DNA from: Erysipelotrichaceae bacterium
GTDB taxonomy: Bacteria > Bacillota_I > Bacilli_A > RFN20 > CAG-826
Assembly (NCBI GenBank): GCA_031271635.1
Contig: JAISVG010000084.1
Coordinates: 1-45,090, forward strand
Direction: 5' to 3'
DNA: 45,090 nucleotides
In this document: positions 1-45,090 of the stretch, one piece after another
How positions within the stretch are numbered: position 1 is the stretch's first letter
How the letters are laid out: the number at the start of each line of letters is the position of its first letter
Notes under the pieces: model-generated
The model's database searches: none
Told to the model about the DNA's origin: nothing
What the model saw: the letters and a program-made list of their open reading frames with translations, nothing else
Translations under genes and position numbers: made by a program

Positions 1-1
1 T

Positions 2-151
2 GAAGGAACAGTACCAGATCTAATGACAATCTTTACCACCGGAGATTTTAGTAGTGTTCTTAGTTGGGGCTTCCAGTGGGGCGGTTATTGCTTTATGGGA
101 GCGGGGATTCTTTCTGGTGTGTCGGCAGTTTTATGTTTGATTTTCGGGTAG
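2..151 (+). CDS. 3' end of a CDS entering from the left window edge; hydrophobic C-terminus, function unknown
   Basis: Frame 2 is open from base 2 to TAG 149-151 (...FMGAGILSGVSAVLCLIFG*). It is truncated by the window, so it is absent from the ORF track. No family is recognisable. Confidence 0.3.
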   Translation, partial: EGTVPDLMTIFTTGDFSSVLSWGFQWGGYCFMGAGILSGVSAVLCLIFG

Positions 152-423
152 AAGCCGAGTATAACATTCATGGTCTTACAATCATTGAGGCGCTTTTGTT
201 TGTCGAAAGGCAACTAATAGGAACCACAGACCTTAAGTGTATTCGGATTATTCATGGTTACATTAATGGTAGTGCGCTGAAGAGTTTCTTTACTAATTAT
301 CGGAGTAATGGTATTTTTTGGATTAACAGCATTGAGCACGCAAATAACCCTGGGGAAACAATTATCTTCTTAAAACCTAGTTATCGTGACATTATTCTTA
401 AAAAACCGATTAAAACTAAATAA
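133..423 (+). CDS. Small Smr (MutS2-related) domain protein
   Basis: Track ORF 64-423. Smr-like blocks YNIHGLTIIEALLFVERQL and IRIIHGYINGSALK match the LDLHG / HG-x-G pattern. The track start is a TTG without an RBS. The first ATG is at 133 and overlaps the end of the upstream ORF, so the start is uncertain. Confidence 0.55.
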   Translation: MFDFRVEAEYNIHGLTIIEALLFVERQLIGTTDLKCIRIIHGYINGSALKSFFTNYRSNGIFWINSIEHANNPGETIIFLKPSYRDIILKKPIKTK

Positions 424-513
424 AAACCGGCGTAAAACCCAATTCTTTTAAGTATTTATGACTTTTAAGTATGTGTCGGTGGTAAAAACTTAAATCTTGG
501 TTGTTGACTTCTT

Positions 514-2013
514 TTAGAAGAGAATACTAGCATATTCTGGATGGTCAATAAAGGGGTTTCTGTTACCTTGATATTCATATATCCGATCATTTCTTTGTTT
601 TTCGAAAGCATCAACTGGATCTTCAAAACACCATCTTAACAAACTTGAAAGCTTTCCCATTGAGAGATCATCATTGACATCAAGTTCATCATTAAGCCTT
701 AATCCATCATACCGTACATACATATAGAAAAGAATTCTCGCGACATCGCCACGATGGTCCCCACTATTTGCGTGGGCTCCTGAAAGCGAAGTGACATTAG
801 GATTAATTGTTAAATTGGCTACATCATAATCATCAAAGAAGAGATTGCCGTGATGGCCATTTGAAGGACCACAAGCGACGCGAAGATTATGTAAGTCTGA
901 AGTATGGTTCTTAGTGCTTTCATTCGGACGAGTTACATCGGTTAGTTGCATCTGGGCACAAGCCCAAACGTGTTCACGATTCCATGATGCTCCAGAGTCC
1001 CAGCGGGCAATAATTAGATCGCCATCGTAAAGGCCGTAATCATATCCCGGATTCTCGACATCCTCATCAGTGTAAAGAAGAATACTTTTGGCATCAGCAT
1101 AACTCCTTGCCTTCATGTTTGAAGAAATTGTTGTTCGTAACGTCGTTAGAAGCACTGTGTCATTCTCTATTGATACATTACGATAATACTCGCTATCTGA
1201 ATAACTGCTTAGATCGAACTCTTTCGGGATGTTGATGACAACTGGTCCGTCAGGAATGTCGTTGCCTGAAGAGATATTCAGACCATGATTTTCTGGCAAA
1301 TCGAGTAGAATTTCGATTTTTTGGAAATAAATTGCTCGAGCTTTAGCTTGTAGAGTAATTGAAAAACTCTCCGTAGTGACTTCTAACTCATCGACGCCGT
1401 ATGGCAAGGGATCATTAACATTGCTGAATGGTTCCGTATGTTCGTAATCATCCATGCTAACGATAAAGTCAGCACTCCCGCCACTAGCGGTGCATAAGAA
1501 AAGCGAATAACCAAGGACTCTTGTGGTTTCTGGGAAACTAGTGCTAAAGACAAGTGGTGTCGTCTGGGGATTGTTTCTTGAACCAATCTGAATGCCATAC
1601 GTATAGGCACCAAGAAACGCAATTGCGGTATGCGACCACGATAAACCCGATAGCGTAACAGTTTCTTCGTTTGCTCCAATATCGCCTCGAATTAGGGTAT
1701 GAGAATATAGTATGGTTTCTCGGTTTTGTTCGTTTTGTTTTATTTGATAACGAGCCTCAAGGATATAATCTCTAGTAATAATTAAATCTTCTAAGAAGAC
1801 CTTTCTTTCGTTTTCATACCAACCTAAAAAAGAATATCCTTCCTTTTTCGGATCTGGCACCTGATTTAAATCAACCTTCGCATTATCTAAAACTTCAATC
1901 TCCTTTGAAAAGGAGTCAATTATAAAAGTGACTTGATGATAAATCTCTTTGGTACAGGAAGCGACTAATAATGTAGCAATTGCGAGAAATGATCTCAAAA
2001 TATTTGTTTTCAT
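514..2013 (-). CDS. Secreted lipoprotein nuclease with a C-terminal endonuclease I-like domain
   Basis: The signal peptide carries a lipobox (MKTNILRSFLAIATLLVASC). GYSFLGWYENERKV resembles a Listeria-Bacteroides repeat. The C-terminal blocks NREHVWA, DLHNLRVACGPSNGHHGN and RGDVARILFYMYVRY match conserved endonuclease I motifs. Confidence 0.7.
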   Translation of the reverse strand: MKTNILRSFLAIATLLVASCTKEIYHQVTFIIDSFSKEIEVLDNAKVDLNQVPDPKKEGYSFLGWYENERKVFLEDLIITRDYILEARYQIKQNEQNRETILYSHTLIRGDIGANEETVTLSGLSWSHTAIAFLGAYTYGIQIGSRNNPQTTPLVFSTSFPETTRVLGYSLFLCTASGGSADFIVSMDDYEHTEPFSNVNDPLPYGVDELEVTTESFSITLQAKARAIYFQKIEILLDLPENHGLNISSGNDIPDGPVVINIPKEFDLSSYSDSEYYRNVSIENDTVLLTTLRTTISSNMKARSYADAKSILLYTDEDVENPGYDYGLYDGDLIIARWDSGASWNREHVWACAQMQLTDVTRPNESTKNHTSDLHNLRVACGPSNGHHGNLFFDDYDVANLTINPNVTSLSGAHANSGDHRGDVARILFYMYVRYDGLRLNDELDVNDDLSMGKLSSLLRWCFEDPVDAFEKQRNDRIYEYQGNRNPFIDHPEYASILF

Positions 2014-2024
2014 TTCTTAACTTC

Positions 2025-2477
2025 TTACTGATCTTTTTCTTTTTCAGCTTCAGCTTTTCTTTGATGATAGTTCTTATATCCGGCTTTTTGGTTATCACCA
2101 GCATCCCATTTTTTGCCACCAGAGACAAAAAGACAAATCATTAGCACTAAGACTAGTACTACTCCGAGTACCGGCCAGAAGATTTTAGCCCAGTCATAAT
2201 CAACAAGTGGTGTAAAGAACATAATGATATAAAGAATTCCTAAAAGGAGTAAAGCACCACCAATGAAAGCGCGAATCTTACGAGTAGTTAGTAAGTACTG
2301 CTTTGAAAAAGCCGTGCAAACAAGAACTAAACCAAAGCCTGAGGCAAGAACTGCAATCGCGAGAACCGGAGTGAACCAACTAAAGGCCGCTACTCCCGCA
2401 AGATTAAGAATCACGAAGATCAAAACAACAAGTAGAATTAATAAGTAAACGAATTTTTTCAAGAATGATTTTGACAT
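2025..2477 (-). CDS. Small polytopic membrane protein (about 4 TM helices, charged C-tail); last gene of the SPFH/zinc-ribbon operon
   Basis: 150-aa ORF made of long hydrophobic runs with a KKWDAGDNQKAGYKNYHQRKAEAEKEKDQ tail. An RBS-like aggagga lies upstream. It is co-directional and tightly spaced with the upstream genes. Confidence 0.5.
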   Translation of the reverse strand: MSKSFLKKFVYLLILLVVLIFVILNLAGVAAFSWFTPVLAIAVLASGFGLVLVCTAFSKQYLLTTRKIRAFIGGALLLLGILYIIMFFTPLVDYDWAKIFWPVLGVVLVLVLMICLFVSGGKKWDAGDNQKAGYKNYHQRKAEAEKEKDQ

Positions 2478-2492
2478 AAATATTTTCCTCCT

Positions 2493-2963
2493 TTATCTTA
2501 AAATGATATTTATTGCCACCGGAGAAATTTCATCTCCGGCCTCAAAGACCACCTGCGAAAGATGTTTGTGACGTCTTGAAAGACCATTAACACGAATGTA
2601 AAAGGTATTAGCATTAGAGTCAGTGGTAAGAATAGTATAAATTCCCGGTTTGATTAAAGAATCTTTTCGAATGCGGTAAACTTCATTAGCCCGCAGTAAA
2701 ATATCGTCTTTAGCGTGTGTCGCATCAGGTTTTTCAGTAGTGCCAACTTGAGTAGGATCAGTTGAGACTCTTTTTCCATCAACAACTTTCACCTTTTCAA
2801 CGCTGCTATTAGCATTATTTTTAATGTCTTTAATGACTTTGTTCTTTTTTAAGAGCACGATTAAGAGGATTGCTGCCACAATAAAGAGAACGATTACTCC
2901 AATGCCAAGCAGCAAAATAACGGTATTATCAGCTTCATTTAGTTGAGCAAGAATGTTTTGCAT
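2493..2963 (-). CDS. Single-pass membrane protein (N-terminal TM plus soluble C-domain), in the YdjH position
   Basis: 156 aa with the TM segment VILLLGIGVIVLFIVAAILLIVLL. It lies 15 nt downstream of the zinc-ribbon gene and has the RBS aaaggagg. Confidence 0.5.
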   Translation of the reverse strand: MQNILAQLNEADNTVILLLGIGVIVLFIVAAILLIVLLKKNKVIKDIKNNANSSVEKVKVVDGKRVSTDPTQVGTTEKPDATHAKDDILLRANEVYRIRKDSLIKPGIYTILTTDSNANTFYIRVNGLSRRHKHLSQVVFEAGDEISPVAINIILR

Positions 2964-2977
2964 ATTTAAACCTCCTT

Positions 2978-4063
2978 TTAGTTATATAAGTACGCGAAGA
3001 GAGTGCCTAACCCTGCAACAACAAGAATTGCGAGAATAATCATAAGCACCTTAACGACAGATATCGGTGTTTTGCCGTTAATTTTACCGCTTTCCCCATT
3101 AATAAAGAAATTATAATTCTTGTTATGATATAAGAAGTATCCGACCCAAATTGGGAGTAAGACATACTTATGGGTCATATGTGAGAAATTGGTGTTAATA
3201 TTAAGCGAAGAGACAACGTCATAATCATATCGTGCAAGGATTGATCTTCGAATATCAGCATTAATGATGGCCTTAGCCTCAAGCCAACACTGTTGCCCGT
3301 TCTTACTATATTGATTAGCGGTGAAACCTTGTAAATAATCAGGATTATATTGTTTAGCTTCATTCGTGCGATATGGAAGGATTTTTCTCATGGTGTTTTG
3401 ATCAATGCGGGTTGAAGCTTGAATTAAAACATCATCAAAGAATTTGTTTAAAGAGCCACTAATGTTAAAATATCGAATGTGACTTTGGGTCACGGTTTTG
3501 CCATTTACGACTCGTGTTGTTGTATATCTTTTCCCCAGTCTTCCCGCATAAAGCGAACTAGTCTGACTATCATAAGTAAAGGAAGGATAGTAGATGCCAT
3601 TAAGTTTACTAGGATCAGGATTCTTACGGAATTTTTCTGGAGCCATGATTCTTTTTCTGGCCCAAACCTTTAGTTTATCAATAGCCGGATCTTTTCCTAC
3701 TAAGAAAGGACAGACTCCATTAGGTTTTTGTCCTGGGATAGCAGTTTCATCAAGCACCATTGGGGACCCGCAGAACGGACAATGGACCGAAATACTACCG
3801 GTCTTGCTAACCTCTCTTGCACCACAATTTTTACATTGGAGCACTTGAGTTTCACGGGACCAACTATTATCAATAACAATATTATCAAATGAGAGTTCCT
3901 CGGTCTCGCCAGAAACAATGGGTTTGGTGTAGTCGCAGTGTTCGCAGTAAAGACTGTTTTTTTCTGGGTGATATGAAAGATTAGAGCCACAGTTAGGACA
4001 CTTTACGGTCTCGCTAGCTTTGGCTTCTTCATTAACTAGTTTTTCAATATCATTGCTACTCAT
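2978..4063 (-). CDS. Double zinc-ribbon protein with a C-terminal TM anchor (YdjG-like)
   Basis: Two zinc ribbons: CPNCGSNLSYHPEKNSLYCEHCDY and CKNCGAREVSKTGSISVHCPFCGS. The C-terminal TM segment is VVKVLMIILAILVVAGLGTLFAYL. Its start overlaps the stop of the SPFH gene (TAATG at 4061-4065). Confidence 0.6.
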   Translation of the reverse strand: MSSNDIEKLVNEEAKASETVKCPNCGSNLSYHPEKNSLYCEHCDYTKPIVSGETEELSFDNIVIDNSWSRETQVLQCKNCGAREVSKTGSISVHCPFCGSPMVLDETAIPGQKPNGVCPFLVGKDPAIDKLKVWARKRIMAPEKFRKNPDPSKLNGIYYPSFTYDSQTSSLYAGRLGKRYTTTRVVNGKTVTQSHIRYFNISGSLNKFFDDVLIQASTRIDQNTMRKILPYRTNEAKQYNPDYLQGFTANQYSKNGQQCWLEAKAIINADIRRSILARYDYDVVSSLNINTNFSHMTHKYVLLPIWVGYFLYHNKNYNFFINGESGKINGKTPISVVKVLMIILAILVVAGLGTLFAYLYN

Positions 4064-5085
4064 TATAGTTTAGTTCCGCAGTCACCGCAAAATTTAGTTC
4101 CAGGGGCGACAGTTTTGCCACAGGCGGGACAGACTGTCACAATTTTGTAACCACATTCCGAGCAGAACTTTGAGTTGGCCTTAATTTGTTTTCCACAACC
4201 AGGACAAATTAGCATGACTTCCTTTTCTTGAGCATCACGATTTGCACTTTGCGAGATATCGCGTCCAAAAGACTGACCCATACCCCAGCCAATTCCGGCC
4301 CCCATCATGGTACCTGCAGCTCCAGGATTTTTTGCAGCCTCTTTTAAAGCTTCAATGCGTGAGAGTTCTAGTTCAACATCAAGATTCTGTCTTCTCATTC
4401 CAAGCGAAGTGTTACGCATCATCGCATCTTCAAGTTCTTTTGGGAGTGAGAAGTTCTCAATATTAATTTTGGAAATCTCAAGACCAATTTGACTAAATTC
4501 TGCTTTGGTAGCTTTAACAACTAAGTCGCCTAATTCTCTTAAATTTGCGGCAAGATCTAAAATGGGAAGTCCGCTTTCTGCGACAGTATCTGCAATCGCA
4601 GTTACAATTAAACTCTTTAAATAGTCACGAATGTCACTAACATCGTATGTCGAGTTGGTACTCGCTAATTCTTTCATAAAGATGTAGGCATCATTAACAC
4701 GGAATGAATAGGTTCCAAAACCTCTAATTTGAATGGGTCCAAAATCTTTATCACGAACTAATAAGGGATTTGATGTTCCCCATTTTTGGTTAATGAATTG
4801 TTTCGTGTTAACAAAATAGATGTCACTCTTAAACGGGCTTTCGAAGCCATATTTCCATGACATTAGTTTTGTTAAGATAGGAACGTTTTCGGTATCTAGT
4901 TTATAGTATCCTGGCAAAAAGACATCTGCCAAACGACCTTTATCAACAAAAATAGCTACTTGAGATTCTCTAACGGTAAGGGCCGAGCCACGAGCGATAA
5001 AATCTTTTGATTTGTTGTAATCGAAGCGGTGAACGATGACTTCTTTGTTTTCATCTTTCCATTCGATAACTTTTAGCAATCCCAT
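4063..5085 (-). CDS. SPFH/Band-7 family protein with a C-terminal double zinc ribbon (YdjI / COG4260-like)
   Basis: 340 aa. The N-terminus MGLLKVIEWKDEN..VHRF...ALTVRESQVAIFVDKG is typical of this family. A Gly-rich linker is followed by CPGCGKQIKANSKFCSECG and CPACGKTVAPGTKFCGDCG. RBS taggaggac. Confidence 0.7.
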   Translation of the reverse strand: MGLLKVIEWKDENKEVIVHRFDYNKSKDFIARGSALTVRESQVAIFVDKGRLADVFLPGYYKLDTENVPILTKLMSWKYGFESPFKSDIYFVNTKQFINQKWGTSNPLLVRDKDFGPIQIRGFGTYSFRVNDAYIFMKELASTNSTYDVSDIRDYLKSLIVTAIADTVAESGLPILDLAANLRELGDLVVKATKAEFSQIGLEISKINIENFSLPKELEDAMMRNTSLGMRRQNLDVELELSRIEALKEAAKNPGAAGTMMGAGIGWGMGQSFGRDISQSANRDAQEKEVMLICPGCGKQIKANSKFCSECGYKIVTVCPACGKTVAPGTKFCGDCGTKL

Positions 5086-5296
5086 ATGTAAGTCCTCCTA
5101 TGATTGTAATCATATTATATATAAAAATACCTTTTTTTAATATCTTTTTTATTGGCAATTTTGCGATGAAATGTTTTTTGAGGGTTTTTGTTTAGCAAAA
5201 CGGAATAATTATTTCTAAAGATCATTTAATAATATTTGTTAGTTCAAGCGATAAAATAGCAGCTCGAGCATGTTTTTAAGATAGAATAAAAGTATT

Positions 5297-5899
5297 ATGG
5301 TACAAAAATGTGCTTTTTGTGGGGCAAAAATAAGAAAGAATAATGAAGATTGTCCTTATTGTGGTGCCTCGAAACAACTTTTATCTACGGATACTACGTT
5401 TAAAGTGATAATAGACACAACAGAGGAGTCATATTTTCGTGACTATTATACCGCTTTTGGCTATGAGATTACTAGAAAAGAAACAGTGACAACTAAAAGC
5501 ATTTGTCTCGAAGTAAAACCTTGTATTGAACTAATAAGTAACGATGAAGTGAAGGCTTTAAGAGATGAGTATCACTCATTCAAGCAAGATTACGAACGGC
5601 AAAGTTATCGAAAGGTTTTCCCCGCATTAGTCATTGCTTGTATTTTTATAGTTTTAGGATTCCTTTTGTCTATTTTGGCCATTATTATTCATGTCACAAT
5701 GATGTTCACCTTTGAGCAACTGGTGTCGACATATCTTGTGGGCCCAGTTTTAATAATACTGGGTCTTCTTGGTGTTTTAATTGTTGGTCTAACGAAACGA
5801 GAGAGAAATGTAATCATGCATCAAGAGTTAACAAGAATTCAAGAACAATCAAAAAACATCATTAATGATTTAAAAGAGAGGAGTAAAAATCATGAATAA
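5297..5899 (+). CDS. Zinc-ribbon membrane protein (N-terminal CxxC..CxxC, two TM helices, charged C-terminal helix)
   Basis: CAFCGAKIRKNNEDCPYCGA sits at the N-terminus. TM segments are FPALVIACIFIVLGFLLSILAIIIHV and LVGPVLIILGLLGVLIVGL. The gene is divergent from the SPFH operon. Confidence 0.5.
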   Translation: MVQKCAFCGAKIRKNNEDCPYCGASKQLLSTDTTFKVIIDTTEESYFRDYYTAFGYEITRKETVTTKSICLEVKPCIELISNDEVKALRDEYHSFKQDYERQSYRKVFPALVIACIFIVLGFLLSILAIIIHVTMMFTFEQLVSTYLVGPVLIILGLLGVLIVGLTKRERNVIMHQELTRIQEQSKNIINDLKERSKNHE

Positions 5900-6455
5900 G
5901 GATAAAGATTATGTGGTTGAAGAAATTGAGGAGACAGTTGTTGAAACGGTTGAACAAAATGATATCTCTTATGAAGACACAAAACCGAATAAGAGACCTT
6001 TTCTTTATTATCTTTATGAGCCAACAGGAACTTTAAAAACACAGTACAATATTTTAAAAGGAGTTATCCTTAGTTATCGCGGAATTAATTCACGAATCAG
6101 TAGTAATTATGAAAACTTTACCGCACACCGTAAGTCATATATTAAGCTTAAGGTTGCTGGTAATCACCTAAATGTTTATTTTGCGTTAAATCCAGAGGAC
6201 TATCTTGGAGGAATTCTTCCAGTCAAAGATTATTCTCATGTTAAGAAATTTGCGGATACGCCTTTAATGATGAAAGTGAAGTCTAATTTGTCAGTTCGAA
6301 GAGCGATTGAACTAATTGCGAATACGATGGATCTTGACTTAATTCGACAGGACGAAGTCTATGATCTTGATTATTATGAAATCGGAAGAGAAGATGCCGA
6401 GTTGTTATTAAAGGATTTTGTTTATGAAGCTGATAATTATGAGGAGGAAGAATAA
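5892..6455 (+). CDS. Hypothetical acidic cytoplasmic protein
   Basis: 187-aa ORF. It overlaps the upstream gene by 8 nt and the downstream ampS start by 1 nt, and has the RBS agagaggag. No family is recognised by eye. Confidence 0.45.
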   Translation: MNKDKDYVVEEIEETVVETVEQNDISYEDTKPNKRPFLYYLYEPTGTLKTQYNILKGVILSYRGINSRISSNYENFTAHRKSYIKLKVAGNHLNVYFALNPEDYLGGILPVKDYSHVKKFADTPLMMKVKSNLSVRRAIELIANTMDLDLIRQDEVYDLDYYEIGREDAELLLKDFVYEADNYEEEE

Positions 6456-7681
6456 TGGAAAAATCAAGATTAAAAGCATATGCGAAAACAATTGTCAGAA
6501 TTGGGGCTAATGTTCAGAAGGGTCAGGAAGTCTTTATTACGATTGGAGTAGAGCATGAGGATTTTGCTTTCTTGTTATCAAAAGAGTGTTATGCGGCTGG
6601 AGCCAAGAAAGTCTTTTTTAATTGGACATCACAAAAACTTGAAAAACTCATGTATCAAAAAGAAAAACTGGATTCATTAATGAATGTGCGGTCGTTTCAA
6701 ATTGAAAGATTTAAATATATGGCTCAGGAATTACCAGCCACAATCTACATTCTTAGCGATGACCCAAACGGCCTTGATGGTATCGACCACTTAAAATTTG
6801 GTAAAGCAAGACAGAGCTTTTCTCAAGCAATTAAGAGTTACCGTGATGCGATGGATGATAAACAACAATGGACCATCGCGGCGCTTCCAACTAAGAAATG
6901 GGCCAAGAAAGTTTTTCCTCATGAAACGACTTCTGAAGCGATGAAAAAACTCGGAAATCTCATTCTTGATGTCTCAAGGATTGATGATGATCCGCTTCTT
7001 GCTTGGGAGAAACACAATGCCTTTTTAAAGAATCAAGCGCAGAAACTCAATCAACTAGGAATTGATTATCTTCACTACACGAATACGCTCGGGACTGATT
7101 TTAAAGTGTGGTTAATTCCTGATTCACATTTTATTGCCGGTTCAGAAACAATTCCCGGAACTAAGATTACTTATAACCCTAATATGCCGAGTGAAGAATG
7201 CTTTATTACTCCATTAAAAGGGAAGGCTGAAGGACGAGTATATGCCACAAAGCCATTAAGTTATAATGGTCAATTGATTGATGATTTTTATTTGGATTTT
7301 AAAGACGGCAAAGTTGTCGATTTTAAAGCCAAAGTTGGTCAAAACGTCCTAGAAACGATGTTAAATATGGATGCAGGAGCAAGAATGCTTGGTGAAGTGG
7401 CTTTGGTCCCATATGATTCTCCAATTTCAAAGTCAAATGTCTTATTTTATGAGACTTTATTTGATGAAAACGCCTCATGCCATTTAGCACTAGGTCGAGG
7501 CTTTGCAGCCTCTTTTAATGATTTTGATAAATATACCCTCAAAGAGTTATATGAAAAAGGACTTAATGACTCATTAATTCATGTGGATTTTATGATGGGT
7601 AGCAAAGATTTAAAAATTGTGGCATACTTAAAAAGCGGAGAGAAAGTTCTCATCTTTAAAGATGGCAACTGGGCTCTATAG
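6455..7681 (+). CDS. ampS: Aminopeptidase, peptidase family M29 (AmpS/PepS-like)
   Basis: 408 aa. Conserved M29 blocks are present: GEVALVPYDSPISKSNVLFYETLFDENASCHLALGRGF and IHVDFMMGS. Confidence 0.8.
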   Translation: MEKSRLKAYAKTIVRIGANVQKGQEVFITIGVEHEDFAFLLSKECYAAGAKKVFFNWTSQKLEKLMYQKEKLDSLMNVRSFQIERFKYMAQELPATIYILSDDPNGLDGIDHLKFGKARQSFSQAIKSYRDAMDDKQQWTIAALPTKKWAKKVFPHETTSEAMKKLGNLILDVSRIDDDPLLAWEKHNAFLKNQAQKLNQLGIDYLHYTNTLGTDFKVWLIPDSHFIAGSETIPGTKITYNPNMPSEECFITPLKGKAEGRVYATKPLSYNGQLIDDFYLDFKDGKVVDFKAKVGQNVLETMLNMDAGARMLGEVALVPYDSPISKSNVLFYETLFDENASCHLALGRGFAASFNDFDKYTLKELYEKGLNDSLIHVDFMMGSKDLKIVAYLKSGEKVLIFKDGNWAL

Positions 7682-7689
7682 GAGAAAAC

Positions 7690-8649
7690 ATGGAAATACT
7701 CTTAAGTATTCTAACCTTTGAATGGACGATGGACATTCTTTTTGGGATTATTCTACTAATTTTATTATTAGTTGGTTTGATTCGAGGTTTTAAAAGATCG
7801 ATAGTAGGTCTTTTGGTTTTTATCACTGTGACAATTGTCCTCTGGTTTACCACTAAGAACCTCATCATTAACTTTGTGTTAAATGATTTCATGAAGGCGA
7901 TTGGTCAGTCATTTAAAGGTAGCTTTATTGATGCGACTGGTCAGACACATGAAGAGACGGCAACATCAATACTAGAATTCTTCCAGATAGCCAACAAGTA
8001 TTTACATAACCCTCATCCCGATGATTATGTCAATGGTCTTGCCACTGGTATCGTTAGTGGGATTGCGTTAGCTTTGGTTGCTCTTGTTTCGTTCTTTATT
8101 TCATGGCTTGTTTCAGCTTTATTCTATATCCCAATTAAATTTACTAATAAAAAACTCGCACGAGCAACTGGGAAAAAGTATCGTGTTTCGTGGCTTTCAA
8201 GACTCTCGGGAGCGGCGATTGGTGTCGGTCAAGGCTTTGCTTTTATTTATATTTTTCTTCTTGGTCTTGATACCACGGTACCACTTTTTAATACTATCTT
8301 ATCTGAAGAGCAGACGTTAGAGTCAAAAGGAATTTCGGTTTTAGGCGGTGACATTATTAAACTAATCACAGCACTTCAAGCAGATAATACGAAATTATTT
8401 AATTGGTTGCATGAACCAGGATCGAGTCTTACTTTTACTTACACTGATGAAAAAGGGAAAACGGTTGTGGCTAATGTGGTAACAGAGGCAAGTAGTTTTA
8501 TTGATACTTTGATTAAAGATTCAATTGAGAACGCCGAAAGAGGTCTTAATCCTGGGGGAGAAGTACCTCCGACACCAGCGATCATTCCCTTAACGATTCA
8601 GGAGATTCCGGTTTCAAAATTAGTGCTTCCTCCGTTTTATTCTTACTAG
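7690..8649 (+). CDS. CvpA-like polytopic membrane protein with an extended C-terminal domain
   Basis: The N-terminus DILFGIILLILLLVGLIRGFKRSIVGLLVFI resembles the CvpA family. Several TM helices follow. Confidence 0.45.
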   Translation: MEILLSILTFEWTMDILFGIILLILLLVGLIRGFKRSIVGLLVFITVTIVLWFTTKNLIINFVLNDFMKAIGQSFKGSFIDATGQTHEETATSILEFFQIANKYLHNPHPDDYVNGLATGIVSGIALALVALVSFFISWLVSALFYIPIKFTNKKLARATGKKYRVSWLSRLSGAAIGVGQGFAFIYIFLLGLDTTVPLFNTILSEEQTLESKGISVLGGDIIKLITALQADNTKLFNWLHEPGSSLTFTYTDEKGKTVVANVVTEASSFIDTLIKDSIENAERGLNPGGEVPPTPAIIPLTIQEIPVSKLVLPPFYSY

Positions 8650-8682
8650 TTTTCCTTAATTCTTGATATAATATTTGGCAGT

Positions 8683-8758
8683 GGGACTGTAGCTCATCTG
8701 GGAGAGCGCCTCGTTCGCAACGAGGAGGTAGCGAGTTCGATCCTCGTCAGTTCCACCA
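8683..8758 (+). tRNA. tRNA-Ala, anticodon CGC as read
   Basis: The 76-nt cloverleaf was folded by hand: acceptor GGGACTG/CAGTTCC with the G3:U70 Ala identity pair, anticodon loop TTCGCAA, T-loop TTCGATC, discriminator A and an encoded CCA. An extended -10 (TGATATAAT) lies about 12 nt upstream. Confidence 0.85.
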
Positions 8759-8857
8759 AATCAGTGTGTCTACCTCTAAGTCTTGGACTTCCAACCACAT
8801 TGAATTAATATAATAGTTTAAGAAAAGGAGTTTGTTTTATAAAACACAGATCTTGAA

Positions 8858-9649
8858 TTAATCCTGCAGTGAAATAAAGTTTTTCATCAGGGTTAATCTT
8901 GTTAGTAATCCGACTCCTCCGGGAACAGGAGATTGGAACAATACGCTCTGATTTGGAGCTACATCGCCTTCTAAACCATCAGTACCGTGATTAATTCCCA
9001 CATCAATAATAACCGCATCTTTCTTATAGTGAGGATAATTAAGGAAATGGGCTTTTCCGATTGCAACAACAATAAGATCGGCTAATTGGATGAAAGCATC
9101 CATGCTCTCCTTAGTGGTTCGCGAATGAGTCAAAATAGTACTCATGTTTTCTTTAAGAAGCAGCTTCGCCATGGGCTTACCGACAATATTTGATCTCCCA
9201 ATAATTAAGGCATTTTTGCCAGAAAAAACATAATTATTGGCTTTTAAATAAGTGACAATTCCTTGCGGAGTACAGGGAGAACATTTTGAGAGCGGATGAA
9301 AACCATCAACATCTTTATCAGGAGTCACCGTTTGTTTAATAGTGGTCTCGTTAATATGTACCGGAAGGGGCATTTGAACAATTAGACCTCCGACATCGGG
9401 ATTTTTATTAAGTTGTTTGATTTTTCGAATGAGAAGAGTCTCACTGATGGCAGGATCAAACTTGAGGAGACGTGCTTTAATTCCAACTTCAGCACAATCT
9501 TTCAGTTTGCCTTTAATATAAGAGTTAGAAGCTGGATCATCATTAACCTGAACAATCACAAACTCACGATGAATCTTAAGAGTAGCGACCTCTTCTTTGA
9601 GTTTCTTTTTTTCACTTGTTACATAGTCTTTGATGTTCATAAATTCCAT
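8858..9649 (-). CDS. folD: Bifunctional methylenetetrahydrofolate dehydrogenase/cyclohydrolase
   Basis: Motifs SNSYIKGKLK, DVDGFHP, GRSNIVGKPMA and PVPGGVGLLT are present. The start may be the MNIK Met 3 codons inside the track ORF. Confidence 0.9.
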   Translation of the reverse strand: MEFMNIKDYVTSEKKKLKEEVATLKIHREFVIVQVNDDPASNSYIKGKLKDCAEVGIKARLLKFDPAISETLLIRKIKQLNKNPDVGGLIVQMPLPVHINETTIKQTVTPDKDVDGFHPLSKCSPCTPQGIVTYLKANNYVFSGKNALIIGRSNIVGKPMAKLLLKENMSTILTHSRTTKESMDAFIQLADLIVVAIGKAHFLNYPHYKKDAVIIDVGINHGTDGLEGDVAPNQSVLFQSPVPGGVGLLTRLTLMKNFISLQD

Positions 9650-9673
9650 ATGGTTATTTTACTTAAAATAAAT

Positions 9674-9701
9674 AAAAAAACTTCCAAATTCGTCTTGGAA
9701 G
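9674..9701 (-). terminator. Rho-independent terminator after secG
   Basis: On the minus strand the hairpin CTTCCAA-GACGAAT-TTGGAAG is followed by TTTTTTT. Confidence 0.55.
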
Positions 9702-9722
9702 CTTATGTTAAAGTGTTTTTTG

Positions 9723-9959
9723 TTAGGCTTGATAAGTAGTAATTAAAACGGCAATAAAAGAGAAGATGATGACGAGAATAAGGGTAATCCAAGAAATCAC
9801 AAGTTCTGAACCTCGTTCTTTAGTTTTAGCGAAAACATTTAAACCGCCACCAGTAATTGCTCCTGAGGCCCCCTCTGACTTACCGCCTTGTAATAATGAA
9901 AGCACAATTACTAAAAGTGCGACGATTAAGAATATAATGTCATTCCACTGTAAACTCAC
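9723..9959 (-). CDS. secG: Preprotein translocase subunit SecG
   Basis: 78 aa with two TM helices flanking the Gly-rich loop LQGGKSEGASGAITGGG. It has a GTG start and a GAGGAGG RBS 9 nt upstream. Confidence 0.7.
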   Translation of the reverse strand: MSLQWNDIIFLIVALLVIVLSLLQGGKSEGASGAITGGGLNVFAKTKERGSELVISWITLILVIIFSFIAVLITTYQA

Positions 9960-10040
9960 CTGTTAGAACCTCCTCTTGATATTAATATCAATCAACTTAT
10001 TTTAGCATATAATCATCATTTGTAAAGCAATATTAATCGC

Positions 10041-12017
10041 TTACTTATTCATCGCACGGAGTTCAAGAATAATATCTCTTAATTCGGCGGCACGTTCAAA
10101 GTTTAATTGCTTGGCTGCTTCACGCATCTCCTTTTCAAAGTCTCTCAGGTATTTATTAATCTCATTCCGTGATAATTTCCCATCAATAATCTTTTTAATG
10201 GTGGTCTCTCCTTTATCCTTAATGCTAATTGGAGGACGAATTTCTTTAAAAACCGTTTGAGGAATAATATGATTGAGCTTGTTATACTCTTCTTGAATGC
10301 CTCTTCTGCGGTTAGTTTCATTAATAGCCGTTTTCATAGAGTCGGTAAGATTATCAGCATACATCATGACTTCGCCATTAACATTTCTGGCAGTTCTTCC
10401 AATGATCTGGATGAGTGACCTGGACGATCTTAAAAAGCCTTCTTTATCAGCATCAAGAATAGCAATGAGAGATACTTCTGGTAAATCAATTCCCTCACGA
10501 ATTAAATTAATGCCAACTAGAATATCATATTTACCTTTTCGAAATTCGTACAGGGTTTCAAGTCGTTCAAGTGTTTTAACTTCATTATGTAAATAAGTGA
10601 CTTTATACTTCATGTTTTTTAAATACGTCGTCAAATCCTCGGCCATTTTAATTGTTAAAGCCACAATGATAACTCGCTCATTCTTTTCAATTCTTTTATT
10701 AATCTGTGCAATAAGATGATCAATCTGACCATTTGTCGGGACCACGGTTATCTTTGGGTCAAGGAGTCCGGTGGGACGAATGATTTGCTCAACCCATTTA
10801 TTTCCCGCTCGCTTTAGTTCATAATCACCAGGAGTAGCGGAAGTACAAATTGTCTGTGGCATAATTTGTTCAAACTCTGCAAAAGAAAGCGGACGATTAT
10901 CTAAAGCACTAGGTAATCTAAAACCATATTCAACTAGATTTAGTTTGCGACTGCGATCACCACCATACATGCCGTGAAGTTGCGGGATGGTAACGTGAGA
11001 TTCATCAATAACTAGAAGATAATCATCTTTGAAATAATCAAGGAGGCAAAAGGGTCTACTACCTTCCGCGCGTTGATCGATATAACGGGAATAGTTTTCA
11101 ATTCCAGCCGTCATTCCAAATTCCAGCATTGAATCAACATCCTGTTTGGTACGGTTCTCAATTCTTTCGGCTTCAAGAGGCTTGTTATTTTGAAGGAAGT
11201 ATTCAACTCGTGCGATCATTTCCTTTAAAATAGGTGTTGTTGCCTCTTTAATGCGCAAGGCAGTTGAAGCATGTTCATAAGCAGGAAAGATGGGAAGTGA
11301 TTTATAGCTTTCGACTTTACTGCCACTTACAATTTCAATTTTAGCAATGGATTCAATAACATCATCAAAGGTATCAATGCGATAAAGATAGTCTTTAGTA
11401 TGAGGAGGAACAATATCGATAATATCACCATTAGTGCGGAAGGTTCCGGGCTGATAGTCATAAGAGTTTTTTGCGTATTGAGCGTTAATTAGATTTGAAA
11501 GCAGTAAATGGCGATCAAGTTTTTCACCAGTACGAAGATAGAAGACGAGATTTCGATATTCATCAGGATCAGTGAGACCATAGATTGAGGCTACCGAAGC
11601 GACAACAATCGTGTCTCTTCGTTCTAAGATGGAATTAATCGCGGAAGTGCGCATCATTTCGATTTCTTCATTCATTAAAGCTGTTTTCTCAATGTAGGTG
11701 TCAGACTTAGGAAGGTAGGCTTCAGGCTGATAAAAATCAAAGTTTGAGACAAAGTATTCGACACGATTATGGGGGAATAACTCTTTAAACTCTTCATATA
11801 ATTGTCCGGCAAGAGTTTTATTATGAACTAAAACGAGAGTAGTTTTTTGGACTCTTTCAATGACGTTAGCAATCGTAAAAGTTTTTCCAGTTCCAGTGGC
11901 CCCAAGGAGTACTTGAAGCGCTTCGCCATCATTAATTCCGGTTACTAAACTTTCGATGGCTTTTGGTTGGTCACCAGTCGGGTGAAAGGGAGAAACAATT
12001 TTGAACTCGTGACTCAT
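10041..12017 (-). CDS. uvrB: Excinuclease ABC subunit B
   Basis: 658 aa with GATGTGKTF (Walker A), VIDESH, helicase motifs and a C-terminal UVR domain (FERAAELRD). Confidence 0.95.
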   Translation of the reverse strand: MSHEFKIVSPFHPTGDQPKAIESLVTGINDGEALQVLLGATGTGKTFTIANVIERVQKTTLVLVHNKTLAGQLYEEFKELFPHNRVEYFVSNFDFYQPEAYLPKSDTYIEKTALMNEEIEMMRTSAINSILERRDTIVVASVASIYGLTDPDEYRNLVFYLRTGEKLDRHLLLSNLINAQYAKNSYDYQPGTFRTNGDIIDIVPPHTKDYLYRIDTFDDVIESIAKIEIVSGSKVESYKSLPIFPAYEHASTALRIKEATTPILKEMIARVEYFLQNNKPLEAERIENRTKQDVDSMLEFGMTAGIENYSRYIDQRAEGSRPFCLLDYFKDDYLLVIDESHVTIPQLHGMYGGDRSRKLNLVEYGFRLPSALDNRPLSFAEFEQIMPQTICTSATPGDYELKRAGNKWVEQIIRPTGLLDPKITVVPTNGQIDHLIAQINKRIEKNERVIIVALTIKMAEDLTTYLKNMKYKVTYLHNEVKTLERLETLYEFRKGKYDILVGINLIREGIDLPEVSLIAILDADKEGFLRSSRSLIQIIGRTARNVNGEVMMYADNLTDSMKTAINETNRRRGIQEEYNKLNHIIPQTVFKEIRPPISIKDKGETTIKKIIDGKLSRNEINKYLRDFEKEMREAAKQLNFERAAELRDIILELRAMNK

Positions 12018-12928
12018 TTCTTTTTTGTCCCCTCAAGCCCGTGAGTTTTCTTGACATCAGAAATGACAATGCTCGCTTTTGAATCGGTGGCAAGAATCTG
12101 ATTTTTGATGGTGTGATAGTCTTTATTCTCAATAATAACTCGTACCATTTTGCGACTATCATCATCGTTTTCAAGGGTGACAATTGAGGGCTTTTTATCA
12201 GAAACCTTGGCTAAAAGAGCGTCAATCTTGAGGTAGTCACTTGAAATGACTTCAATGAGGATTGACTTCCGATTATTAATGTAAATAATTTGGATCATCA
12301 AGGCCGTAGTTAGTGCGGAAAGAATTCCAATGAGACATGAAATGAATTGATCATTAGGAAGCGCGATCATGGCACTAAGAATAATCGCGGCATCAATTGC
12401 AATTGAAGAGATGGACTCTTTTACTTTAAAGTATTTATAGAGGATGAAATAAATAATATCAACCCCGCCAGTAGAACCTTTACCGACAAAGGTAAGAGCA
12501 CAACCAACGCCAACAAAAGCCCCTCCAAAAATGCCGTTAATAAGTAGTAAAGCATTATCGCGAACTCCGTTAACCATTGGATCAACTAAGGCTGCTAAGT
12601 CAAGAAAGAGAGGCACACGAGTAAAAAGCATTAAAGCTAAAGGATAGACAATAGTTGAGATAAGAGTATTAATGGCAAATTTTATTCCCAAAACAAAAAG
12701 TCCAATAAAGAAGAGAATCCAACTGAGGATTAAAACAAAAAGCGAGACATCAAAACCAGTAAAATTATAAACAATGATACCGATTCCCGAGAGACCTCCG
12801 GCAACAATATCTGACTCAATTAGGAAAATTGCAGTTCCAAAAGCGAGGATGATGCTTCCAACAATTACAAAAAGGGCATTAATTAAATTCTGTTTAGTAC
12901 AAAATGCCTTAATATTTATTCTTTTCAT
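12014..12928 (-). CDS. YitT-family membrane protein with a C-terminal DUF2179-like domain
   Basis: Polytopic N-terminal region (AGGLSGIGII, GGVDIIYFIL) plus a soluble C-terminal domain. ATGA overlaps occur with prfB upstream and uvrB downstream. Confidence 0.7.
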   Translation of the reverse strand: MKRINIKAFCTKQNLINALFVIVGSIILAFGTAIFLIESDIVAGGLSGIGIIVYNFTGFDVSLFVLILSWILFFIGLFVLGIKFAINTLISTIVYPLALMLFTRVPLFLDLAALVDPMVNGVRDNALLLINGIFGGAFVGVGCALTFVGKGSTGGVDIIYFILYKYFKVKESISSIAIDAAIILSAMIALPNDQFISCLIGILSALTTALMIQIIYINNRKSILIEVISSDYLKIDALLAKVSDKKPSIVTLENDDDSRKMVRVIIENKDYHTIKNQILATDSKASIVISDVKKTHGLEGTKKK

Positions 12929-14023
12929 TTAATCCACCTCAAATAACTAAAGAGAAAACCATCAATCTCGCCAGCCATGACTCCAGCGACATCGGGAGTC
13001 GAATAACTCGTGCGACGATCTTTAACTAAAGTGTAAGGACAAAAAGTATATGATCTAATTTGTGACCCCCAACTAATTTCAAGTTTCTCACCAATAATTG
13101 AATTTAAGGAATCTTGTTTTTTCTGCGTTTCAAGATGATATAGTTTGGCTTTTAACATTCTCAGTGCCTGCTCTTTATTTAGTAATTGTGATCGTTCCGT
13201 TTGACACGCACTAACAAGGCCAGTTGGTAAATGAGTGATTCTCACGGCAGATTCCACTTTATTTACATTTTGCCCGCCAGCACCACCGGAGCGATAGGTA
13301 TCAATTTTAAGATCCTTATCGTCAATTACAATATTGATATCATGAGTAAAATCTGGGATGACATTCACACTGGCAAAGGAGGTATGTCTCCTTCCGCTTG
13401 AATCAAAAGGAGAGATTCGTTCCAGACGGTGTACTCCTCTTTCTCCCTTGAGGAGACCATAAATGTTCTTACCGCTGATTTTGAAACTAACGCTTTTAAT
13501 GCCAACTTCGTTTCCGAGTAGTTGGTCAAGAATTTCTAATTCAAACTCTTTTTTCTCGGCCCAACGGACATACATCCTAAATAGCATTTCGGCCCAATCA
13601 TGAGATTCAGTACCTCCTGCCCCAGGATGAATTTCAATAATGGCATTTAAATTATCAAATTCTTTAGTGAATAAAGATCGATTTTCGAATTCAAGAAACT
13701 GTTCTTGGAGTTTGCTAAATTCGCTGTCGATATTCTTTACTGTTTCTTCATCACTCTCATCAACTAATTCAATTAAATCTAGTAAAGAATTAATAGAAGT
13801 TTCAAGATAACTAAATCTTTCAAGAGTAGTTTCTTTTTCTTTTAATTCACTTAAATACTCTTGTGCGGTTTTCGGGTTGTCCCAAAAATCATCTTGGCTT
13901 GAGATTATTCTTAATTCATCGATACGGTGATTGATGTTAGCGACTTCAAAGTGAATCGCCTAACTCTTGAAGGGATTTTTTGTAAGTGGTTAAGAAATTT
14001 CTAATTTCATATAAAGAAATCAT
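12925..14023 (-). CDS. prfB: Peptide chain release factor 2, requiring a programmed +1 frameshift
   Basis: Frame A runs 14023->13949 (MISLYEIRNFLTTYKKSLQELGDSL) and ends at in-frame TGA 13948-13946. Shifting +1 after CTT continues as EVANINHRIDEL...DFWDNP...HPGAGGTESHDWAEMLFRMYVRW into track ORF 12925-13587, which carries SPF and GGQ motifs. The total is 365 aa. Confidence 0.9.
13945..13951 (-). other. prfB +1 recoding site CUU UGA A
   Basis: The minus strand reads ...GGC GAT TCA CTT TGA AGT C...; both reading frames were reconstructed by hand. Confidence 0.85.
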
Positions 14024-16437
14024 TATTTCTCGCCTCCTTCAGTTTTAGGCGCCTCATCATTATCGGGATTAGGGGTTGTGGCCTCATCAGGTTTCTTTAT
14101 TTGAACCTTGGCATTTAGAAGATTGAGAACGGTTTCCGTTGAAGCATTATCAATCATTTCGTTAAAATGAGCGTATCCCTCATTAACATAATCATATAAA
14201 GGATTTGAAGATCCATAACTACGAAGATGAATACCTTCTCGGAGTCGTGCCATATCATCAATATGTTTGGTCCAGTTGCGGTCTAATAAAGAAAGCGCGA
14301 AATGTTTCTCGACTTGATGAGTAATTTCTTCACCCCACCGCTCTTTTCTTTCCTGATAGGCTTTTAAAAGAATGTCGGTCACATCTTCAGCAACTTCATC
14401 AGCTGGAGATTCATTAAATAACTCGGCTTTAATACTATCTTCAGGGAGGAATTTTGGTTCAAGAAGCTTCTTTAGAGTCTCTCCAGAAATAATCTTTTCC
14501 GGATTTTTCCCCGGTAAAACTGCTTTATTTGTTAAATACTTGCCAGTAGTTTTGAAGAAATCATTAATGATGTCATCAATATTCGGGGCGAAAAGCATTT
14601 TATCACGCATCCCATAGATAATCTTTCTTTGTTTCGAAAGTACATCGTCATAATCAAGTAGATTCTTACGAGTATCAAAGTTTTGACCCTCAATACGCTT
14701 TTGTGCGGAAGAAATTGCTCCTGAGAACATTTTGTTTTCAATATGATCATCACCAAATGTCTTTGATAGTTTGACGAAAGCATCGCTTGAAAAGCGCTGC
14801 ATCAATTCATCATCAAATGAGACATAGAACCGAGAATAGCCAGGATCACCCTGACGACCTGCACGGCCACGAAGTTGGTTATCAATCCGTCTTGCCTCAT
14901 GTCTTTCAGTTCCTAAAACAGCGAGACCGCCAAGGGCCTTAACTTCATCACTAATCTTAATATCGGTACCACGACCTGCCATGTTAGTAGCAAGAGTAAT
15001 CGCACCTTTTTCTCCAGCACGAGCAATAATCTCTGCCTCACGAGCGTGGTTCTTAGCATTTAGAATTTCATGTGGTAGTCCGGCAGCATCGAGGAGTTTT
15101 GAGACTTCTTCTGATGATTCAACGGACACCGTTCCAATAAGAAGTGGTTGTCCTTTTTCATGTCGTTCTTGAGCCTCAGCCACCAGAGCAGCCAACTTAG
15201 CGCGCTTGTTGCCAAAAATTTTATCACCAGCATCGATTCTAGCAATTTGACGATTGGTCGGGATTTGAATCACTCGCATGTTATAAATTTTGCGGAACTC
15301 TTCTTCCTCGGTCTTAGCAGTACCGGTCATTCCTGATAGTTTTAAATATTGACGGAAGAAATTTTGGTAGGTAACAGTAGCCATGGTAATGGTCTCTTGT
15401 TTAATCTTTACATTTTCTTTTGCCTGAATTGCTTGTTGAAGTCCATCAGAATATTCTCTCCCTTTTAGGACGCGACCAGTAAATTGATCGATTAATTGAA
15501 TTTCGCCCTCAGCATCAACCATGTATTCAACATCGCGACCCATAATGTAGTTTGCTTTCAGGGCTTGGTGAATACGGTGTACTAAATCAGCATATTCAGG
15601 ATCATAAAGGTTTTTAATTCCGAACATTCGTTCTGCCTTAGTATTTCCTTCATCAGTCAGATTAGCGGTCTTAGTCTTAATATCAATTACAAAATCTTTC
15701 TCGCGTTGTAAAAGTTTCACAAAACGATCGGCAACGGTATACTGTGAAGCCGAGGCTTTGGAGCCGCCAGAGATAATTAATGGGGTTCGAGACTCATCAA
15801 TTAGAATGGAGTCGGCTTCATCAATAACGGCGTATTCAAGACCGCGAAGCACGCGGCGATTCGGGTCTTGAGACATATTATCGCGAAGATAATCAAAGCC
15901 GACTTCTGAATTGGTTGTATATGTAATGTCACATAAATAAGCGGCTTTCTTCTCATCTGGGCTTTTCTCACGAAGATTGACTCCGACAGTTAAACCTAAG
16001 TAGCGATAGATTTGTCCCATCCATTCGGCGTCTCTTTGGGCTAGGTATTCGTTAACTGTGACGACATGAACCCCTTTTCCTTGTAAGGCATTAAGATAGA
16101 CCGCCATTGTCGCGGTTAAGGTTTTTCCTTCACCAGTTTTCATCTCAGCAACATCACCCTCATTTAAGACCAAGGCCCCCATTACTTGAACTTTAAAAGG
16201 GAATTGTCCAAGAGTTCTTTGTGCTGCCTCGCGAGCTACTGCAAAGGCCTCATATTTAATATCTTCAATGGTTTTTCCTTCACTTAATAGTTTTCTAAAA
16301 TGATCAGTTTTTGCTTCTAAACTAATATCACTTAAAGCGCGCATTTCTTTTTCATAAGCAAGCACTTTGTCAGCGAGTTTAGAATACTTCTTGATGGCGC
16401 GAGCATCAAACCGGAATACTTTGTCAATAAAACCCAT
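14023..16437 (-). CDS. secA: Preprotein translocase ATPase SecA
   Basis: 804 aa with MKTGEGKTL, VTVNEYLA, DEADSILIDE and TNMAGRGTDI. Its stop overlaps the prfB start (TAATG). Confidence 0.95.
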   Translation of the reverse strand: MGFIDKVFRFDARAIKKYSKLADKVLAYEKEMRALSDISLEAKTDHFRKLLSEGKTIEDIKYEAFAVAREAAQRTLGQFPFKVQVMGALVLNEGDVAEMKTGEGKTLTATMAVYLNALQGKGVHVVTVNEYLAQRDAEWMGQIYRYLGLTVGVNLREKSPDEKKAAYLCDITYTTNSEVGFDYLRDNMSQDPNRRVLRGLEYAVIDEADSILIDESRTPLIISGGSKASASQYTVADRFVKLLQREKDFVIDIKTKTANLTDEGNTKAERMFGIKNLYDPEYADLVHRIHQALKANYIMGRDVEYMVDAEGEIQLIDQFTGRVLKGREYSDGLQQAIQAKENVKIKQETITMATVTYQNFFRQYLKLSGMTGTAKTEEEEFRKIYNMRVIQIPTNRQIARIDAGDKIFGNKRAKLAALVAEAQERHEKGQPLLIGTVSVESSEEVSKLLDAAGLPHEILNAKNHAREAEIIARAGEKGAITLATNMAGRGTDIKISDEVKALGGLAVLGTERHEARRIDNQLRGRAGRQGDPGYSRFYVSFDDELMQRFSSDAFVKLSKTFGDDHIENKMFSGAISSAQKRIEGQNFDTRKNLLDYDDVLSKQRKIIYGMRDKMLFAPNIDDIINDFFKTTGKYLTNKAVLPGKNPEKIISGETLKKLLEPKFLPEDSIKAELFNESPADEVAEDVTDILLKAYQERKERWGEEITHQVEKHFALSLLDRNWTKHIDDMARLREGIHLRSYGSSNPLYDYVNEGYAHFNEMIDNASTETVLNLLNAKVQIKKPDEATTPNPDNDEAPKTEGGEK

Positions 16438-16479
16438 ATTTCTCCTTAAAACAATCTATATGATACCATAAAATCCTGA

Positions 16480-16497
16480 CACCTTCATAAGAAGGTG
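16480..16497 (-). terminator. Hairpin between comFC and secA (weak terminator or attenuator)
   Basis: The minus strand forms CACCTTC-TTAT-GAAGGTG followed by TCAGGATTTTA. An extended -10-like TGGTATCAT follows before the secA RBS. Confidence 0.35.
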
Positions 16498-16519
16498 GAA
16501 TATTAAAAGAAAGAAGCTT

Positions 16520-17146
16520 TTACTCCTCATCAATTTTGAAGACTTTAGCAAGGACTAGAACTTGAATTTTTCTTGGTTGATAGGGAAGAATCAAGTCAAT
16601 CATTGCTCTAATTGTCGCTCCGGTCGTATAGACATCATCAAAAATCATGGCGTTTTTGCCGCTAAGTTTACTACCATCAATGATTTCTAACTTGCTTAAG
16701 ATATTTTGTCTTGCCTCAAGGGAAAGATCACTTTGCTTAAAATCTTGTTTCTTGGTGATGCCACTGAAGGTATTAAGATGATATGGTTTAAGGATTTCCT
16801 CAAGATGAGAGAAACCCCTTGCTGAAATTCTTTCTTTACTTGATGGAGCAAGAATGAAAAGCCAATTACGAAACCGATACTGGATATAATTTGCATAATA
16901 ATCAAGAAAAATTGGTGCTAGTTCAAGATCGCCACAGCCCTTATATCGGAAAAGTATTTCACGGAAGAAGGCGCTATATTCATAAAGAAAAGTGATTTTA
17001 AATCCTTTCTCCTTTCCCTTAAGATTTAATTGGATTAACTGTTCTTGGCATTTACGACAAAGATAATTTGTTTCTTTCATTAATGAATGAATTGTGTCTA
17101 AGGTAAAAGTTTTAAAACAACACTTACAGATGTTGGTTGTAACCAT
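16520..17146 (-). CDS. comFC: ComF-family protein (ComFC; phosphoribosyltransferase fold with N-terminal zinc finger)
   Basis: CKCCFKTF...CRKCQEQL zinc finger and PRT motif MIFDDVYTTGATIRA. I start it at MVTTNICKCC (17146). The longer track ORF (to 17326) runs antisense-free but lies inside comFA. Confidence 0.75.
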   Translation of the reverse strand: MVTTNICKCCFKTFTLDTIHSLMKETNYLCRKCQEQLIQLNLKGKEKGFKITFLYEYSAFFREILFRYKGCGDLELAPIFLDYYANYIQYRFRNWLFILAPSSKERISARGFSHLEEILKPYHLNTFSGITKKQDFKQSDLSLEARQNILSKLEIIDGSKLSGKNAMIFDDVYTTGATIRAMIDLILPYQPRKIQVLVLAKVFKIDEE

Positions 17147-18269
17147 TAATTGTCGCCACTGCTTTAACAATGTGTTCCTCCTTTTTTGCGGCAAGAATCG
17201 AAATATCACCATGAGGAAAGTCCTTTTTCCTGCCGGCTCTCCCACTGATTTGGATGAGAGTTGCTGCGTCATAGATATGATTATCGCTAAAGAGGATGAT
17301 AAGTTGAATATTAGCAAAAGTGACACCTCTTTCTAAGACTGAAGTTGTCACTAAGTAATTAAGGTTTCCTGTCTTTAGAGCCTCAATTAACTCATATCGC
17401 TTATTGACTTTCGAATTGATGTAGTTACCTTTTTTAACGAAAATATTAAGAAGATAATAAATGATTTTTGATAACTCAATAGTCGGGACAAAAACCAAAC
17501 ATGGTCGTTTCGTCCGTGCGTACATTTTTAGTTTCCTGATTGCAAAAATTATCTGCAAAACAGCTATCTTTTTATAAAACACAGGAATGGGAATGGGTTG
17601 TTTATGAAACCTGGTAAAAAGCGAATGAATTGGATAATTTCTTTCCTTGAAATATGTAATTATTGCTTCGCTAGGAGTGGCTGATAAAAGCAAATAACTC
17701 CCTCTTAATGCATTTTGAAAGAAGGCTTTTAAGAGTGCGTTATTTTTGAAAGGGAAGGCATCGATTTCATCCATGATAATTAAATCAAAATAGTGATCAT
17801 ATCGATATAACTGATGATTGGTCATAATAAGAATGTCGGCAATGGTTTCATTACTATGCCCGCCGTAAATTGCGACAACATGATTGTTCTTAAAGATGCT
17901 TTTGAAGCGTCTTTCCATTTCGATAACAACATCTTTTCGTGGCACCACAAAGGCGACATTATGACTTTGTTTTAACGCATAACTAATCGTTTTTAAAACT
18001 AATTCGGTTTTCCCGGCACCACACACCGCATATACAAGAGCGTTCCTCCCCTTTTGATAATCTAAAAGCAGGTCATCAGCAATGGTTTCTTGTTCTTTTG
18101 AAAGTTCATAATCAAGTGAATACTCAAAATGCTGCAGATGACGTTTTTGATATGGAATCTTTTTTCCATTAAAAGTGGTGCATAAGCGACAGTATGGAAC
18201 CCCATTCTTGATTCCAATACTAAGAGGTTCTTGATTATGACAGATAGGACATACGAAAACACTACTCAT
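17124..18269 (-). CDS. comFA: ComFA-like DEAD/DEAH-box helicase (competence DNA-uptake ATPase)
   Basis: N-terminal zinc finger CPICHNQ..CRLC, then AVCGAGKTE, MDEIDAF, SATP and QISGRAGRK. The first ATG is at 18269; the track start at 18323 is a TTG inside rpiB. Confidence 0.75.
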   Translation of the reverse strand: MSSVFVCPICHNQEPLSIGIKNGVPYCRLCTTFNGKKIPYQKRHLQHFEYSLDYELSKEQETIADDLLLDYQKGRNALVYAVCGAGKTELVLKTISYALKQSHNVAFVVPRKDVVIEMERRFKSIFKNNHVVAIYGGHSNETIADILIMTNHQLYRYDHYFDLIIMDEIDAFPFKNNALLKAFFQNALRGSYLLLSATPSEAIITYFKERNYPIHSLFTRFHKQPIPIPVFYKKIAVLQIIFAIRKLKMYARTKRPCLVFVPTIELSKIIYYLLNIFVKKGNYINSKVNKRYELIEALKTGNLNYLVTTSVLERGVTFANIQLIILFSDNHIYDAATLIQISGRAGRKKDFPHGDISILAAKKEEHIVKAVATINGYNQHL

Positions 18270-18297
18270 GTTTTCTAATAGGCAAAAAGAGACTAAT

Positions 18298-18735
18298 TTA
18301 GCAGATTTTTTCGATATCTGCAACTCTTTTAGCGTGTCTTTCGCCTAAGAAAGTTGCACTTAAGAAGATTTCAACGCGTCTTAAAACATCTTTAAGATCC
18401 ATGGTTCGACTTCCAAAGGAAATCATGTTGGCATTATTATGTTGTACGATTAATGAAGCAACCGCGTCATCATAACCAATGCCGCATCTAATTCCAGCCA
18501 CCTTATTAGCGGCAATCATAATACCTTCACCAGTTCCACAAACAAGAACTCCAAGATCCGCAGCCTTCGCAATAATCTTTTTTCCGGCCTCATGTCCATA
18601 AGATGGATAGCCAACACTTTCAGTGGAAAAGGTCCCAACATCAACGACCTGATAACCGAGTTTAACTAAATGTTTTTTAATGGCTTCTTTATATTCAAAG
18701 CCAGCATGATCAGAGCCAACAACAATGTTTTTCAT
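18298..18735 (-). CDS. rpiB: Ribose-5-phosphate isomerase B
   Basis: MKNIVVGSDHAGF..., GVLVCGTGEGIMIAANK and the family-typical length. RBS GGGAGAA. It has an ATGA overlap with the tsaC stop. Confidence 0.85.
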   Translation of the reverse strand: MKNIVVGSDHAGFEYKEAIKKHLVKLGYQVVDVGTFSTESVGYPSYGHEAGKKIIAKAADLGVLVCGTGEGIMIAANKVAGIRCGIGYDDAVASLIVQHNNANMISFGSRTMDLKDVLRRVEIFLSATFLGERHAKRVADIEKIC

Positions 18736-19334
18736 AAGTTCTCCCAATATGTCTTGTAGACATTAAAATCAACGACACCATGACGAATTAATTTAAATCC
18801 TTCACTCATATCTATTATAGCAGAGGCTTGTCCTAGTTTGGGGCTTCCTTCAACAATTAAGAGGTTTTTACCAAATATTTTTGATAAATCATCAGTTGTT
18901 ACTATAGGTTTCTCACCACTAATGTTAGCTGAAGTTTGAAGAAGCGGTTTTTTAATGATTTCTAAAATGTTCTTTAGTAACGGGGTGTTGGCGAGGCGGA
19001 TGCCAATTTTACCAGTGTTTAAAGTAACATGAGGCGGGACAGAATCTTTACTTTTTAAAATGACTGTTAAAGGACCAGTAATGAATTTATTAAGGAACTT
19101 CATGGTTTGATCATTAACGACGGCTAATTCTTTGATGTCATCAAGGTGATTCACTATGATACCATAGGGGGTATCGGGCTTTCTTCTTTTTAAGCTATTC
19201 AAATTATTAAAGGCCCCAATTTGATCATAAAGGGCATAGAATCCAAAAACTGTATCTGCCGGCATCGCTACCACTTCGCCACCCGAAAGAGCGGTAACAA
19301 TTAATTCGAGATTATTTTCATTAATGATCGGCAT
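18732..19334 (-). CDS. tsaC: L-threonylcarbamoyladenylate synthase (short YrdC/YwlC-type TsaC)
   Basis: 200 aa with PADTVFGFYA and TSANISGEKP motifs. It sits between prmC and rpiB, as in Bacillus. Confidence 0.75.
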   Translation of the reverse strand: MPIINENNLELIVTALSGGEVVAMPADTVFGFYALYDQIGAFNNLNSLKRRKPDTPYGIIVNHLDDIKELAVVNDQTMKFLNKFITGPLTVILKSKDSVPPHVTLNTGKIGIRLANTPLLKNILEIIKKPLLQTSANISGEKPIVTTDDLSKIFGKNLLIVEGSPKLGQASAIIDMSEGFKLIRHGVVDFNVYKTYWENL

Positions 19335-19347
19335 ATTATTATTTTAA

Positions 19348-20169
19348 CTATTTAACATTAATTAGTTTTAGAAAACGGACTTTATGATATAAATCGCGCA
19401 TTAATGTTATTTCTGCTTGTGGGTAGTATTTCTGTGCCATGTCTTTTAAAGTCTCTGCAAAGAGGGGATTAATTTCGAAATAGAGGCTTCCATTAGGCTT
19501 TAAAACCATAAGTGATTGCTTTAGAATTTCTTGATAAAAATAAAGCGGAGGTTCCGCGAAGAGGGCTTGATGTGGTTCATAGTCAAAAACAGATTTATCA
19601 AGAATTTCTTCTTTACTAATATAGGGAGGATTTGAAACAATAAGATCAACTTGACAATTAGCTTTAACTAAAGCATCTAATAGATCGCTCTTCATTATTT
19701 GATAGTTAGTTATGGTTAGGATTCTTTTGGCGTTTCTTTTTGTCACACTTAGTGCCGCACTACTAATATCAAGTAAATAAACCTTTGTTTTAGTCTCCTT
19801 TGCTAATTCAATCCCAATAATGCCGGAACCGGTTCCCACATCCACAATGATTTTATCCTGTAGTCGTTGTTCTTTTTGGATAATATTAATTAGTTCTAGA
19901 GTTTCTGGTCTTGGAATGAGCACATGGCGGTTTAGATAGTAAATAGTTCCCTTATTCTCGAATTGTCTTATTGCATAGGAAACTGGTATTCCTTGAATTA
20001 ATTTTCGCAAGTAGTAACGGATTCTTGGCAAGTTTAAAACTTCGTCATCATATTGCAAAATTAAAGAAGTGTAATTAAGTCCATTAACATAATAAATAAC
20101 GGTTTTAATTTCTTCTAATAAGAGATGATGTCGGTTTTGATATTGATTGATTAGGGTACGATAGGTCAC
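19348..20169 (-). CDS. prmC: Release-factor glutamine N5-methyltransferase
   Basis: DVGTGSGIIGIELA (SAM binding) and the VSNPPYI catalytic motif. It has an ATGA overlap with prfA. Confidence 0.85.
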   Translation of the reverse strand: MTYRTLINQYQNRHHLLLEEIKTVIYYVNGLNYTSLILQYDDEVLNLPRIRYYLRKLIQGIPVSYAIRQFENKGTIYYLNRHVLIPRPETLELINIIQKEQRLQDKIIVDVGTGSGIIGIELAKETKTKVYLLDISSAALSVTKRNAKRILTITNYQIMKSDLLDALVKANCQVDLIVSNPPYISKEEILDKSVFDYEPHQALFAEPPLYFYQEILKQSLMVLKPNGSLYFEINPLFAETLKDMAQKYYPQAEITLMRDLYHKVRFLKLINVK

Positions 20170-21251
20170 AAATCATCGCCTTCTAATTTCATTTGTTGAT
20201 CATAGTAAATCAAAGCATCAATAATCTCTTCTAATTCACCTTCCATCACGCGATCAAGTTTTTGAAGCGAAAAACCAATCCGATGATCAGTAACTCGATT
20301 CTGAGGATAATTGTAAGTTCTAATCTTTTCTGATCTTTCTCCGGTTCCTACCTTAAGACGTCGTTCGTTTCCAATTTTGGTGTTCTGTTCTTCTTCGTAT
20401 TTAGCAATAAGTTTGGTTTTAAGCATTCGCATCGCAGTTTCTTTATTAGTTAATTGTGATTTTTCAGTTTGACATGCGACCACAATACCAGAGGGAATGT
20501 GAGTGATTCTCACGGCAGATTCCGTCTTATTAACATTTTGTCCTCCGGCACCTTGGGAGCGATAGGTATCAATTTGTAAGTCAGCAGGATTAATTGAAAT
20601 ATCAATTTCTTCAGCTTCTGGCATCACGAGGACCGTAGCAATTGAAGTATGAATGCGACCGCTAGCCTCGGTTTTAGGAACTCTTTGCACACGGTGACCG
20701 CCACTTTCAAACTTTAATCTTGAATAGACATCTTTTCCTTTAATCATAAAAGATATCATTGAAAAACCACCGGCACTTGAAGAATTTTCATCAAGCATTT
20801 GGATTTTCCAGCCTCTAGCCTCAGCGTATCTAGTGTACATTCTAAATAAATCACCCGCGAAAATACCAGCTTCATCACCACCAACTGCACCGCGAATTTC
20901 AACAATGATATTCTTGCTGTCATTAGGATCACGGGGAAGGAGTAGCAGTTTTATCTCTTCGGTAATGGTTTCAAGTTGGACGGTGAGAAGCTTATGTTCT
21001 TCTTTTCCGAGTTCTGATAATTCAGGATCGCTTTCATTCGCCATTATATAGGCCTCATCAGCCTGTTTTAAGATATCTAAATATTTCCGGTATGCGGTGG
21101 CAACCTCACTTACGGCACTTTGTTCTTGGGTAATTTTTTTGAATCTCGTACGGTCTTTTAAGATGTTCTCATCACTTAAAAGTAGATCCAGTTCGGCTTC
21201 TTTTTTGAGGGTTGCCTCGAGTCTCGCTTTTAAACTTTCTTCCATATTCAT
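20166..21251 (-). CDS. prfA: Peptide chain release factor 1
   Basis: 361 aa with the PxT-type region (VPKTEASGRIHTS), the QGAGGQNVNK GGQ motif and RIRTYNYPQNRVTDHR. Confidence 0.95.
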   Translation of the reverse strand: MNMEESLKARLEATLKKEAELDLLLSDENILKDRTRFKKITQEQSAVSEVATAYRKYLDILKQADEAYIMANESDPELSELGKEEHKLLTVQLETITEEIKLLLLPRDPNDSKNIIVEIRGAVGGDEAGIFAGDLFRMYTRYAEARGWKIQMLDENSSSAGGFSMISFMIKGKDVYSRLKFESGGHRVQRVPKTEASGRIHTSIATVLVMPEAEEIDISINPADLQIDTYRSQGAGGQNVNKTESAVRITHIPSGIVVACQTEKSQLTNKETAMRMLKTKLIAKYEEEQNTKIGNERRLKVGTGERSEKIRTYNYPQNRVTDHRIGFSLQKLDRVMEGELEEIIDALIYYDQQMKLEGDDL

Positions 21252-21297
21252 TTAGTATTTTACTTTAATTTGTTCAAAAATACTATAATTACATTAT

Positions 21298-21371
21298 TGG
21301 GGTATCGCCAAGCGGTAAGGCTCTAGACTCTGACTCTAGCACCCTAGGTTCGAATCCTAGTACCCCAGCCA
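21298..21371 (+). tRNA. tRNA-Gln (anticodon CUG)
   Basis: Hand fold: TGGGGTA/TACCCCA acceptor, anticodon stem CTAGA/TCTAG with loop CTCTGAC, T-loop TTCGAAT, discriminator G plus CCA. The overall sequence is very close to canonical bacterial tRNA-Gln. Confidence 0.85.
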
Positions 21372-21421
21372 AATTGTGTTTCGTTTTCGTAATATGCCTT
21401 TCGTGGTATAATTAAAGCCAT

Positions 21422-21506
21422 GCGGTTATGGCGGAACTGGTAGACGCGCTAGACTTAGGATCTAGTGGGGAATCCCGTGCAGGTTCAAGTCCTGTTAACC
21501 GCACCA
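21422..21506 (+). tRNA. tRNA-Leu (anticodon UAG), class II with a long variable arm; integration target of the element
   Basis: Hand fold: GCGGTTA/TAACCGC acceptor, anticodon loop CTTAGGA, variable arm TGGGGAATCCCGT, T-arm GCAGG-TTCAAGT-CCTGT, then ACCA. An extended -10 (TGGTATAAT, 21402-21410) lies upstream. Confidence 0.9.
21490..21506 (+). repeat. attL core (3' end of tRNA-Leu)
   Basis: The 17-nt perfect repeat TCCTGTTAACCGCACCA extends to 22 nt (21485-21506) with one mismatch against 34261-34282. Confidence 0.85.
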
Positions 21507-21517
21507 TATAAAAAATT

Positions 21518-21550
21518 TAGTCCGAATAGTTCGGACTATTTTTAATTTTT
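21518..21550 (+). terminator. Strong hairpin plus T-run just inside attL (terminator for tRNA-Leu; may also end int transcription)
   Basis: TAGTCCGAA-TAG-TTCGGACTA (9-bp stem) is followed by TTTTTAATTTTT. The reverse strand also has a short T-run after the stem. Confidence 0.6.
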
Positions 21551-21562
21551 GAATAGTTTCGT

Positions 21563-21591
21563 GATACACTTTTGATACACTTTTATGTATC
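21563..21591. repeat. GATACAY heptamer array (2 direct + 1 inverted); candidate arm-type integrase sites, attL side
   Basis: GATACACTTTT occurs twice in tandem (21563-21573 and 21574-21584), followed by an inverted ATGTATC (21585-21591). The same heptamer recurs at the attR side. Confidence 0.5.
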
Positions 21592-22689
21592 AGAAGCATC
21601 AATCTTTAACTTAATTTTGCTCTTTAGATCTTCATCTGTAGGAGTATAATAGGTATCTGTTACGTTTGGATTAGAATGGCCTAACCAAGCGGCACGATCA
21701 TACTTATCAAAACCAAGACTTTTAAGATAGAGATTAGAGGATCTTCTAAAGTCATGAATCTTGATACGCTTAAGATTAACGGCTTTAGTATACTCATCAA
21801 GAATTCTTCGAATCGAGGTTTCACCGATTACTAAGGAATTCTTATTCTCTGACTTAAAAAGATAATCTTCCGAATTTGTTTTTTTATCTAATAATAAATA
21901 AAGGGCCTTGATTTCTTTAGTTAATGGATAAACACGATTTGAAGAATTAGTCTTTAGTATTGATTCTACTTGATGGCCTTTACCGGTTTTATTGGTGATA
22001 GATCTTTCAATAAAAACTAGATCATTCATCGTATCAATATCTTGGTGCTTTAATCCCCTTAATTCACCAATTCTAAGGCCATAATAAAAAAGAAGTGAAA
22101 ATAATAATTTATGATCAGTATTTTTAACTGCAGCAATAAATGATAGGAATTCTTCATGAGACCAAAATGATTGCTTATTCGTTTTCTTTAGCGGCACATT
22201 CTTTATCTTCAGAATTGAATAATCGAGATTCTTATCAAGGCCATATTTTGTTAAAAAATCTAAGAATAACTTTAAAGCGGCAATTAACTTAGTTTTATTA
22301 GATAGATTTACCCTCTCAAACTGCATTATGAGCTTACTTAAGGTAAGATTACTGATATTATCCACGCTGAGCCGCTCTAAATGAGGTTTAATGTATTTAT
22401 TAAAAGTTAAAACATGAGTATAAGCCGTTGTGTCACGATATTCTTTTTCTAAGTGACTAAGATAAAGAGGAATTAGTTCATTTATGGTCCACTTCTTTTG
22501 CTTTTTTTCAGTAACACCAAGCGTGAGATTCTCGTAATGGAGAGCTGCAGCAGATAAAGCCTGGGCTTCGCTAGTAAAGCCTCTCCGAAGAAGTTTATCG
22601 CCTTTATAGCAAAGACGGTAATAAAACTGAAGCTTAGGTTTTCCATCAAGGTCTTTTACATAATAAGGATAAACTCTAACGCCTCGCAT
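21583..22689 (-). CDS. int: Tyrosine recombinase / phage integrase
   Basis: The C-terminal catalytic region has RIGELRGL, HDFRRS, LGHSN and TDTYY (R..HxxR..H..Y). An N-terminal arm-binding-like domain is present. I start it at MRGVRVYPYY (22689); the track ORF extends to 22749. Confidence 0.85.
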   Translation of the reverse strand: MRGVRVYPYYVKDLDGKPKLQFYYRLCYKGDKLLRRGFTSEAQALSAAALHYENLTLGVTEKKQKKWTINELIPLYLSHLEKEYRDTTAYTHVLTFNKYIKPHLERLSVDNISNLTLSKLIMQFERVNLSNKTKLIAALKLFLDFLTKYGLDKNLDYSILKIKNVPLKKTNKQSFWSHEEFLSFIAAVKNTDHKLLFSLLFYYGLRIGELRGLKHQDIDTMNDLVFIERSITNKTGKGHQVESILKTNSSNRVYPLTKEIKALYLLLDKKTNSEDYLFKSENKNSLVIGETSIRRILDEYTKAVNLKRIKIHDFRRSSNLYLKSLGFDKYDRAAWLGHSNPNVTDTYYTPTDEDLKSKIKLKIDASDT

Positions 22690-22912
22690 ACATTGGTCTC
22701 CGACAAATTTCTTGAAGTTCATATTTTGAATAGTCAAATCGATGATCATTAATCATTGCTTTAATAAGACGGTTAATATCACCAAAAGAATAACAACTAA
22801 AAAACTTCTCAAGAACCATATCGGCATATTTAAAAAGCGATCTTTCGTCACGAAGGTTACAGGCCAGAATAAACTGCCGCTTTTCATAATCGGTTAAATT
22901 ATAATAATTCAT
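22676..22912 (-). CDS. Small hypothetical protein between rep and int (excisionase/RDF position)
   Basis: Start MNYYNLTDYEK, preceded by AAGGAGA 8 nt upstream. The longer track ORF start (23005) lies inside rep. No motif is recognised. Confidence 0.45.
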   Translation of the reverse strand: MNYYNLTDYEKRQFILACNLRDERSLFKYADMVLEKFFSCYSFGDINRLIKAMINDHRFDYSKYELQEICRRPMYARR

Positions 22913-24083
22913 CTTTAATATTCTCCTTTTTAACAAGCTCGCCAGTAAGGCGATTATAGCCTGGGGACTCAATAAAACGCTTAAGGCTCTCTTTAGCCTC
23001 ATCAAGCGTTACATGAGGTTTACCTTCATGACGGTTCATCTCATTAATAATTGCGAGATCTTTATAAGTAAATTTATCAAGTAACCTTTCACAAGAAATA
23101 GTTTCAATTAAAGAAGCTTTTGAAGGATCATTAATAATAAGTCTTGCTAGAATCATCGAAGCCGCTTTAATAAACCAATCTTTTTGGACGACCAAGGTTT
23201 TTTCAACTTCATACTGGACCTTAATAGATTCCTTAGAAACATTCTTAAGAAGCTTGTCCCATTTAGACCAATTTTCTTCTTTATTACGATTAGAAATATC
23301 ATACTTAAGATTTTGCTTAAAGGCGACTAAACCACCAAGCGAAGCAGCAATTACACGATTAATAGTTTCACTCTCTAAAGCAAGATGAAGTTTAACAAAC
23401 ATTGTTTCAGCGACTTCATCATACCAACGAGCTTCAAATCTGACCCAATCAGCAACATTGACTAAATAGTTCTTTTTCTCACGTTCAGCGGCTTTATTAT
23501 AAATACAAAGTTGTTTTGTTTCGCGACCACCGATATAAAAAGTAAAACCATCATTTTTAGAAATAATTAGTTTTTCTTTAACTTTATCAAGAATTTCAAC
23601 GTCATTAACCGTAATGTTCCACTTTCTGAAGTTAGTAGCATACTCTCTTTTAATGATTTTTTGATAAAGTTCCATCGCTTTAATACTTCCAGAATAATCA
23701 TCAATAGGAGTATCAATTCTCGTTGCTTTAAAACCCATTTTATAAAGCAAATCAAAAACCTTCAGCCAAGGATTATAGGAGTCAGAATTATTATTCTCAA
23801 CATCACGACAAGCATCACCAGATAATAATATTTGAGTACGCCATTCACCATGATTCCGAGGCTCTTCATCAGTAAAGAATTTCACACGACTGCCATAAAG
23901 ATAGCCTTTTTGATAACCATTAAGCGCATGATCCAAAGGAGTATACTCAAAAGGTTCATAGCCTAAGGACCTAATTAATAAAGAAAAATCGTTAGGAGTA
24001 AAAACTAACCTAAAAGTACCACTAACCCAATCGATTAAAGCATTGACTTTAAGATTATCTTGATCTTCTTTTAAATACATCAT
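22899..24083 (-). CDS. rep: Rolling-circle replication initiator, Rep_trans (PF02486)-like
   Basis: The N-terminus ALIDWVSGTFRL and the block ILLSGDACRDVE resemble the IDWLS.TF and SGqgCr signatures of the family that includes pT181 RepC and CTXphi RstA. Recognised from memory only. Confidence 0.6.
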   Translation of the reverse strand: MMYLKEDQDNLKVNALIDWVSGTFRLVFTPNDFSLLIRSLGYEPFEYTPLDHALNGYQKGYLYGSRVKFFTDEEPRNHGEWRTQILLSGDACRDVENNNSDSYNPWLKVFDLLYKMGFKATRIDTPIDDYSGSIKAMELYQKIIKREYATNFRKWNITVNDVEILDKVKEKLIISKNDGFTFYIGGRETKQLCIYNKAAEREKKNYLVNVADWVRFEARWYDEVAETMFVKLHLALESETINRVIAASLGGLVAFKQNLKYDISNRNKEENWSKWDKLLKNVSKESIKVQYEVEKTLVVQKDWFIKAASMILARLIINDPSKASLIETISCERLLDKFTYKDLAIINEMNRHEGKPHVTLDEAKESLKRFIESPGYNRLTGELVKKENIKDELL

Positions 24084-24303
24084 TGAAATTCTTTTCCTTT
24101 CATATTTTAAGACGACTGCCTCGACTAGTCGAGGATATAAGAATATTTAGATAACGATTACTTACGAGCCACACCCCGTATTACTACTGGGGTGTGGCTC
24201 TCTCGGCTTTTAGACTGTAGTAATCTAAAGATTACTAAAGAGTCCCCCAGGACGACATTATAGGGGGTCCTCTCGTAAAAGCCTCACGTTATCACCGCTT
24301 TCA
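24084..24303. promoter_or_regulatory. Structured GC-rich intergenic region upstream of rep (candidate replication origin and/or rep operator)
   Basis: It contains a perfect 16-nt palindrome CCTCGACTAGTCGAGG (24119-24134). A 12-bp perfect stem GAGCCACACCCC/GGGGTGTGGCTC with an 11-nt loop spans 24166-24200. An 8-bp stem TAGTAATC/GATTACTA spans 24218-24237. Confidence 0.5.
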
Positions 24304-26568
24304 TCACCATGAAAGCTCCTCTAGTTTTTCATCTTTCTTTTCTTTCACTCCTGGGCCGCTTGGGCCCTTCTTTTTAAGGCCAGAAAAGAGGCCTTTAAGA
24401 AGCCTCTTAGGCCAATATCCTTCTTGGTACTCAAGATCATCTGAAGAAGGATAAAGGCTCTTAAACTGCGCCGAATGATAAACGGAGACGGTCGCGTCTT
24501 TATAAGTATTTTCAAAGACCGGCTTATAGATATCGGTAGCGAAACGTTCAGAGTAGATCTTCTTTGGTTGAATAAAGTAAGCTACTTTTTTTGACTCTTG
24601 ATCTTTATCTTCTGAACCATGCTTAATGATCAAAGTATAAGACCTACTTTGATAAGTGTTTTCAAAAATAAAGAGCTTTTGCTGCAACTTTGCGGCAATC
24701 TTATTGGCCAAAAAAGAAAGAAGACTAAGATCACGGCGGTTCTCACGGTAGATGCTCCTAAACTCATTAATCTTAGAAAGGACCTTCTTCTGAAGCGGAT
24801 AAAGAAACCAGTTAAAAGGATAAAGGATCTCCGCTTCAGGATCTTTCTCAATTGTAATAATCGTATCAAAGAGATGTCTTATTTTGGCCTGGATATCAGA
24901 TGAGGCTTGCATGTCACAAAAAACCTTAATAAGCGGCTGATGATCAAGGGTTCTTGAATGCCGAATTACCTTATGAAAATCTTGAAAAGAATCATTTAAT
25001 TGATTAACAAAATCATCATCTTTAGAAAGACTCTGAAGGTCGTCTTTATTACCTCTTTCTTTATCGAGTTCCGTGTAAGTAATAACTCCAGAGTCAAAAT
25101 AAGAGATTCGCTCCGGGTCAAACTTTTTGCCAAGACGAAAATCATCATAGTTAATGTTGATCGAAAAAGCTTTAGAATCATAATAAAGAAGATCTACTTC
25201 AGATCTTTCAAAATAGTTATAGTCAAACTTAATAAAATGACCGGTATTAATAGCGACGTGATCATAGTTGATCGGATAGTTTGATGTTGCCAAAGGAACG
25301 TCTTGAATAAAAAGATAATAAGCCTCAAGATAAATTATTAAAGCATCGAAGATAGTAATTATCTTTAGGCCATCATAAGAATGCATCTTATTACTCTTAT
25401 AACCAAAAATAAAAGGCTCATGACCTTTAACATTGGCACGGTCTTTAAGGCTACCATCATGATCAAGACGTTTCCTTGGATAATAATACATAAAGCTTAT
25501 CCGGTCGATGTAGGCCTTAATGTGGACACGATTAAGGATCCTTCCGGCATTGATTTCTTGACGAAGACAAAACTCTAAAAATTCAAAATTAAAATCCGGA
25601 AACATCGTTCCATATTTATTAAGAATCTCAAGAACCGTGAAGCGAACTTTTGCCTCGAAACTCATTGAAAAATCAGTAATTAAAGTAGTCTTCCCGTCTC
25701 CAGGGGGCCCGACAACGCAGTTCATGACACCCATACTAGAAACAGCAGCTTCGTTAAGGGCTTCGCGGTGCATCAGTCTATTAATTCCGGTCCAACGTCG
25801 GACTTTATTAAAGTGTCTAATGACAAAAACAATAATAATGGGCCATAAATAAATTAAGGCCGGGAGAAAATATCTAATAAGCTTTGGAATAAAAGTAAAA
25901 AAAGTCGCATCGAAAGCGAACATATAAACATACATTAAAAATAAAGAAATAATAATCGGGATAGCATTAAGAATAAAACAAGAAACAATGATTAGAGTAA
26001 TTTTAAAAACAAGATTATTGATCAAGAATCTAAAGAACGAAATAACCTCAAATTTAAGTTTATCAAAGTGAATAATCTTATTCCTAATAAACATAAATAC
26101 TTGATAGCCTTTCGTTTCTTTTTGCTTCAGAGTACCGTCTTGAGCCACTAAAGAAGATGACTCATGAGCCGCCATAAAGCAAGTAAACAAGAGCTTCAAA
26201 AAGACATAAACAATAAGCACGATCATGATAATTCTTGTTAACGTCATCAAGAAATTAAGTACTAAAGAAATATAATCAAAGATGTTATCCTGGTTAATTA
26301 AATAAATAGGCCAAACTTTAAGTTGGATTAAGAACATGTTATCAAGAGCAAGCGGCGAAGCATCAATATTAATAATTCTGATCCCGAAAACTGAGATATT
26401 CTCCGGAATCACTAAGTAATCGATTTTTAGGCCAAAGAGACTAAATAAGTCAATAAAAGAGTTAACAAAGTGAAAAGCATTACCGGCGAATAAAAGCACT
26501 GTAACGGCCAAAATAGCAAGAATAATTAAGATCAAAAAAATAATATAAATGGCCTTCCTTAACTTCAC
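24304..26568 (-). CDS. Polytopic-membrane P-loop NTPase (about 6 N-terminal TM helices plus a cytoplasmic ATPase domain)
   Basis: 754 aa. Residues 1-255 are hydrophobic helices. Walker A is VVGPPGDGKTTL (aa 285-296, nt 25687-25710), with a candidate Walker B at GVITYTELDKE. The gene ends in TGA. Confidence 0.65.
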   Translation of the reverse strand: MKLRKAIYIIFLILIILAILAVTVLLFAGNAFHFVNSFIDLFSLFGLKIDYLVIPENISVFGIRIINIDASPLALDNMFLIQLKVWPIYLINQDNIFDYISLVLNFLMTLTRIIMIVLIVYVFLKLLFTCFMAAHESSSLVAQDGTLKQKETKGYQVFMFIRNKIIHFDKLKFEVISFFRFLINNLVFKITLIIVSCFILNAIPIIISLFLMYVYMFAFDATFFTFIPKLIRYFLPALIYLWPIIIVFVIRHFNKVRRWTGINRLMHREALNEAAVSSMGVMNCVVGPPGDGKTTLITDFSMSFEAKVRFTVLEILNKYGTMFPDFNFEFLEFCLRQEINAGRILNRVHIKAYIDRISFMYYYPRKRLDHDGSLKDRANVKGHEPFIFGYKSNKMHSYDGLKIITIFDALIIYLEAYYLFIQDVPLATSNYPINYDHVAINTGHFIKFDYNYFERSEVDLLYYDSKAFSININYDDFRLGKKFDPERISYFDSGVITYTELDKERGNKDDLQSLSKDDDFVNQLNDSFQDFHKVIRHSRTLDHQPLIKVFCDMQASSDIQAKIRHLFDTIITIEKDPEAEILYPFNWFLYPLQKKVLSKINEFRSIYRENRRDLSLLSFLANKIAAKLQQKLFIFENTYQSRSYTLIIKHGSEDKDQESKKVAYFIQPKKIYSERFATDIYKPVFENTYKDATVSVYHSAQFKSLYPSSDDLEYQEGYWPKRLLKGLFSGLKKKGPSGPGVKEKKDEKLEELSW

Positions 26569-26915
26569 TTGATGCTCCTTAAAAGATAAACAAGATTCTT
26601 ATTCTGGTAAAAGATCTTAGCTTCAGATAAAGCAAGTAAAACATGATCAACATCATCGATTTTAAAAATAAAGATTCCTAAGTTAAATTCATAATCAACC
26701 CGAATAATTAAAGAATCATCATGGATCTGAAGCGAGTCTTTCCTGATATAAAAATAACCATCATCTTTACTTTCATAAATGTTACCAATAAAAGAGTCTA
26801 GCTCAAAGTGATAACTAGAAAAGACTGCTTTAGTCGTAACCAATAAATAAGACAAGACAAAAAGGATAATACTAATCAAAAGAATTCTTAAGACTGTAAT
26901 AAATTTTGATTTCAT
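26565..26915 (-). CDS. Small membrane protein (N-terminal TM)
   Basis: 116 aa with the TM segment ITVLRILLISIILFVLSYLLV and the RBS AGGAGGGA. It has an ATGA overlap with the ATPase gene. Confidence 0.5.
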   Translation of the reverse strand: MKSKFITVLRILLISIILFVLSYLLVTTKAVFSSYHFELDSFIGNIYESKDDGYFYIRKDSLQIHDDSLIIRVDYEFNLGIFIFKIDDVDHVLLALSEAKIFYQNKNLVYLLRSIK

Positions 26916-26928
26916 TGTTCCCTCCTAT

Positions 26929-26957
26929 TTGACAAGTCTACTAAGAAAAGTTATAAT
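26929..26957 (+). promoter_or_regulatory. Consensus sigma-70-type promoter on the strand opposite to all surrounding genes
   Basis: TTGACA (26929-26934), a 17-nt spacer, then TATAAT (26952-26957). Confidence 0.45.
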
Positions 26958-26970
26958 ATAAATACAAGTT

Positions 26971-27003
26971 GAGCGGACCTAAGGCACCGCTCCTTTTTTA
27001 TTT
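26971..27003 (+). terminator. Plus-strand rho-independent terminator about 15 nt downstream of that promoter
   Basis: GAGCGG-ACCTAAGGCA-CCGCTC is followed by CTTTTTTATTT. Confidence 0.5.
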
Positions 27004-27345
27004 AAGAAATTTAATTACATAGAAATGATGACGACGTTTAATTTTATGACGACCGATAGATTGGAGATCCTTTAAATTAACAGTAATAACACCTTTACGA
27101 ACTCCAGAAAATTTAGGAAGAGTAAGATCCTCTTTTGGAATCGAGTAAACAGAACCATCCCTTACATAATTGATCTTACCAAGCATATACTTCTGTTTGT
27201 CATATTCTAGAGATGTAAAAGTATTAACATCACAAGTATTACCATTAATAGATCTAATATAAACATAATGGCCCGATTTTAAACCAAGTTTCTTACCATC
27301 AACCCAAGCAATTTTACCCTTAAGTTTTTTATCTTTACTTCCCAT
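26998..27345 (-). CDS. Hypothetical basic 115-aa protein
   Basis: ORF with the RBS AAGGAGAT. The sequence is Lys-rich and looks beta-rich. No family is recognised with confidence. Confidence 0.5.
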   Translation of the reverse strand: MGSKDKKLKGKIAWVDGKKLGLKSGHYVYIRSINGNTCDVNTFTSLEYDKQKYMLGKINYVRDGSVYSIPKEDLTLPKFSGVRKGVITVNLKDLQSIGRHKIKRRHHFYVIKFLK

Positions 27346-27360
27346 AATCTCCTTTACCTT

Positions 27361-27385
27361 AAAAGGGGAGTAAATACCACTCCCC
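27361..27385 (-). terminator. Minus-strand hairpin plus short T-run (intra-operon terminator/attenuator)
   Basis: The minus strand forms GGGGAGT-GGTATTT-ACTCCCC followed by TTTT. Confidence 0.4.
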
Positions 27386-27395
27386 AGAACATTAT

Positions 27396-27836
27396 TTAAT
27401 CGCGATCAATTACGTCGGTCGCGTTGATTTCTTTATCTGGCCTTAAAACCCAGAGCTTAGAAACTTCTTTATCATAAGTTAAAACGTCGACTTGATTCTC
27501 ATCTAAAAAGAAACTATGAGACATATTTCTTCCAAAAGTGACTTCCACTAGATGATACTTTTCTCCGTTAGTCTTTTCACCAAAAGATAATCTTGCTCGG
27601 ACGTTTAATCGCATTTCTTTAGGGACATCTGGAAGATTTAGTTTCAATGAAACTTTAATAGCTTCAGCTTCATCAATTTTTACGCGGCAGTTAAGTCTCC
27701 CAATCATTACAATCGCATAATAATAGGGTAATACCGACTCGCGGCGCTTTTCTTTAACAATCTTGCATGGGAACTTAGCTAAAGCATTATAATCCGCCTC
27801 AGTAAGTTCAATTAGTCTTTTAAATTCTTTTGACAT
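27396..27836 (-). CDS. Hypothetical 146-aa protein
   Basis: ORF with the RBS AAGGAGGAAA. No TM segment and no recognisable motif. Confidence 0.5.
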   Translation of the reverse strand: MSKEFKRLIELTEADYNALAKFPCKIVKEKRRESVLPYYYAIVMIGRLNCRVKIDEAEAIKVSLKLNLPDVPKEMRLNVRARLSFGEKTNGEKYHLVEVTFGRNMSHSFFLDENQVDVLTYDKEVSKLWVLRPDKEINATDVIDRD

Positions 27837-27913
27837 ATATTTTCCTCCTTTATGTCAATGCTCAATTTTTAGATCTTAGAGCTAGATCTATATCGTCCTT
27901 GGGTATTCAAGGA

Positions 27914-29980
27914 TCAATAACGACGTTTAGGCTTACTTGCTTTATTAAGTCTTTTAACATCTTTCTTTAGTTTCTGATGACTTAAAAAGCGGCTAATACG
28001 GCTAATAATACTAATCAAGATGATCAGTAAAATAACACCACCGATAATATAGATAATGGTTAAGAAAGAATCTTTATTATCGTTCCAAAGATCTAGAAGC
28101 TTATCCCACCAAGGACGATCTGGATCATCAATTGGGTCAGCAGGGTCTTCTTGAGGAGTTCCTTCAATCACGATCGTGTCATCTGGATCAAGATCTGGAT
28201 GAATGTTACCATCAAGGTCAATTACTACCGGAAAGCCATATTCATTATTGACCACATGATAGCCGTTAGGGTTACCAGTCAATCTAATCGTCTCTCCGGC
28301 AACAGTTTCATAACGAATCTCATAGGCCGAAAACCAATTAATAAAACTCTTATGAGGCTTAGCGAGGTTGTCATTGACGTAGCCATCGACATACTCAGTG
28401 ACATTCTGGTAACAATAATCATAACTATTACCATCAGAGGCCTTAACTGGGCCTTCCTTAAACCCATCGGTTTGACCACTAATATCAACACCAAAGATTG
28501 GTTCTACAGTGTCAATAAACTCCGTAATTGAGACATCGAGTTTTTGCTTATCAATACTAGGATAAGGAATACTCTGGCCGCTAGAATTACGAAGGACAGA
28601 TTGGCCTTCTTGATAGTAAGCGACAAGTCGAGTGACGTTCTCAATTGGCTTTTGTTTTTCGCGGTCGAAGTAAAAATCAAAACCGAAACGCTGAAGATAG
28701 AATCTAGTATTAACTTCTTGCTCAGCGAAATATTCTTGTACAGTAATTAAACCCACCGTAAGAAGCACCCAGTACCAAGCAATATCAGCATCAGCAACAG
28801 CAGTTTCAACGTCATTAAAGCCAAAAGACTCATGATAAAAAATTCCTTCGGCCATGTCAAACCAATAAACAAACTCAAACGGAACAAAAGTATTAGTTGA
28901 AAGATTGTTAAGGCTAATAGAACCATCTATAACAGCATTAGGCCAACTATCGCCACGGCCAATAGTTACTTCTGTTAATACAATCCGTAACGAATTATTA
29001 ATTATTGGAGCATAATCTTTAATATAAATATGATACTCAAAGCCACCACCATCAAGTGGAAATTGACCAACATCAAGATCATCTTTAGTAAAAATAAAAG
29101 GAGTAACAGCTCCAAGTTCAATATAATAGCCTTTAAAACCGATGGGCCAGAAAGGAGCAAGATCAGAGAGATTACCTGTGATTGAATTAGACACAACGAA
29201 ATCGCCATCAACAACATTCGCTGATGTGATGTCCCAAGGAAGAGCAGCATACTTACCACTCATTGAAAGCGGCATATTAAAACTCACCGCAAAGTTATTA
29301 GTAAGTTGAGTAATACTTCTGATGTTTCGACCAGAAACATCACTTAAAACGGTCGGATAAAAAGTAACACCAAGCCGGAGTTCATATCTAACCCCTGGCA
29401 TCGGCATTGAATAATTAATTGCCGCATAATATGGTCTTAATATCACTCCTTTAGAGCTAGTAAAAGCCAATGAATCAGGACCAACTTTAACATAGACAAG
29501 TGGCACTTCATTAACAAAAAGATAAGGAAGAACTAATTCCTTATCAATTAAAAGCGATTGAAGGTAAGTAAAAGGATTTACCGGATACCAAGGAGACTCA
29601 TAAGCCGGTGAAGTTTCAACCTGAAAGATAAAATTCCAAGTAGAAGCAGATTCGCGAAGATAAAGATTAGCGTTACCGTTCTGATAAGTATAATAATCAG
29701 GATCAAGATCTCCTGGTAAAACGGAAACCGGGAAAACTTCACTTAATAAATCAGTTCTTCCGGTGTATAGAGTGACATAATTTCCAGATCTATTAAATCC
29801 TTCATATGAAAGATCATCCTGAGACATCAAGACCGGAAGCGGAAGCTGCGGGGCGAGCGCAGCATCCACCTCTTGCCAAACAAAATCAGTACTATCTGAA
29901 GCTTGAACAGATAAAGAAATATTAGTATGTAAAGGAATTAAGATTAATAAGCTTAATAATAGTACTAAGATTCTTTTCAT
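27914..29980 (-). CDS. Large type-I membrane protein (signal peptide, ~610-aa ectodomain, C-terminal TM anchor, basic tail); candidate adsorption/fusion protein
   Basis: Signal peptide MKRILVLLLSLLILIPLHTNISLSVQA. C-terminal TM segment FLTIIYIIGGVILLIILISIISRI followed by KLKKDVKRLNKASKPKRRY. A Pro/Asp-rich stalk (PQEDPADPIDDPDRPWW) precedes the anchor. Confidence 0.6.
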   Translation of the reverse strand: MKRILVLLLSLLILIPLHTNISLSVQASDSTDFVWQEVDAALAPQLPLPVLMSQDDLSYEGFNRSGNYVTLYTGRTDLLSEVFPVSVLPGDLDPDYYTYQNGNANLYLRESASTWNFIFQVETSPAYESPWYPVNPFTYLQSLLIDKELVLPYLFVNEVPLVYVKVGPDSLAFTSSKGVILRPYYAAINYSMPMPGVRYELRLGVTFYPTVLSDVSGRNIRSITQLTNNFAVSFNMPLSMSGKYAALPWDITSANVVDGDFVVSNSITGNLSDLAPFWPIGFKGYYIELGAVTPFIFTKDDLDVGQFPLDGGGFEYHIYIKDYAPIINNSLRIVLTEVTIGRGDSWPNAVIDGSISLNNLSTNTFVPFEFVYWFDMAEGIFYHESFGFNDVETAVADADIAWYWVLLTVGLITVQEYFAEQEVNTRFYLQRFGFDFYFDREKQKPIENVTRLVAYYQEGQSVLRNSSGQSIPYPSIDKQKLDVSITEFIDTVEPIFGVDISGQTDGFKEGPVKASDGNSYDYCYQNVTEYVDGYVNDNLAKPHKSFINWFSAYEIRYETVAGETIRLTGNPNGYHVVNNEYGFPVVIDLDGNIHPDLDPDDTIVIEGTPQEDPADPIDDPDRPWWDKLLDLWNDNKDSFLTIIYIIGGVILLIILISIISRISRFLSHQKLKKDVKRLNKASKPKRRY

Positions 29981-29991
29981 GTTTTCTCCTT

Positions 29992-30609
29992 TTAAGAAAT
30001 AACGACTTTGTAATTAACTAGTTCGATATGATAATTCCACTCAATTTCATAAGTAGAAACTGGATTAAAATTATCATCAAAAGTAGTAGCTGCTGAAAGC
30101 TCGAACTTTTCTAAAGTAACATCTAAGCCATCGGCAATAGCACCACTACCAACACTTGCTTGAATAGAGTCATCACCGAAAGGATTAAAATAAATTTCAA
30201 AAATGCCACCGCCTAAATAGATAACAGCAACATCAGTAGAAAGATAAGAAGTAGATTCGGTAGTTGTCTTATCTTCACCAATCGTCGAAGTATAAGCAGT
30301 CAAAATGCTTTTAACTCCGGCGATCGAAGCTACATCATCATCGGCCACACAAATCTTCATTAACTGATAAACGGTGGTTTGATTGTTTTCACCAATTGTT
30401 GGATCATATTCGTAGCCAGGGGCTACAGAAAGCGAAACCGACTCAATATCGCCAACTTCCATATGGCCAGTGATTTTATTGGCCTCATTAACGACTTTGT
30501 CCCAGTTAGCACCTAAGAAGCCAGTACCAACTGCAAGACCTACTGCAGCAAGTAAAACTGCTACAGTAATAACAATAGACTTTGTTTTATTTTGATTGTA
30601 ATGTGACAT
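29992..30609 (-). CDS. Type-II anchored membrane protein (N-terminal TM, 170-aa ectodomain)
   Basis: 205 aa with the TM segment IVITVAVLLAAVGLAVGTGFLGA and the RBS AAGGAGGAC. Confidence 0.55.
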   Translation of the reverse strand: MSHYNQNKTKSIVITVAVLLAAVGLAVGTGFLGANWDKVVNEANKITGHMEVGDIESVSLSVAPGYEYDPTIGENNQTTVYQLMKICVADDDVASIAGVKSILTAYTSTIGEDKTTTESTSYLSTDVAVIYLGGGIFEIYFNPFGDDSIQASVGSGAIADGLDVTLEKFELSAATTFDDNFNPVSTYEIEWNYHIELVNYKVVIS

Positions 30610-30623
30610 ATAGTCCTCCTTTT

Positions 30624-30893
30624 TTAATTAGATAGGTCGTCTAGATCTTCTTCTAAAAAGACTGCAGCGACCCACCTCATGAAGCCGTTACGGCGCTTTA
30701 ATTTTGGAACAGAGATATTACGAATTTTAGCCTGGTGAATAGTTGATCCTTTTTTCTGATTGTAACTTTCAACAGACTTTTTAAGATCTTCCCATGACTC
30801 GCCTTCGGCAAGTTTTTTAGCGATCCATTTTTTGGCCGCTAGAAGTTCCTTTTGATCTTTAGGATGAGGAACTAAGTATTTTTGCTTGAACAC
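30624..30893 (-). CDS. Hypothetical 89-aa protein
   Basis: ORF in the packed co-directional array; basic; no motif recognised. Confidence 0.4.
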   Translation of the reverse strand: MFKQKYLVPHPKDQKELLAAKKWIAKKLAEGESWEDLKKSVESYNQKKGSTIHQAKIRNISVPKLKRRNGFMRWVAAVFLEEDLDDLSN

Positions 30894-30898
30894 AACTT

Positions 30899-31174
30899 TT
30901 ACTTAACACCCAAAGCTTTACAAATTAGATCTTTAATAGTTAAGTAATCTTTAACATGTTTTTTTCCAACAGGAATAAAGAAACCATTTGAACCCTTCTT
31001 AATAGAAGGCTTTACTTTAGAATCGTTAACCATAGGATCGAAGATAACAGTTATTTTTCGACTACCTTTTTCATAAGATCTTCCCATGACTAAATTCTGA
31101 GTCATAATCCCTTTACCAAGAGTTGAAACAGCATGATCAGCAGTAATCTTAAGTTCTTCGTGATCACTTTTCAT
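30899..31174 (-). CDS. Hypothetical 91-aa protein
   Basis: ORF in the packed co-directional array with the RBS AAGGAG upstream. Confidence 0.4.
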   Translation of the reverse strand: MKSDHEELKITADHAVSTLGKGIMTQNLVMGRSYEKGSRKITVIFDPMVNDSKVKPSIKKGSNGFFIPVGKKHVKDYLTIKDLICKALGVK

Positions 31175-31211
31175 AAAACTAATTAATAACTCCTTTAATA
31201 ACTATTTAGAC

Positions 31212-31571
31212 TTAAACACGACGTTTTTTATTAGCAAGAGAAGCAAGCTTCTTTTTTTCAACAAGCTTAGCTTCTTTAGCTTTTAGTTTACGTTCCTGAC
31301 GTTCTTTCTTTTGTTCAGGGGATAAACCAGCAAAGAATGCACTACGACGTGCTTTTGATTTAGATGGTAGACCTTTATTAGCAGCATAAGCTTCAGCTGA
31401 ATCAGTTCTAGCCTGAAGATAACCTTTACGATAAGCAACCTCTTCAGGAGTTAAAATCTCCCCATTTGCATCAACACGATTTTTTAATTGATTCGAATAA
31501 CGTTTGCCCTTTTCAGAAGGATCGAGAAGAACAATTTCGTTACCTCTTTTAGTTTTAACTATAGTACCCAT
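31212..31571 (-). CDS. Highly basic 119-aa protein (candidate nucleic-acid-binding/nucleoprotein)
   Basis: C-terminal KKERQERKLKAKEAKLVEKKKLASLANKKRRV. GGAGGT lies 5 nt before the MGTIVKTK ATG, so the start is 31571 rather than the track's 31583. Confidence 0.55.
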   Translation of the reverse strand: MGTIVKTKRGNEIVLLDPSEKGKRYSNQLKNRVDANGEILTPEEVAYRKGYLQARTDSAEAYAANKGLPSKSKARRSAFFAGLSPEQKKERQERKLKAKEAKLVEKKKLASLANKKRRV

Positions 31572-31704
31572 ATGTACCTCCATTAATTAATGCAGGCGGA
31601 TCTTGCTAGTTTGCCGCGGTCAGTAACTCACCGCCTGACTCATTTTTTTTATGAAAGCATTCTTTATTCTTTAGATGCGCGGCCATCTTAAAGAAACAAA
31701 ATAA

Positions 31705-31938
31705 TTAATTAGTTTCCGGCAAGTCCTCCTTTAGTTCAACTCCGAAATATGAAAGAAGATACTCATATTCTTCTTTAGAAATATACCAACCACGATACCA
31801 ACCACGTCTAAAATTAGATCTTTTCTCTGCTGCAAAATAAATAATTTCGCCATTTTTCTCAACATGAGAATAAAAACAAATAATAGACTTAATCGGAACA
31901 ACAACATCACCAAGACTAATAATCGCTTCTCTTTTCAT
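31705..31938 (-). CDS. Hypothetical 77-aa protein
   Basis: The ORF abuts the stop of the upstream 366-aa gene (stop and start are adjacent). The same-strand overlapping ORF 31731-31913 was rejected. Confidence 0.4.
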   Translation of the reverse strand: MKREAIISLGDVVVPIKSIICFYSHVEKNGEIIYFAAEKRSNFRRGWYRGWYISKEEYEYLLSYFGVELKEDLPETN

Positions 31939-33039
31939 TTAGATCTCCTTTTCTTTTAACTGATTAATCATTGAACCTAGTTCGATTCTCTCAAAAATAT
32001 ATGAACCAGAATACTTATAATCTAACTTCCGGTAATTCTGAAAGGCTTCTTTACCATCTTTATCCGCTGCAGTAAAAATAAACCATGAGAATAATTCATG
32101 GAGCTTATCATTAATGAGCCGGTAGAATTTAAAACCTAAAGTCTTGGCTTCATCAACTAAAAGCCAATTATCAGGATTCTTAATAAATTCTTCACGTTGT
32201 TTATCATTTTTAAGAGTTTGATTAGGGTTACGTTTTTTAGTAACAGCTTTAACATCATTACCTTTTTCAAATTTTTTAGGAGCGAATAATTCAGTTAATT
32301 TATCTTTTAGGTTTAAAAAAAATTTATCAAGTTTTTTTGAATTTTCAATAAAAAAATGTTTGAAATTATCTTTAATATAAAAACCACCTAAAGAATAAAC
32401 CGAAGTTTCTAAATTAAGATTTAATTGGATCTTTAAATCTTTTTTTTCTAAGAAGCTAAATAAGATTTCATATATGAAATAAAATGAATTAGAATTATTA
32501 ACTTTACTAAATTTTATATCTTTAACATGACTCTTTTCAGGAATAAAAGGAAAAGCTTTAAACCAAGCTTGTTTAATTTCTTCTTCTAAAGCAAGATAAG
32601 AGTCGGACGTCCGACCTGATTTTTTAATCTCACGGATTTTCCTAATTGTAAAAGTTGCAGGAAGATTCTTCCTATCATCTTCAGGAATAGAAAGAAGTTC
32701 TGTTAATTGAGAAAAGGAATAATCTTTATATTCCTTCTTTAGTTCTAAGGAATACATTGAGTCATCTTGATTAGAAAAAGTGATATATACTCGAATTAAA
32801 TTTTTGATAGTTGTAAGAGAAAGATTAAATCTTTCCTTTGCAAAGTCTTCAATTGTTTCATAATTAGCAGTTAAATAAAGTTTTTCATCTCTAATCTTAG
32901 AAAGTCTAGAACCAATTCTTAAAAATTGTTTTTCAATCTCTCCCATCGATGCATCAATGGAAGAAGAAAGATCTACCAATTTTTGATAATTTTTGATTAA
33001 TGTGAAACTATCATTTAATTCGGTATTATTTTTTGCCAT
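31939..33039 (-). CDS. First gene of the long leftward operon; 366-aa protein of unknown function
   Basis: RBS AAAGGAG. The N-terminal ~90 aa (FLRIGSRLSKIRDEKLY...YETIEDFAKERFNLSLTTIKNLIRVY) weakly resemble HTH/ParB-like early-phage DNA-binding modules. Confidence 0.55.
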   Translation of the reverse strand: MAKNNTELNDSFTLIKNYQKLVDLSSSIDASMGEIEKQFLRIGSRLSKIRDEKLYLTANYETIEDFAKERFNLSLTTIKNLIRVYITFSNQDDSMYSLELKKEYKDYSFSQLTELLSIPEDDRKNLPATFTIRKIREIKKSGRTSDSYLALEEEIKQAWFKAFPFIPEKSHVKDIKFSKVNNSNSFYFIYEILFSFLEKKDLKIQLNLNLETSVYSLGGFYIKDNFKHFFIENSKKLDKFFLNLKDKLTELFAPKKFEKGNDVKAVTKKRNPNQTLKNDKQREEFIKNPDNWLLVDEAKTLGFKFYRLINDKLHELFSWFIFTAADKDGKEAFQNYRKLDYKYSGSYIFERIELGSMINQLKEKEI

Positions 33040-33149
33040 GTTCGAACTCCTTTGTGCAATGAAAGCACATTATGATTATATTATGAGAATAATTGACACA
33101 AATGTCAATCAAAATGTGCAATCAAAGAACAAAAAAGTAAAATTAAAAT
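33040..33149. promoter_or_regulatory. Divergent promoter/operator region (genetic-switch-like)
   Basis: The palindrome TTGACAcaaaTGTCAA (33093-33108) gives back-to-back -35 boxes. The leftward promoter is TTGACA-17 nt-CATAAT, with the -10 at 33080-33085 on the minus strand. The repeat TGTGCAAT(G/C)AAAG occurs at 33053-33065 and 33115-33127. Confidence 0.5.
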
Positions 33150-33500
33150 ATGAAAATGCTTTTAAAGCTAAGAAAACAATACAAAAAAACACAAGAAGAA
33201 GTAGCTAAAGCAATTTATATGGACAGATCTCAGTATAGCAAAATAGAAAACGGAAAAATGGGAATTGCTTTCGATCAAATATTACTTTTATCAAAATTTT
33301 ACGGAATATCATTAGCAGCATTTGGAAGTGATAACGAAGAATTAATTGTATTAACAAAAAACCAATACAAACTTTTAATACAAGTTAAAAACATGATAGA
33401 AGATCTTGAAAGAGGGCAAAATATAACAGATAATTTTAAAGATTCAACAATTAATGGAGATGTTGTAATAGGACATAACAACATAATAAAAAAAAAGTAA
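33150..33500 (+). CDS. XRE/cI-family HTH repressor
   Basis: LRKQYKKTQEEVAKAIYMDRSQYSKIENGKMGIAFDQILLLSKFYGISL is a canonical HTH_3 pattern. The gene is divergent from the long operon. Confidence 0.8.
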   Translation: MKMLLKLRKQYKKTQEEVAKAIYMDRSQYSKIENGKMGIAFDQILLLSKFYGISLAAFGSDNEELIVLTKNQYKLLIQVKNMIEDLERGQNITDNFKDSTINGDVVIGHNNIIKKK

Positions 33501-33518
33501 TCATAAAAAAGGAGTATT

Positions 33519-34139
33519 ATGGCAAAAATTTGTAAAATATGTGGAAAACAAGGGTACATGTACTTTCAATATTGTTATGAACACTTACAACAAATAAAAA
33601 AAGAAGGACAAAATAGTGAAGAAAAAAAAGAAAACACGTGCAAAAAATGTGGAAAACCAAGTGGAGAATATGATCTATGCTATAAATGCTATAGAACAAA
33701 AGTTGAAGAAGATCTAAAGCAAGACAGAAGCATATTAATTCAAAGCGAAAAAGATAGCGGAATTGATATTAGAGATAAATGGCCAGCAGAAATAAGAACA
33801 ATACAAGGGTGTAAAGTAAGAAGTCATGCAGAATGCAGAATAGCAGACTGGCTATACTCACAAGAAGTAAGATATGATTACGAAAGACAACTATATAAAA
33901 AAGACGACGTAGAGAAATTTTTACTTTCGGATTTTTTTCTTCCTGATTACAAAATCTACATAGAGTACTGGGGATATAAAGATAGCGAAACATACAACAA
34001 AAGAAGAGAAGAAAAAATGCAAATATACAAATTTAACGAATGCATAGTTGAACACCTACAAGACAGGGATCTAAAAGTTTTAGACGACGCACTAAGAGCG
34101 ATTGCAATAAAACACGGTATCAAACTAAAGAACCCGTGA
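33519..34139 (+). CDS. Two zinc fingers plus a PD-(D/E)XK-like (restriction-endonuclease fold) domain protein
   Basis: CKICGKQGYMYFQYCYEH and CKKCGKPSGEYDLCYKCY are followed by SHAECRIADWLYSQEVRYDYERQ...LSDFFLPDYKIYIEYWGYK. The latter resembles the nuclease-fold module seen at the N-terminus of helicase IV-type proteins. RBS AAAGGAG; 18 nt downstream of the repressor. Confidence 0.55.
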   Translation: MAKICKICGKQGYMYFQYCYEHLQQIKKEGQNSEEKKENTCKKCGKPSGEYDLCYKCYRTKVEEDLKQDRSILIQSEKDSGIDIRDKWPAEIRTIQGCKVRSHAECRIADWLYSQEVRYDYERQLYKKDDVEKFLLSDFFLPDYKIYIEYWGYKDSETYNKRREEKMQIYKFNECIVEHLQDRDLKVLDDALRAIAIKHGIKLKNP

Positions 34140-34156
34140 TACATTACATGATACAT
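34138..34156. repeat. GATACAT x2 direct repeats; candidate arm-type integrase sites, attR side
   Basis: GATACAT occurs at 34138-34144 and 34150-34156. A 10-bp AT-rich inverted repeat AAATATTCAA-TAG-TTGAATATTT lies at 34218-34240. Confidence 0.45.
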
Positions 34157-34265
34157 AACTATTTTATTCAAAAGAATAAATAATATTAATGTGATTCTCA
34201 ACCACAAAAAATAAGTTAAATATTCAATAGTTGAATATTTATACTTAAATAATTGAAAGATCAAT

Positions 34266-34282
34266 TCCTGTTAACCGCACCA
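34266..34282 (+). repeat. attR core (duplicate of the tRNA-Leu 3' end)
   Basis: TCCTGTTAACCGCACCA is identical to 21490-21506. Confidence 0.85.
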
Positions 34283-34664
34283 ACACACGATGAAATGGCC
34301 CATAAAAGGGCTGTTTTTATTTCTATGAAATTTAAGATTGTTTTATCTAAGATCCTGAGTTCATCCTTTTTAATGATTAGAAAGCTGTGAGGAACTTTGT
34401 GATAATTTAGCTTTAGAACAGATTCCTAATTTTTCTAAAAGTCATAGATTATTGAATATGGAGAGTTTTTGAACAACAAAGCAAGGTCAAAGTGCAGCAG
34501 GAGCATCTAAAGGCCATTTTATGGTAAATCAACTAGATAGTTCTTTTTGAAGGCCGTTCTGCCTTGTAACTTCGAGTGAACTTAGATTATCGCTCACTCG
34601 CTAGCGGATGATAAAAAAGAAATTATGTCATTGTCGATTTCAGAGTATCTAATGAGGAGCAAAA

Positions 34665-34970
34665 ATGAGGAAAAATTATTTCGAGCTGGAAGATGGACGA
34701 AAACAAAGAAAGTCTCTCATATTTATCGCAGCGATGTCTTATGTGCTTTTTATCGTGGCGACAGTAATGGCGGTATGGTTTTACGTATTTCCTAGTGATT
34801 TACACTTGGAGTCTGGTCTAATTATTGGAGCTTTGATGGCTTTGATACTTGCTATTGTTGTGACTTGGGCTCTTAAAGTTAAACTCTACAAATACTTCTT
34901 GTTAATTACCGAAAGTGGCGTTGAATTTATGGAAAAAGGTCACTCTGAAAAATATCTTTTTCAGAGTTAG
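34665..34970 (+). CDS. Small membrane protein (2 TM helices), unknown function
   Basis: 101 aa with the RBS GAGGAG. TM segments are LIFIAAMSYVLFIVATVMAVWFYVF and LIIGALMALILAIVVTWAL. Confidence 0.45.
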   Translation: MRKNYFELEDGRKQRKSLIFIAAMSYVLFIVATVMAVWFYVFPSDLHLESGLIIGALMALILAIVVTWALKVKLYKYFLLITESGVEFMEKGHSEKYLFQS

Positions 34971-35207
34971 TACACTATGTGGTTGTGGATTGCAATTCAA
35001 AATATGAAATGCTGATTCTAGATTTTGAAAATAAATCTTTTTTGGTAACTGTTTCGATGACGCAGCGTTTAAGACTAAAACTCTGTGAAGCAATTGCCCA
35101 AAAGAAAACTGCTGAATCTTCTAGCAATAGCATTAAAAGTGAAATGAAATAAAAGGTAGTTTTAAACCACTATAGTAATGGATTAAAGTCTGATACTTGG
35201 ATAAGCC

Positions 35208-35672
35208 TTAAGAAGTAGTAATGGAGCCCCAGTTACTTGGATCTACTTCGCCATTAACTGAAAGATTGGTAGTATTGCCGTTTCGCGAAAAGAGTTGTGA
35301 GGCGGCAATCGCATAGACGCTATAGCCGGAAATAACATAGAATTCGCTTTTGGCGATGGAAATAATGCTGGCATTACGAGTTAAAGTAATTACTGTATAA
35401 TGAACAGTAAGGCTTTTTGTTGTTGAATCAATGGCATTTTGTTCCATGAATTGTGGAACAAAAATCGTCTTGCCACCATCAGCAATATATCCTGTATATG
35501 TCTCTCTTCGATATGATTCAGCGCTACCATAACCAAAGACTACGGTTCCGTATCTCCCGACGGTAAATGTCGCTCCAATCGGAATTACGATGATAAGAAC
35601 AACTGCGATACTACTTCCCACAATCAAAATGATTTTCCAAAACTTTCTGAAGAAATTCTTAATCTTTTGCAT
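35208..35672 (-). CDS. N-terminally anchored 154-aa protein, unknown function
   Basis: TM segment IILIVGSSIAVVLIIVIPIGA, beta-rich ectodomain, RBS AAGGAG. Confidence 0.5.
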   Translation of the reverse strand: MQKIKNFFRKFWKIILIVGSSIAVVLIIVIPIGATFTVGRYGTVVFGYGSAESYRRETYTGYIADGGKTIFVPQFMEQNAIDSTTKSLTVHYTVITLTRNASIISIAKSEFYVISGYSVYAIAASQLFSRNGNTTNLSVNGEVDPSNWGSITTS

Positions 35673-35760
35673 AAATGCTCCTTATTTAATTATCAGCATT
35701 ATAACAACTTAAAGGACATAAATCAAAACAATAATTGATAAGCGCGCAAGTTTTATTATC

Positions 35761-37086
35761 CTAAATAGTTAAAAATAGTAAGGTTGCGACTCCAAAATAA
35801 ACGAATAAAGAGAATAAATCGTTGATCGTAGTAAGAATGGGTCCTGAAGCGGCAACAGGGTCAATCTTTAGTTTATTGCATAAAAGCGGGATTGCTGCTC
35901 CAATAAAAGCGGATAACATTAATGAGATTAGCATCGAGATTCCAACGGTAAAAGCAAGCTTGAAAGGACTGCTTTCGATGGCAGGAAGAAAGAGAGATAA
36001 CATTAATACAAAACCAAAGGCAAGAACTGCGATGAAGACGGCATTAAGACAGCCGGTGAGAAATTCTTTTAACAAGAAAGTCTTTTTAATCTTGGTGTTT
36101 TCAATTTCCGATTCATGGATTTTAAGAATCGTTACTGCAAGCGACTGAGTTGAGATGTTTCCTGACATTCCAAGAATCATCGGTTGGAACAGGGCTAGGG
36201 CCACTACCGCGGCCATTGTTTCTTCAAAGATTGATAAGAAAGAGGCGACTAAGAGATTGAGGATTACCGAAAGAAGGAGCCAAGGAATTCTCGTGCGAAC
36301 TCGTTTCATGACGGAACTTTTTTCATCATTATCATGAATAAGGGAGATTTTGTCGAAGGTTTCTTCGTGATATTCAACTAATTCTTCATAAATATCACTA
36401 GCCGTAACAATACCAACAATCTTTTCTTCCTTAATAATTGGTAGTACTTTTAAGTCATAGTCTTTGACTAGTTTAATTGCTGCCTCAATTGAAGCATCAG
36501 AGGCAATCGTGCGATCAGTATCATCAATTAAGTCAGCGACAGCCTGCTTCGCATTAGCGGTCAACAGTTTTCTAATTTCAACTTGTCCTAAATACTTATT
36601 TTCCGCATTAACCACGAAAACAGAATCAAGATAGTCGTTATCCTTTGAATCATAGATGATATTATTAATCGCGGGAGTTCGTAAGGTTTCTTCTTTAATG
36701 GTGATAAAATCGGTCGTCATAATTGAAGCCACGACATCAGCGTTATATTCAAGAAGCGATTTAATAATTTTCTGTTTGGTAATGGTTAGATCCTTTAAAT
36801 ATTCTTCGCCACTAGTTTCAATAAAATATTTCAGATTATCCATTTCGAGATTGTTGAGGATTTTTTTTCGTAAATCGTCATTAATTACACTTAAGAGTTC
36901 TTTTTGATCTGATACATTATTAAAAGTATCAATGAGTTTGTGGGTTTCAAGATGCTCTAAGATGCGGTTAATCTGCTTATTTGAATAGTCAAAAATAATA
37001 TTAGCAATGTCATAGCCATGCATTGGTTCTAAGGACTTTGCTAAATCCGTATCCGAAGAGTGGAGGTTAATGAAGATTCGGTTCAT
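35761..37086 (-). CDS. mgtE: Magnesium transporter MgtE, downstream paralog
   Basis: MgtE_N-like region, a CBS pair and a 5-TM domain with FQPMILGMSGNISTQS and ASGPILTTINDLFSLFVYF. Its start overlaps the upstream paralog's stop (ATGA). Confidence 0.85.
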   Translation of the reverse strand: MNRIFINLHSSDTDLAKSLEPMHGYDIANIIFDYSNKQINRILEHLETHKLIDTFNNVSDQKELLSVINDDLRKKILNNLEMDNLKYFIETSGEEYLKDLTITKQKIIKSLLEYNADVVASIMTTDFITIKEETLRTPAINNIIYDSKDNDYLDSVFVVNAENKYLGQVEIRKLLTANAKQAVADLIDDTDRTIASDASIEAAIKLVKDYDLKVLPIIKEEKIVGIVTASDIYEELVEYHEETFDKISLIHDNDEKSSVMKRVRTRIPWLLLSVILNLLVASFLSIFEETMAAVVALALFQPMILGMSGNISTQSLAVTILKIHESEIENTKIKKTFLLKEFLTGCLNAVFIAVLAFGFVLMLSLFLPAIESSPFKLAFTVGISMLISLMLSAFIGAAIPLLCNKLKIDPVAASGPILTTINDLFSLFVYFGVATLLFLTI

Positions 37087-38411
37087 GAGATATTCCCCAA
37101 AAGCAGTGTCGCGGTTCCAAGATAGATTAGAAGTGAGGCAATATCAATAATTGAAGTAATAAAGGGACCGCTTGCAACCGAGGCGTCAACCTTGATTTTA
37201 GTGAAGAAAAAGGGAATGATAAAGCCAAGAAGGGGGGCAATAGTCACACTAATCCATAATGATAAGCCAACGACAAAGGCGAGAAAGTAGCGATGAACAT
37301 CAAGCCCTGGGAGAATAAAGGTAAAGATTAAAGCTGCTACAAAGGCGACTGAACCCATGATAAAGCCATTAATTAAGCCGGTGAGAATTTCTTTAAGAGT
37401 CACTTTTTTAATGGCTCTTTCGTTATTGACCAAGGTTTTTAAAGTAATCGCAAGAGTTTGAGTAGCGACATCACCAGAGGCATCAAGAATTAACGGCGTA
37501 AAGATCATCAAAAGCGCGATCTTACTAAGAATCGCTTCAAAGGTGGAAGTTACCATCGCGATTGGTAGTGAGAGAACTAAGAGGACAATTAACCACGGGA
37601 GACGTTTAATGGCATTTAAAAAGAAGCCTTTACCCTTTTGTGCTGGTAAGGCAGAAAGTTTTTGGAAGTCTTCAATTGCCTCTTCTTGATATGCATCCAT
37701 TGCATCATCAATTGAAATTACTCCAAGGAGTTTTAAATTATCATCAACCACCGGAAGTTCATTAATATCATAGTCCCGCATGGCTTTTGAAGAATTAAAT
37801 AAGGGCTCATGATCAGTCACAAAATGCCTTTCGTCTTTAATGGTACCAACTAAACAAGGCGTTTTTGCGCGTAGTAATTCTTTTAATGAAACCACTCCTA
37901 AGAAACGATCATTACTATCAACGACATAAATGTAAGAAATGTTTTCGACTTCTGGAGCTTTTTTCATGACTTCTTTGGTAACATCTTTAACATCAAGGTT
38001 TTCATTAAAGCGAAAGATATTGGGGTTCATGACCGAGCCAGTCTCGCTATCGGAGTATTGAATCAAATTATCAATATCATCTTTACTATCTTTATCAATT
38101 GCATTAAGAATTTCTTGTTTTGTTTCTTCATCAAGTTCTTGAAGAATATCCGCCGCATCATCTGGTTCAAGATTTTCAACCAGTCCAACACGGTGTTTCT
38201 GTGGAAGCTTTTCAAGTATTTCTGCCGCTAAAACTTCATCTAGATAAGAAAGAATCTCGGTTTGCTGGTCTTTTTTAACAAGTTTTAAGGTATTGATTAC
38301 TTCATCTTCATCAAGTTGCTCGAGAATTTTCGCCACATCAAAAGGATGCGTTTCGTTAAGAAGCGCTTTTTGTTGTTCTTTACTAAGGGCTAAAAACTCT
38401 TCTTTCGTCAT
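37083..38411 (-). CDS. mgtE: Magnesium transporter MgtE, upstream paralog (divergent pore motif)
   Basis: MgtE_N (HPFDVAKILEQLDEDE), a CBS pair and a TM domain with FTPLILDASGDVATQT and ASGPFITSIIDIASLLIYL. Confidence 0.85.
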   Translation of the reverse strand: MTKEEFLALSKEQQKALLNETHPFDVAKILEQLDEDEVINTLKLVKKDQQTEILSYLDEVLAAEILEKLPQKHRVGLVENLEPDDAADILQELDEETKQEILNAIDKDSKDDIDNLIQYSDSETGSVMNPNIFRFNENLDVKDVTKEVMKKAPEVENISYIYVVDSNDRFLGVVSLKELLRAKTPCLVGTIKDERHFVTDHEPLFNSSKAMRDYDINELPVVDDNLKLLGVISIDDAMDAYQEEAIEDFQKLSALPAQKGKGFFLNAIKRLPWLIVLLVLSLPIAMVTSTFEAILSKIALLMIFTPLILDASGDVATQTLAITLKTLVNNERAIKKVTLKEILTGLINGFIMGSVAFVAALIFTFILPGLDVHRYFLAFVVGLSLWISVTIAPLLGFIIPFFFTKIKVDASVASGPFITSIIDIASLLIYLGTATLLLGNIS

Positions 38412-38461
38412 AGTAATATTATACTTTGATATAGTAAAGAGAATGACGAAAAACGAGATAA

Positions 38462-38902
38462 ATGCTTTATAATGTAATCATGAAAACGATTAAAGTCGCA
38501 CGAATTATTCTCTTAATCTCAGGCATATATTTTTTGCTTTCAATTGCTTTTTCAACTGGGCTTATGATCTATGATGCCATTACGCTTCGCGAGTATTTTA
38601 GTATTCCAGAGTTTAGACAGAATTTTTTGGTTGATTTAATCCTTCATTTATTTGCCATTTATTTTTATGTGGCCGTGGCTTTAGGGGCGATTCGTTTCTT
38701 TATTAAACCCACGTATTTAGATTTTCGTCGTATTTTGTTATATGGAGTAATCCTCTTAGTTTTCGTTGGAGTTGACATGGTCTTGGCTCTCATGGCTGGT
38801 GCTTTCCTATGGATTGTCATCATTCCTTTTTCTTTAGACATGGTTTTTTCCGTGTTATATTTTGTGAGTACGCTTCTTATTAAGAAGAATCTACCATACT
38901 AG
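38462..38902 (+). CDS. Polytopic small membrane protein, unknown function
   Basis: 146 aa with about 4 TM helices. A TATAAT at 38468-38473 lies 7 nt before the second in-frame ATG (38480), so a leaderless start at 38480 is possible. Confidence 0.45.
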   Translation: MLYNVIMKTIKVARIILLISGIYFLLSIAFSTGLMIYDAITLREYFSIPEFRQNFLVDLILHLFAIYFYVAVALGAIRFFIKPTYLDFRRILLYGVILLVFVGVDMVLALMAGAFLWIVIIPFSLDMVFSVLYFVSTLLIKKNLPY

Positions 38903-38908
38903 ATTATT

Positions 38909-39637
38909 ATGATAAAACAAGCATTTGATGTCTTACCAGAGGCAATAAGTATTCTCAGTAAAACGCCACTTTGGACTAAAGATAATTATGAGCTGTTTCT
39001 TGCTTCCTTAAAAAGCCTTAAAGATGAAAAAATGATCGTCTTTAGTCGAAAGTTTATTTTCACTAAATATGAGATACTAGGACTGCGATCGCCATTAATC
39101 AAGAAGATTATTAAGAGCGTCGCGAAAGTCGATAATTTTGTGGATTTTGCTGAGTTTATTTATCATGAAGAGATTATTATTGTGTTAGGATATTTCGCGG
39201 CCCGTAATGACTTTGAGGGAGTTGTTGATATTATTAGTAACTACGCTGATTGTTGGGCTCATACTGATATGGTGAAGTTGTCTTTTAAAGATAAGAAGGC
39301 CGGGTTTCTAAGATTAAAGGAACTAGTATCTTCATCAAAAGAATATGTGGTCCGCTTTGGTTTTGTGATAATGCTTGGTTTCTATATTCGTAGCGAAGAA
39401 TACTATCCTCAAATTGAAACTTTAATTTTAGAACTTGGTTTTCATACCTATTATATTGATATGGCGATCGCGTGGTTACTCCAGGATGCCTATCTTGGAC
39501 AACCTGAGAAACTATTAACGCTATTATCAAAGAAACGCCTCCCAAAATTCATTCAGAATAAGGCAATTAGTAAATTACGAGACTCATTCCGGACTTCAGT
39601 AGCGGATAAAGCATTAATTGTAAACTATCGTATATAA
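38909..39637 (+). CDS. DNA alkylation repair protein (AlkD/HEAT-like repeat family)
   Basis: Blocks ILGLRSPLIKKIIKSV, CWAHTDMV, EYVVRFGFVIML, YYIDMAIAWLLQDAY and FIQNKAISKLRDS align by eye with Bacillus cereus AlkD. Confidence 0.6.
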   Translation: MIKQAFDVLPEAISILSKTPLWTKDNYELFLASLKSLKDEKMIVFSRKFIFTKYEILGLRSPLIKKIIKSVAKVDNFVDFAEFIYHEEIIIVLGYFAARNDFEGVVDIISNYADCWAHTDMVKLSFKDKKAGFLRLKELVSSSKEYVVRFGFVIMLGFYIRSEEYYPQIETLILELGFHTYYIDMAIAWLLQDAYLGQPEKLLTLLSKKRLPKFIQNKAISKLRDSFRTSVADKALIVNYRI

Positions 39638-39651
39638 GTGACTATCAATTT

Positions 39652-39678
39652 AAAAATTCAACTCGTAGTTGATTTTTT
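39652..39678 (+). terminator. Terminator after the AlkD-like gene
   Basis: TCAAC-TCGTA-GTTGA has flanking A/T extension and is followed by TTTTTT. Confidence 0.45.
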
Positions 39679-39681
39679 ATC

Positions 39682-39709
39682 TTGACAGTTAAATATTATA
39701 TGTTATACT
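39682..39709 (+). promoter_or_regulatory. Promoter of the XRE-pentapeptide gene
   Basis: TTGACA (39682-39687), a 16-nt spacer, then TATACT (39704-39709). The RBS AAAGGAGGAA precedes the ATG at 39740. Confidence 0.5.
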
Positions 39710-39739
39710 TTAAGTACCTTAGGGTTAAAGGAGGAACCA

Positions 39740-40648
39740 ATGATTAATCAAATTATTGTCGGGAAAAGAATTAAACACGGGAGAAGACGTCGCGGCCTTT
39801 CACAAGGTGAACTCGCAGATATGCTCACGGTCACACCCCAGGCGGTGAGTAAGTGGGAAAAAGGCGAGGCCTTACCTGACTTTGTTACAATTTCTAAAAT
39901 GGCGGATATTTTTGGAGTTGACCTTAATTATTTTAGTAATGCAAAGACGGGTGATTTAAACGAAACCGATGATTTTGAGGAAGAATCTGAGGAGAAAGAG
40001 ACGAATCAAGAGTCAGAATACGAAGATAAGTTTGATAAAAGAAGCTATCAATTCACTTTCAATACTTGGAAGAACAGCGACTTCTCACATCTTGATGGCG
40101 TTGGCTCACGTTTCTCTTTAGCTAATATTACTAATTGCAATTTTATGCATTCCGGTCTTAATAATTCCCATTTTAACGTTAATTCGCTTCTGGGAAATAA
40201 TTTCGCTCACTCTGATTTATCAGAATCAGTCTTTAATACTTCCATTATTAATGATAATGATTTTACGGCTTCTTCGTTTATCCGTTCGAAGTTTAATGCC
40301 TGCAATATGCGGAATAATTTCTTTAATAAAGCTGATTTTTCGGAAGCTAGAATTAGTACTTGTCGTCTCGTTGATAATGAATTTAAGGAACTGATTCTTG
40401 AAAAAACTGAATTTAGTTTTTCCTATTTAAGAAGCGCTACTTTCGCTGATGCCACCATTAACAACACCACTTTTAGTAATGTGAGATTTCGCAATGCCTC
40501 TTTTATTAATTGTGAGTTTTTTCAAACAATGTTTAAGAATGTAAGACTAGAAGATGTTGATTTTATTGATTGTGTAGTTGATGATTTGACCTATGCCTTT
40601 CTTAAAAACTGTGGGGCAAGATTGATTGACGTTACTATTAAAAAATAG
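39740..40648 (+). CDS. XRE-family HTH domain fused to a C-terminal pentapeptide-repeat domain
   Basis: N-terminus RIKHGRRRRGLSQGELADMLTVTPQAVSKWEKGEALPD, then an acidic linker (ETDDFEEESEEKETNQESEYED). About 200 aa of A(D/N)(L/F)xx-type repeats follow (NFMHSGLNNSHFNVNSLLGNNFAHSDLSESVFNTS...). Confidence 0.75.
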   Translation: MINQIIVGKRIKHGRRRRGLSQGELADMLTVTPQAVSKWEKGEALPDFVTISKMADIFGVDLNYFSNAKTGDLNETDDFEEESEEKETNQESEYEDKFDKRSYQFTFNTWKNSDFSHLDGVGSRFSLANITNCNFMHSGLNNSHFNVNSLLGNNFAHSDLSESVFNTSIINDNDFTASSFIRSKFNACNMRNNFFNKADFSEARISTCRLVDNEFKELILEKTEFSFSYLRSATFADATINNTTFSNVRFRNASFINCEFFQTMFKNVRLEDVDFIDCVVDDLTYAFLKNCGARLIDVTIKK

Positions 40649-40660
40649 TCTGATGTAGGA

Positions 40661-40697
40661 AAAAAGAGGCTGGTTTTACAGCCTCTTTTATGTTTTA
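40661..40697. terminator. Bidirectional terminator between convergent genes
   Basis: AGAGGCTG-GTTTTA-CAGCCTCT is flanked by AAAAA on the left and TTTATGTTTT on the right. Confidence 0.6.
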
Positions 40698-40707
40698 AAA
40701 GAAATCT

Positions 40708-42324
40708 TTAGGCTAGAGCAATAATATCAAAACCATCAATATTAACTCTAGTATTACCGTCAGTAACAGCAGTGAAAATAACTACTAATCGTACTGAGGT
40801 GGCTCCTACTACATTATCGGCATTCGTCGCCGTGAGGGAGAGAGTAGCATTCGTTGCAACTCCAGTATTTCCGGTTTGCGATGCCACATTCACCCAAGTT
40901 CCATTTACTAAAGCCTGGAAATGAAGACTGGCAACACGGGCGGCGTCAACCGAATCACTACCAAATTTCATATTAGCGTTATAAATCGGATCAATCGTAT
41001 TTGCGCCAGGACTAATCGTCATGGCTGCCGCAAGAGGATCGCCACTAACTCCAAGAGTGGCCCCTCCTTCAATTGATGCTAGTGTTCCGATGTTAGCAAA
41101 GTTTCCGCTGTTTGCCCCCATTGTGCCTTGCGTTGTTCCTGCAGTTATGATAAAGGTCGCGCCATTATTCATCGTTCCAGCACCATTCTTTACATATGAA
41201 TTAGCTCCTCCAGAAATGGTTAGAGTCGATACAATTTGAGGAGTACGAGTAGATGGTGGAAGGACATTTAAAGTATGCGTTCCGGTAATCGCACTATTGG
41301 TTTGGGAGGTAGCAGTAATGGTCACACTACCTTCACTGATGCCACGGACTACACCACTACTACTAATAGTTGCGATGGACGCGTTAGATGATTCCCAATT
41401 AACTGCTTGTGGGAGTGTGGCTGGGGTAATCGCTGCGGTCAAGGTGATTTCAGAATCAACATAAACACTTGTCGCGCCATCAATATAAAGGACTGGGGCG
41501 CCGGCGGCATGAACTTCAATTTCGTAAGTTCCAGTAACGGTATTATCACTAACAGAAGTAGCGGTAATCGTCACACTACCTTCAGCAACACCAACAACAT
41601 AGCCATCACTAACTGTGGCAATGGCGCTATTACTTGTGGCCCAAACCACTTCTTGTGGGGCGTTTGTGGGATTAACTACCGCGGTTAATTCAATTTGTTC
41701 TCCAACGTAGACAGAAGTTGGTCCTGAGATTTGAACGGATTCAACAGCAACAGGCTCAGGGATGCTACAAGCATAGAAACGGAAATTATCAAAACCGGCA
41801 TCCATGTTTCCGGTTGGAGCGATGCCACCAACACGTTGGAGTTTGATGGTGACAACATCAACGGTATAACAGATAATTTCTAGTTCCGTAATCGCGGCAC
41901 TGACACGGTTGACCGTGTAGGTAGTATCAGCTTCAATAATCAGTTCCGTATTCGCGGTTGTTAGTTTGTAATCAAGTAATACCCGATCGATACCACTCAC
42001 GTCAAGGTAGGTTTCTTTTAGGGGGTTCGCGGCGTTAAGACGCATGGCCCAAGTGTAATTATCGATTTTCATCGAATTAGTAGTATTGACTAAGGCTTCA
42101 CCAGAGATGCGACCAATTTGACTGAAGACTCCATGATAAACAGTGCCACTTGCGGCGCCACTTCGATCACCTTCAAAATTCTCTGAATCAGCAAGGGTAT
42201 AGGCGTATGCTCCACTTTTAAGTGCTCTTGAGGAATCAAAAAACTTGAGACCTGGTTTCAAGATGATTAGGGAGCCCAGCAGTGCGATGGATAAAATTCC
42301 AAATGAGACTACTTTCTTTTTCAT
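40708..42324 (-). CDS. Surface-anchored protein with two tandem Big_2 (bacterial Ig-like) domains
   Basis: N-terminal signal/anchor MKKKVVSFGILSIALLGSLIIL. The Big_2 repeats are VYVGEQIELTAVVNPTNAPQEVVWATSNSAIATVS..GVAEGSVTITATS and VYVDSEITLTAAITPATLPQAVNWESSNASIATIS..GISEGSVTITATS. Confidence 0.75.
   Translation of the reverse strand: MKKKVVSFGILSIALLGSLIILKPGLKFFDSSRALKSGAYAYTLADSENFEGDRSGAASGTVYHGVFSQIGRISGEALVNTTNSMKIDNYTWAMRLNAANPLKETYLDVSGIDRVLLDYKLTTANTELIIEADTTYTVNRVSAAITELEIICYTVDVVTIKLQRVGGIAPTGNMDAGFDNFRFYACSIPEPVAVESVQISGPTSVYVGEQIELTAVVNPTNAPQEVVWATSNSAIATVSDGYVVGVAEGSVTITATSVSDNTVTGTYEIEVHAAGAPVLYIDGATSVYVDSEITLTAAITPATLPQAVNWESSNASIATISSSGVVRGISEGSVTITATSQTNSAITGTHTLNVLPPSTRTPQIVSTLTISGGANSYVKNGAGTMNNGATFIITAGTTQGTMGANSGNFANIGTLASIEGGATLGVSGDPLAAAMTISPGANTIDPIYNANMKFGSDSVDAARVASLHFQALVNGTWVNVASQTGNTGVATNATLSLTATNADNVVGATSVRLVVIFTAVTDGNTRVNIDGFDIIALA
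41263..41748 (-). repeat. Two diverged ~250-nt tandem coding repeats (the Big_2 domains)
   Basis: DNA-level similarity is visible, for example GGTAATCGTCACACTACCTTCAGCAACACC versus GTAATGGTCACACTACCTTCACTGATGCC. Confidence 0.6.
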
Positions 42325-42411
42325 TATTCTCCTCCAAATAAAGACACTTGTATTTTATTAAAATAAAATGAGAAATGCAAGTTTAACCGCTAAAAAACTT
42401 TTTTCTTTTTA

Positions 42412-42440
42412 TTGACAATCGAGTCCTTTACCATTATAAT
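42412..42440 (+). promoter_or_regulatory. Consensus promoter of the S10 operon, followed by a ~85-nt GC-richer leader
   Basis: TTGACA (42412-42417), a 17-nt spacer, then TATAAT (42435-42440). The leader at 42441-42526 (GTGCGAGCGACGCTCTGGAACGCCAAGCGATGTTGTCG) can form stems; it may be an L4-type autoregulatory leader, but this is unverified. Confidence 0.6.
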
Positions 42441-42526
42441 TCAGTTACATGTGCGAGCGACGCTCTGGAACGCCAAGCGATGTTGTCGTAACATGAGGAA
42501 AGTTATTACATAAGGAGGAACAAAGA

Positions 42527-42838
42527 ATGGCTAAATCGAAGGTAGTTCGTATCCGTTTACAGGCTTATGATCATGCATTGCTAGATCAAAGTGCTGCACA
42601 GATAGTAGCCCAAACCAAAAAGACCGGCGCAACAGTAGTTGGTCCAATTCCGCTTCCAACGGAGAAACAAGTCTATACTGTCTTAAGAGCGGTTCATAAA
42701 TACAAAGATGCTCGTGAACAATTTGAAATCAGAACTCATAAAAGAGTGATTGATTTAACTAATGTTAGTAAAGAAACATTAGATGTTTTAAAAAGAATGA
42801 CAATGCCAGCTGGGGTTGATGTCTTCATCAAGTTATAG
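42527..42838 (+). CDS. rpsJ: 30S ribosomal protein S10
   Basis: [19 protein letters not shown]...GPIPLPT...[20 protein letters not shown]. Confidence 0.95.
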
Positions 42839-42849
42839 GTATTAACAGT

Positions 42850-43569
42850 ATGAAAGCAATTATCGGAAGAAAGATTGGGATGACACAAGTATTCGCCACT
42901 GATGGTACCATGTATCCAGTGACGGTTGTCGAAGTGTTGCCTAATTCAGTTGTTCAAGTCAAAACAAAAGCTCATGACGGTTATGATGCTTTAAAAGTTG
43001 GCTATGAAGATGAAAAAGAAGCCCGTTTAACAAGACCTGAAAAAGGGATTTTTGTTAAATCTGGCACCAGTTTCAAGAAGATTCTTAGCGAAGTTAAAGG
43101 CGACGAATTACTTGATAAGAAAGTTGGTGATAACCTCACGGTTGATTTATTTAAAGCTGGTGAAGTCGTGGATGTCATTGGTACTTCTAAGGGAAAAGGA
43201 TTTACTGGTGTCATTAAACAATATCATTATCATATTGGACCTAAGGGTCATGGTTCTGGTTATCATCGTGGCAGTGGTTCTTTTGCCAATAATGGTCGTT
43301 GCAATAACCGGGTGATTCCGGGTAAGAAAATGGCCGGAAGAAGAGGCCATGATTCAGTAACCATTTTAAACTTAGTGGTTGTTGATGTTAATGTTGAAAA
43401 GAATTACTTATTAATTAAAGGAGCAATCCCTGGCCCGAAGAAAGCCTTAGTCACTGTCCGTAGTGCAATTAAGACCGCTTTAAAAGCCGCGCCACAAATC
43501 AAGACTTTAGTTAATTATGCAAAAGAAGTTGTTGCTCCCGTAGCCCCGACTGAGGAAGGAGTTAATTAA
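42850..43569 (+). CDS. rplC: 50S ribosomal protein L3 (with a ~30-aa C-terminal extension)
   Basis: GRKIGMTQVF, GTSKGKGFTGVIK and GRRGHDSVTILNLVVV. Confidence 0.95.
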   Translation: MKAIIGRKIGMTQVFATDGTMYPVTVVEVLPNSVVQVKTKAHDGYDALKVGYEDEKEARLTRPEKGIFVKSGTSFKKILSEVKGDELLDKKVGDNLTVDLFKAGEVVDVIGTSKGKGFTGVIKQYHYHIGPKGHGSGYHRGSGSFANNGRCNNRVIPGKKMAGRRGHDSVTILNLVVVDVNVEKNYLLIKGAIPGPKKALVTVRSAIKTALKAAPQIKTLVNYAKEVVAPVAPTEEGVN

Positions 43570-43571
43570 TT

Positions 43572-44216
43572 ATGCTAGAGAAGAAAATCCATTTGCCTTT
43601 ACTAAATGTTAAAGGTGAAAAGGTCAAAGATGTGACCTTAAAAAACGAAGTCTTTAATGTTGAAATGAATAAAGACGCCGTTTATTCTGATGTTAAAGTT
43701 TATCATTCAAATCTAAGACAAGCGACTGCAAAAACGAAAACGAGATCAGAAGTAAATGGTGGAGGTCGTAAACCCTTCCGCCAAAAAGGGACCGGACAGG
43801 CTCGAGCGGGTTCTTCACGTTCCCCGATCTGGGTCGGTGGCGGTAATATCTTTGGACCTCGAGGCAATCAAAACTTTAAACTCAAACAAAACCGTAAAGT
43901 GCATCGCTTAGCCTTAAAAGCCGTCTTAAGTGAAAAAGTCAAAAGCGGTTTAATCGTGGTTGATGAAATGAAATTAGAAACAAATAAAACGAAAGAATTA
44001 CTCGCAGTGCTTAAAGCCCTTAAAGTAGGCAAAAAAGCAATCTTAGTTGTTGGTTATGAAGATGAAGTTGCTAATCTTGCTCTTGCAAGCCGTAACCTTC
44101 CTTTATTAACGGATGTTATCTATCCAGAACAACTCACTACTTATGATGTGCTTTACACTGATAGCTTAATTCTTACAAGCAAGGCTCTTGCGGCCTTAGA
44201 GGAGGTTTTAGGCTAA
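43572..44216 (+). CDS. rplD: 50S ribosomal protein L4
   Basis: GGGRKPFRQKGTGQARAGSSRSPIWVGGG. Confidence 0.95.
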   Translation: MLEKKIHLPLLNVKGEKVKDVTLKNEVFNVEMNKDAVYSDVKVYHSNLRQATAKTKTRSEVNGGGRKPFRQKGTGQARAGSSRSPIWVGGGNIFGPRGNQNFKLKQNRKVHRLALKAVLSEKVKSGLIVVDEMKLETNKTKELLAVLKALKVGKKAILVVGYEDEVANLALASRNLPLLTDVIYPEQLTTYDVLYTDSLILTSKALAALEEVLG

Positions 44217-44217
44217 T

Positions 44218-44580
44218 ATGGCTCGTGCAAAGAAACCAGAAGTGGTCGAAACTAAAAAAGCAGAAAAATTATTAAAACCAACTCTTAAGGAGTTAGAGGT
44301 AATAATTGAACCAGTTTATACTGAAAAAGCCATGCTTGCTAATCAAGCGGGAAATACAGTGACCTTTAAAGTGAGAAAAGACGCGAATCGCTTAGAGATT
44401 AAGAAGGCCATTCAAGCGCTTTATAATGTGAATGTTGAAAAAGTAAGAGTGATTAATGTCCACGCAAAAGAAGTCATGAAGGATCGCCGTCATAAAGGTA
44501 CTGTTTCCGGTTATAAAAAAGCCATTGTGAAATTGCAAGAAGGCAGCACCATTAGTTTATTTGAGGATAAAGGAGAATAG
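44218..44580 (+). CDS. rplW: 50S ribosomal protein L23 (with a ~25-aa basic N-terminal extension)
   Basis: [10 protein letters not shown]...[32 protein letters not shown]. The ATG lies 1 nt after the rplD stop, with GAGGAGG upstream. Confidence 0.9.
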
Positions 44581-44582
44581 TT

Positions 44583-45090
44583 ATGCCGATTAGAACATAT
44601 AAACCTTATACCCCATCACGTCGTAATATGTCGAATTCGACTTTTAGCGAAATCACGACCGCAACTCCAGAAAAGAGTCTTCTTGAATCTTTATCTAAAA
44701 GTGGTGGCCGTAATAATCAAGGAGTCATCACGACAAGACATGTTGGTGGAGGCCATAAAAGAAAGTATCGTATTATCGATTTTAAAAGAGATAAGGACAA
44801 TATTCCAGCTACAGTTAAGACGATTGAGTATGATCCTAATCGGAATGCTAATATCTCATTAGTAGTCTATAAGGATGGTGAAAAAAGATATATCCTTGCT
44901 CCTTTAGGCTTACAAGTAGGAACCGTCATTTATTCGGGCGATAATGTTGACATTAAAGTTGGTAACGCCTTACCTTTAGATAACATTCCTGAAGGTAGTG
45001 TCGTTCATAACATCGAACTAGTTCCTGGAAAAGGCGGACAAATGGCCCGTGCAGCAGGAACCTCGGCCCAAGTCCTTGGTAAAGAAGGAA
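44583..45090 (+). CDS. rplB: 50S ribosomal protein L2, 5' part (runs off the right window edge)
   Basis: [17 protein letters not shown]...[29 protein letters not shown]. The frame is open to the end of the window. Confidence 0.95.

Follow-up and report, generated by a model that had tools for sequence, protein, structure and literature searches.

A 12.8-kb element integrated in tRNA-Leu of a gut Erysipelotrichaceae bacterium resembles an undescribed relative of filamentous phages

In a gut bacterium of the Erysipelotrichaceae, a tRNA-Leu gene harbours a 12.8-kb mobile element whose closest resemblance is to the filamentous phages, of which it would be an undescribed relative. We read it as an integrated temperate, non-tailed and non-lytic virus-like element of the extrusion type (filamentous-phage-like), belonging to an undescribed lineage and forming putative virions, and we give this reading about an even chance of being correct. 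The element, analysed within a 45,090-nt stretch of DNA (the window), is larger than characterised filamentous phages (12.8 kb versus approximately 4–11 kb). An initial annotation had described a tRNA-integrated element with an integrase, a repressor and a module of membrane proteins and a P-loop ATPase, and this core observation was borne out (Table 1).

Table 1. Features of the element and its borders, with window coordinates
Feature	Position	Strand	Basis or remark
tRNA-Leu(TAG), integration target	21422..21506	+	ARAGORN; Rfam tRNA 59.9 bits
attL core repeat, 17 nt (last 17 nt of the tRNA)	21490..21506	+	exact two-copy repeat; longer form 21478-21506 at lower identity
Bidirectional terminator-like hairpin, between attL and integrase gene 3' end	21518..21538	.	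terminator scan, both strands
Tyrosine integrase, 388 aa, transcribed toward the tRNA	21583..22749	-	Pfam Phage_integrase 3.3e-17 and SAM-like N-domain; phrog_1 integrase 9e-44
Small ORF, ~73-77 aa, between Rep and integrase	22676..22897	-	ORF list; no family match
Rep, rolling-circle initiator, 394 aa, pT181/Rep_trans type, IYNK motif	22899..24083	-	Pfam Rep_trans 7.3e-24, Rol_Rep_N 9e-5; phrog_453
Structured, GC-richer non-coding region between ATPase and Rep genes	24084..24303	-	folding; no ORF >24 aa
12-bp GC hairpin, loop AGTAGTAATAC	24166..24200	-	unique in window
754-aa polytopic membrane P-loop ATPase	24304..26568	-	hydrophobic segments, Walker A, AF2 model
116-aa N-anchored membrane protein	26565..26915	-	TM helix aa 8-26; stop overlaps ATPase start
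115-aa basic protein, net charge +16	26998..27345	-	weak homologue in L004; no family match
146-aa soluble protein	27396..27836	-	kept in closed-circle relative; no family match above threshold
688-aa acidic protein, N-terminal signal-like segment, C-terminal TM anchor and basic tail	27914..29980	-	topology
205-aa N-anchored acidic protein	29992..30609	-	TM helix aa 12-30
Two small soluble ORFs, 89 and 91 aa	30624..31174	-	ORF list; no family matches
123-aa very basic protein, net charge +16	31212..31583	-	119 aa counted from second Met
77-aa ORF	31705..31938	-	ORF list; no family match
366-aa protein, first gene of long operon, DUF3102-like	31939..33039	-	phrog_15077 3e-21; weak DUF3102 match
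Divergent control region between repressor gene and long operon	33040..33149	.	promoter-like site
XRE/cI-type repressor, 116 aa	33150..33500	+	HTH_3 5.5e-14; phrog_3 transcriptional repressor
206-aa CxxC zinc-ribbon and PD-(D/E)xK nuclease-like protein	33519..34139	+	PADLOC PDC-S69 6.6e-30; HEAT_CxxC_PD-DEXK 2.4e-8; phrog_9019 3.7e-7
attR core repeat	34266..34282	+	exact match to attL; longer form 34254-34282
Terminator-like hairpin, directly after attR copy	34292-34317		terminator scan

Integration site and gene content

The tyrosine integrase has placed the element into the 3' end of tRNA-Leu(TAG), which is restored by the element's attL copy. The repeat TCCTGTTAACCGCACCA occurs exactly twice in the window, once at each border, and 100 shuffles gave an expectation of 0 for such an exact pair. 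The tRNA-end repeat noted initially is thus confirmed, as is its 22-nt extension with one mismatch; a 29-nt form has 86% identity. The hairpin following attR looks as the tRNA's original terminator should, and fits the displaced original 3' flank of tRNA-Leu. Housekeeping genes flank the element: RF-1, PrmC, SecA and UvrB lie to its left, and a pair of MgtE genes to its right. Integrase homologues adjoin tRNA genes in three relatives (L006, L010 and L013), and the tRNAs beside relatives with homologous integrases are tRNA-Arg(TCT), tRNA-Ser(GCT) and tRNA-Arg(ACG). Judged by its position only, the small frame next to the integrase gene is possibly an excision or regulatory factor; relatives carry an ORF of 108–148 aa in the same place.

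The 16 ORFs between the repeats, 14 on the minus strand and two on the plus strand as first annotated, are all intact and tightly packed. The identities given to the integrase, the Rep_trans initiator and the XRE repressor also held in Pfam (Table 1). The repressor gene is divergent from a single 14-gene minus-strand operon, and a promoter-like site (TTGACA-17-CATAAT, minus strand 33108-33080) matches the consensus at 11 of 12 positions, a consensus match only. Homologues of the 366-aa protein encoded first in the operon occur in L005 and L010. The 206-aa nuclease-like protein is probably the product of an accessory defence gene.

Searches of the element's proteins against Pfam, PHROGs and NCBIfam gave no match to terminase, portal, capsid, tail, lysin, VirB4 or VirD4, nor to T4SS and relaxase families, in line with the annotation's statement that tailed-phage and T4SS proteins are missing. 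Family searches found no VirB6 or cell-wall hydrolase gene in the element either.

The membrane ATPase

About 135 related loci share a gene order of N-anchored proteins, a large C-anchored protein, a small TM protein, the ATPase and a replication gene. Their conserved core consists of the ATPase and a coupled small membrane protein; ahead of these come an N-anchored protein and a large protein whose head varies and whose C-terminal membrane anchor is conserved. The 754-aa ATPase is the hallmark gene of this lineage, and the 116-aa protein is its conserved, translationally coupled small partner. The latter shares 34% identity with a 116-aa protein of L003, the closest relative; at this position, relatives have a small ORF with an N-terminal TM helix followed by a common SY(L/I)xxT motif.

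As annotated, the hydrophobic segments of the ATPase (aa 9–249) precede Walker A (GPPGDGKT, aa 287–294), and the AF2 model (pLDDT 86.5) has 10 N-terminal helices followed by the P-loop domain. The family comprises at least 522 clusters, is conserved over its full length and has five invariant residues (K293, E500, K503, N522 and D526). Searches of Pfam, PHROGs, PDB sequences and PADLOC gave the protein no family, and none of 60 family members matches Pfam Zot. The best viral fold matches (Foldseek) are Inoviridae Zot/pI proteins, with TM-scores up to 0.51–0.59 (target-normalised) and probability 1.0, followed by A32/B204-type packaging ATPases and HerA. These structural similarities are weak, with E-values of 1.6e-4 to 1e-2, and hhalign probabilities reach only 49–60%. 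The ATPase is of the FtsK/HerA–Zot kind, and we propose that it serves as a DNA export/assembly motor.

The ATPase aligns locally and collinearly with the ORF2 family of plectrovirus SpV1, over TM-linker-Walker A and an RH...QR motif. In Spiroplasma SpV1 ORF2, two TM helices lie N-terminal to Walker A, on the same side as in the window ATPase. The initial view that TM helices before the P-loop reverse the order of inovirus pI is therefore correct for Ff pI but not in general, as Roux et al. accept both N- and C-terminal TMDs in pI-like proteins (PMC6813254). The unusual trait of the ATPase is the size of its membrane domain (~250 aa of helices, versus 1–2 TMDs in the inovirus pI/Zot type). This size and an insertion of ~200 aa between Walker A and Walker B argue against the inovirus-type reading.

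Replication module and transfer-type alternatives

The element carries a pT181-type Rep_trans gene and, just upstream of it, a GC hairpin whose AGTAAT loop recurs in relatives; on this basis it is a self-contained rolling-circle replicon. The non-coding region containing the hairpin is a candidate for the double-strand origin, the single-strand origin or both: as single-stranded DNA it folds with -42.3 kcal/mol (z = -6.97), none of 200 shuffles folds equally well, and it matches no Rfam family. The hairpin itself is a candidate Rep nick site. Similar hairpins, with an AGTAAT-containing loop and differing but compensating stems, are found in L003, L004, L006, L013 and L127, beside or within the 5' end of the Rep_trans gene, and the hairpin is kept in 6 of 9 Rep_trans-carrying loci (window included).

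The replication gene varies among relatives (Rep_trans, PF23343 G2P/ORF2, Rep_1 or an IS30 transposase), the same repertoire of modules as reported for filamentous phages (PMC13595969). L003 is a closed 8.2-kb circle of eight co-directional genes without an integrase and resembles a filamentous phage in genome size and layout. The inovirus/plectrovirus-like reading of the initial annotation thus gains from the Zot/pI folds, the motif-level similarity to SpV1 ORF2 and the swappable replication genes, and suffers from the weakness of the folds and from the lack of an inovirus-type major coat protein, none being found in the element or in L003.

Rep_trans, Rep_1 and hairpin origins are also typical of small Gram-positive plasmids. 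Together with the closed circle of L003 and the defence-type cargo (PADLOC), they could indicate that a rolling-circle plasmid has integrated here or that the element is decayed; its membrane and surface proteins would then be cargo altering the host cell surface, with no dedicated DNA export. We consider this very improbable. In at least 135 loci it is the ATPase and membrane-protein module that is conserved and the replicon that is exchanged, the opposite of what is expected of cargo; the 16 ORFs are all intact; and the ATPase family is present in 0 of 72,556 plasmids (PLSDB).

A real, if unlikely, rival is an integrative mobilizable or conjugative-type element, in which Rep_trans would double as a MobT-like relaxase for single-strand cell-to-cell transfer without a particle. 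The ATPase would then act as a coupling protein of non-canonical type or as a DNA translocase, in the manner of TcpA in Firmicutes IMEs or TraB in actinomycete AICEs, and the surface-anchored proteins would aid cell contact. In streptococcal IMEs, RCR-type relaxases (PF02486, PHA00330 and others) are always paired with TcpA coupling proteins, and an RCR initiator, an N-terminally membrane-anchored FtsK-superfamily ATPase and an integrase form a described layout (PMC5357655), which was absent from the readings first considered. The best PDB matches of the ATPase include HerA/FtsK-superfamily folds, although FtsK, TrwB and VirB4 structures are not among the best 50. Likewise, the 25 Pfam families listed for 60 ATPase members include no FtsK_SpoIIIE or T4SS coupling-protein family (the other 31 families each match at most one member). 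Rep weakly matches NCBIfam MobT (6.9e-8), but it scores 31.7 bits where the cutoff is 600, and it has the Rol_Rep_N domain of plasmid Reps, its nearest solved structure being a plasmid Rep (PDB 4cij, 1.1e-5).

The missing coat protein suits transfer without particles. There is also no evidence of particles, since only two relatives occur in IMG/VR and none in PHROGs, and circular forms were seen in 0 of 120 metagenomic loci; both points count against the preferred viral reading. For an IME, however, a relaxase plus a coupling protein suffice, so that a conserved module of three to five membrane-protein genes would be superfluous, and the plasmid survey and the lack of VirB4, VirB6 and cell-wall hydrolase genes weigh against this rival as well. 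Substitution of Rep by an IS30 transposase, as in some relatives, is known for plectroviruses and not for relaxases.

Anchored and basic proteins, and a possible extrusion route

Topology prediction confirms the signal-peptide/C-terminal-anchor architecture annotated for the 688-aa protein (TM helix at about aa 641–659), which may serve in host recognition as an adsorption or spike protein. Among 5.8 billion proteins it is an orphan, and it has no family match in Pfam, PHROGs, NCBIfam or PADLOC; its AF2 single-sequence model (pLDDT 36) is unusable. Only the C-terminal ~150 aa resemble the positional counterpart in L003, and conservation restricted to the anchor region is as expected for a receptor-binding protein. 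The 205-aa protein, N-anchored like the 116-aa protein, is a candidate structural or envelope component; its positional counterparts are a 229-aa protein of L003 and family F4, and with F4 it shares no sequence homology. The 146-aa protein shares 44% identity with L003 3281-3805. The very basic protein first described as 119 aa is a candidate DNA-binding protein whose family (F6) spans 13 loci across sub-lineages, upstream of the structural genes, with a conserved RxGYLxAxxD motif.

These proteins would also suit an enveloped budding virus, plasmavirus- or pleolipovirus-like, with the two strongly basic proteins condensing the genome, the 688-aa and 205-aa proteins as envelope spikes and the ATPase loading DNA into a vesicle; the absence of a coat-protein candidate agrees with this. 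Erysipelotrichaceae sit close to Mollicutes. Acholeplasma virus L2 has an analogous gene order (large signal-peptide/C-anchored envelope proteins, the P-loop ATPase ORF3 with Walker A ALPGGGKS, then integrase and att), and its ORF3 is among the Foldseek matches of the ATPase (probability 0.99, E 1.2e-2). The hosts of the relatives include Christensenellaceae, Oscillospiraceae and Clostridia. These are walled bacteria, in which budding of an enveloped particle would be difficult. L2 is likewise of ~12 kb and tRNA-integrating, but it relies on the host replisome for bidirectional replication from DnaA-box origins and has no Rep (PMC12662186), whereas the element has an RCR initiator and a candidate hairpin origin and its lineage always carries RCR or transposase modules. 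Plasmavirus membership, a kinship raised in the initial annotation, was rejected because no window protein resembles any L2 protein in sequence, the hhalign comparison of the ATPases giving a Walker A match only. We regard an enveloped virus of this kind as distinctly unlikely.

For the preferred extrusion-type virus, the life cycle may be pictured as follows. Upon derepression the element would excise, and Rep would nick the hairpin, giving circles of single-stranded DNA. With the basic 123-aa and 115-aa proteins possibly coating it, this DNA would be passed to the membrane ATPase and exported across the cytoplasmic membrane, where membrane-anchored proteins would assemble onto it. The 688-aa protein would form the host-recognition end of a particle that may be a filament, a rod or a vesicle, and the cell would stay unlysed. 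The ATPase family at the centre of this scheme is widespread in gut Firmicutes and absent from reference databases.

Integration site and nameable genes

The last 17 nt of tRNA-Leu (TCCTGTTAACCGCACCA) occur exactly twice in the window, once at each end of the element, with 0 copies expected from shuffled sequences, and the perfect terminal repeat reported in the initial annotation was thus recovered. At lower stringency, the repeat is longer, covering 22 nt with one mismatch and 29 nt at 86% identity. A terminator-like hairpin lies directly after the distal copy, and we read it as the tRNA's own original 3' flank, displaced by 12.8 kb upon insertion. The predicted empty-site junction is included in the table; an exact-protein look-up with the left-flank gene gave no match. 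Between the repeats, the ORF scan yields 14 closely packed minus-strand ORFs and two plus-strand ORFs, the same 14 of 16 that had been described from sequence.

Housekeeping genes (UvrB, SecA, PrmC and RF-1) form the left flank, and two MgtE genes the right flank. By its source record, the 754-aa ATPase comes from a MAG assigned to Erysipelotrichaceae. The two MgtE genes are tandem paralogues of 441 and 442 aa of the MgtE magnesium transporter type. The GC maximum of the window (0.463 vs ~0.37 elsewhere) coincides with the gene of a 538-aa protein with Big_2 Ig-like domains, which may be a separately acquired surface-protein gene.

The ORF adjacent to attL encodes a tyrosine integrase (Pfam Phage_integrase 3e-17; phrog_1 9e-44). 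Homologous integrases in relatives adjoin tRNA-Arg(TCT), tRNA-Ser(GCT) and tRNA-Arg(ACG), and their genes are oriented towards the tRNA 3' end, as in the window. Since homologous integrases are found beside different tRNA genes, this type of element inserts at different tRNAs in different hosts. No att repeats were found in the flanking DNA examined for two related loci, L010 and L013.

An XRE repressor (HTH_3 5e-14) is encoded at the attR end, divergently from the long operon, and the 110 bp between the two contain a promoter-like site with 11 of 12 matches. A 206-aa nuclease-like protein, encoded directly after the repressor, is probably accessory cargo, because it matches the PADLOC defence candidate PDC-S69; judged from this match, its gene probably protects the lysogen and stands outside the core of the element. 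It is the sole match of a PADLOC scan of the element, which detected no defence system. The first gene of the operon (366 aa) matches phrog_15077 and, weakly, DUF3102. For the other ORFs, none of Pfam, PHROGs, NCBIfam and PADLOC gave a family match above threshold.

The 394-aa ORF encodes a rolling-circle initiator (Pfam Rep_trans, 84.9 bits with a cutoff of 29.6, plus Rol_Rep_N). Its nearest solved structure in a PDB search is the plasmid Rep 4cij (1e-5), and its sequence contains the motif IYNK, which we take to be the catalytic-tyrosine motif of pT181 RepC. Identity as a MobT relaxase was considered and rejected: the protein scores 31.7 bits against the NCBIfam MobT equivalog (cutoff 600), and Rol_Rep_N and 4cij are closer matches. 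A dual role as Rep and relaxase is possible.

Within the operon, a single non-coding stretch of appreciable size exists, located between the genes for the ATPase and Rep. Folded as ssDNA, it reaches -42.3 kcal/mol vs -19.9 ± 3.2 for shuffles (z = -6.97), and its main feature is a GC-rich hairpin; an Rfam scan of the region returned no known RNA family. Similar hairpins are situated just upstream of, or within the 5' end of, the Rep_trans genes of related loci L003, L004, L006, L013 and L127, so that six of nine Rep_trans-carrying loci among the matches listed, window counted, possess one. The loop (..AGTAAT..) is kept among relatives, and the stems differ with compensation (CACACCCC/GGGGTGTG vs TAGGGGGG(T)/(A)CCCCCCTA). 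Since the loop is constant, the GC stem variable and rep adjacent, as in a double-strand origin, the hairpin is a candidate nick site, possibly on either strand. With its above-threshold Pfam Rep_trans domain and a candidate hairpin origin near rep, the element looks as expected for a pT181-type replicon.

Coordinates of features in the window and in comparison loci
Feature	Sequence	Coordinates	Strand	Remarks
tRNA-Leu(tag)	window	21422-21506		directly after tRNA-Gln
Proximal repeat copy	window	21490-21506		last 17 nt of tRNA-Leu
Distal repeat copy	window	34266-34282		
Terminator-like hairpin	window	34292-34317		
Predicted empty-site junction	window			tRNA-Leu 3' end …GGTTCAAGTCCTGTTAACCGCACCA joined directly to ACACACGATGAAATGGCCC
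Structured non-coding stretch	window	24084-24303		
Candidate origin hairpin	window	24166-24200	-	12-bp GC stem, loop AGTAGTAATAC
CxxC zinc-ribbon + PD-(D/E)xK nuclease-like protein, 206 aa	window	33519-34139	+	PADLOC PDC-S69 6.6e-30; HEAT_CxxC_PD-DEXK 2.4e-8
MgtE-type paralogues	window	35761-38411	-	immediately right of element
Big_2 Ig-like protein	window	40708-42324	-	
GC maximum	window	41001-42000		
~45-aa membrane protein	L028 (related locus)	3617-3832		
~45-aa membrane protein	L066 (related locus)	3625-3831		
Large serine recombinase and Rep_1 initiator	L005 (related locus)	13218-14726 and 4111-5298		
ORF3 of Acholeplasma virus L2	L002	2278-3216		

The ATPase and its membrane-protein neighbours

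A phmmer search of 1.84 billion representatives places the 754-aa ATPase in a family of at least 522 clusters at E <= 1e-3 (247 at 1e-30), counted at 50% identity. Nearly all members have 700-790 aa and align end to end. Five residues are invariant in an alignment of 60 sequences: K293 of the Walker A motif (GxxGxGKT), E500, which ends a beta-strand in a Walker-B-like TE, K503, N522 and D526. The same alignment contains an RH...DxQR motif. The motif TE(L/F)DKERGN...NQxND provides a practical search handle for the whole group.

The AlphaFold2 model of the ATPase (pLDDT 86.5, pTM 0.80) places ten helices within residues 1-278, ahead of a P-loop domain that has large insertions; by hydropathy, at least four strong hydrophobic segments lie within aa 9-249. 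PDB sequence and sequence-profile searches gave no match. Fold comparison with the PDB gave weak matches throughout, to HerA (4e-3), the STIV2 B204 packaging NTPase (8e-3) and the N-domain of Zot (2r2a; target-normalised TM-score 0.43), and no FtsK, TrwB or VirB4 structure was among the best 50. Matches in BFVD are likewise weak: the best is an unnamed 269-aa viral protein (1.6e-4, target-normalised TM-score 0.59), and several entries named 'Zonular occludens toxin [Inoviridae sp.]' (from 2e-3, target-normalised TM-score 0.51), A32-type packaging ATPases and ORF3 of Acholeplasma phage L2 (1.2e-2) also appear. From the model and these fold matches, we place the protein among the FtsK/HerA-type viral ATPases, as a predicted morphogenesis or packaging ATPase nearest to the Zot/pI group. 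Judged by sequence, it does not appear recognisable as a member of any described family: the 60 aligned members have generic P-loop matches and no Zot match in Pfam, and PHROGs holds no match to the family.

That the element is an integrated plasmid or a remnant we consider very improbable. The ATPase family has no match among 72,556 PLSDB plasmids, a result that speaks for a virus of the extrusion (filamentous-phage-like) type.

The 688-aa protein has no full-length homologue among 5.8 billion proteins. Its C-terminal ~150 aa resemble the counterpart in L003, the closest relative, and the rest is without resemblance; a variable head on a conserved anchoring end would be the pattern expected from a receptor-binding protein. 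It resembles an adsorption protein in topology (signal peptide and C-terminal anchor) and in position (upstream of the ATPase) only; Pfam and PHROG scans gave no pIII match, and its single-sequence AF2 model is unusable (pLDDT 36). The 205-aa and 688-aa proteins were also considered as homologues of families F4 and F2 of the main clade (F4 being the positional counterpart of the 205-aa protein), and no similarity was detected.

A pVIII-like major coat gene was not found: the element lacks a free 30-90-aa ORF encoding a TM helix, its intergenic gaps are too short, and its N-anchored small proteins are those of 116 and 205 aa only. A small hydrophobic coat gene was likewise not found in the closed genome of L003. 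A coat protein of some non-canonical type is conceivable. In the main clade, a membrane protein of ~45 aa (MKTLKRI..AVSYIVYT.K) is encoded just upstream of the ATPase, and may be a conserved ATPase partner or a coat candidate. A similar motif, SYLLVT, follows the TM helix of the 116-aa window protein.

Related loci

About 135 related loci, as a minimum, were gathered by a DNA motif, protein patterns and exact-protein look-ups. A degenerate DNA motif for E..KERGN(14 aa)N..ND gave at least 120 metagenome contigs and two IMG/VR contigs; protein patterns gave 11 loci in GTDB genomes and, in IMG/VR, no match; exact-protein look-ups added three. Hosts of the GTDB loci are Bacilli, Erysipelotrichaceae, Christensenellaceae, Oscillospiraceae, Clostridia and Ca. 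Alloenteromonas. One gene order recurs: one or two N-anchored proteins of ~360 aa, an N-anchored protein of ~197 aa, a protein of 470-830 aa that combines a signal peptide with a C-terminal anchor, a small protein anchored at its N-terminus, then the ATPase and finally a replication gene.

Among the matches listed, the replication gene is PF23343 'REP_ORF2-G2P' in 75 loci, Rep_trans in nine and an IS30-type transposase in seven, including L008 and L011. In the latter two, the transposase stands in place of both tyrosine integrase and Rep_trans, and in L005 the two are replaced by a large serine recombinase and a Rep_1 initiator. Integration and replication modules are freely exchanged around the ATPase module. 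A recent commentary on taxonomy (PMC13595969) lists replication modules of these kinds (Rep_trans, HUH, RepL and IS3/IS30 transposase) as accompanying the conserved morphogenesis module of filamentous phages, and the present lineage has Rep_trans in the window and G2P/ORF2, Rep_1 and IS30 in relatives.

L003 and L139 form a sub-lineage with the window (ATPase identities of 43% and 38-40%, respectively). The window and L003 have in common the Rep (42% identity) and the 146-aa and 116-aa proteins. L003, a contig of 8,245 bp (Logan SRR23593172), carries an exact 24-nt terminal repeat spanning the ribosome-binding site and start of its first gene, and therefore closes into a circle of 8,221 bp. 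The circle has eight co-directional genes, for an N-anchored 229-aa protein, an anchored 829-aa protein, a 174-aa protein, an N-anchored 116-aa protein, the ATPase, a 97-aa protein, Rep_trans and a 69-aa protein, and it has neither integrase nor repressor. L003 is likely the episomal or complete genome of the closest relative, and it shows the minimal set of genes for an autonomous element, at the size of a filamentous phage. None of the 120 metagenome loci listed is circular, so the integrated state dominates in bulk metagenomes.

Locus L001 (GenBank MT835493, 57 kb, 'UNVERIFIED: Bacteriophage sp.') carries a related element beside genes for an ImpB/UmuC-type polymerase, PAPS reductase, DUF4007, cysteine desulfurase and a helicase. 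The record appears to be a piece of bacterial chromosome mislabelled as phage.

Relation to known viruses and mobile elements

The gene order of the element is analogous to that of the plasmavirus Acholeplasma virus L2 (L13696), and a plasmavirus-like element had been one of two possibilities proposed initially. L2 is also ~12 kb, temperate and integrated in a tRNA gene by its own recombinase, with co-directional ORFs for signal-peptide/C-anchored envelope proteins, a P-loop ATPase, integrase and att in that order; the basic proteins of the element also fit the reading as an enveloped, budding virus. This reading fails, however, on homology and on replication mode, and we regard it as quite unlikely. 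When the 16 proteins of the element were compared with every L2 ORF by BLASTP, none matched at E <= 0.05 (E >= 0.16 for ATPase, 688-aa protein and Rep against ORF1, ORF13 and ORF3), and an hhalign comparison of the ATPase profile with L2 ORF3 aligned Walker A only, at 0.9% probability. The L2 ATPase (312 aa) has no TM segment by hydropathy scan. L2 replicates bidirectionally from DnaA-box origins with the host replisome and no initiator of its own (PMC12662186), unlike the element with its Rep_trans and conserved candidate hairpin origin. Plasmaviridae form enveloped, pleomorphic virions that bud from hosts lacking a wall. Pairwise and all-against-all comparisons with L2 led us to reject membership in Plasmaviridae.

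L2 ORF3 itself contains Walker A ALPGGGKS, LILDEF, LRHQG...LLSQ and a VWWLW motif, which also precedes Walker A in SpV1 ORF2. This shared motif, together with the appearance of L2 ORF3 among the fold matches of the ATPase, suggests that plasmaviruses may have an unrecognised pI-like ATPase, ORF3. hhalign of L2 ORF3 against the SpV1 ORF2 profile gave no significant match. The ATPase clade of the element may link Plectroviridae and Plasmaviridae.

An IME-like transfer element is an unlikely but serious alternative. Firmicutes IMEs have an integrase, integrate at conserved loci and carry RCR-type initiators (Rep_trans, PHA00330, Rep_1) beside TcpA coupling proteins, which are membrane-anchored FtsK-superfamily ATPases (Coluzzi et al. 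2017, PMC5357655). The ATPase of the element is, however, not detectably TcpA or FtsK_SpoIIIE: neither these nor a VirD4 coupling family was found by Pfam for the window ATPase or among the 25 families listed for 60 members, and NCBIfam gave no coupling-protein match for the window ATPase. The lineage further differs from IMEs in its conserved module of anchored-ectodomain proteins, which would have no role in an IME, in its integrase-free closed 8.2-kb relative, and in its IS30 variants, which fit plectroviruses rather than relaxases. VirB4, a VirB6-like channel, VirB8/TcpC-like proteins and a cell-wall hydrolase, as found in ICEs, were not detected in any ORF (Pfam, PHROGs and NCBIfam). A phage-inducible chromosomal island or satellite was rejected as well: integrase and repressor lie at opposite ends, and primase, helicase and terS have no match in Pfam and PHROGs.

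Among filamentous phages, which carry circular ssDNA inside a non-enveloped helical filament, we compared the element with the plectrovirus SpV1-R8A2B (X51344; Tubulavirales), translated with code 4. In SpV1 ORF2 (337 aa), a pair of TM helices at the N-terminus precedes the Walker A motif GKLGTGKT. ORF1 (715 aa) combines a signal peptide with a C-terminal anchor, and ORF3 is an IS30-like transposase. The element thus shares with SpV1 an ATPase with TM helices N-terminal to Walker A, a signal-peptide/C-anchored protein of ~700 aa, several small TM proteins and, through L008 and L011, an IS30 transposase in the place of Rep; both hosts belong to the Bacilli/Mollicutes neighbourhood. The initial annotation was right that the TM helices are N-terminal, but the topology, which it regarded as the reverse of pI, is less odd than it seemed, since SpV1 ORF2 shares it and therefore provides a filamentous-phage precedent. 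Matches of the ATPase family profile to SpV1 ORF2 (hhalign) are local and collinear (49% for last TM helix-linker-Walker A; 60% for RH..QR, E 8e-5), which is suggestive of kinship, short of proof. Direct homology to plectroviruses was rejected, as BLAST and HMM searches against SpV1 and MV-L1 gave no match and profile matches are weak.

The differences from SpV1 are substantial. The ATPase of the element is more than twice as long, with a membrane domain of ~250 aa and an insertion of ~200 aa; SpV1 has its ATPase gene before that of the large protein and a genome of 8.3 kb, compared with 12.8 kb; and the element has no small coat-protein candidate and integrates in a tRNA gene by tyrosine integrase. 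For proteins of the pI type, Roux et al. (2019, PMC6813254) accept one or two TMDs at either terminus, a number exceeded by the element ATPase with its at least four hydrophobic segments and ten modelled helices.

Gut Firmicutes inoviruses (Clade-1 Zot; Sugimoto et al. 2021, PMC8530359; Roux et al. 2019, PMC6813254) resemble the element in their small one-strand gene arrays, in an RCR Rep adjoining the morphogenesis ATPase and in an occasional tyrosine recombinase (Ino-06). The large gene downstream of their coat gene is taken to encode a minor coat or adsorption protein (PMC8530359). These genomes (5.6-9.4 kb) were recognised by a detectable Inoviridae major coat protein, 54 of 56 have Zot, and the Firmicutes-targeted representatives carry a stand-alone Zot domain (PMC8530359). 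Unlike them, the element has no coat-protein candidate, and 60 members of its ATPase family have no Zot match in Pfam. The inovirus-like comparison made from sequence gains evidence from the weak Zot fold and SpV1 profile matches, and none from Pfam Zot or a coat gene.

The closest counterpart in the literature is IME1 of Dehalococcoides, which has been reinterpreted as a novel lineage of filamentous or budding viruses (bioRxiv 10.64898/2026.09.15.751708). IME1 is likewise integrated, devoid of tailed-phage hallmarks and previously unclassifiable, and has a pI-like ATPase followed by conserved TM/signal-peptide proteins, as well as an opposite-strand repressor. It is restricted to Chloroflexota, measures 21-28 kb, is proposed to package dsDNA, and is supported by metavirome enrichment and electron microscopy (bioRxiv 10.64898/2026.09.15.751708). 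The element, in contrast, is a Firmicutes RCR replicon of 12.8 kb, and the likeness is one of described features.

Taken together, whether the element is an extrusion-type, filamentous-phage-like virus is in our judgement evenly balanced. The affinities of the ATPase argue for it. So do the membrane-protein module, with an arrangement that parallels gVIII-gIII-gVI-gI when read on the excised circle, the exchange of replicons of ssDNA type (IS30 among them), the presence of a repressor switch, the closed relative of 8.2 kb and the orphan adsorption-like protein. Against it stand the lack of a pVIII-like coat gene in both element and L003, ATPase membrane helices far in excess of any pI, the statistical weakness of all remote matches, and the lack of particle or virome evidence (two IMG/VR contigs, 0 of 120 loci circular, no PHROG). 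The parts are of known kinds: a tRNA-integrating integrase, a Rep_trans replicon, an XRE switch and a Zot/FtsK-like motor. A description of the lineage was not found in the literature and sequence libraries searched, and there is a real chance that it represents a new virus family or a higher rank. More tentatively, the element could be the founding intact member of a widespread, unrecognised lineage of non-tailed gut-Firmicutes viruses, at family level or above, in which a single fused ~250-aa membrane channel domain and Zot/FtsK-like motor would replace pI/pXI (and pIV) and extrude rolling-circle ssDNA through the Gram-positive envelope without a canonical pVIII-type coat.

We know of almost no non-tailed, chronically released phages of Gram-positive gut bacteria, and such phages evade marker-based virus finders. 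The ATPase family, with its at least 522 clusters, has no Pfam or PHROG model and is represented by two IMG/VR contigs and one apparently mislabelled GenBank 'phage' record. If the element were IME-like, the ATPase would represent a new family of coupling proteins or translocases in integrated mobilizable elements. If, as an extrusion-type virus would, these elements make particles, they would constitute a large hidden group of temperate viruses in Erysipelotrichaceae, Christensenellaceae, Oscillospiraceae and related Bacilli. Such elements could move genes without killing the cell, the defence-type nuclease being an example of cargo, and the fused channel-ATPase would be a new way to export DNA across the Gram-positive envelope.

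Follow-up and report, generated by a model that had tools for sequence, protein, structure and literature searches.

The 220-nt gap between a membrane ATPase gene and rep is probably where rolling-circle replication starts in a 12.8-kb element integrated in tRNA-Leu. The origin is of a known kind, with a slightly unusual cutting motif. The features of the gap and of the element are collected in Table 1, where positions refer to the window, that is, the whole 45,090-nt stretch of DNA that was analyzed. The original prediction of a Rep_trans nick-hairpin origin adjoining rep is supported, at the level of sequence, by an intact Rep, a conserved hairpin and loop, covarying stems and the published layout of such origins.

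Table 1. Features of the candidate origin region and of the integrated element that carries it
Feature	Position	Strand	Description
Integrated element	21490-34282		12.8 kb; the repeat of the next row lies at both ends
17-bp direct repeat of the tRNA-Leu 3′ end	21490-21506 and 34266-34282		
Tyrosine integrase	21583-22749		
rep	22899-24083	-	394-aa Rep_trans rolling-circle initiator, Rol_Rep_N and Rep_trans domains
Candidate origin region (intergenic gap)	24084-24303	- (gene-sense)	flanked by rep and the membrane ATPase gene
Weak sigma-70-like promoter match	24104-24132	-	TCGACT-17-TAAAAT, 9/12 match
Palindrome	24119-24134		CCTCGACTAGTCGAGG; perfect, 16 nt; 31 nt further downstream than the nick hairpin; shares bases with the -35 of the promoter match
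17-nt direct repeat, downstream copy	24152-24168	-	CTCGTAAGTAATCGTTA; directly adjoins the nick hairpin at its 3′ arm
Candidate nick-site hairpin (IR-II-like)	24166-24200	-	perfect 12-bp G/C-rich stem, 11-nt loop
Hairpin 2, AT-rich	24215-24240		9 bp perfect at 24218-24237, 2-nt loop; 12-nt arms with one mismatch (92%)
17-nt direct repeat, upstream copy	24226-24242	-	CTCTTTAGTAATCTTTA; overlaps hairpin 2
C5/G5 hairpin	24240-24274		minus strand AGAGGACCCCC-14 nt-GGGGGACTCT; present in MFE folds
Enclosing stems	24205-24212/24276-24283; about 24150-24156/24287-24293		
Membrane ATPase gene	24304-26568	-	754 aa; N-terminal multi-helix membrane domain and P-loop NTPase, Walker A GPPGDGKT

The gap was confirmed to be noncoding. 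It contains no ORF longer than 24 aa and produced no Rfam match at E ≤ 1, and the possibilities of a hidden small ORF and of a small RNA of an Rfam family were rejected on these grounds. Its GC content is 42% (48% in the core) compared with 33.5% for the element and 36% for the window; the gap had been described as GC-rich, which is correct relative to the element but not in absolute terms. Folding of the 220 nt as single-stranded DNA gave -42.3 kcal/mol for the minus strand and -40.9 kcal/mol for the plus strand, while shuffled versions fold at about -19 to -20 kcal/mol (z = -7.0 and -6.8, respectively), and none of 200 shuffles folded as well. Four of the 28 hairpins of at least 8 bp present in the window are located in the gap, which also includes four copies of AGTAAT against 0.30 expected. 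The three structures originally reported there, the palindrome, the central hairpin and a third stem, were found again at the same positions, and the third stem, earlier given as 8 bp, measures 9 perfect base pairs and can be extended to 12-nt arms. The C5/G5 hairpin, the enclosing stems, the 17-nt direct repeats and the AGTAAT copies are additions to that earlier description. There are no intrinsic-terminator-like sites within the gap, in agreement with the earlier opinion that its hairpins would be poor terminators.

Apart from the central structure, no perfect hairpin in the 45 kb reaches 12 bp; first-order Markov surrogates average 0.05 hairpins of that size. Its arms, GAGCCACACCCC (24166-24177) and GGGGTGTGGCTC (24189-24200), form nine G:C pairs among the 12 bp, and it is located 82 nt from the start of rep. 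The minus-strand loop, read from 24188 down to 24178, is AGTAGTAATAC; it keeps a T′AATA core (the prime marks the cut), with G as the base at -2. Since the loop carries GT′AA instead of the canonical CT′AA, the position of the nick is predicted by analogy with CT′AA and most likely falls within AGTAGT′AATAC, between T24183 and A24182. No T-run follows the hairpin in the window or in the relatives, and therefore it is not an intrinsic terminator; that reading was rejected. In a MAFFT alignment the 5′ arm GAGCCACACCCCAGTAG was similar to GAGTAACACCCCCCTAG, the motif together with the 3′ arm in the main class of hairpins found in the relatives. The nick-like sequence GTAAGTAATCG sits just outside the stem. 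The only other AGTAATAC in the element, at 29309, is in coding sequence and its covariance-model match has only E=0.4.

As judged from its amino acid sequence, Rep is an intact bona fide Rep_trans initiator. It matches Pfam PF02486 (E=7e-24) and PF18106, as well as the Rep of PDB entry 4CIJ (E=1e-5). The motifs of Rep are RID (residues 122-124), TFYIG (181-185), YNKAAE (195-200), which includes the catalytic Tyr195, and WVRFE (213-217). Residues D18, R122, D124, G185, Y195, K197, E200, W213, R215 and E217 are invariant in 13 Rep homologues. The N-terminal HTH of MOB_T relaxases is absent and the N-terminus is instead a Rol_Rep_N domain; the NCBIfam MobT model scored 31.7 bits, compared with its cut-off of 600 bits. 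Rep also has weak matches to the Reps of the Stenotrophomonas filamentous phages SMA7 and phiSHP2. Protein searches of IMG/VR and the JGI metagenomes returned no close Rep relatives, and tblastn of a phage collection with Rep or the ATPase produced no match to Acholeplasma phage L2. An index of 5.8 billion proteins contained one relative each for Rep and the ATPase, both on the same contig (L063).

The ATPase is the conserved upstream neighbor of rep, and the order ATPase-then-Rep is kept in relatives. Its sequence has no matches in Pfam, NCBIfam, PHROG or PDB, and comparison of its AlphaFold model using Foldseek did not yield a significant match, the weak top matches being viral packaging ATPases. 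There was no match to Zot (PF05707) or to any PHROG, and the Zot fold was matched only at E>0.3. Coupling proteins were matched neither by sequence nor by fold, and no ORF between the ends of the element has a Pfam or NCBIfam match to T4SS components, VirB4 or FtsK_SpoIIIE/TcpA.

The original prediction had proposed a covariation analysis across homologous elements, and conservation and covariation were both positive for the central hairpin. The Reps of the related loci share 21-42% identity with that of the window. Hairpins were scored when they were perfect, G/C-rich, of at least 6 bp, with a loop including [AGT]GTAA[TC] or CTAA, and located between -130 and +30 nt of the Rep N-terminus. A G/C-rich hairpin with the loop motif was present upstream of rep, on the rep-sense strand, in 30 of the 45 non-redundant Rep loci whose upstream sequence was long enough; about a third of the Rep loci have no perfect hairpin, and some of these have bulged ones. 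Such hairpins are about 195 times denser at rep than in the rest of the loci, with 25 different stems represented. The loops keep (A/G)GTAA(T/C), most of them with GT′AA, and four loci have CT′AA at the same place; three loops (L019, L022 and L012) are almost identical to that of pT181. The distance from the hairpin to the rep start is 10-50 nt, or the hairpin is even within the open frame. An ungapped alignment of 12 hairpins showed compensatory changes at 9 of 12 pairs with values reached by none of 500 shuffles, the pairing statistics of the inner pairs being inflated by the selection of hairpins in part for being perfect, and slid registers of the same alignment all gave far lower covariation. 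The covariance model built from these 12 hairpins found one site per locus, always at rep.

This main-class model misses the hairpin in the window, which has the opposite stem polarity and a longer loop, so that the case for its homology with the main class is based on loop motif, position and strand. It belongs to a subclass, with a C-run on the 5′ side, a loop ending in AGTAATAC or AGTAATTAC, and then GGGG, that recurs adjoining Rep. The nearest relative, L063 (Rep 42% and ATPase 43% identical), has a near-identical hairpin beside Rep, and so do L157/L234, which also include ATPase and Rep; the L157 hairpin is inside the rep reading frame. Compared with the stem in the window, those of L063 and L157/L234 have identical inner 9 bp, and their outer pairs show compensatory changes, from G:C to C:G, G:C to A:T and A:T to C:G. 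Metagenomes were scanned for members of the subclass using a pattern that fixed the stem and GTAAT; it had at least 119 matches, most of them chance occurrences or terminators; only those in L157/L234 and L215/L219 adjoin Rep. Another match to the pattern, L123, has a putative Rep-like DWY motif. The 32 IMG/VR contigs that matched the stem CCACACCCC...GGGGTGTGG were all rejected, as they have unrelated loops and lack Rep, and a CT′AAT-containing copy of the stem in L095 (IMG/VR) was rejected for being within a phage ORF. The L063 contig is 8,245 nt long, is terminally redundant over 24 nt, has seven to eight genes and no called integrase, and looks like an 8.2-kb circle; its sole long noncoding stretch is the gap between ATPase and rep that contains the hairpin. 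The two sister elements examined, L072 and L064, have the same ATPase followed by a HUH Rep of the REP_ORF2-G2P/Phage_GPA type.

The other features of the gap are less widely shared. The palindrome CCTCGACTAGTCGAGG occurs once in the window even when three mismatches are allowed, is absent in L063 and has no consistent counterpart among the relatives. It had been suggested to be an operator of rep overlapping a candidate promoter. The promoter match is the only one in the gap, a number no higher than in shuffles, and is followed by an RBS-like AAAGGA and then by the ATG of rep at 24083. With the promoter match at chance level and the palindrome missing from the nearest relative and from the family generally, a conserved operator was rejected, and the palindrome is a candidate for a lineage-specific operator or Rep-binding site. 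The two 17-nt repeats flank the nick hairpin and are identical at 14 of 17 positions (82%); the downstream copy, which includes AGTAAT, is a candidate Rep-binding site, although it is not kept in L063. One arm of hairpin 2 includes AGTAAT and the other ATTACT; as a guess, it might start the lagging strand, serve in packaging or bind Rep. In L063 the equivalent position is occupied by an AT-rich palindrome, and a C-run/G-run element occurs at a place similar to that of the C5/G5 hairpin. The palindrome, hairpin 2 and the flanking repeats are lineage-specific, and the proposed binding site and lagging-strand or packaging roles are guesses because these features are not conserved.

A replication pathway consistent with these observations would start with excision and circularization of the element by the integrase. 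Negative supercoiling could then extrude the 12-bp inverted repeat as a cruciform, so that AGTAGT′AATAC of the minus (gene-sense) strand would be exposed in a single-stranded loop. Rep would dock nearby, the best candidate sites being the 17-nt repeat that abuts the hairpin, the 16-nt palindrome, or both, and would cut the loop at the predicted position with Tyr195 becoming joined to the 5′ phosphate. The free 3′-OH would prime leading-strand synthesis with displacement of the sense strand, and the regenerated hairpin would end the round. The hairpins located upstream could possibly act as a lagging-strand origin or a packaging signal.

An alternative that we consider improbable is that the hairpin is an oriT, with Rep as a MOB_T-type relaxase and the ATPase as the coupling protein to a conjugation pore of the element or of a helper, as in ICEBs1, Tn916 and ICESt3. 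The order membrane NTPase, G/C hairpin, Rep_trans gene and tRNA-side integrase mirrors the coupling-protein/oriT/relaxase layout, and there is a weak match to MobT. Furthermore, the nic sites of these three elements are CT′AA in the loop of a G/C hairpin and their relaxases also drive rolling-circle replication (PMC9371924). However, the ATPase is not recognizable as a coupling protein by sequence or fold, and the MobT score is far below its cut-off. Vegetative rolling-circle replication is favored over conjugative transfer because no conjugation genes were detected in the 12.8 kb, Rep lacks the oriT-binding HTH, the sister elements have phage-type HUH G2P Reps in place of Rep_trans, and the nearest relative is an apparent small circle with few genes. 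The element may be a helper-dependent mobilizable element. The nicking chemistry of an oriT and of a replication origin is the same, and both roles can coexist.

It is very improbable that the hairpins act exclusively at the RNA or transcription level, as a processing or stability element, an attenuator or a rep operator, with no nicking of DNA. The gap is the leader of rep, the palindrome is overlapped by a promoter-like match, the hairpins of the relatives are close to the rep start or in its open frame, and in pT181-type plasmids rep is regulated by leader structures. Nonetheless, neither the window nor the relatives have a T-run after the hairpin, Rfam gave no match and the promoter match can be explained by chance. 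Unlike the variable stems, the loop is kept, and it agrees with the nick core T′AATA known for Rep_trans; this fits a sequence-specific DNA cleavage site and not a generic RNA hairpin. Just as improbable is a true origin elsewhere, the hairpin being a degenerate or secondary copy such as a pseudo-origin kept for termination or recombination: its reversed polarity, its failure to match the main-class model, the nick-like sequence outside the stem and the resemblance of its 5′ arm to the main class, which hints at a rebuilt structure, are compatible with that idea, but the window has no other hairpin of comparable strength, the other copy of the loop motif is coding and scores poorly, and both L063 and L157 keep the reversed-polarity hairpin beside Rep, with pair changes that compensate each other.

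The origin reading locates the likely start site and strand of replication for a previously uncharacterized family of integrated elements of gut Clostridia, and it leads to a prediction at the level of single bases, a nick at 24183/24182 made by Tyr195. The sequence comparisons suggest that a Rep_trans nick hairpin tolerates G for C before the cut, and a complete reversal of stem polarity, as long as the loop is kept, a tolerance that would be useful for automatic origin finding. While the mechanism is textbook, the wider interest is in the element family, with its orphan membrane ATPase and exchangeable initiators. A more ambitious proposal, which we regard as rather unlikely, is that the gap is a complete Ff-like control region, in which the upstream hairpins would serve for packaging and for starting the lagging strand, the leading strand would begin at the nick hairpin, and a site for Rep or an operator would follow downstream. 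The elements would then represent an undescribed temperate, tail-less rolling-circle family of small-genome gut Clostridia, defined by a Pfam-orphan membrane-embedded ATPase and able to swap Rep_trans and HUH initiators; in its Rep_trans members, the nick motif would be GT′AA and its stem could be rebuilt in either polarity.

One close known counterpart is the double-strand origin (dso) of the pT181 family of Rep_trans plasmids; in pT181 the nick sequence is CTCT′AATAG. Both systems have a Rep_trans initiator whose catalytic motifs agree, encoded beside the origin here and over it in pT181, and a G/C-rich inverted repeat (IR-II in pT181) with the nick, here predicted, in its loop; the T′AATA core is common to both. 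In Rep_trans dso and MOB_T oriT sites the nick is made at CT′AA in the loop of a G/C-rich hairpin and the binding site is downstream; the repeat found immediately 3′ of our hairpin is at the place of IR-III, the binding site of pT181 (PMC9371924; motifs in PMC5714925). The candidate origin differs from that of pT181 in having G and not C before the nicked T, and a 12-bp stem with the C-run on the 5′ side. Also unlike pT181, a small plasmid, the element is 12.8 kb long, is integrated in a tRNA gene and includes an integrase, and no antisense-RNA control region is evident. The oriT regions of ICEBs1, Tn916 and ICESt3, with the MOB_T relaxases NicK, Orf20 and RelSt3, share with the gap a G/C-rich hairpin with nic, here predicted, in the loop directly upstream of a PF02486 gene, a gene for a membrane-anchored NTPase upstream of the hairpin, and integration next to a tRNA gene. 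The second inverted repeat of ICESt3, IR2, which is the RelSt3 binding site, is 68 bp downstream of nic, whereas our palindrome is 31 nt away. In contrast to these elements, the one studied here has a Rep with no N-terminal HTH, no T4SS, an ATPase that is not recognizably FtsK/TcpA-like and the motif GT′AA, and in its sister elements L072 and L064 a phage-type HUH Rep takes the place of Rep_trans. As for filamentous phages, CTXphi uses the Rep_trans protein RstA, and in Ff the packaging signal and minus-strand origin are upstream of the nick hairpin. The topology of our ATPase is opposite to that of pI/Zot, with no Zot match, and a virion form of the element is hypothetical. Its gap resembles the Ff intergenic region and CTXphi in being a hairpin-dense noncoding region between the gene of an ATPase, putatively of morphogenesis type, and a rolling-circle rep, with several hairpins upstream of the nick hairpin and the gene-sense strand as the one nicked, here by prediction.

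The noncoding gap between the ATPase and rep genes (24084–24303) holds structures well beyond chance (see table). The three that had been described there, a palindrome and two stems, were each found at the positions originally predicted, and two enclosing stems, absent from that description, are also present. Just one perfect hairpin in the 45-kb window reaches 12 bp or more, namely the 12-bp stem (0.05 expected from first-order Markov surrogates), and of the 28 hairpins in the window with 8 bp or more, 4 lie inside the gap, which represents 0.5% of the sequence. As single-stranded DNA the gap folds with energies of −42.3 (minus strand) and −40.9 kcal/mol (plus strand), compared with about −19 to −20 kcal/mol for its dinucleotide shuffles (z of about −7 for the real gap). 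The GC content is 42% in the gap, 48% in its core and 33.5% in the surrounding element. AGTAAT occurs four times against 0.30 expected; three copies are on the minus strand, one of these in the loop of the 12-bp hairpin. The gap includes no ORF longer than 24 aa, no Rfam match at E ≤ 1 and no terminator-like site, and its single promoter-like match (TCGACT-17-TAAAAT) was at least equaled in number by shuffles. At 24350–24367 (+), GGGCCGCTTGGGCCC and the T-rich tail after it form two overlapping terminator-like sites, in antisense orientation to the ATPase gene at its 3′ end.

Coordinates of the features in and around the gap and in two related loci (L072, L064)
Feature	Coordinates	Strand	Remark
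ORF, 754 aa (ATPase)	24304–26568	minus	upstream of gap
ORF, 394 aa (rep)	22899–24083	minus	downstream of gap
Tyrosine integrase	21583–22749		in the 12.8-kb element
Palindrome, 16 nt	24119–24134		position as originally predicted
Perfect 12-bp stem, 11-nt loop	24166–24177/24189–24200		position as originally predicted
Stem, 9 bp perfect, extending to 12-nt arms with one mismatch	24218–24237
C5/G5 hairpin	24240–24274		absent from original prediction
Direct repeat, 17 nt, 14/17 identical	24152–24168 and 24226–24242		on both sides of 12-bp hairpin; absent from original prediction
ATPase plus HUH REP_ORF2-G2P/Phage_GPA-type Rep	L072:3456–8264; L064:3498–6676		two loci examined

The gap is part of a 12.8-kb integrated element that is bordered by a 17-bp direct repeat of the tRNA-Leu(UAG) 3′ end (21490–21506 and 34266–34282) and has a divergent XRE-type regulator at its far end; the host assembly is 0.95 Mb, 66% complete. 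Judging from its sequence, the 394-aa product is a Rep_trans rolling-circle initiator. It matches PF02486 (E = 7e-24), Rol_Rep_N and the solved Rep structure 4CIJ. Four catalytic motifs have been described for this family (PMC5714925). In Rep they occur once each, as R122-I-D124, T181-F-Y-I-G185, Y195-N-K-A-A-E200 and W213-V-R-F-E217, and all four are unchanged throughout 13 homologues. In the 754-aa protein, membrane helices occupy about 255 residues and precede a P-loop NTPase (Walker A GPPGDGKT); searches of Pfam, NCBIfam, PHROGs and PDB sequences returned no match. Its family shares the invariant residues G290 and K293 (Walker A), E500, K503, N507, N522, D526, D552 and Q554, with the motif hhhhSE..KERGN around E500/K503/N507. 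A fold search with its AlphaFold model (pLDDT 70) gave no significant structural match; the weak top hits were viral genome-packaging ATPases (STIV2 B204 and A32-like ones), HerA, Zot and P42538 from Acholeplasma phage L2, with no coupling protein among them. Named relatives with this ATPase are MAGs of gut Clostridia, among them Christensenella sp. UBA1259, Ca. Caccovivens, Oscillospiraceae and Ruminococcus.

Searches with Rep against 301 same-order and 401 same-family genomes, a protein index and one genome-collection scan identified about 57 homologue loci (21–42% identity), many of which keep the order ATPase-then-Rep. Hairpins were counted on the rep-sense strand, from −130 to +30 nt of the extrapolated Rep N-terminus, when they were perfect, G/C-rich, at least 6 bp long and carried [AGT]GTAA[TC] or CTAA. 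Of the 45 non-redundant loci whose upstream sequence was long enough, 30 had such a hairpin, with 25 different stem sequences and at a density about 195 times that in the rest of the loci; bulged versions occur in several more (e.g., GGGGATGAGTAACACCC in L004–L006). The main-class consensus is GGGGGGT-TGAGTAAT-ACCCCCC, and the CTAA variant was found at four loci, two of which have GGCTATCTCTAATAGCC. Among 12 hairpins aligned without gaps, 9 of 12 stem pairs were changed on both sides, in a set picked for a perfect inner stem, so that the outer pairs alone constitute the unbiased test. The observed pairing, compensatory-cell count and covariation score were each reached by none of 500 shuffles, and every covariation measure collapsed when the 3′ partners were slid by 1–3 columns. 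A covariance model from these hairpins found one site per locus, always at rep. The covariation supports a selected hairpin structure, and the comparison across homologous elements, which is the test put forward with the original prediction, supports for the central hairpin its main interpretation, that the gap is a rolling-circle origin. In L157, a related metagenome locus, a nick-type hairpin lies within the rep ORF (L157:7830–7990), about 30 codons ahead of the conserved N-terminal IDY motif, a placement like that in pT181, where the origin is inside repC. In several other relatives the reading frame is open across the hairpin, reflecting either mis-set starts or an origin within the gene.

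The window hairpin was not detected by the main-class covariance model. The C-run of its stem is on the 5′ side, and the motif in its 11-nt loop, AGTAATAC, is identical to the core of the consensus GAGTAATAC. Since stem layout and loop length differ and the model misses it, the link to the main class consists of loop motif, position and strand. The same layout adjoins Rep elsewhere, which points to a real subclass. The nearest relative, L063 (a Logan contig; Rep 42% and ATPase 43% identical), has CCCACACCCCG-GTAAGTAATTA-CGGGGTGTGGG 68 nt ahead of rep, and L157/L234, a JGI metagenome locus with ATPase and Rep homologues, has CTGCACCACACCCC-ATTTAGTAATAC-GGGGTGTGGTGCAG at the rep 5′ end. Nine inner pairs are identical in these and the window, and the outer pairs show compensatory changes (G:C to C:G, G:C to A:T and A:T to C:G). 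ACACCCC-...[TA]GTAATAC-GGGGTGT is carried by L215/L219, where Rep is adjacent, and by L123/L183. The metagenome loci were found with a pattern fixing stem and GTAAT, so their independent information is the adjacency of Rep (and ATPase) alone; at least 119 matches were obtained, mostly chance matches or terminators. In a MAFFT alignment (A4), the window 5′ arm and loop start GAGCCACACCCCAGTAG were aligned to the main-class nick motif and 3′ arm GAGTAACACCCCCCTAG. The alignment gives a hint that a new stem was rebuilt around the old 3′ arm to yield the reversed-polarity hairpin, and could equally be a low-complexity artefact. A second AGTAATAC, at 29309–29316 (+) inside a 688-aa surface-protein gene, was the model's sole window hit (E = 0.4) and was judged a chance match.

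The suggestion that the palindrome could be an operator was not supported: it is absent from L063 and has no consistent counterpart across the family. The palindrome is unique in the window, and that it may be a Rep binding site or operator is a guess. In L157/L234 a palindrome, TCGACCACTGGTCGA (L157:7729–7748), is found about 110 nt upstream of the hairpin, and its TCGAC/GTCGA half-sites also occur in that of the window, CCTCGACTAGTCGAGG; other family members have none near the hairpin, and the sharing may be coincidence. Rolling-circle plasmids and Ff phages have a lagging-strand origin and packaging signal at the place matching the gap's upstream hairpins, and in L063 similar positions are taken by an AT-rich palindrome and a C-run/G-run element. 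The intergenic distance in many relatives is only 50–140 nt; therefore, these additional structures are not general.

The first 24 nt of L063, an 8,245-nt contig from SRR23593172, are repeated exactly as its last 24 nt, so that the implied circle has 8,221 bp. It encodes the ATPase, Rep, an 829-aa protein and homologues of two window proteins (146 and 116 aa); no integrase was called in its 8,245 nt, and the 337-nt ATPase–rep gap containing the hairpin is the one long noncoding stretch. L063 may be a sister element in its free, episomal form. A downstream Rep_trans homologue is absent from many ATPase loci in gut Clostridia MAGs, and the two examined, L072 and L064, have an HUH Rep in its place (see table). 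An rve (DDE) integrase comes after these genes in L072. On a single contig, L072 and L074 form a pair of copies separated by about 10.8 kb; a PcfJ-like gene lies near L064. Together, these loci suggest an element family in which initiator and integration modules can be exchanged.

We favor vegetative rolling-circle replication over transfer; a dual role in both, or helper-dependent mobilization, is possible. Less favored is the gap as an oriT, a reading to which the gene order also lends itself (coupling protein–oriT–relaxase, as in ICEBs1, Tn916 and ICESt3), but no VirB4, FtsK or other conjugation-protein hit was obtained anywhere in the element, Rep does not have the HTH found at the N-terminus of MOB_T relaxases and its score with the MobT model is 31.7 bits (cut-off, 600 bits), the initiator after the ATPase in L072 and L064 is of a phage replication type, and L063 is apparently a circle with the hairpin in its gap.

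The conserved CT'AA at which Rep_trans initiators and their relatives, the MOB_T relaxases, nick is presented in a G/C-rich hairpin loop; a protein-binding inverted repeat lies downstream, either adjoining the hairpin (pT181 IR-III) or 68 bp away (ICESt3 IR2) (PMC9371924). The gap hairpin is most likely a Rep_trans origin, an already known kind. The 17-nt repeat abutting its 3′ arm, which contains the nick-like GTAAGTAATCG, is in the same place as IR-III. The window loop reads AGTAGT'AATAC on the minus strand, where by analogy the nick is predicted between T24183 and A24182, in the sense strand of rep and the 14 leftward genes. The classical rolling-circle scheme is the most economical mechanism: excision of the element would produce a supercoiled circle, the hairpin would be extruded as a cruciform, Rep would nick the loop via Tyr195, leading-strand synthesis would displace the sense strand, and the regenerated hairpin would end the round. 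The T'AATA core is common to the window loop and pT181. The base ahead of the nicked T is G in the window and most relatives found here, in contrast to the C of the published motif. GT'AA replacing CT'AA, and a presenting stem in either polarity, are modest twists on a known kind of origin.

Follow-up and report, generated by a model that had tools for sequence, protein, structure and literature searches.

The window analysed here, a stretch of 45,090 nucleotides, contains a 12.8 kb element that carries a rolling-circle initiator and is integrated in a tRNA-Leu gene; it is apparently a small, non-tailed rolling-circle element, not a tailed phage. The attL core (21490-21506, plus strand) is the final 17 nt of tRNA-Leu(tag) and is repeated at attR (34266-34282, plus strand) as a duplicated tRNA-Leu 3' end. 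The longer repeat pair, 21478-21506 and 34254-34282, agrees at 86% over 29 nt, with the final 17 nt identical. A tyrosine integrase gene lies at the far end of the element on the minus strand (21583-22749; phrog_1, 8.9e-44; Pfam Phage_integrase, 3.3e-17).

At the attR end are two genes on the plus strand. The first (33150-33500) encodes a 116-aa XRE-family helix-turn-helix (HTH) protein (Pfam HTH_3, 5.5e-14; phrog_3 'transcriptional repressor', 3.5e-10), and the second (33519-34139) encodes a 206-aa protein with zinc ribbons and a predicted PD-(D/E)XK nuclease domain. They are separated by 18 nt (33501-33518, plus strand), a spacer that holds a ribosome-binding site, AGGAG, at 33510-33514 and in which no terminator-like site was found. 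The attR core lies 126 nt past the nuclease stop codon, and the first terminator-like site 3' of the pair is an intrinsic-terminator-like hairpin just outside attR (34292-34317, plus strand). A preliminary description of this DNA had called the two genes an 18-nt-spaced pair, XRE repressor first, next to attR, and the only plus-strand genes of the element. This layout is borne out: no other plus-strand open reading frame (ORF) of 90 aa or more lies between the 17-nt repeats. On sequence grounds, 33519-34139 is a real gene.

Upstream of the XRE gene is a divergent intergenic switch region (33040-33149), a candidate operator region, which separates it from a leftward operon and contains a near-consensus leftward promoter, TTGACA-17-CATAAT, running from 33108 to 33080. 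The XRE gene is the only HTH gene found at this switch, and its product is presumed to be the repressor of the element. A possible internal sigma-70-like promoter, TTGAAA-17-GATAAT, is located in the 3' end of the XRE gene (33406-33434, plus strand); it is a consensus match (10/12 positions) and nothing further, in a region where the consensus scan returned 12 such sites against 9.2 expected by chance. This promoter could drive the nuclease gene independently of the XRE gene, so co-transcription of the two is not the sole option.

Domain architecture and predicted active site

The 206-aa protein is most likely a two-module, stand-alone nuclease whose PD-(D/E)XK domain belongs to the Vsr/TnsA-like branch. 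The N-terminal module (aa 1-60; 33519-33698, plus strand) contains two zinc ribbons, C5xxC8...C19xxH22 and C41xxC44...C54xxC57, which correspond to the two CxxC..CxxC/H fingers described previously and whose Cys positions are kept in close homologues. In the AlphaFold2 model, pLDDT is 78-97 across this module, and a helix (aa 55-79) joins it to the nuclease domain. Searching Pfam with the module gave a single weak match, DZR_2 (0.0065), and no known reader domain matched the ribbons.

The C-terminal domain (aa 84-199; 33768-34115, plus strand) is assigned to the PD-(D/E)XK superfamily from its domain model, Foldseek comparison, residue invariance and a match to the PADLOC profile PDC-S69. The full-length AlphaFold2 model has a pLDDT of 89.6, and the domain-only model has a pLDDT of 92.8 and a pTM of 0.87, with secondary-structure elements in the order H-E-E-E-E-H-E and the alpha-beta-beta-beta-alpha-beta core expected of a PD-(D/E)XK nuclease. 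The best matches in the PDB are all PD-(D/E)XK nucleases, namely I-Bth0305I, Vsr, TnsA, PvuRts1I/AbaSI and the R2 endonuclease. TM scores span 0.53-0.71 for 3r3p, 1vsr and 1f1z/1t0f (3r3p, I-Bth0305I, 0.54-0.71; 1vsr, Vsr, 0.53; TnsA, 0.55-0.57), at E-values of only ~1e-2. Among predicted viral structures, DUF559 and zinc-finger nucleases score best (E 4e-8 to 1e-5). Sequence searches of the PDB gave no nuclease match, either from the protein or from a 54-sequence profile; solved nucleases were reached by fold comparison only. Neither Pfam nor NCBIfam has a model for the domain, and the DUF559 model PF04480 found a match in just 1 of the 150 phylum genomes sampled.

Conservation points to a probable active site made up of E105 (codon 33831-33833), D138 (33930-33932), E149 (33963-33965) and K166 (34014-34016), all on the plus strand. 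Across 264 family sequences, S102, E105, D138, E149 and Y159 are invariant, E122 is present in 263 and K166 in 260. According to the secondary structure of the model, E105 is on the helix 103-114, D138 immediately precedes the strand 139-141 and E149 is in the strand 146-151, so that helix 1, strand 2 and strand 3 each supply the acidic residue expected of the superfamily. The block singled out earlier as nuclease-like comprises residues 105-124 and 138-154; its nuclease fold and acidic catalytic residues were both recovered by modelling and alignment. Two positions past the strand-3 acid, where the canonical Lys would be expected, there is W151 (96% Trp at this position), and K166, on the following helix, may take its place.

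Loss of the canonical Lys can also be read as a sign that the protein is a catalytically inactive, DNA-binding regulator that has retained the nuclease fold. In support of this, the clade of the 206-aa protein has lost D96, H98, D109 and H119, each conserved at 87% or more across the wider family. However, W151 is the norm across the family and so is not a loss peculiar to this clade, and the three invariant acids and K166 have all been kept, which makes an inactive regulator highly improbable. The missing residues instead mean that the activity or specificity of the clade may differ.

A different question is raised by the closest solved fold, which is the catalytic domain of a homing endonuclease, I-Bth0305I. 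The gene could be a selfish, free-standing homing-type endonuclease that cuts nuclease-free alleles of related elements and spreads by break repair, with no benefit to the host. Matches at E 1e-8 to 1e-4 were obtained to predicted viral nucleases that combine a zinc finger with a DUF559-like domain, some of which carry a homing-endonuclease annotation, and I-Bth0305I, like the 206-aa protein, has a DNA-binding N terminus and a nuclease C terminus. Vsr (E25, D51) and I-Bth0305I (E170, D196) also have the Glu on helix 1 and the Asp on strand 2 that are seen here. The remainder of their E-D-x-H-D catalytic set is a poorer fit. No counterpart of the catalytic His (Vsr H69, I-Bth0305I H213) was seen in the family, as read from its conservation list. 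Nor was a clear counterpart of the last Asp of the motif seen there, the only candidate in the 206-aa protein being D190 (91% conserved). What the family keeps instead is E149, in strand 3, and K166, in the helix after it.

Distribution among related elements and across the family

Homologues of the element's backbone, tracked by its 754-aa ATPase, turned up in 31 of the 251 genomes covered for the host's order. A member of the nuclease family is present in 3 of 20 related elements, at differing positions, which is the accessory distribution expected of mobile-element cargo; in two of these elements (G006 and G589) the gene is at the opposite end. A nuclease of any kind was found in 5 of 21 related elements, including that of the window, and in 4 of those it lies behind one or more XRE genes. 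With 17 of 20 related elements lacking the family gene and 15 of 20 lacking a detectable nuclease in either slot, the gene is dispensable for the backbone, and it is accessory cargo of the element. A core role in replication or morphogenesis was rejected, most related elements having no such gene.

These counts also bear on a role in the life cycle of the element itself, in which the nuclease would act on intermediates of rolling-circle replication or recombination, break down host DNA, or supply DNA damage or single-stranded DNA (ssDNA) as input to an ImmR/ImmA-type induction switch. In two loci (L003 and L006) the homologue sits inside an immunity operon, with an XRE gene on one side and an ImmA-like protease gene on the other. 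This placement favours such a role, as do the recurrence of nucleases behind XRE genes and a weak match to PHROG 9019 'Holliday junction resolvase' (3.7e-7). On the other hand, the gene is absent from most related elements, it changes ends in G006 and G589, there is no ImmA gene in the window's own element, and family members are also found far from any mobile element. We consider a life-cycle role unlikely. The preliminary description had allowed that the protein might be a recombination directionality or replication accessory factor, which is likewise unlikely with 17 of 20 related elements doing without the gene.

Close homologues (52-61% identity) lie directly behind XRE genes that are unrelated or weakly related to that of the window, the intervening gap being 27 nt in L003, 10 nt in L006 and 3 nt in L090. 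Across loci the neighbours are far less conserved than the nuclease: XRE proteins have at most 25% identity to the window's XRE protein, and DUF3102 proteins 25-28%. Similarity between loci at the DNA level ends at the ORF borders. In four loci (L003, L006, L007 and L001) the GC content of the homologue is 27-35% against 38-50% for its neighbours; in the window itself there is no such difference (nuclease gene 32%, element 33%).

XRE-antitoxin/toxin pairs have this gene order too, and the XRE protein has weak matches to NCBIfam Y4mF (7.9e-6) and to the PADLOC model 'Control_protein' (9.3e-7), as could be expected if the two genes formed an XRE-controlled toxin-antitoxin or addiction system, with the nuclease as toxin, that kept the element stable. 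The co-conserved cognate partner that characterises type II toxin-antitoxin systems was not found, however, given the divergence of the XRE proteins behind which the nuclease occurs. The XRE gene, placed at the divergent switch of the element, is better explained as the element repressor than as an antitoxin. Moreover, some homologues have no adjacent HTH gene, suggesting that the nuclease does not need a dedicated antidote. Toxin-antitoxin was rejected as the main reading for want of co-conserved partners, and we regard it as improbable.

The same comparisons can be applied to the homing-type explanation. An ORF more conserved than the DNA around it, and of a different base composition, would suit a gene moving on its own, as would distant homologues that stand alone between housekeeping genes. 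A homing endonuclease would be expected to recur at a conserved site, but no conserved flank usable as a homing site was found, similarity stops at the ORF borders, and the flanking XRE genes are unrelated or only weakly related to that of the window. The gene lies in no intron or intein, and it is co-oriented with the repressor in an immunity operon, outside any lytic or replication operon. With the family nearly absent from sequenced phages (one weak partial match among 50,697 phage records, and three weak partial matches in a profile search of viral contigs), the nuclease does not look like a typical phage gene. Taken with the placement of family members in or beside restriction-modification and other defence loci, these points leave homing as an unlikely explanation.

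The wider family is large and patchy. The 206-aa protein matches 1,359 cluster representatives at E<=1e-3, and seven metagenomic homologues share 52-60% identity with it. Of 399 genomes sampled across the phylum, 20 contain a member of the family. A Bacillus member sits amid McrC-like, HNH, integrase and Type I restriction-modification (RM) genes, and a member on a Nostoc plasmid amid toxin-antitoxin and nuclease genes. In relatives of the host, neighbouring genes match PDC-S01, PDC-S02 and DrmD/DpdF-like models. Several homologues at 30-39% identity are solitary amid housekeeping genes, in S4/SecA, Mur/FtsW and RNase J neighbourhoods. The domain is also found at the C terminus of UvrD-type helicase fusions, such as PDC-S68 and plasmid 'UvrD-helicase domain-containing proteins', and on a Methylotuvimicrobium plasmid the helicase part and the nuclease part are adjacent, separate genes; the 206-aa protein, by contrast, has no helicase partner in its element. 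No methyltransferase was found in the element or directly beside the homologue in any locus examined, and most loci had none within the flanks, the exceptions being L051, with a Type I RM methylase ~6 kb away, and L024, with a small methyltransferase two genes away. A nuclease without cognate methyltransferase, as is characteristic of Type IV restriction, is what is seen at the element and the loci examined.

A candidate defence or exclusion nuclease

The best reading of the gene, to which we give a probability of roughly 55%, is a defence or exclusion nuclease that is expressed while the element is silent. Lying 18 nt behind the repressor gene, the nuclease gene would be expressed whenever the repressor gene is, and hence during the silent state of the element in its host. 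The two zinc ribbons would probably bind nucleic acid or choose the target, and the PD-(D/E)XK domain would cut. Incoming foreign DNA, from a phage or a competing rolling-circle element, would be cut, shielding the host cell as well as the element resident in it. Like modification-dependent or structure-specific restriction enzymes, the protein would work with no partner methyltransferase. What we infer here is joint transcription with the repressor gene, activity as an enzyme, the DNA that is cut and the protection conferred.

Several lines of evidence favour the defence or exclusion reading, which the preliminary description had also proposed and which gains support in silico. The 18-nt gap, the ribosome-binding site and the lack of a terminator until past attR are consistent with expression alongside the repressor. 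The conserved XRE-then-nuclease adjacency in diverged elements, the cargo behaviour of the gene, a different nuclease in the equivalent slot of two relatives, and the restriction-modification, toxin-antitoxin and other defence-island-like contexts of more distant relatives point in the same direction. Accessory genes in such positions are familiar from prophages, in which immunity operons can carry exclusion genes; examples include lambda rexAB, which is co-transcribed with cI, P2 old/tin/fun and the lactococcal sie genes beside the repressor. The layout is similar here, with an accessory gene at the element's edge that adjoins the repressor gene and has its orientation, although the proteins are unrelated and the element is apparently of the non-tailed rolling-circle type.

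The nuclease half of the protein has a match to PADLOC PDC-S69 (E 6.6e-30 over residues 61-203), together with lower-scoring matches to the C terminus of PDC-S68 (~1e-11) and to HEAT_CxxC_PD-DEXK (2.4e-8). PDC entries are candidate genes embedded in BREX, DISARM or Type I RM loci, and PDC-S69 is a single-gene phage-defence candidate that has itself not been experimentally tried (Payne et al. 2024 preprint, 10.1101/2024.01.29.577857). In the literature library searched, neither PDC-S69 nor the HEAT_CxxC_PD-DEXK model is mentioned. Preprints on END nucleases and protease effectors were considered and set aside, as they deal with other families. PDC-S69 and the 206-aa protein have in common the nuclease domain family, a single-gene organization without methyltransferase, and members in defence islands. 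They differ in that typical PDC-S69 members are ~295 aa long with KilAC/winged-helix N termini, in place of which the 206-aa protein has its two zinc ribbons; only the C-terminal 137 of the 289 profile positions (152-288) are matched. The family can be described as widespread, and its candidate role in defence is already suspected in databases.

Comparison with characterized restriction enzymes is also informative. PvuRts1I and AbaSI, Type IV enzymes with a Vsr-like nuclease domain, are stand-alone proteins that join a sensor to a nuclease without a methylase, and two family members have weak matches to Pfam PvuRts1I-like_N. In the 206-aa protein, however, the domain order is reversed, zinc ribbons replace the SRA-like modification reader, and the fold similarity is lower (TM ~0.4).

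Some observations do not sit easily with a defence or exclusion role. The nearest solved structure is a homing endonuclease, there are solitary homologues between housekeeping genes, and the PDC-S69 match excludes the N-terminal module, which differs. No mechanism was identified by which self DNA would be distinguished from foreign DNA.

A more elaborate version is that the nuclease is wired into the immunity switch itself: the ribbons would sense foreign DNA, and the cut would yield DNA ends or ssDNA that trigger loss of the repressor, coupling defence to escape of the element. This proposal, which we hold to be quite unlikely, draws on the homologue found between an ImmR-like repressor and an ImmA-like protease in two relatives, and on the position directly behind the repressor here.

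The two related elements with a different nuclease directly behind an XRE gene (L092:15949-16641 and L094:3129-3884) encode Mrr_cat+HRDC proteins of 230-250 aa, which likewise combine a PD-(D/E)XK nuclease with a nucleic-acid-binding module. Unlike the 206-aa protein, these belong to the Mrr branch, use an HRDC binding domain and carry the nuclease at the N terminus. The slot directly behind the XRE gene in these small, widespread rolling-circle elements may serve as a hotspot dedicated to sensor-nuclease cargo of interchangeable kinds, either Vsr-like with zinc ribbons or Mrr with HRDC, and would offer a defined place in which more defence genes might be sought.

If the defence or exclusion reading is correct, the gene would encode a restriction-type nuclease that is compact (206 aa), has no methylase and belongs to a widespread, wholly uncharacterised family; a common family of small integrated elements in small-genome, hard-to-culture bacteria would carry it as exchangeable cargo. 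It would provide a clean test case for PDC-S69, and the repeated CxxCG...C-xx-C/H ribbon is a possible new DNA-recognition module. No concept would be overturned, as prophage-encoded nucleases expressed during silence are an established idea. The family domain is often mislabelled 'glycerol kinase'.

A putative repressor–nuclease gene pair in a small integrated element

The 206-aa protein encoded at 33519-34139 (+) is best read as a stand-alone nuclease for restriction or exclusion, produced during the silent state of its element, a reading to which we give a probability of roughly 0.55. Its zinc ribbons would provide recognition and its Vsr/TnsA-like domain would perform cleavage. No methyltransferase gene was found in the element or directly adjoining a homologue in any locus examined, so self DNA would have to be spared through dependence on DNA modification, through structure specificity, or through activation only on infection. 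The gene follows an XRE gene (33150-33500, +, 116 aa) after an 18-nt gap that holds AGGAG (33510-33514), and the two are, in line with the preliminary description, a plus-strand pair, the sole plus-strand ORFs of at least 90 aa in the 12.8-kb segment. The upstream product is an XRE helix-turn-helix protein (HTH_3, 5.5e-14), matching the phrog_3 repressor family (3.5e-10), and is the presumed repressor. The element is bounded by a direct repeat of the tRNA-Leu(tag) 3' end (21490-21506 = 34266-34282); inside it, 21583-22749 encodes a tyrosine integrase and 22899-24083 a rolling-circle initiator of the Rep_trans type. No capsid, terminase or tail families were recognised in the 12.8-kb segment, so it is safer to speak of an integrated mobile element, which may be a non-tailed virus, than to keep the earlier term 'prophage'.

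Terminator-like sites are absent both from the gap between the two genes and from the stretch up to attR, the repeat bounding this end of the element. The first such hairpin downstream of the pair (34292-34317) comes just past attR; it is probably the tRNA-Leu gene's own terminator, and the layout is consistent with a single XRE-nuclease transcript ending there. A promoter-like site at 33406-33434 could drive the nuclease gene by itself. In the excised circle, the predicted transcript would continue through attP and read the integrase gene in antisense (region 34140-34317).

Fold and active site of the 206-aa protein

No Pfam or NCBIfam model covers the protein, and HMMER against PDB sequences returned no relative. 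PDC-S69, a PADLOC phage-defence candidate model, matches residues 61-203 at profile positions 152-288 of 289 (6.6e-30), followed by the C-terminus of PDC-S68 (about 1e-11) and the component model HEAT_CxxC_PD-DEXK (2.4e-8); PHROGs gives weak matches to nuclease families (phrog_9019, 3.7e-7; phrog_945). A full-length AlphaFold2 model resting on 54 homologues is confident (pLDDT 89.6). In it, two small ribbon units span aa 1-30 and 38-60, residues 55-79 form a long helix, 72-77 are a short disordered hinge, and an alpha/beta domain takes up 84-199; modelled by itself, this domain reaches pLDDT 92.8 and pTM 0.87. Two CxxC fingers had been proposed and are present as C5xxC8...C19xxH22 and C41xxC44...C54xxC57, as is the C-terminal block that had been likened to restriction-endonuclease-fold modules. 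The nuclease fold itself is upheld by structure prediction: the top Foldseek matches in the PDB are exclusively PD-(D/E)XK nucleases, including the I-Bth0305I catalytic domain (TM 0.54-0.71), TnsA (0.55-0.57), Vsr (0.53) and, further, PvuRts1I/AbaSI, the R2 endonuclease and a Vsr-like mitoribosomal protein. Despite modest E-values (about 1e-2), the TM-scores indicate that the modelled domain has the same fold. Among predicted viral structures, the best matches are DUF559 nucleases and zinc-finger nucleases (4e-8 to 1e-5).

In an alignment of 264 nuclease-domain sequences, S102, E105, D138, E149 and Y159 are invariant, with E122 kept in 263 and K166 in 260. By the model's secondary structure, the first helix carries E105, D138 opens strand 2, strand 3 contains E149, and the helix after it carries K166. 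The modelled arrangement is a PD-(D/E)XK site whose usual strand-3 lysine is replaced by tryptophan (W151), with the helix lysine K166 probably taking over its role. That the protein is an inactive regulator is very improbable given invariant catalytic residues. Vsr and I-Bth0305I have a catalytic histidine (PMC3239194), which has no conserved counterpart here, so that on residue conservation the protein does not belong to the EDxHD group. The nearest relatives, a monophyletic clade of zinc-ribbon type (support 0.98), have jointly lost D96, H98, D109 and H119, which elsewhere in the family are conserved to 87% or more; the 206-aa protein has Q, C, A and Y (codons within 33804-33875), and P0008 alone in the clade keeps all four. 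These positions may represent a lost metal site or a specificity site.

An exhaustive HMMER search found 1,359 cluster representatives (E<=1e-3) with a common C-terminal domain and very different N-termini. At least two CxxC motifs precede the nuclease domain in 65 of 263 retrieved members, as in the 206-aa protein; most others carry KilAC or winged-helix modules, and a few ankyrin, MORN or HEAT repeats. PDC-S69 models the KilAC type of ~295 aa, whereas the 206-aa protein has zinc ribbons instead. Proteins of the former type in Bacillus/Paenibacillus (P0161, P0170, P0175 and others) are often publicly labelled 'glycerol kinase', which appears to be a propagated misannotation.

Cargo slot and cassette behaviour

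The element encodes a 754-aa ATPase that has homologues in 31 of the 251 genomes from the host's order, and 20 loci carrying one were fetched and mapped against the window element. The int / Rep / ATPase backbone recurs among them, and their opposite, divergent end has between one and three XRE genes in tandem. This backbone of int, Rep_trans and the 754-aa membrane ATPase defines a widespread element family (window 21490-34282; loci L082-L101), in which the integrase is either a tyrosine recombinase or a serine recombinase on the XRE side. Only three of the 20 elements, in genomes G037, G006 and G589, encode proteins of the nuclease family. Those of G006 and G589 carry a single copy, located at the element's other end. 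In G037, two copies close the operon on the XRE side, the first starting 3 nt past the third XRE gene; these are diverged tandem paralogues behind three tandem XRE genes (L090, 636-1379 and 2428-3312, both -), and the 294-aa copy has E122 changed to G and R101 to K at conserved positions. Two further elements carry, directly after an XRE gene, a different small nuclease, Mrr_cat (3.8e-21 and 8.1e-19) fused to HRDC: a 230-aa protein in L092 (15949-16641, +), whose gene shares the last base of the XRE gene, and a 250-aa protein in L094 (3129-3884, -), with a 44-nt overlap. These are non-homologous to the window nuclease yet fill the same slot. Elsewhere the XRE-side slot is occupied by a second XRE gene, a recombinase gene or small genes of unknown kind. 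Since so few related elements have the family and the other slots differ, the nuclease is dispensable cargo, and the slot behind the repressor gene appears to take interchangeable genes pairing a nuclease with a nucleic-acid-binding module.

Just seven proteins, all metagenomic, exceed 50% identity to the 206-aa protein. Loci L003, L004 and L005 have the order XRE, homologue, Peptidase_M78 (ImmA-like), and L006 has XRE, homologue, a 39-aa ORF and a partial gene matching metalloprotease family phrog_87. The XRE / nuclease / ImmA-like protease order spans L003 5353-6992 and L006 4445-6256, both elements coming from a single metagenome series. In L007 the homologue has an HTH gene one gene upstream, and in L001 the homologue adjoins a Rep_1 gene and an rve integrase. 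A gene between repressor and protease would be expected to be active while the element is silent. Being sandwiched between ImmR and ImmA would also suit a part in the element's own propagation cycle or in its induction, but the dispensability of the gene makes this unlikely.

Nuclease identity is 52-61% in every locus pair, in contrast to the window XRE protein, which is at most 25% identical to those of the other loci (~40% among themselves), and to the ImmA-like proteins (37% across loci). The only backbone gene common to the window element, L003 and L006 is the first of the leftward operon (31939-33039, -, 366 aa; weak DUF3102 match, phrog_15077 at 3e-21), at 25-28% identity. In the close-homologue loci the nuclease gene is much AT-richer than its neighbours (in L003, 31.5% GC versus 40.5% for XRE and 50.5% for ImmA, 9 and 19 points lower), and nucleotide similarity between loci stops at its borders. 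The identity contrast, the AT-rich gene and these borders suggest that the ORF acts as a cassette which has entered the immunity operons of different elements more than once. Such behaviour, together with the nearest solved fold, could point to a selfish homing-type endonuclease, but the flanks are not conserved, the gene sits in an immunity operon, and the family is almost never present in sequenced phages (one weak match to the nuclease domain in 50,697 records), which makes homing unlikely, though the likeliest of the alternatives.

Links to defence

Accessory nucleases of a defence type next to repressor genes are an established kind, and PADLOC already flags the family. To this are added here the zinc-ribbon architecture, the ORF's behaviour as a cassette, its place between repressor and protease, and the non-orthologous Mrr+HRDC replacement within a common family of small elements. 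PDC systems are, according to their authors, candidates without tests, picked because they lie within BREX, DISARM or Type I restriction-modification loci; the literature searched yielded no mention of PDC-S69.

The nuclease family has a patchy distribution, with 6 of 41 relatives and 20 of 399 sampled genomes of the phylum carrying it. A Bacillus member is flanked by McrC-like, HNH, integrase and Type I restriction-modification genes; NERD, DUF2726, helicase and primase genes surround another, and a Nostoc plasmid copy is found among toxin-antitoxin and nuclease genes. In five genomes of the host's phylum, neighbours match PDC-S01, PDC-S02 and DrmD/DpdF-like models of PADLOC, mixed with housekeeping genes. 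Three zinc-ribbon homologues (30-36% identity) stand solitary between housekeeping genes, which counts against a defence context. The existence of solitary homologues, along with partners that are not co-conserved, also makes it improbable that the protein is a toxin under XRE control. Many plasmid UvrD-type helicases end in the same nuclease domain. On a conjugative Methylotuvimicrobium plasmid (NC_016108.1, 3496-7381), a stand-alone member directly follows a UvrD-helicase gene, a split form of the helicase-nuclease fusions found on many Acinetobacter and Vibrio plasmids.
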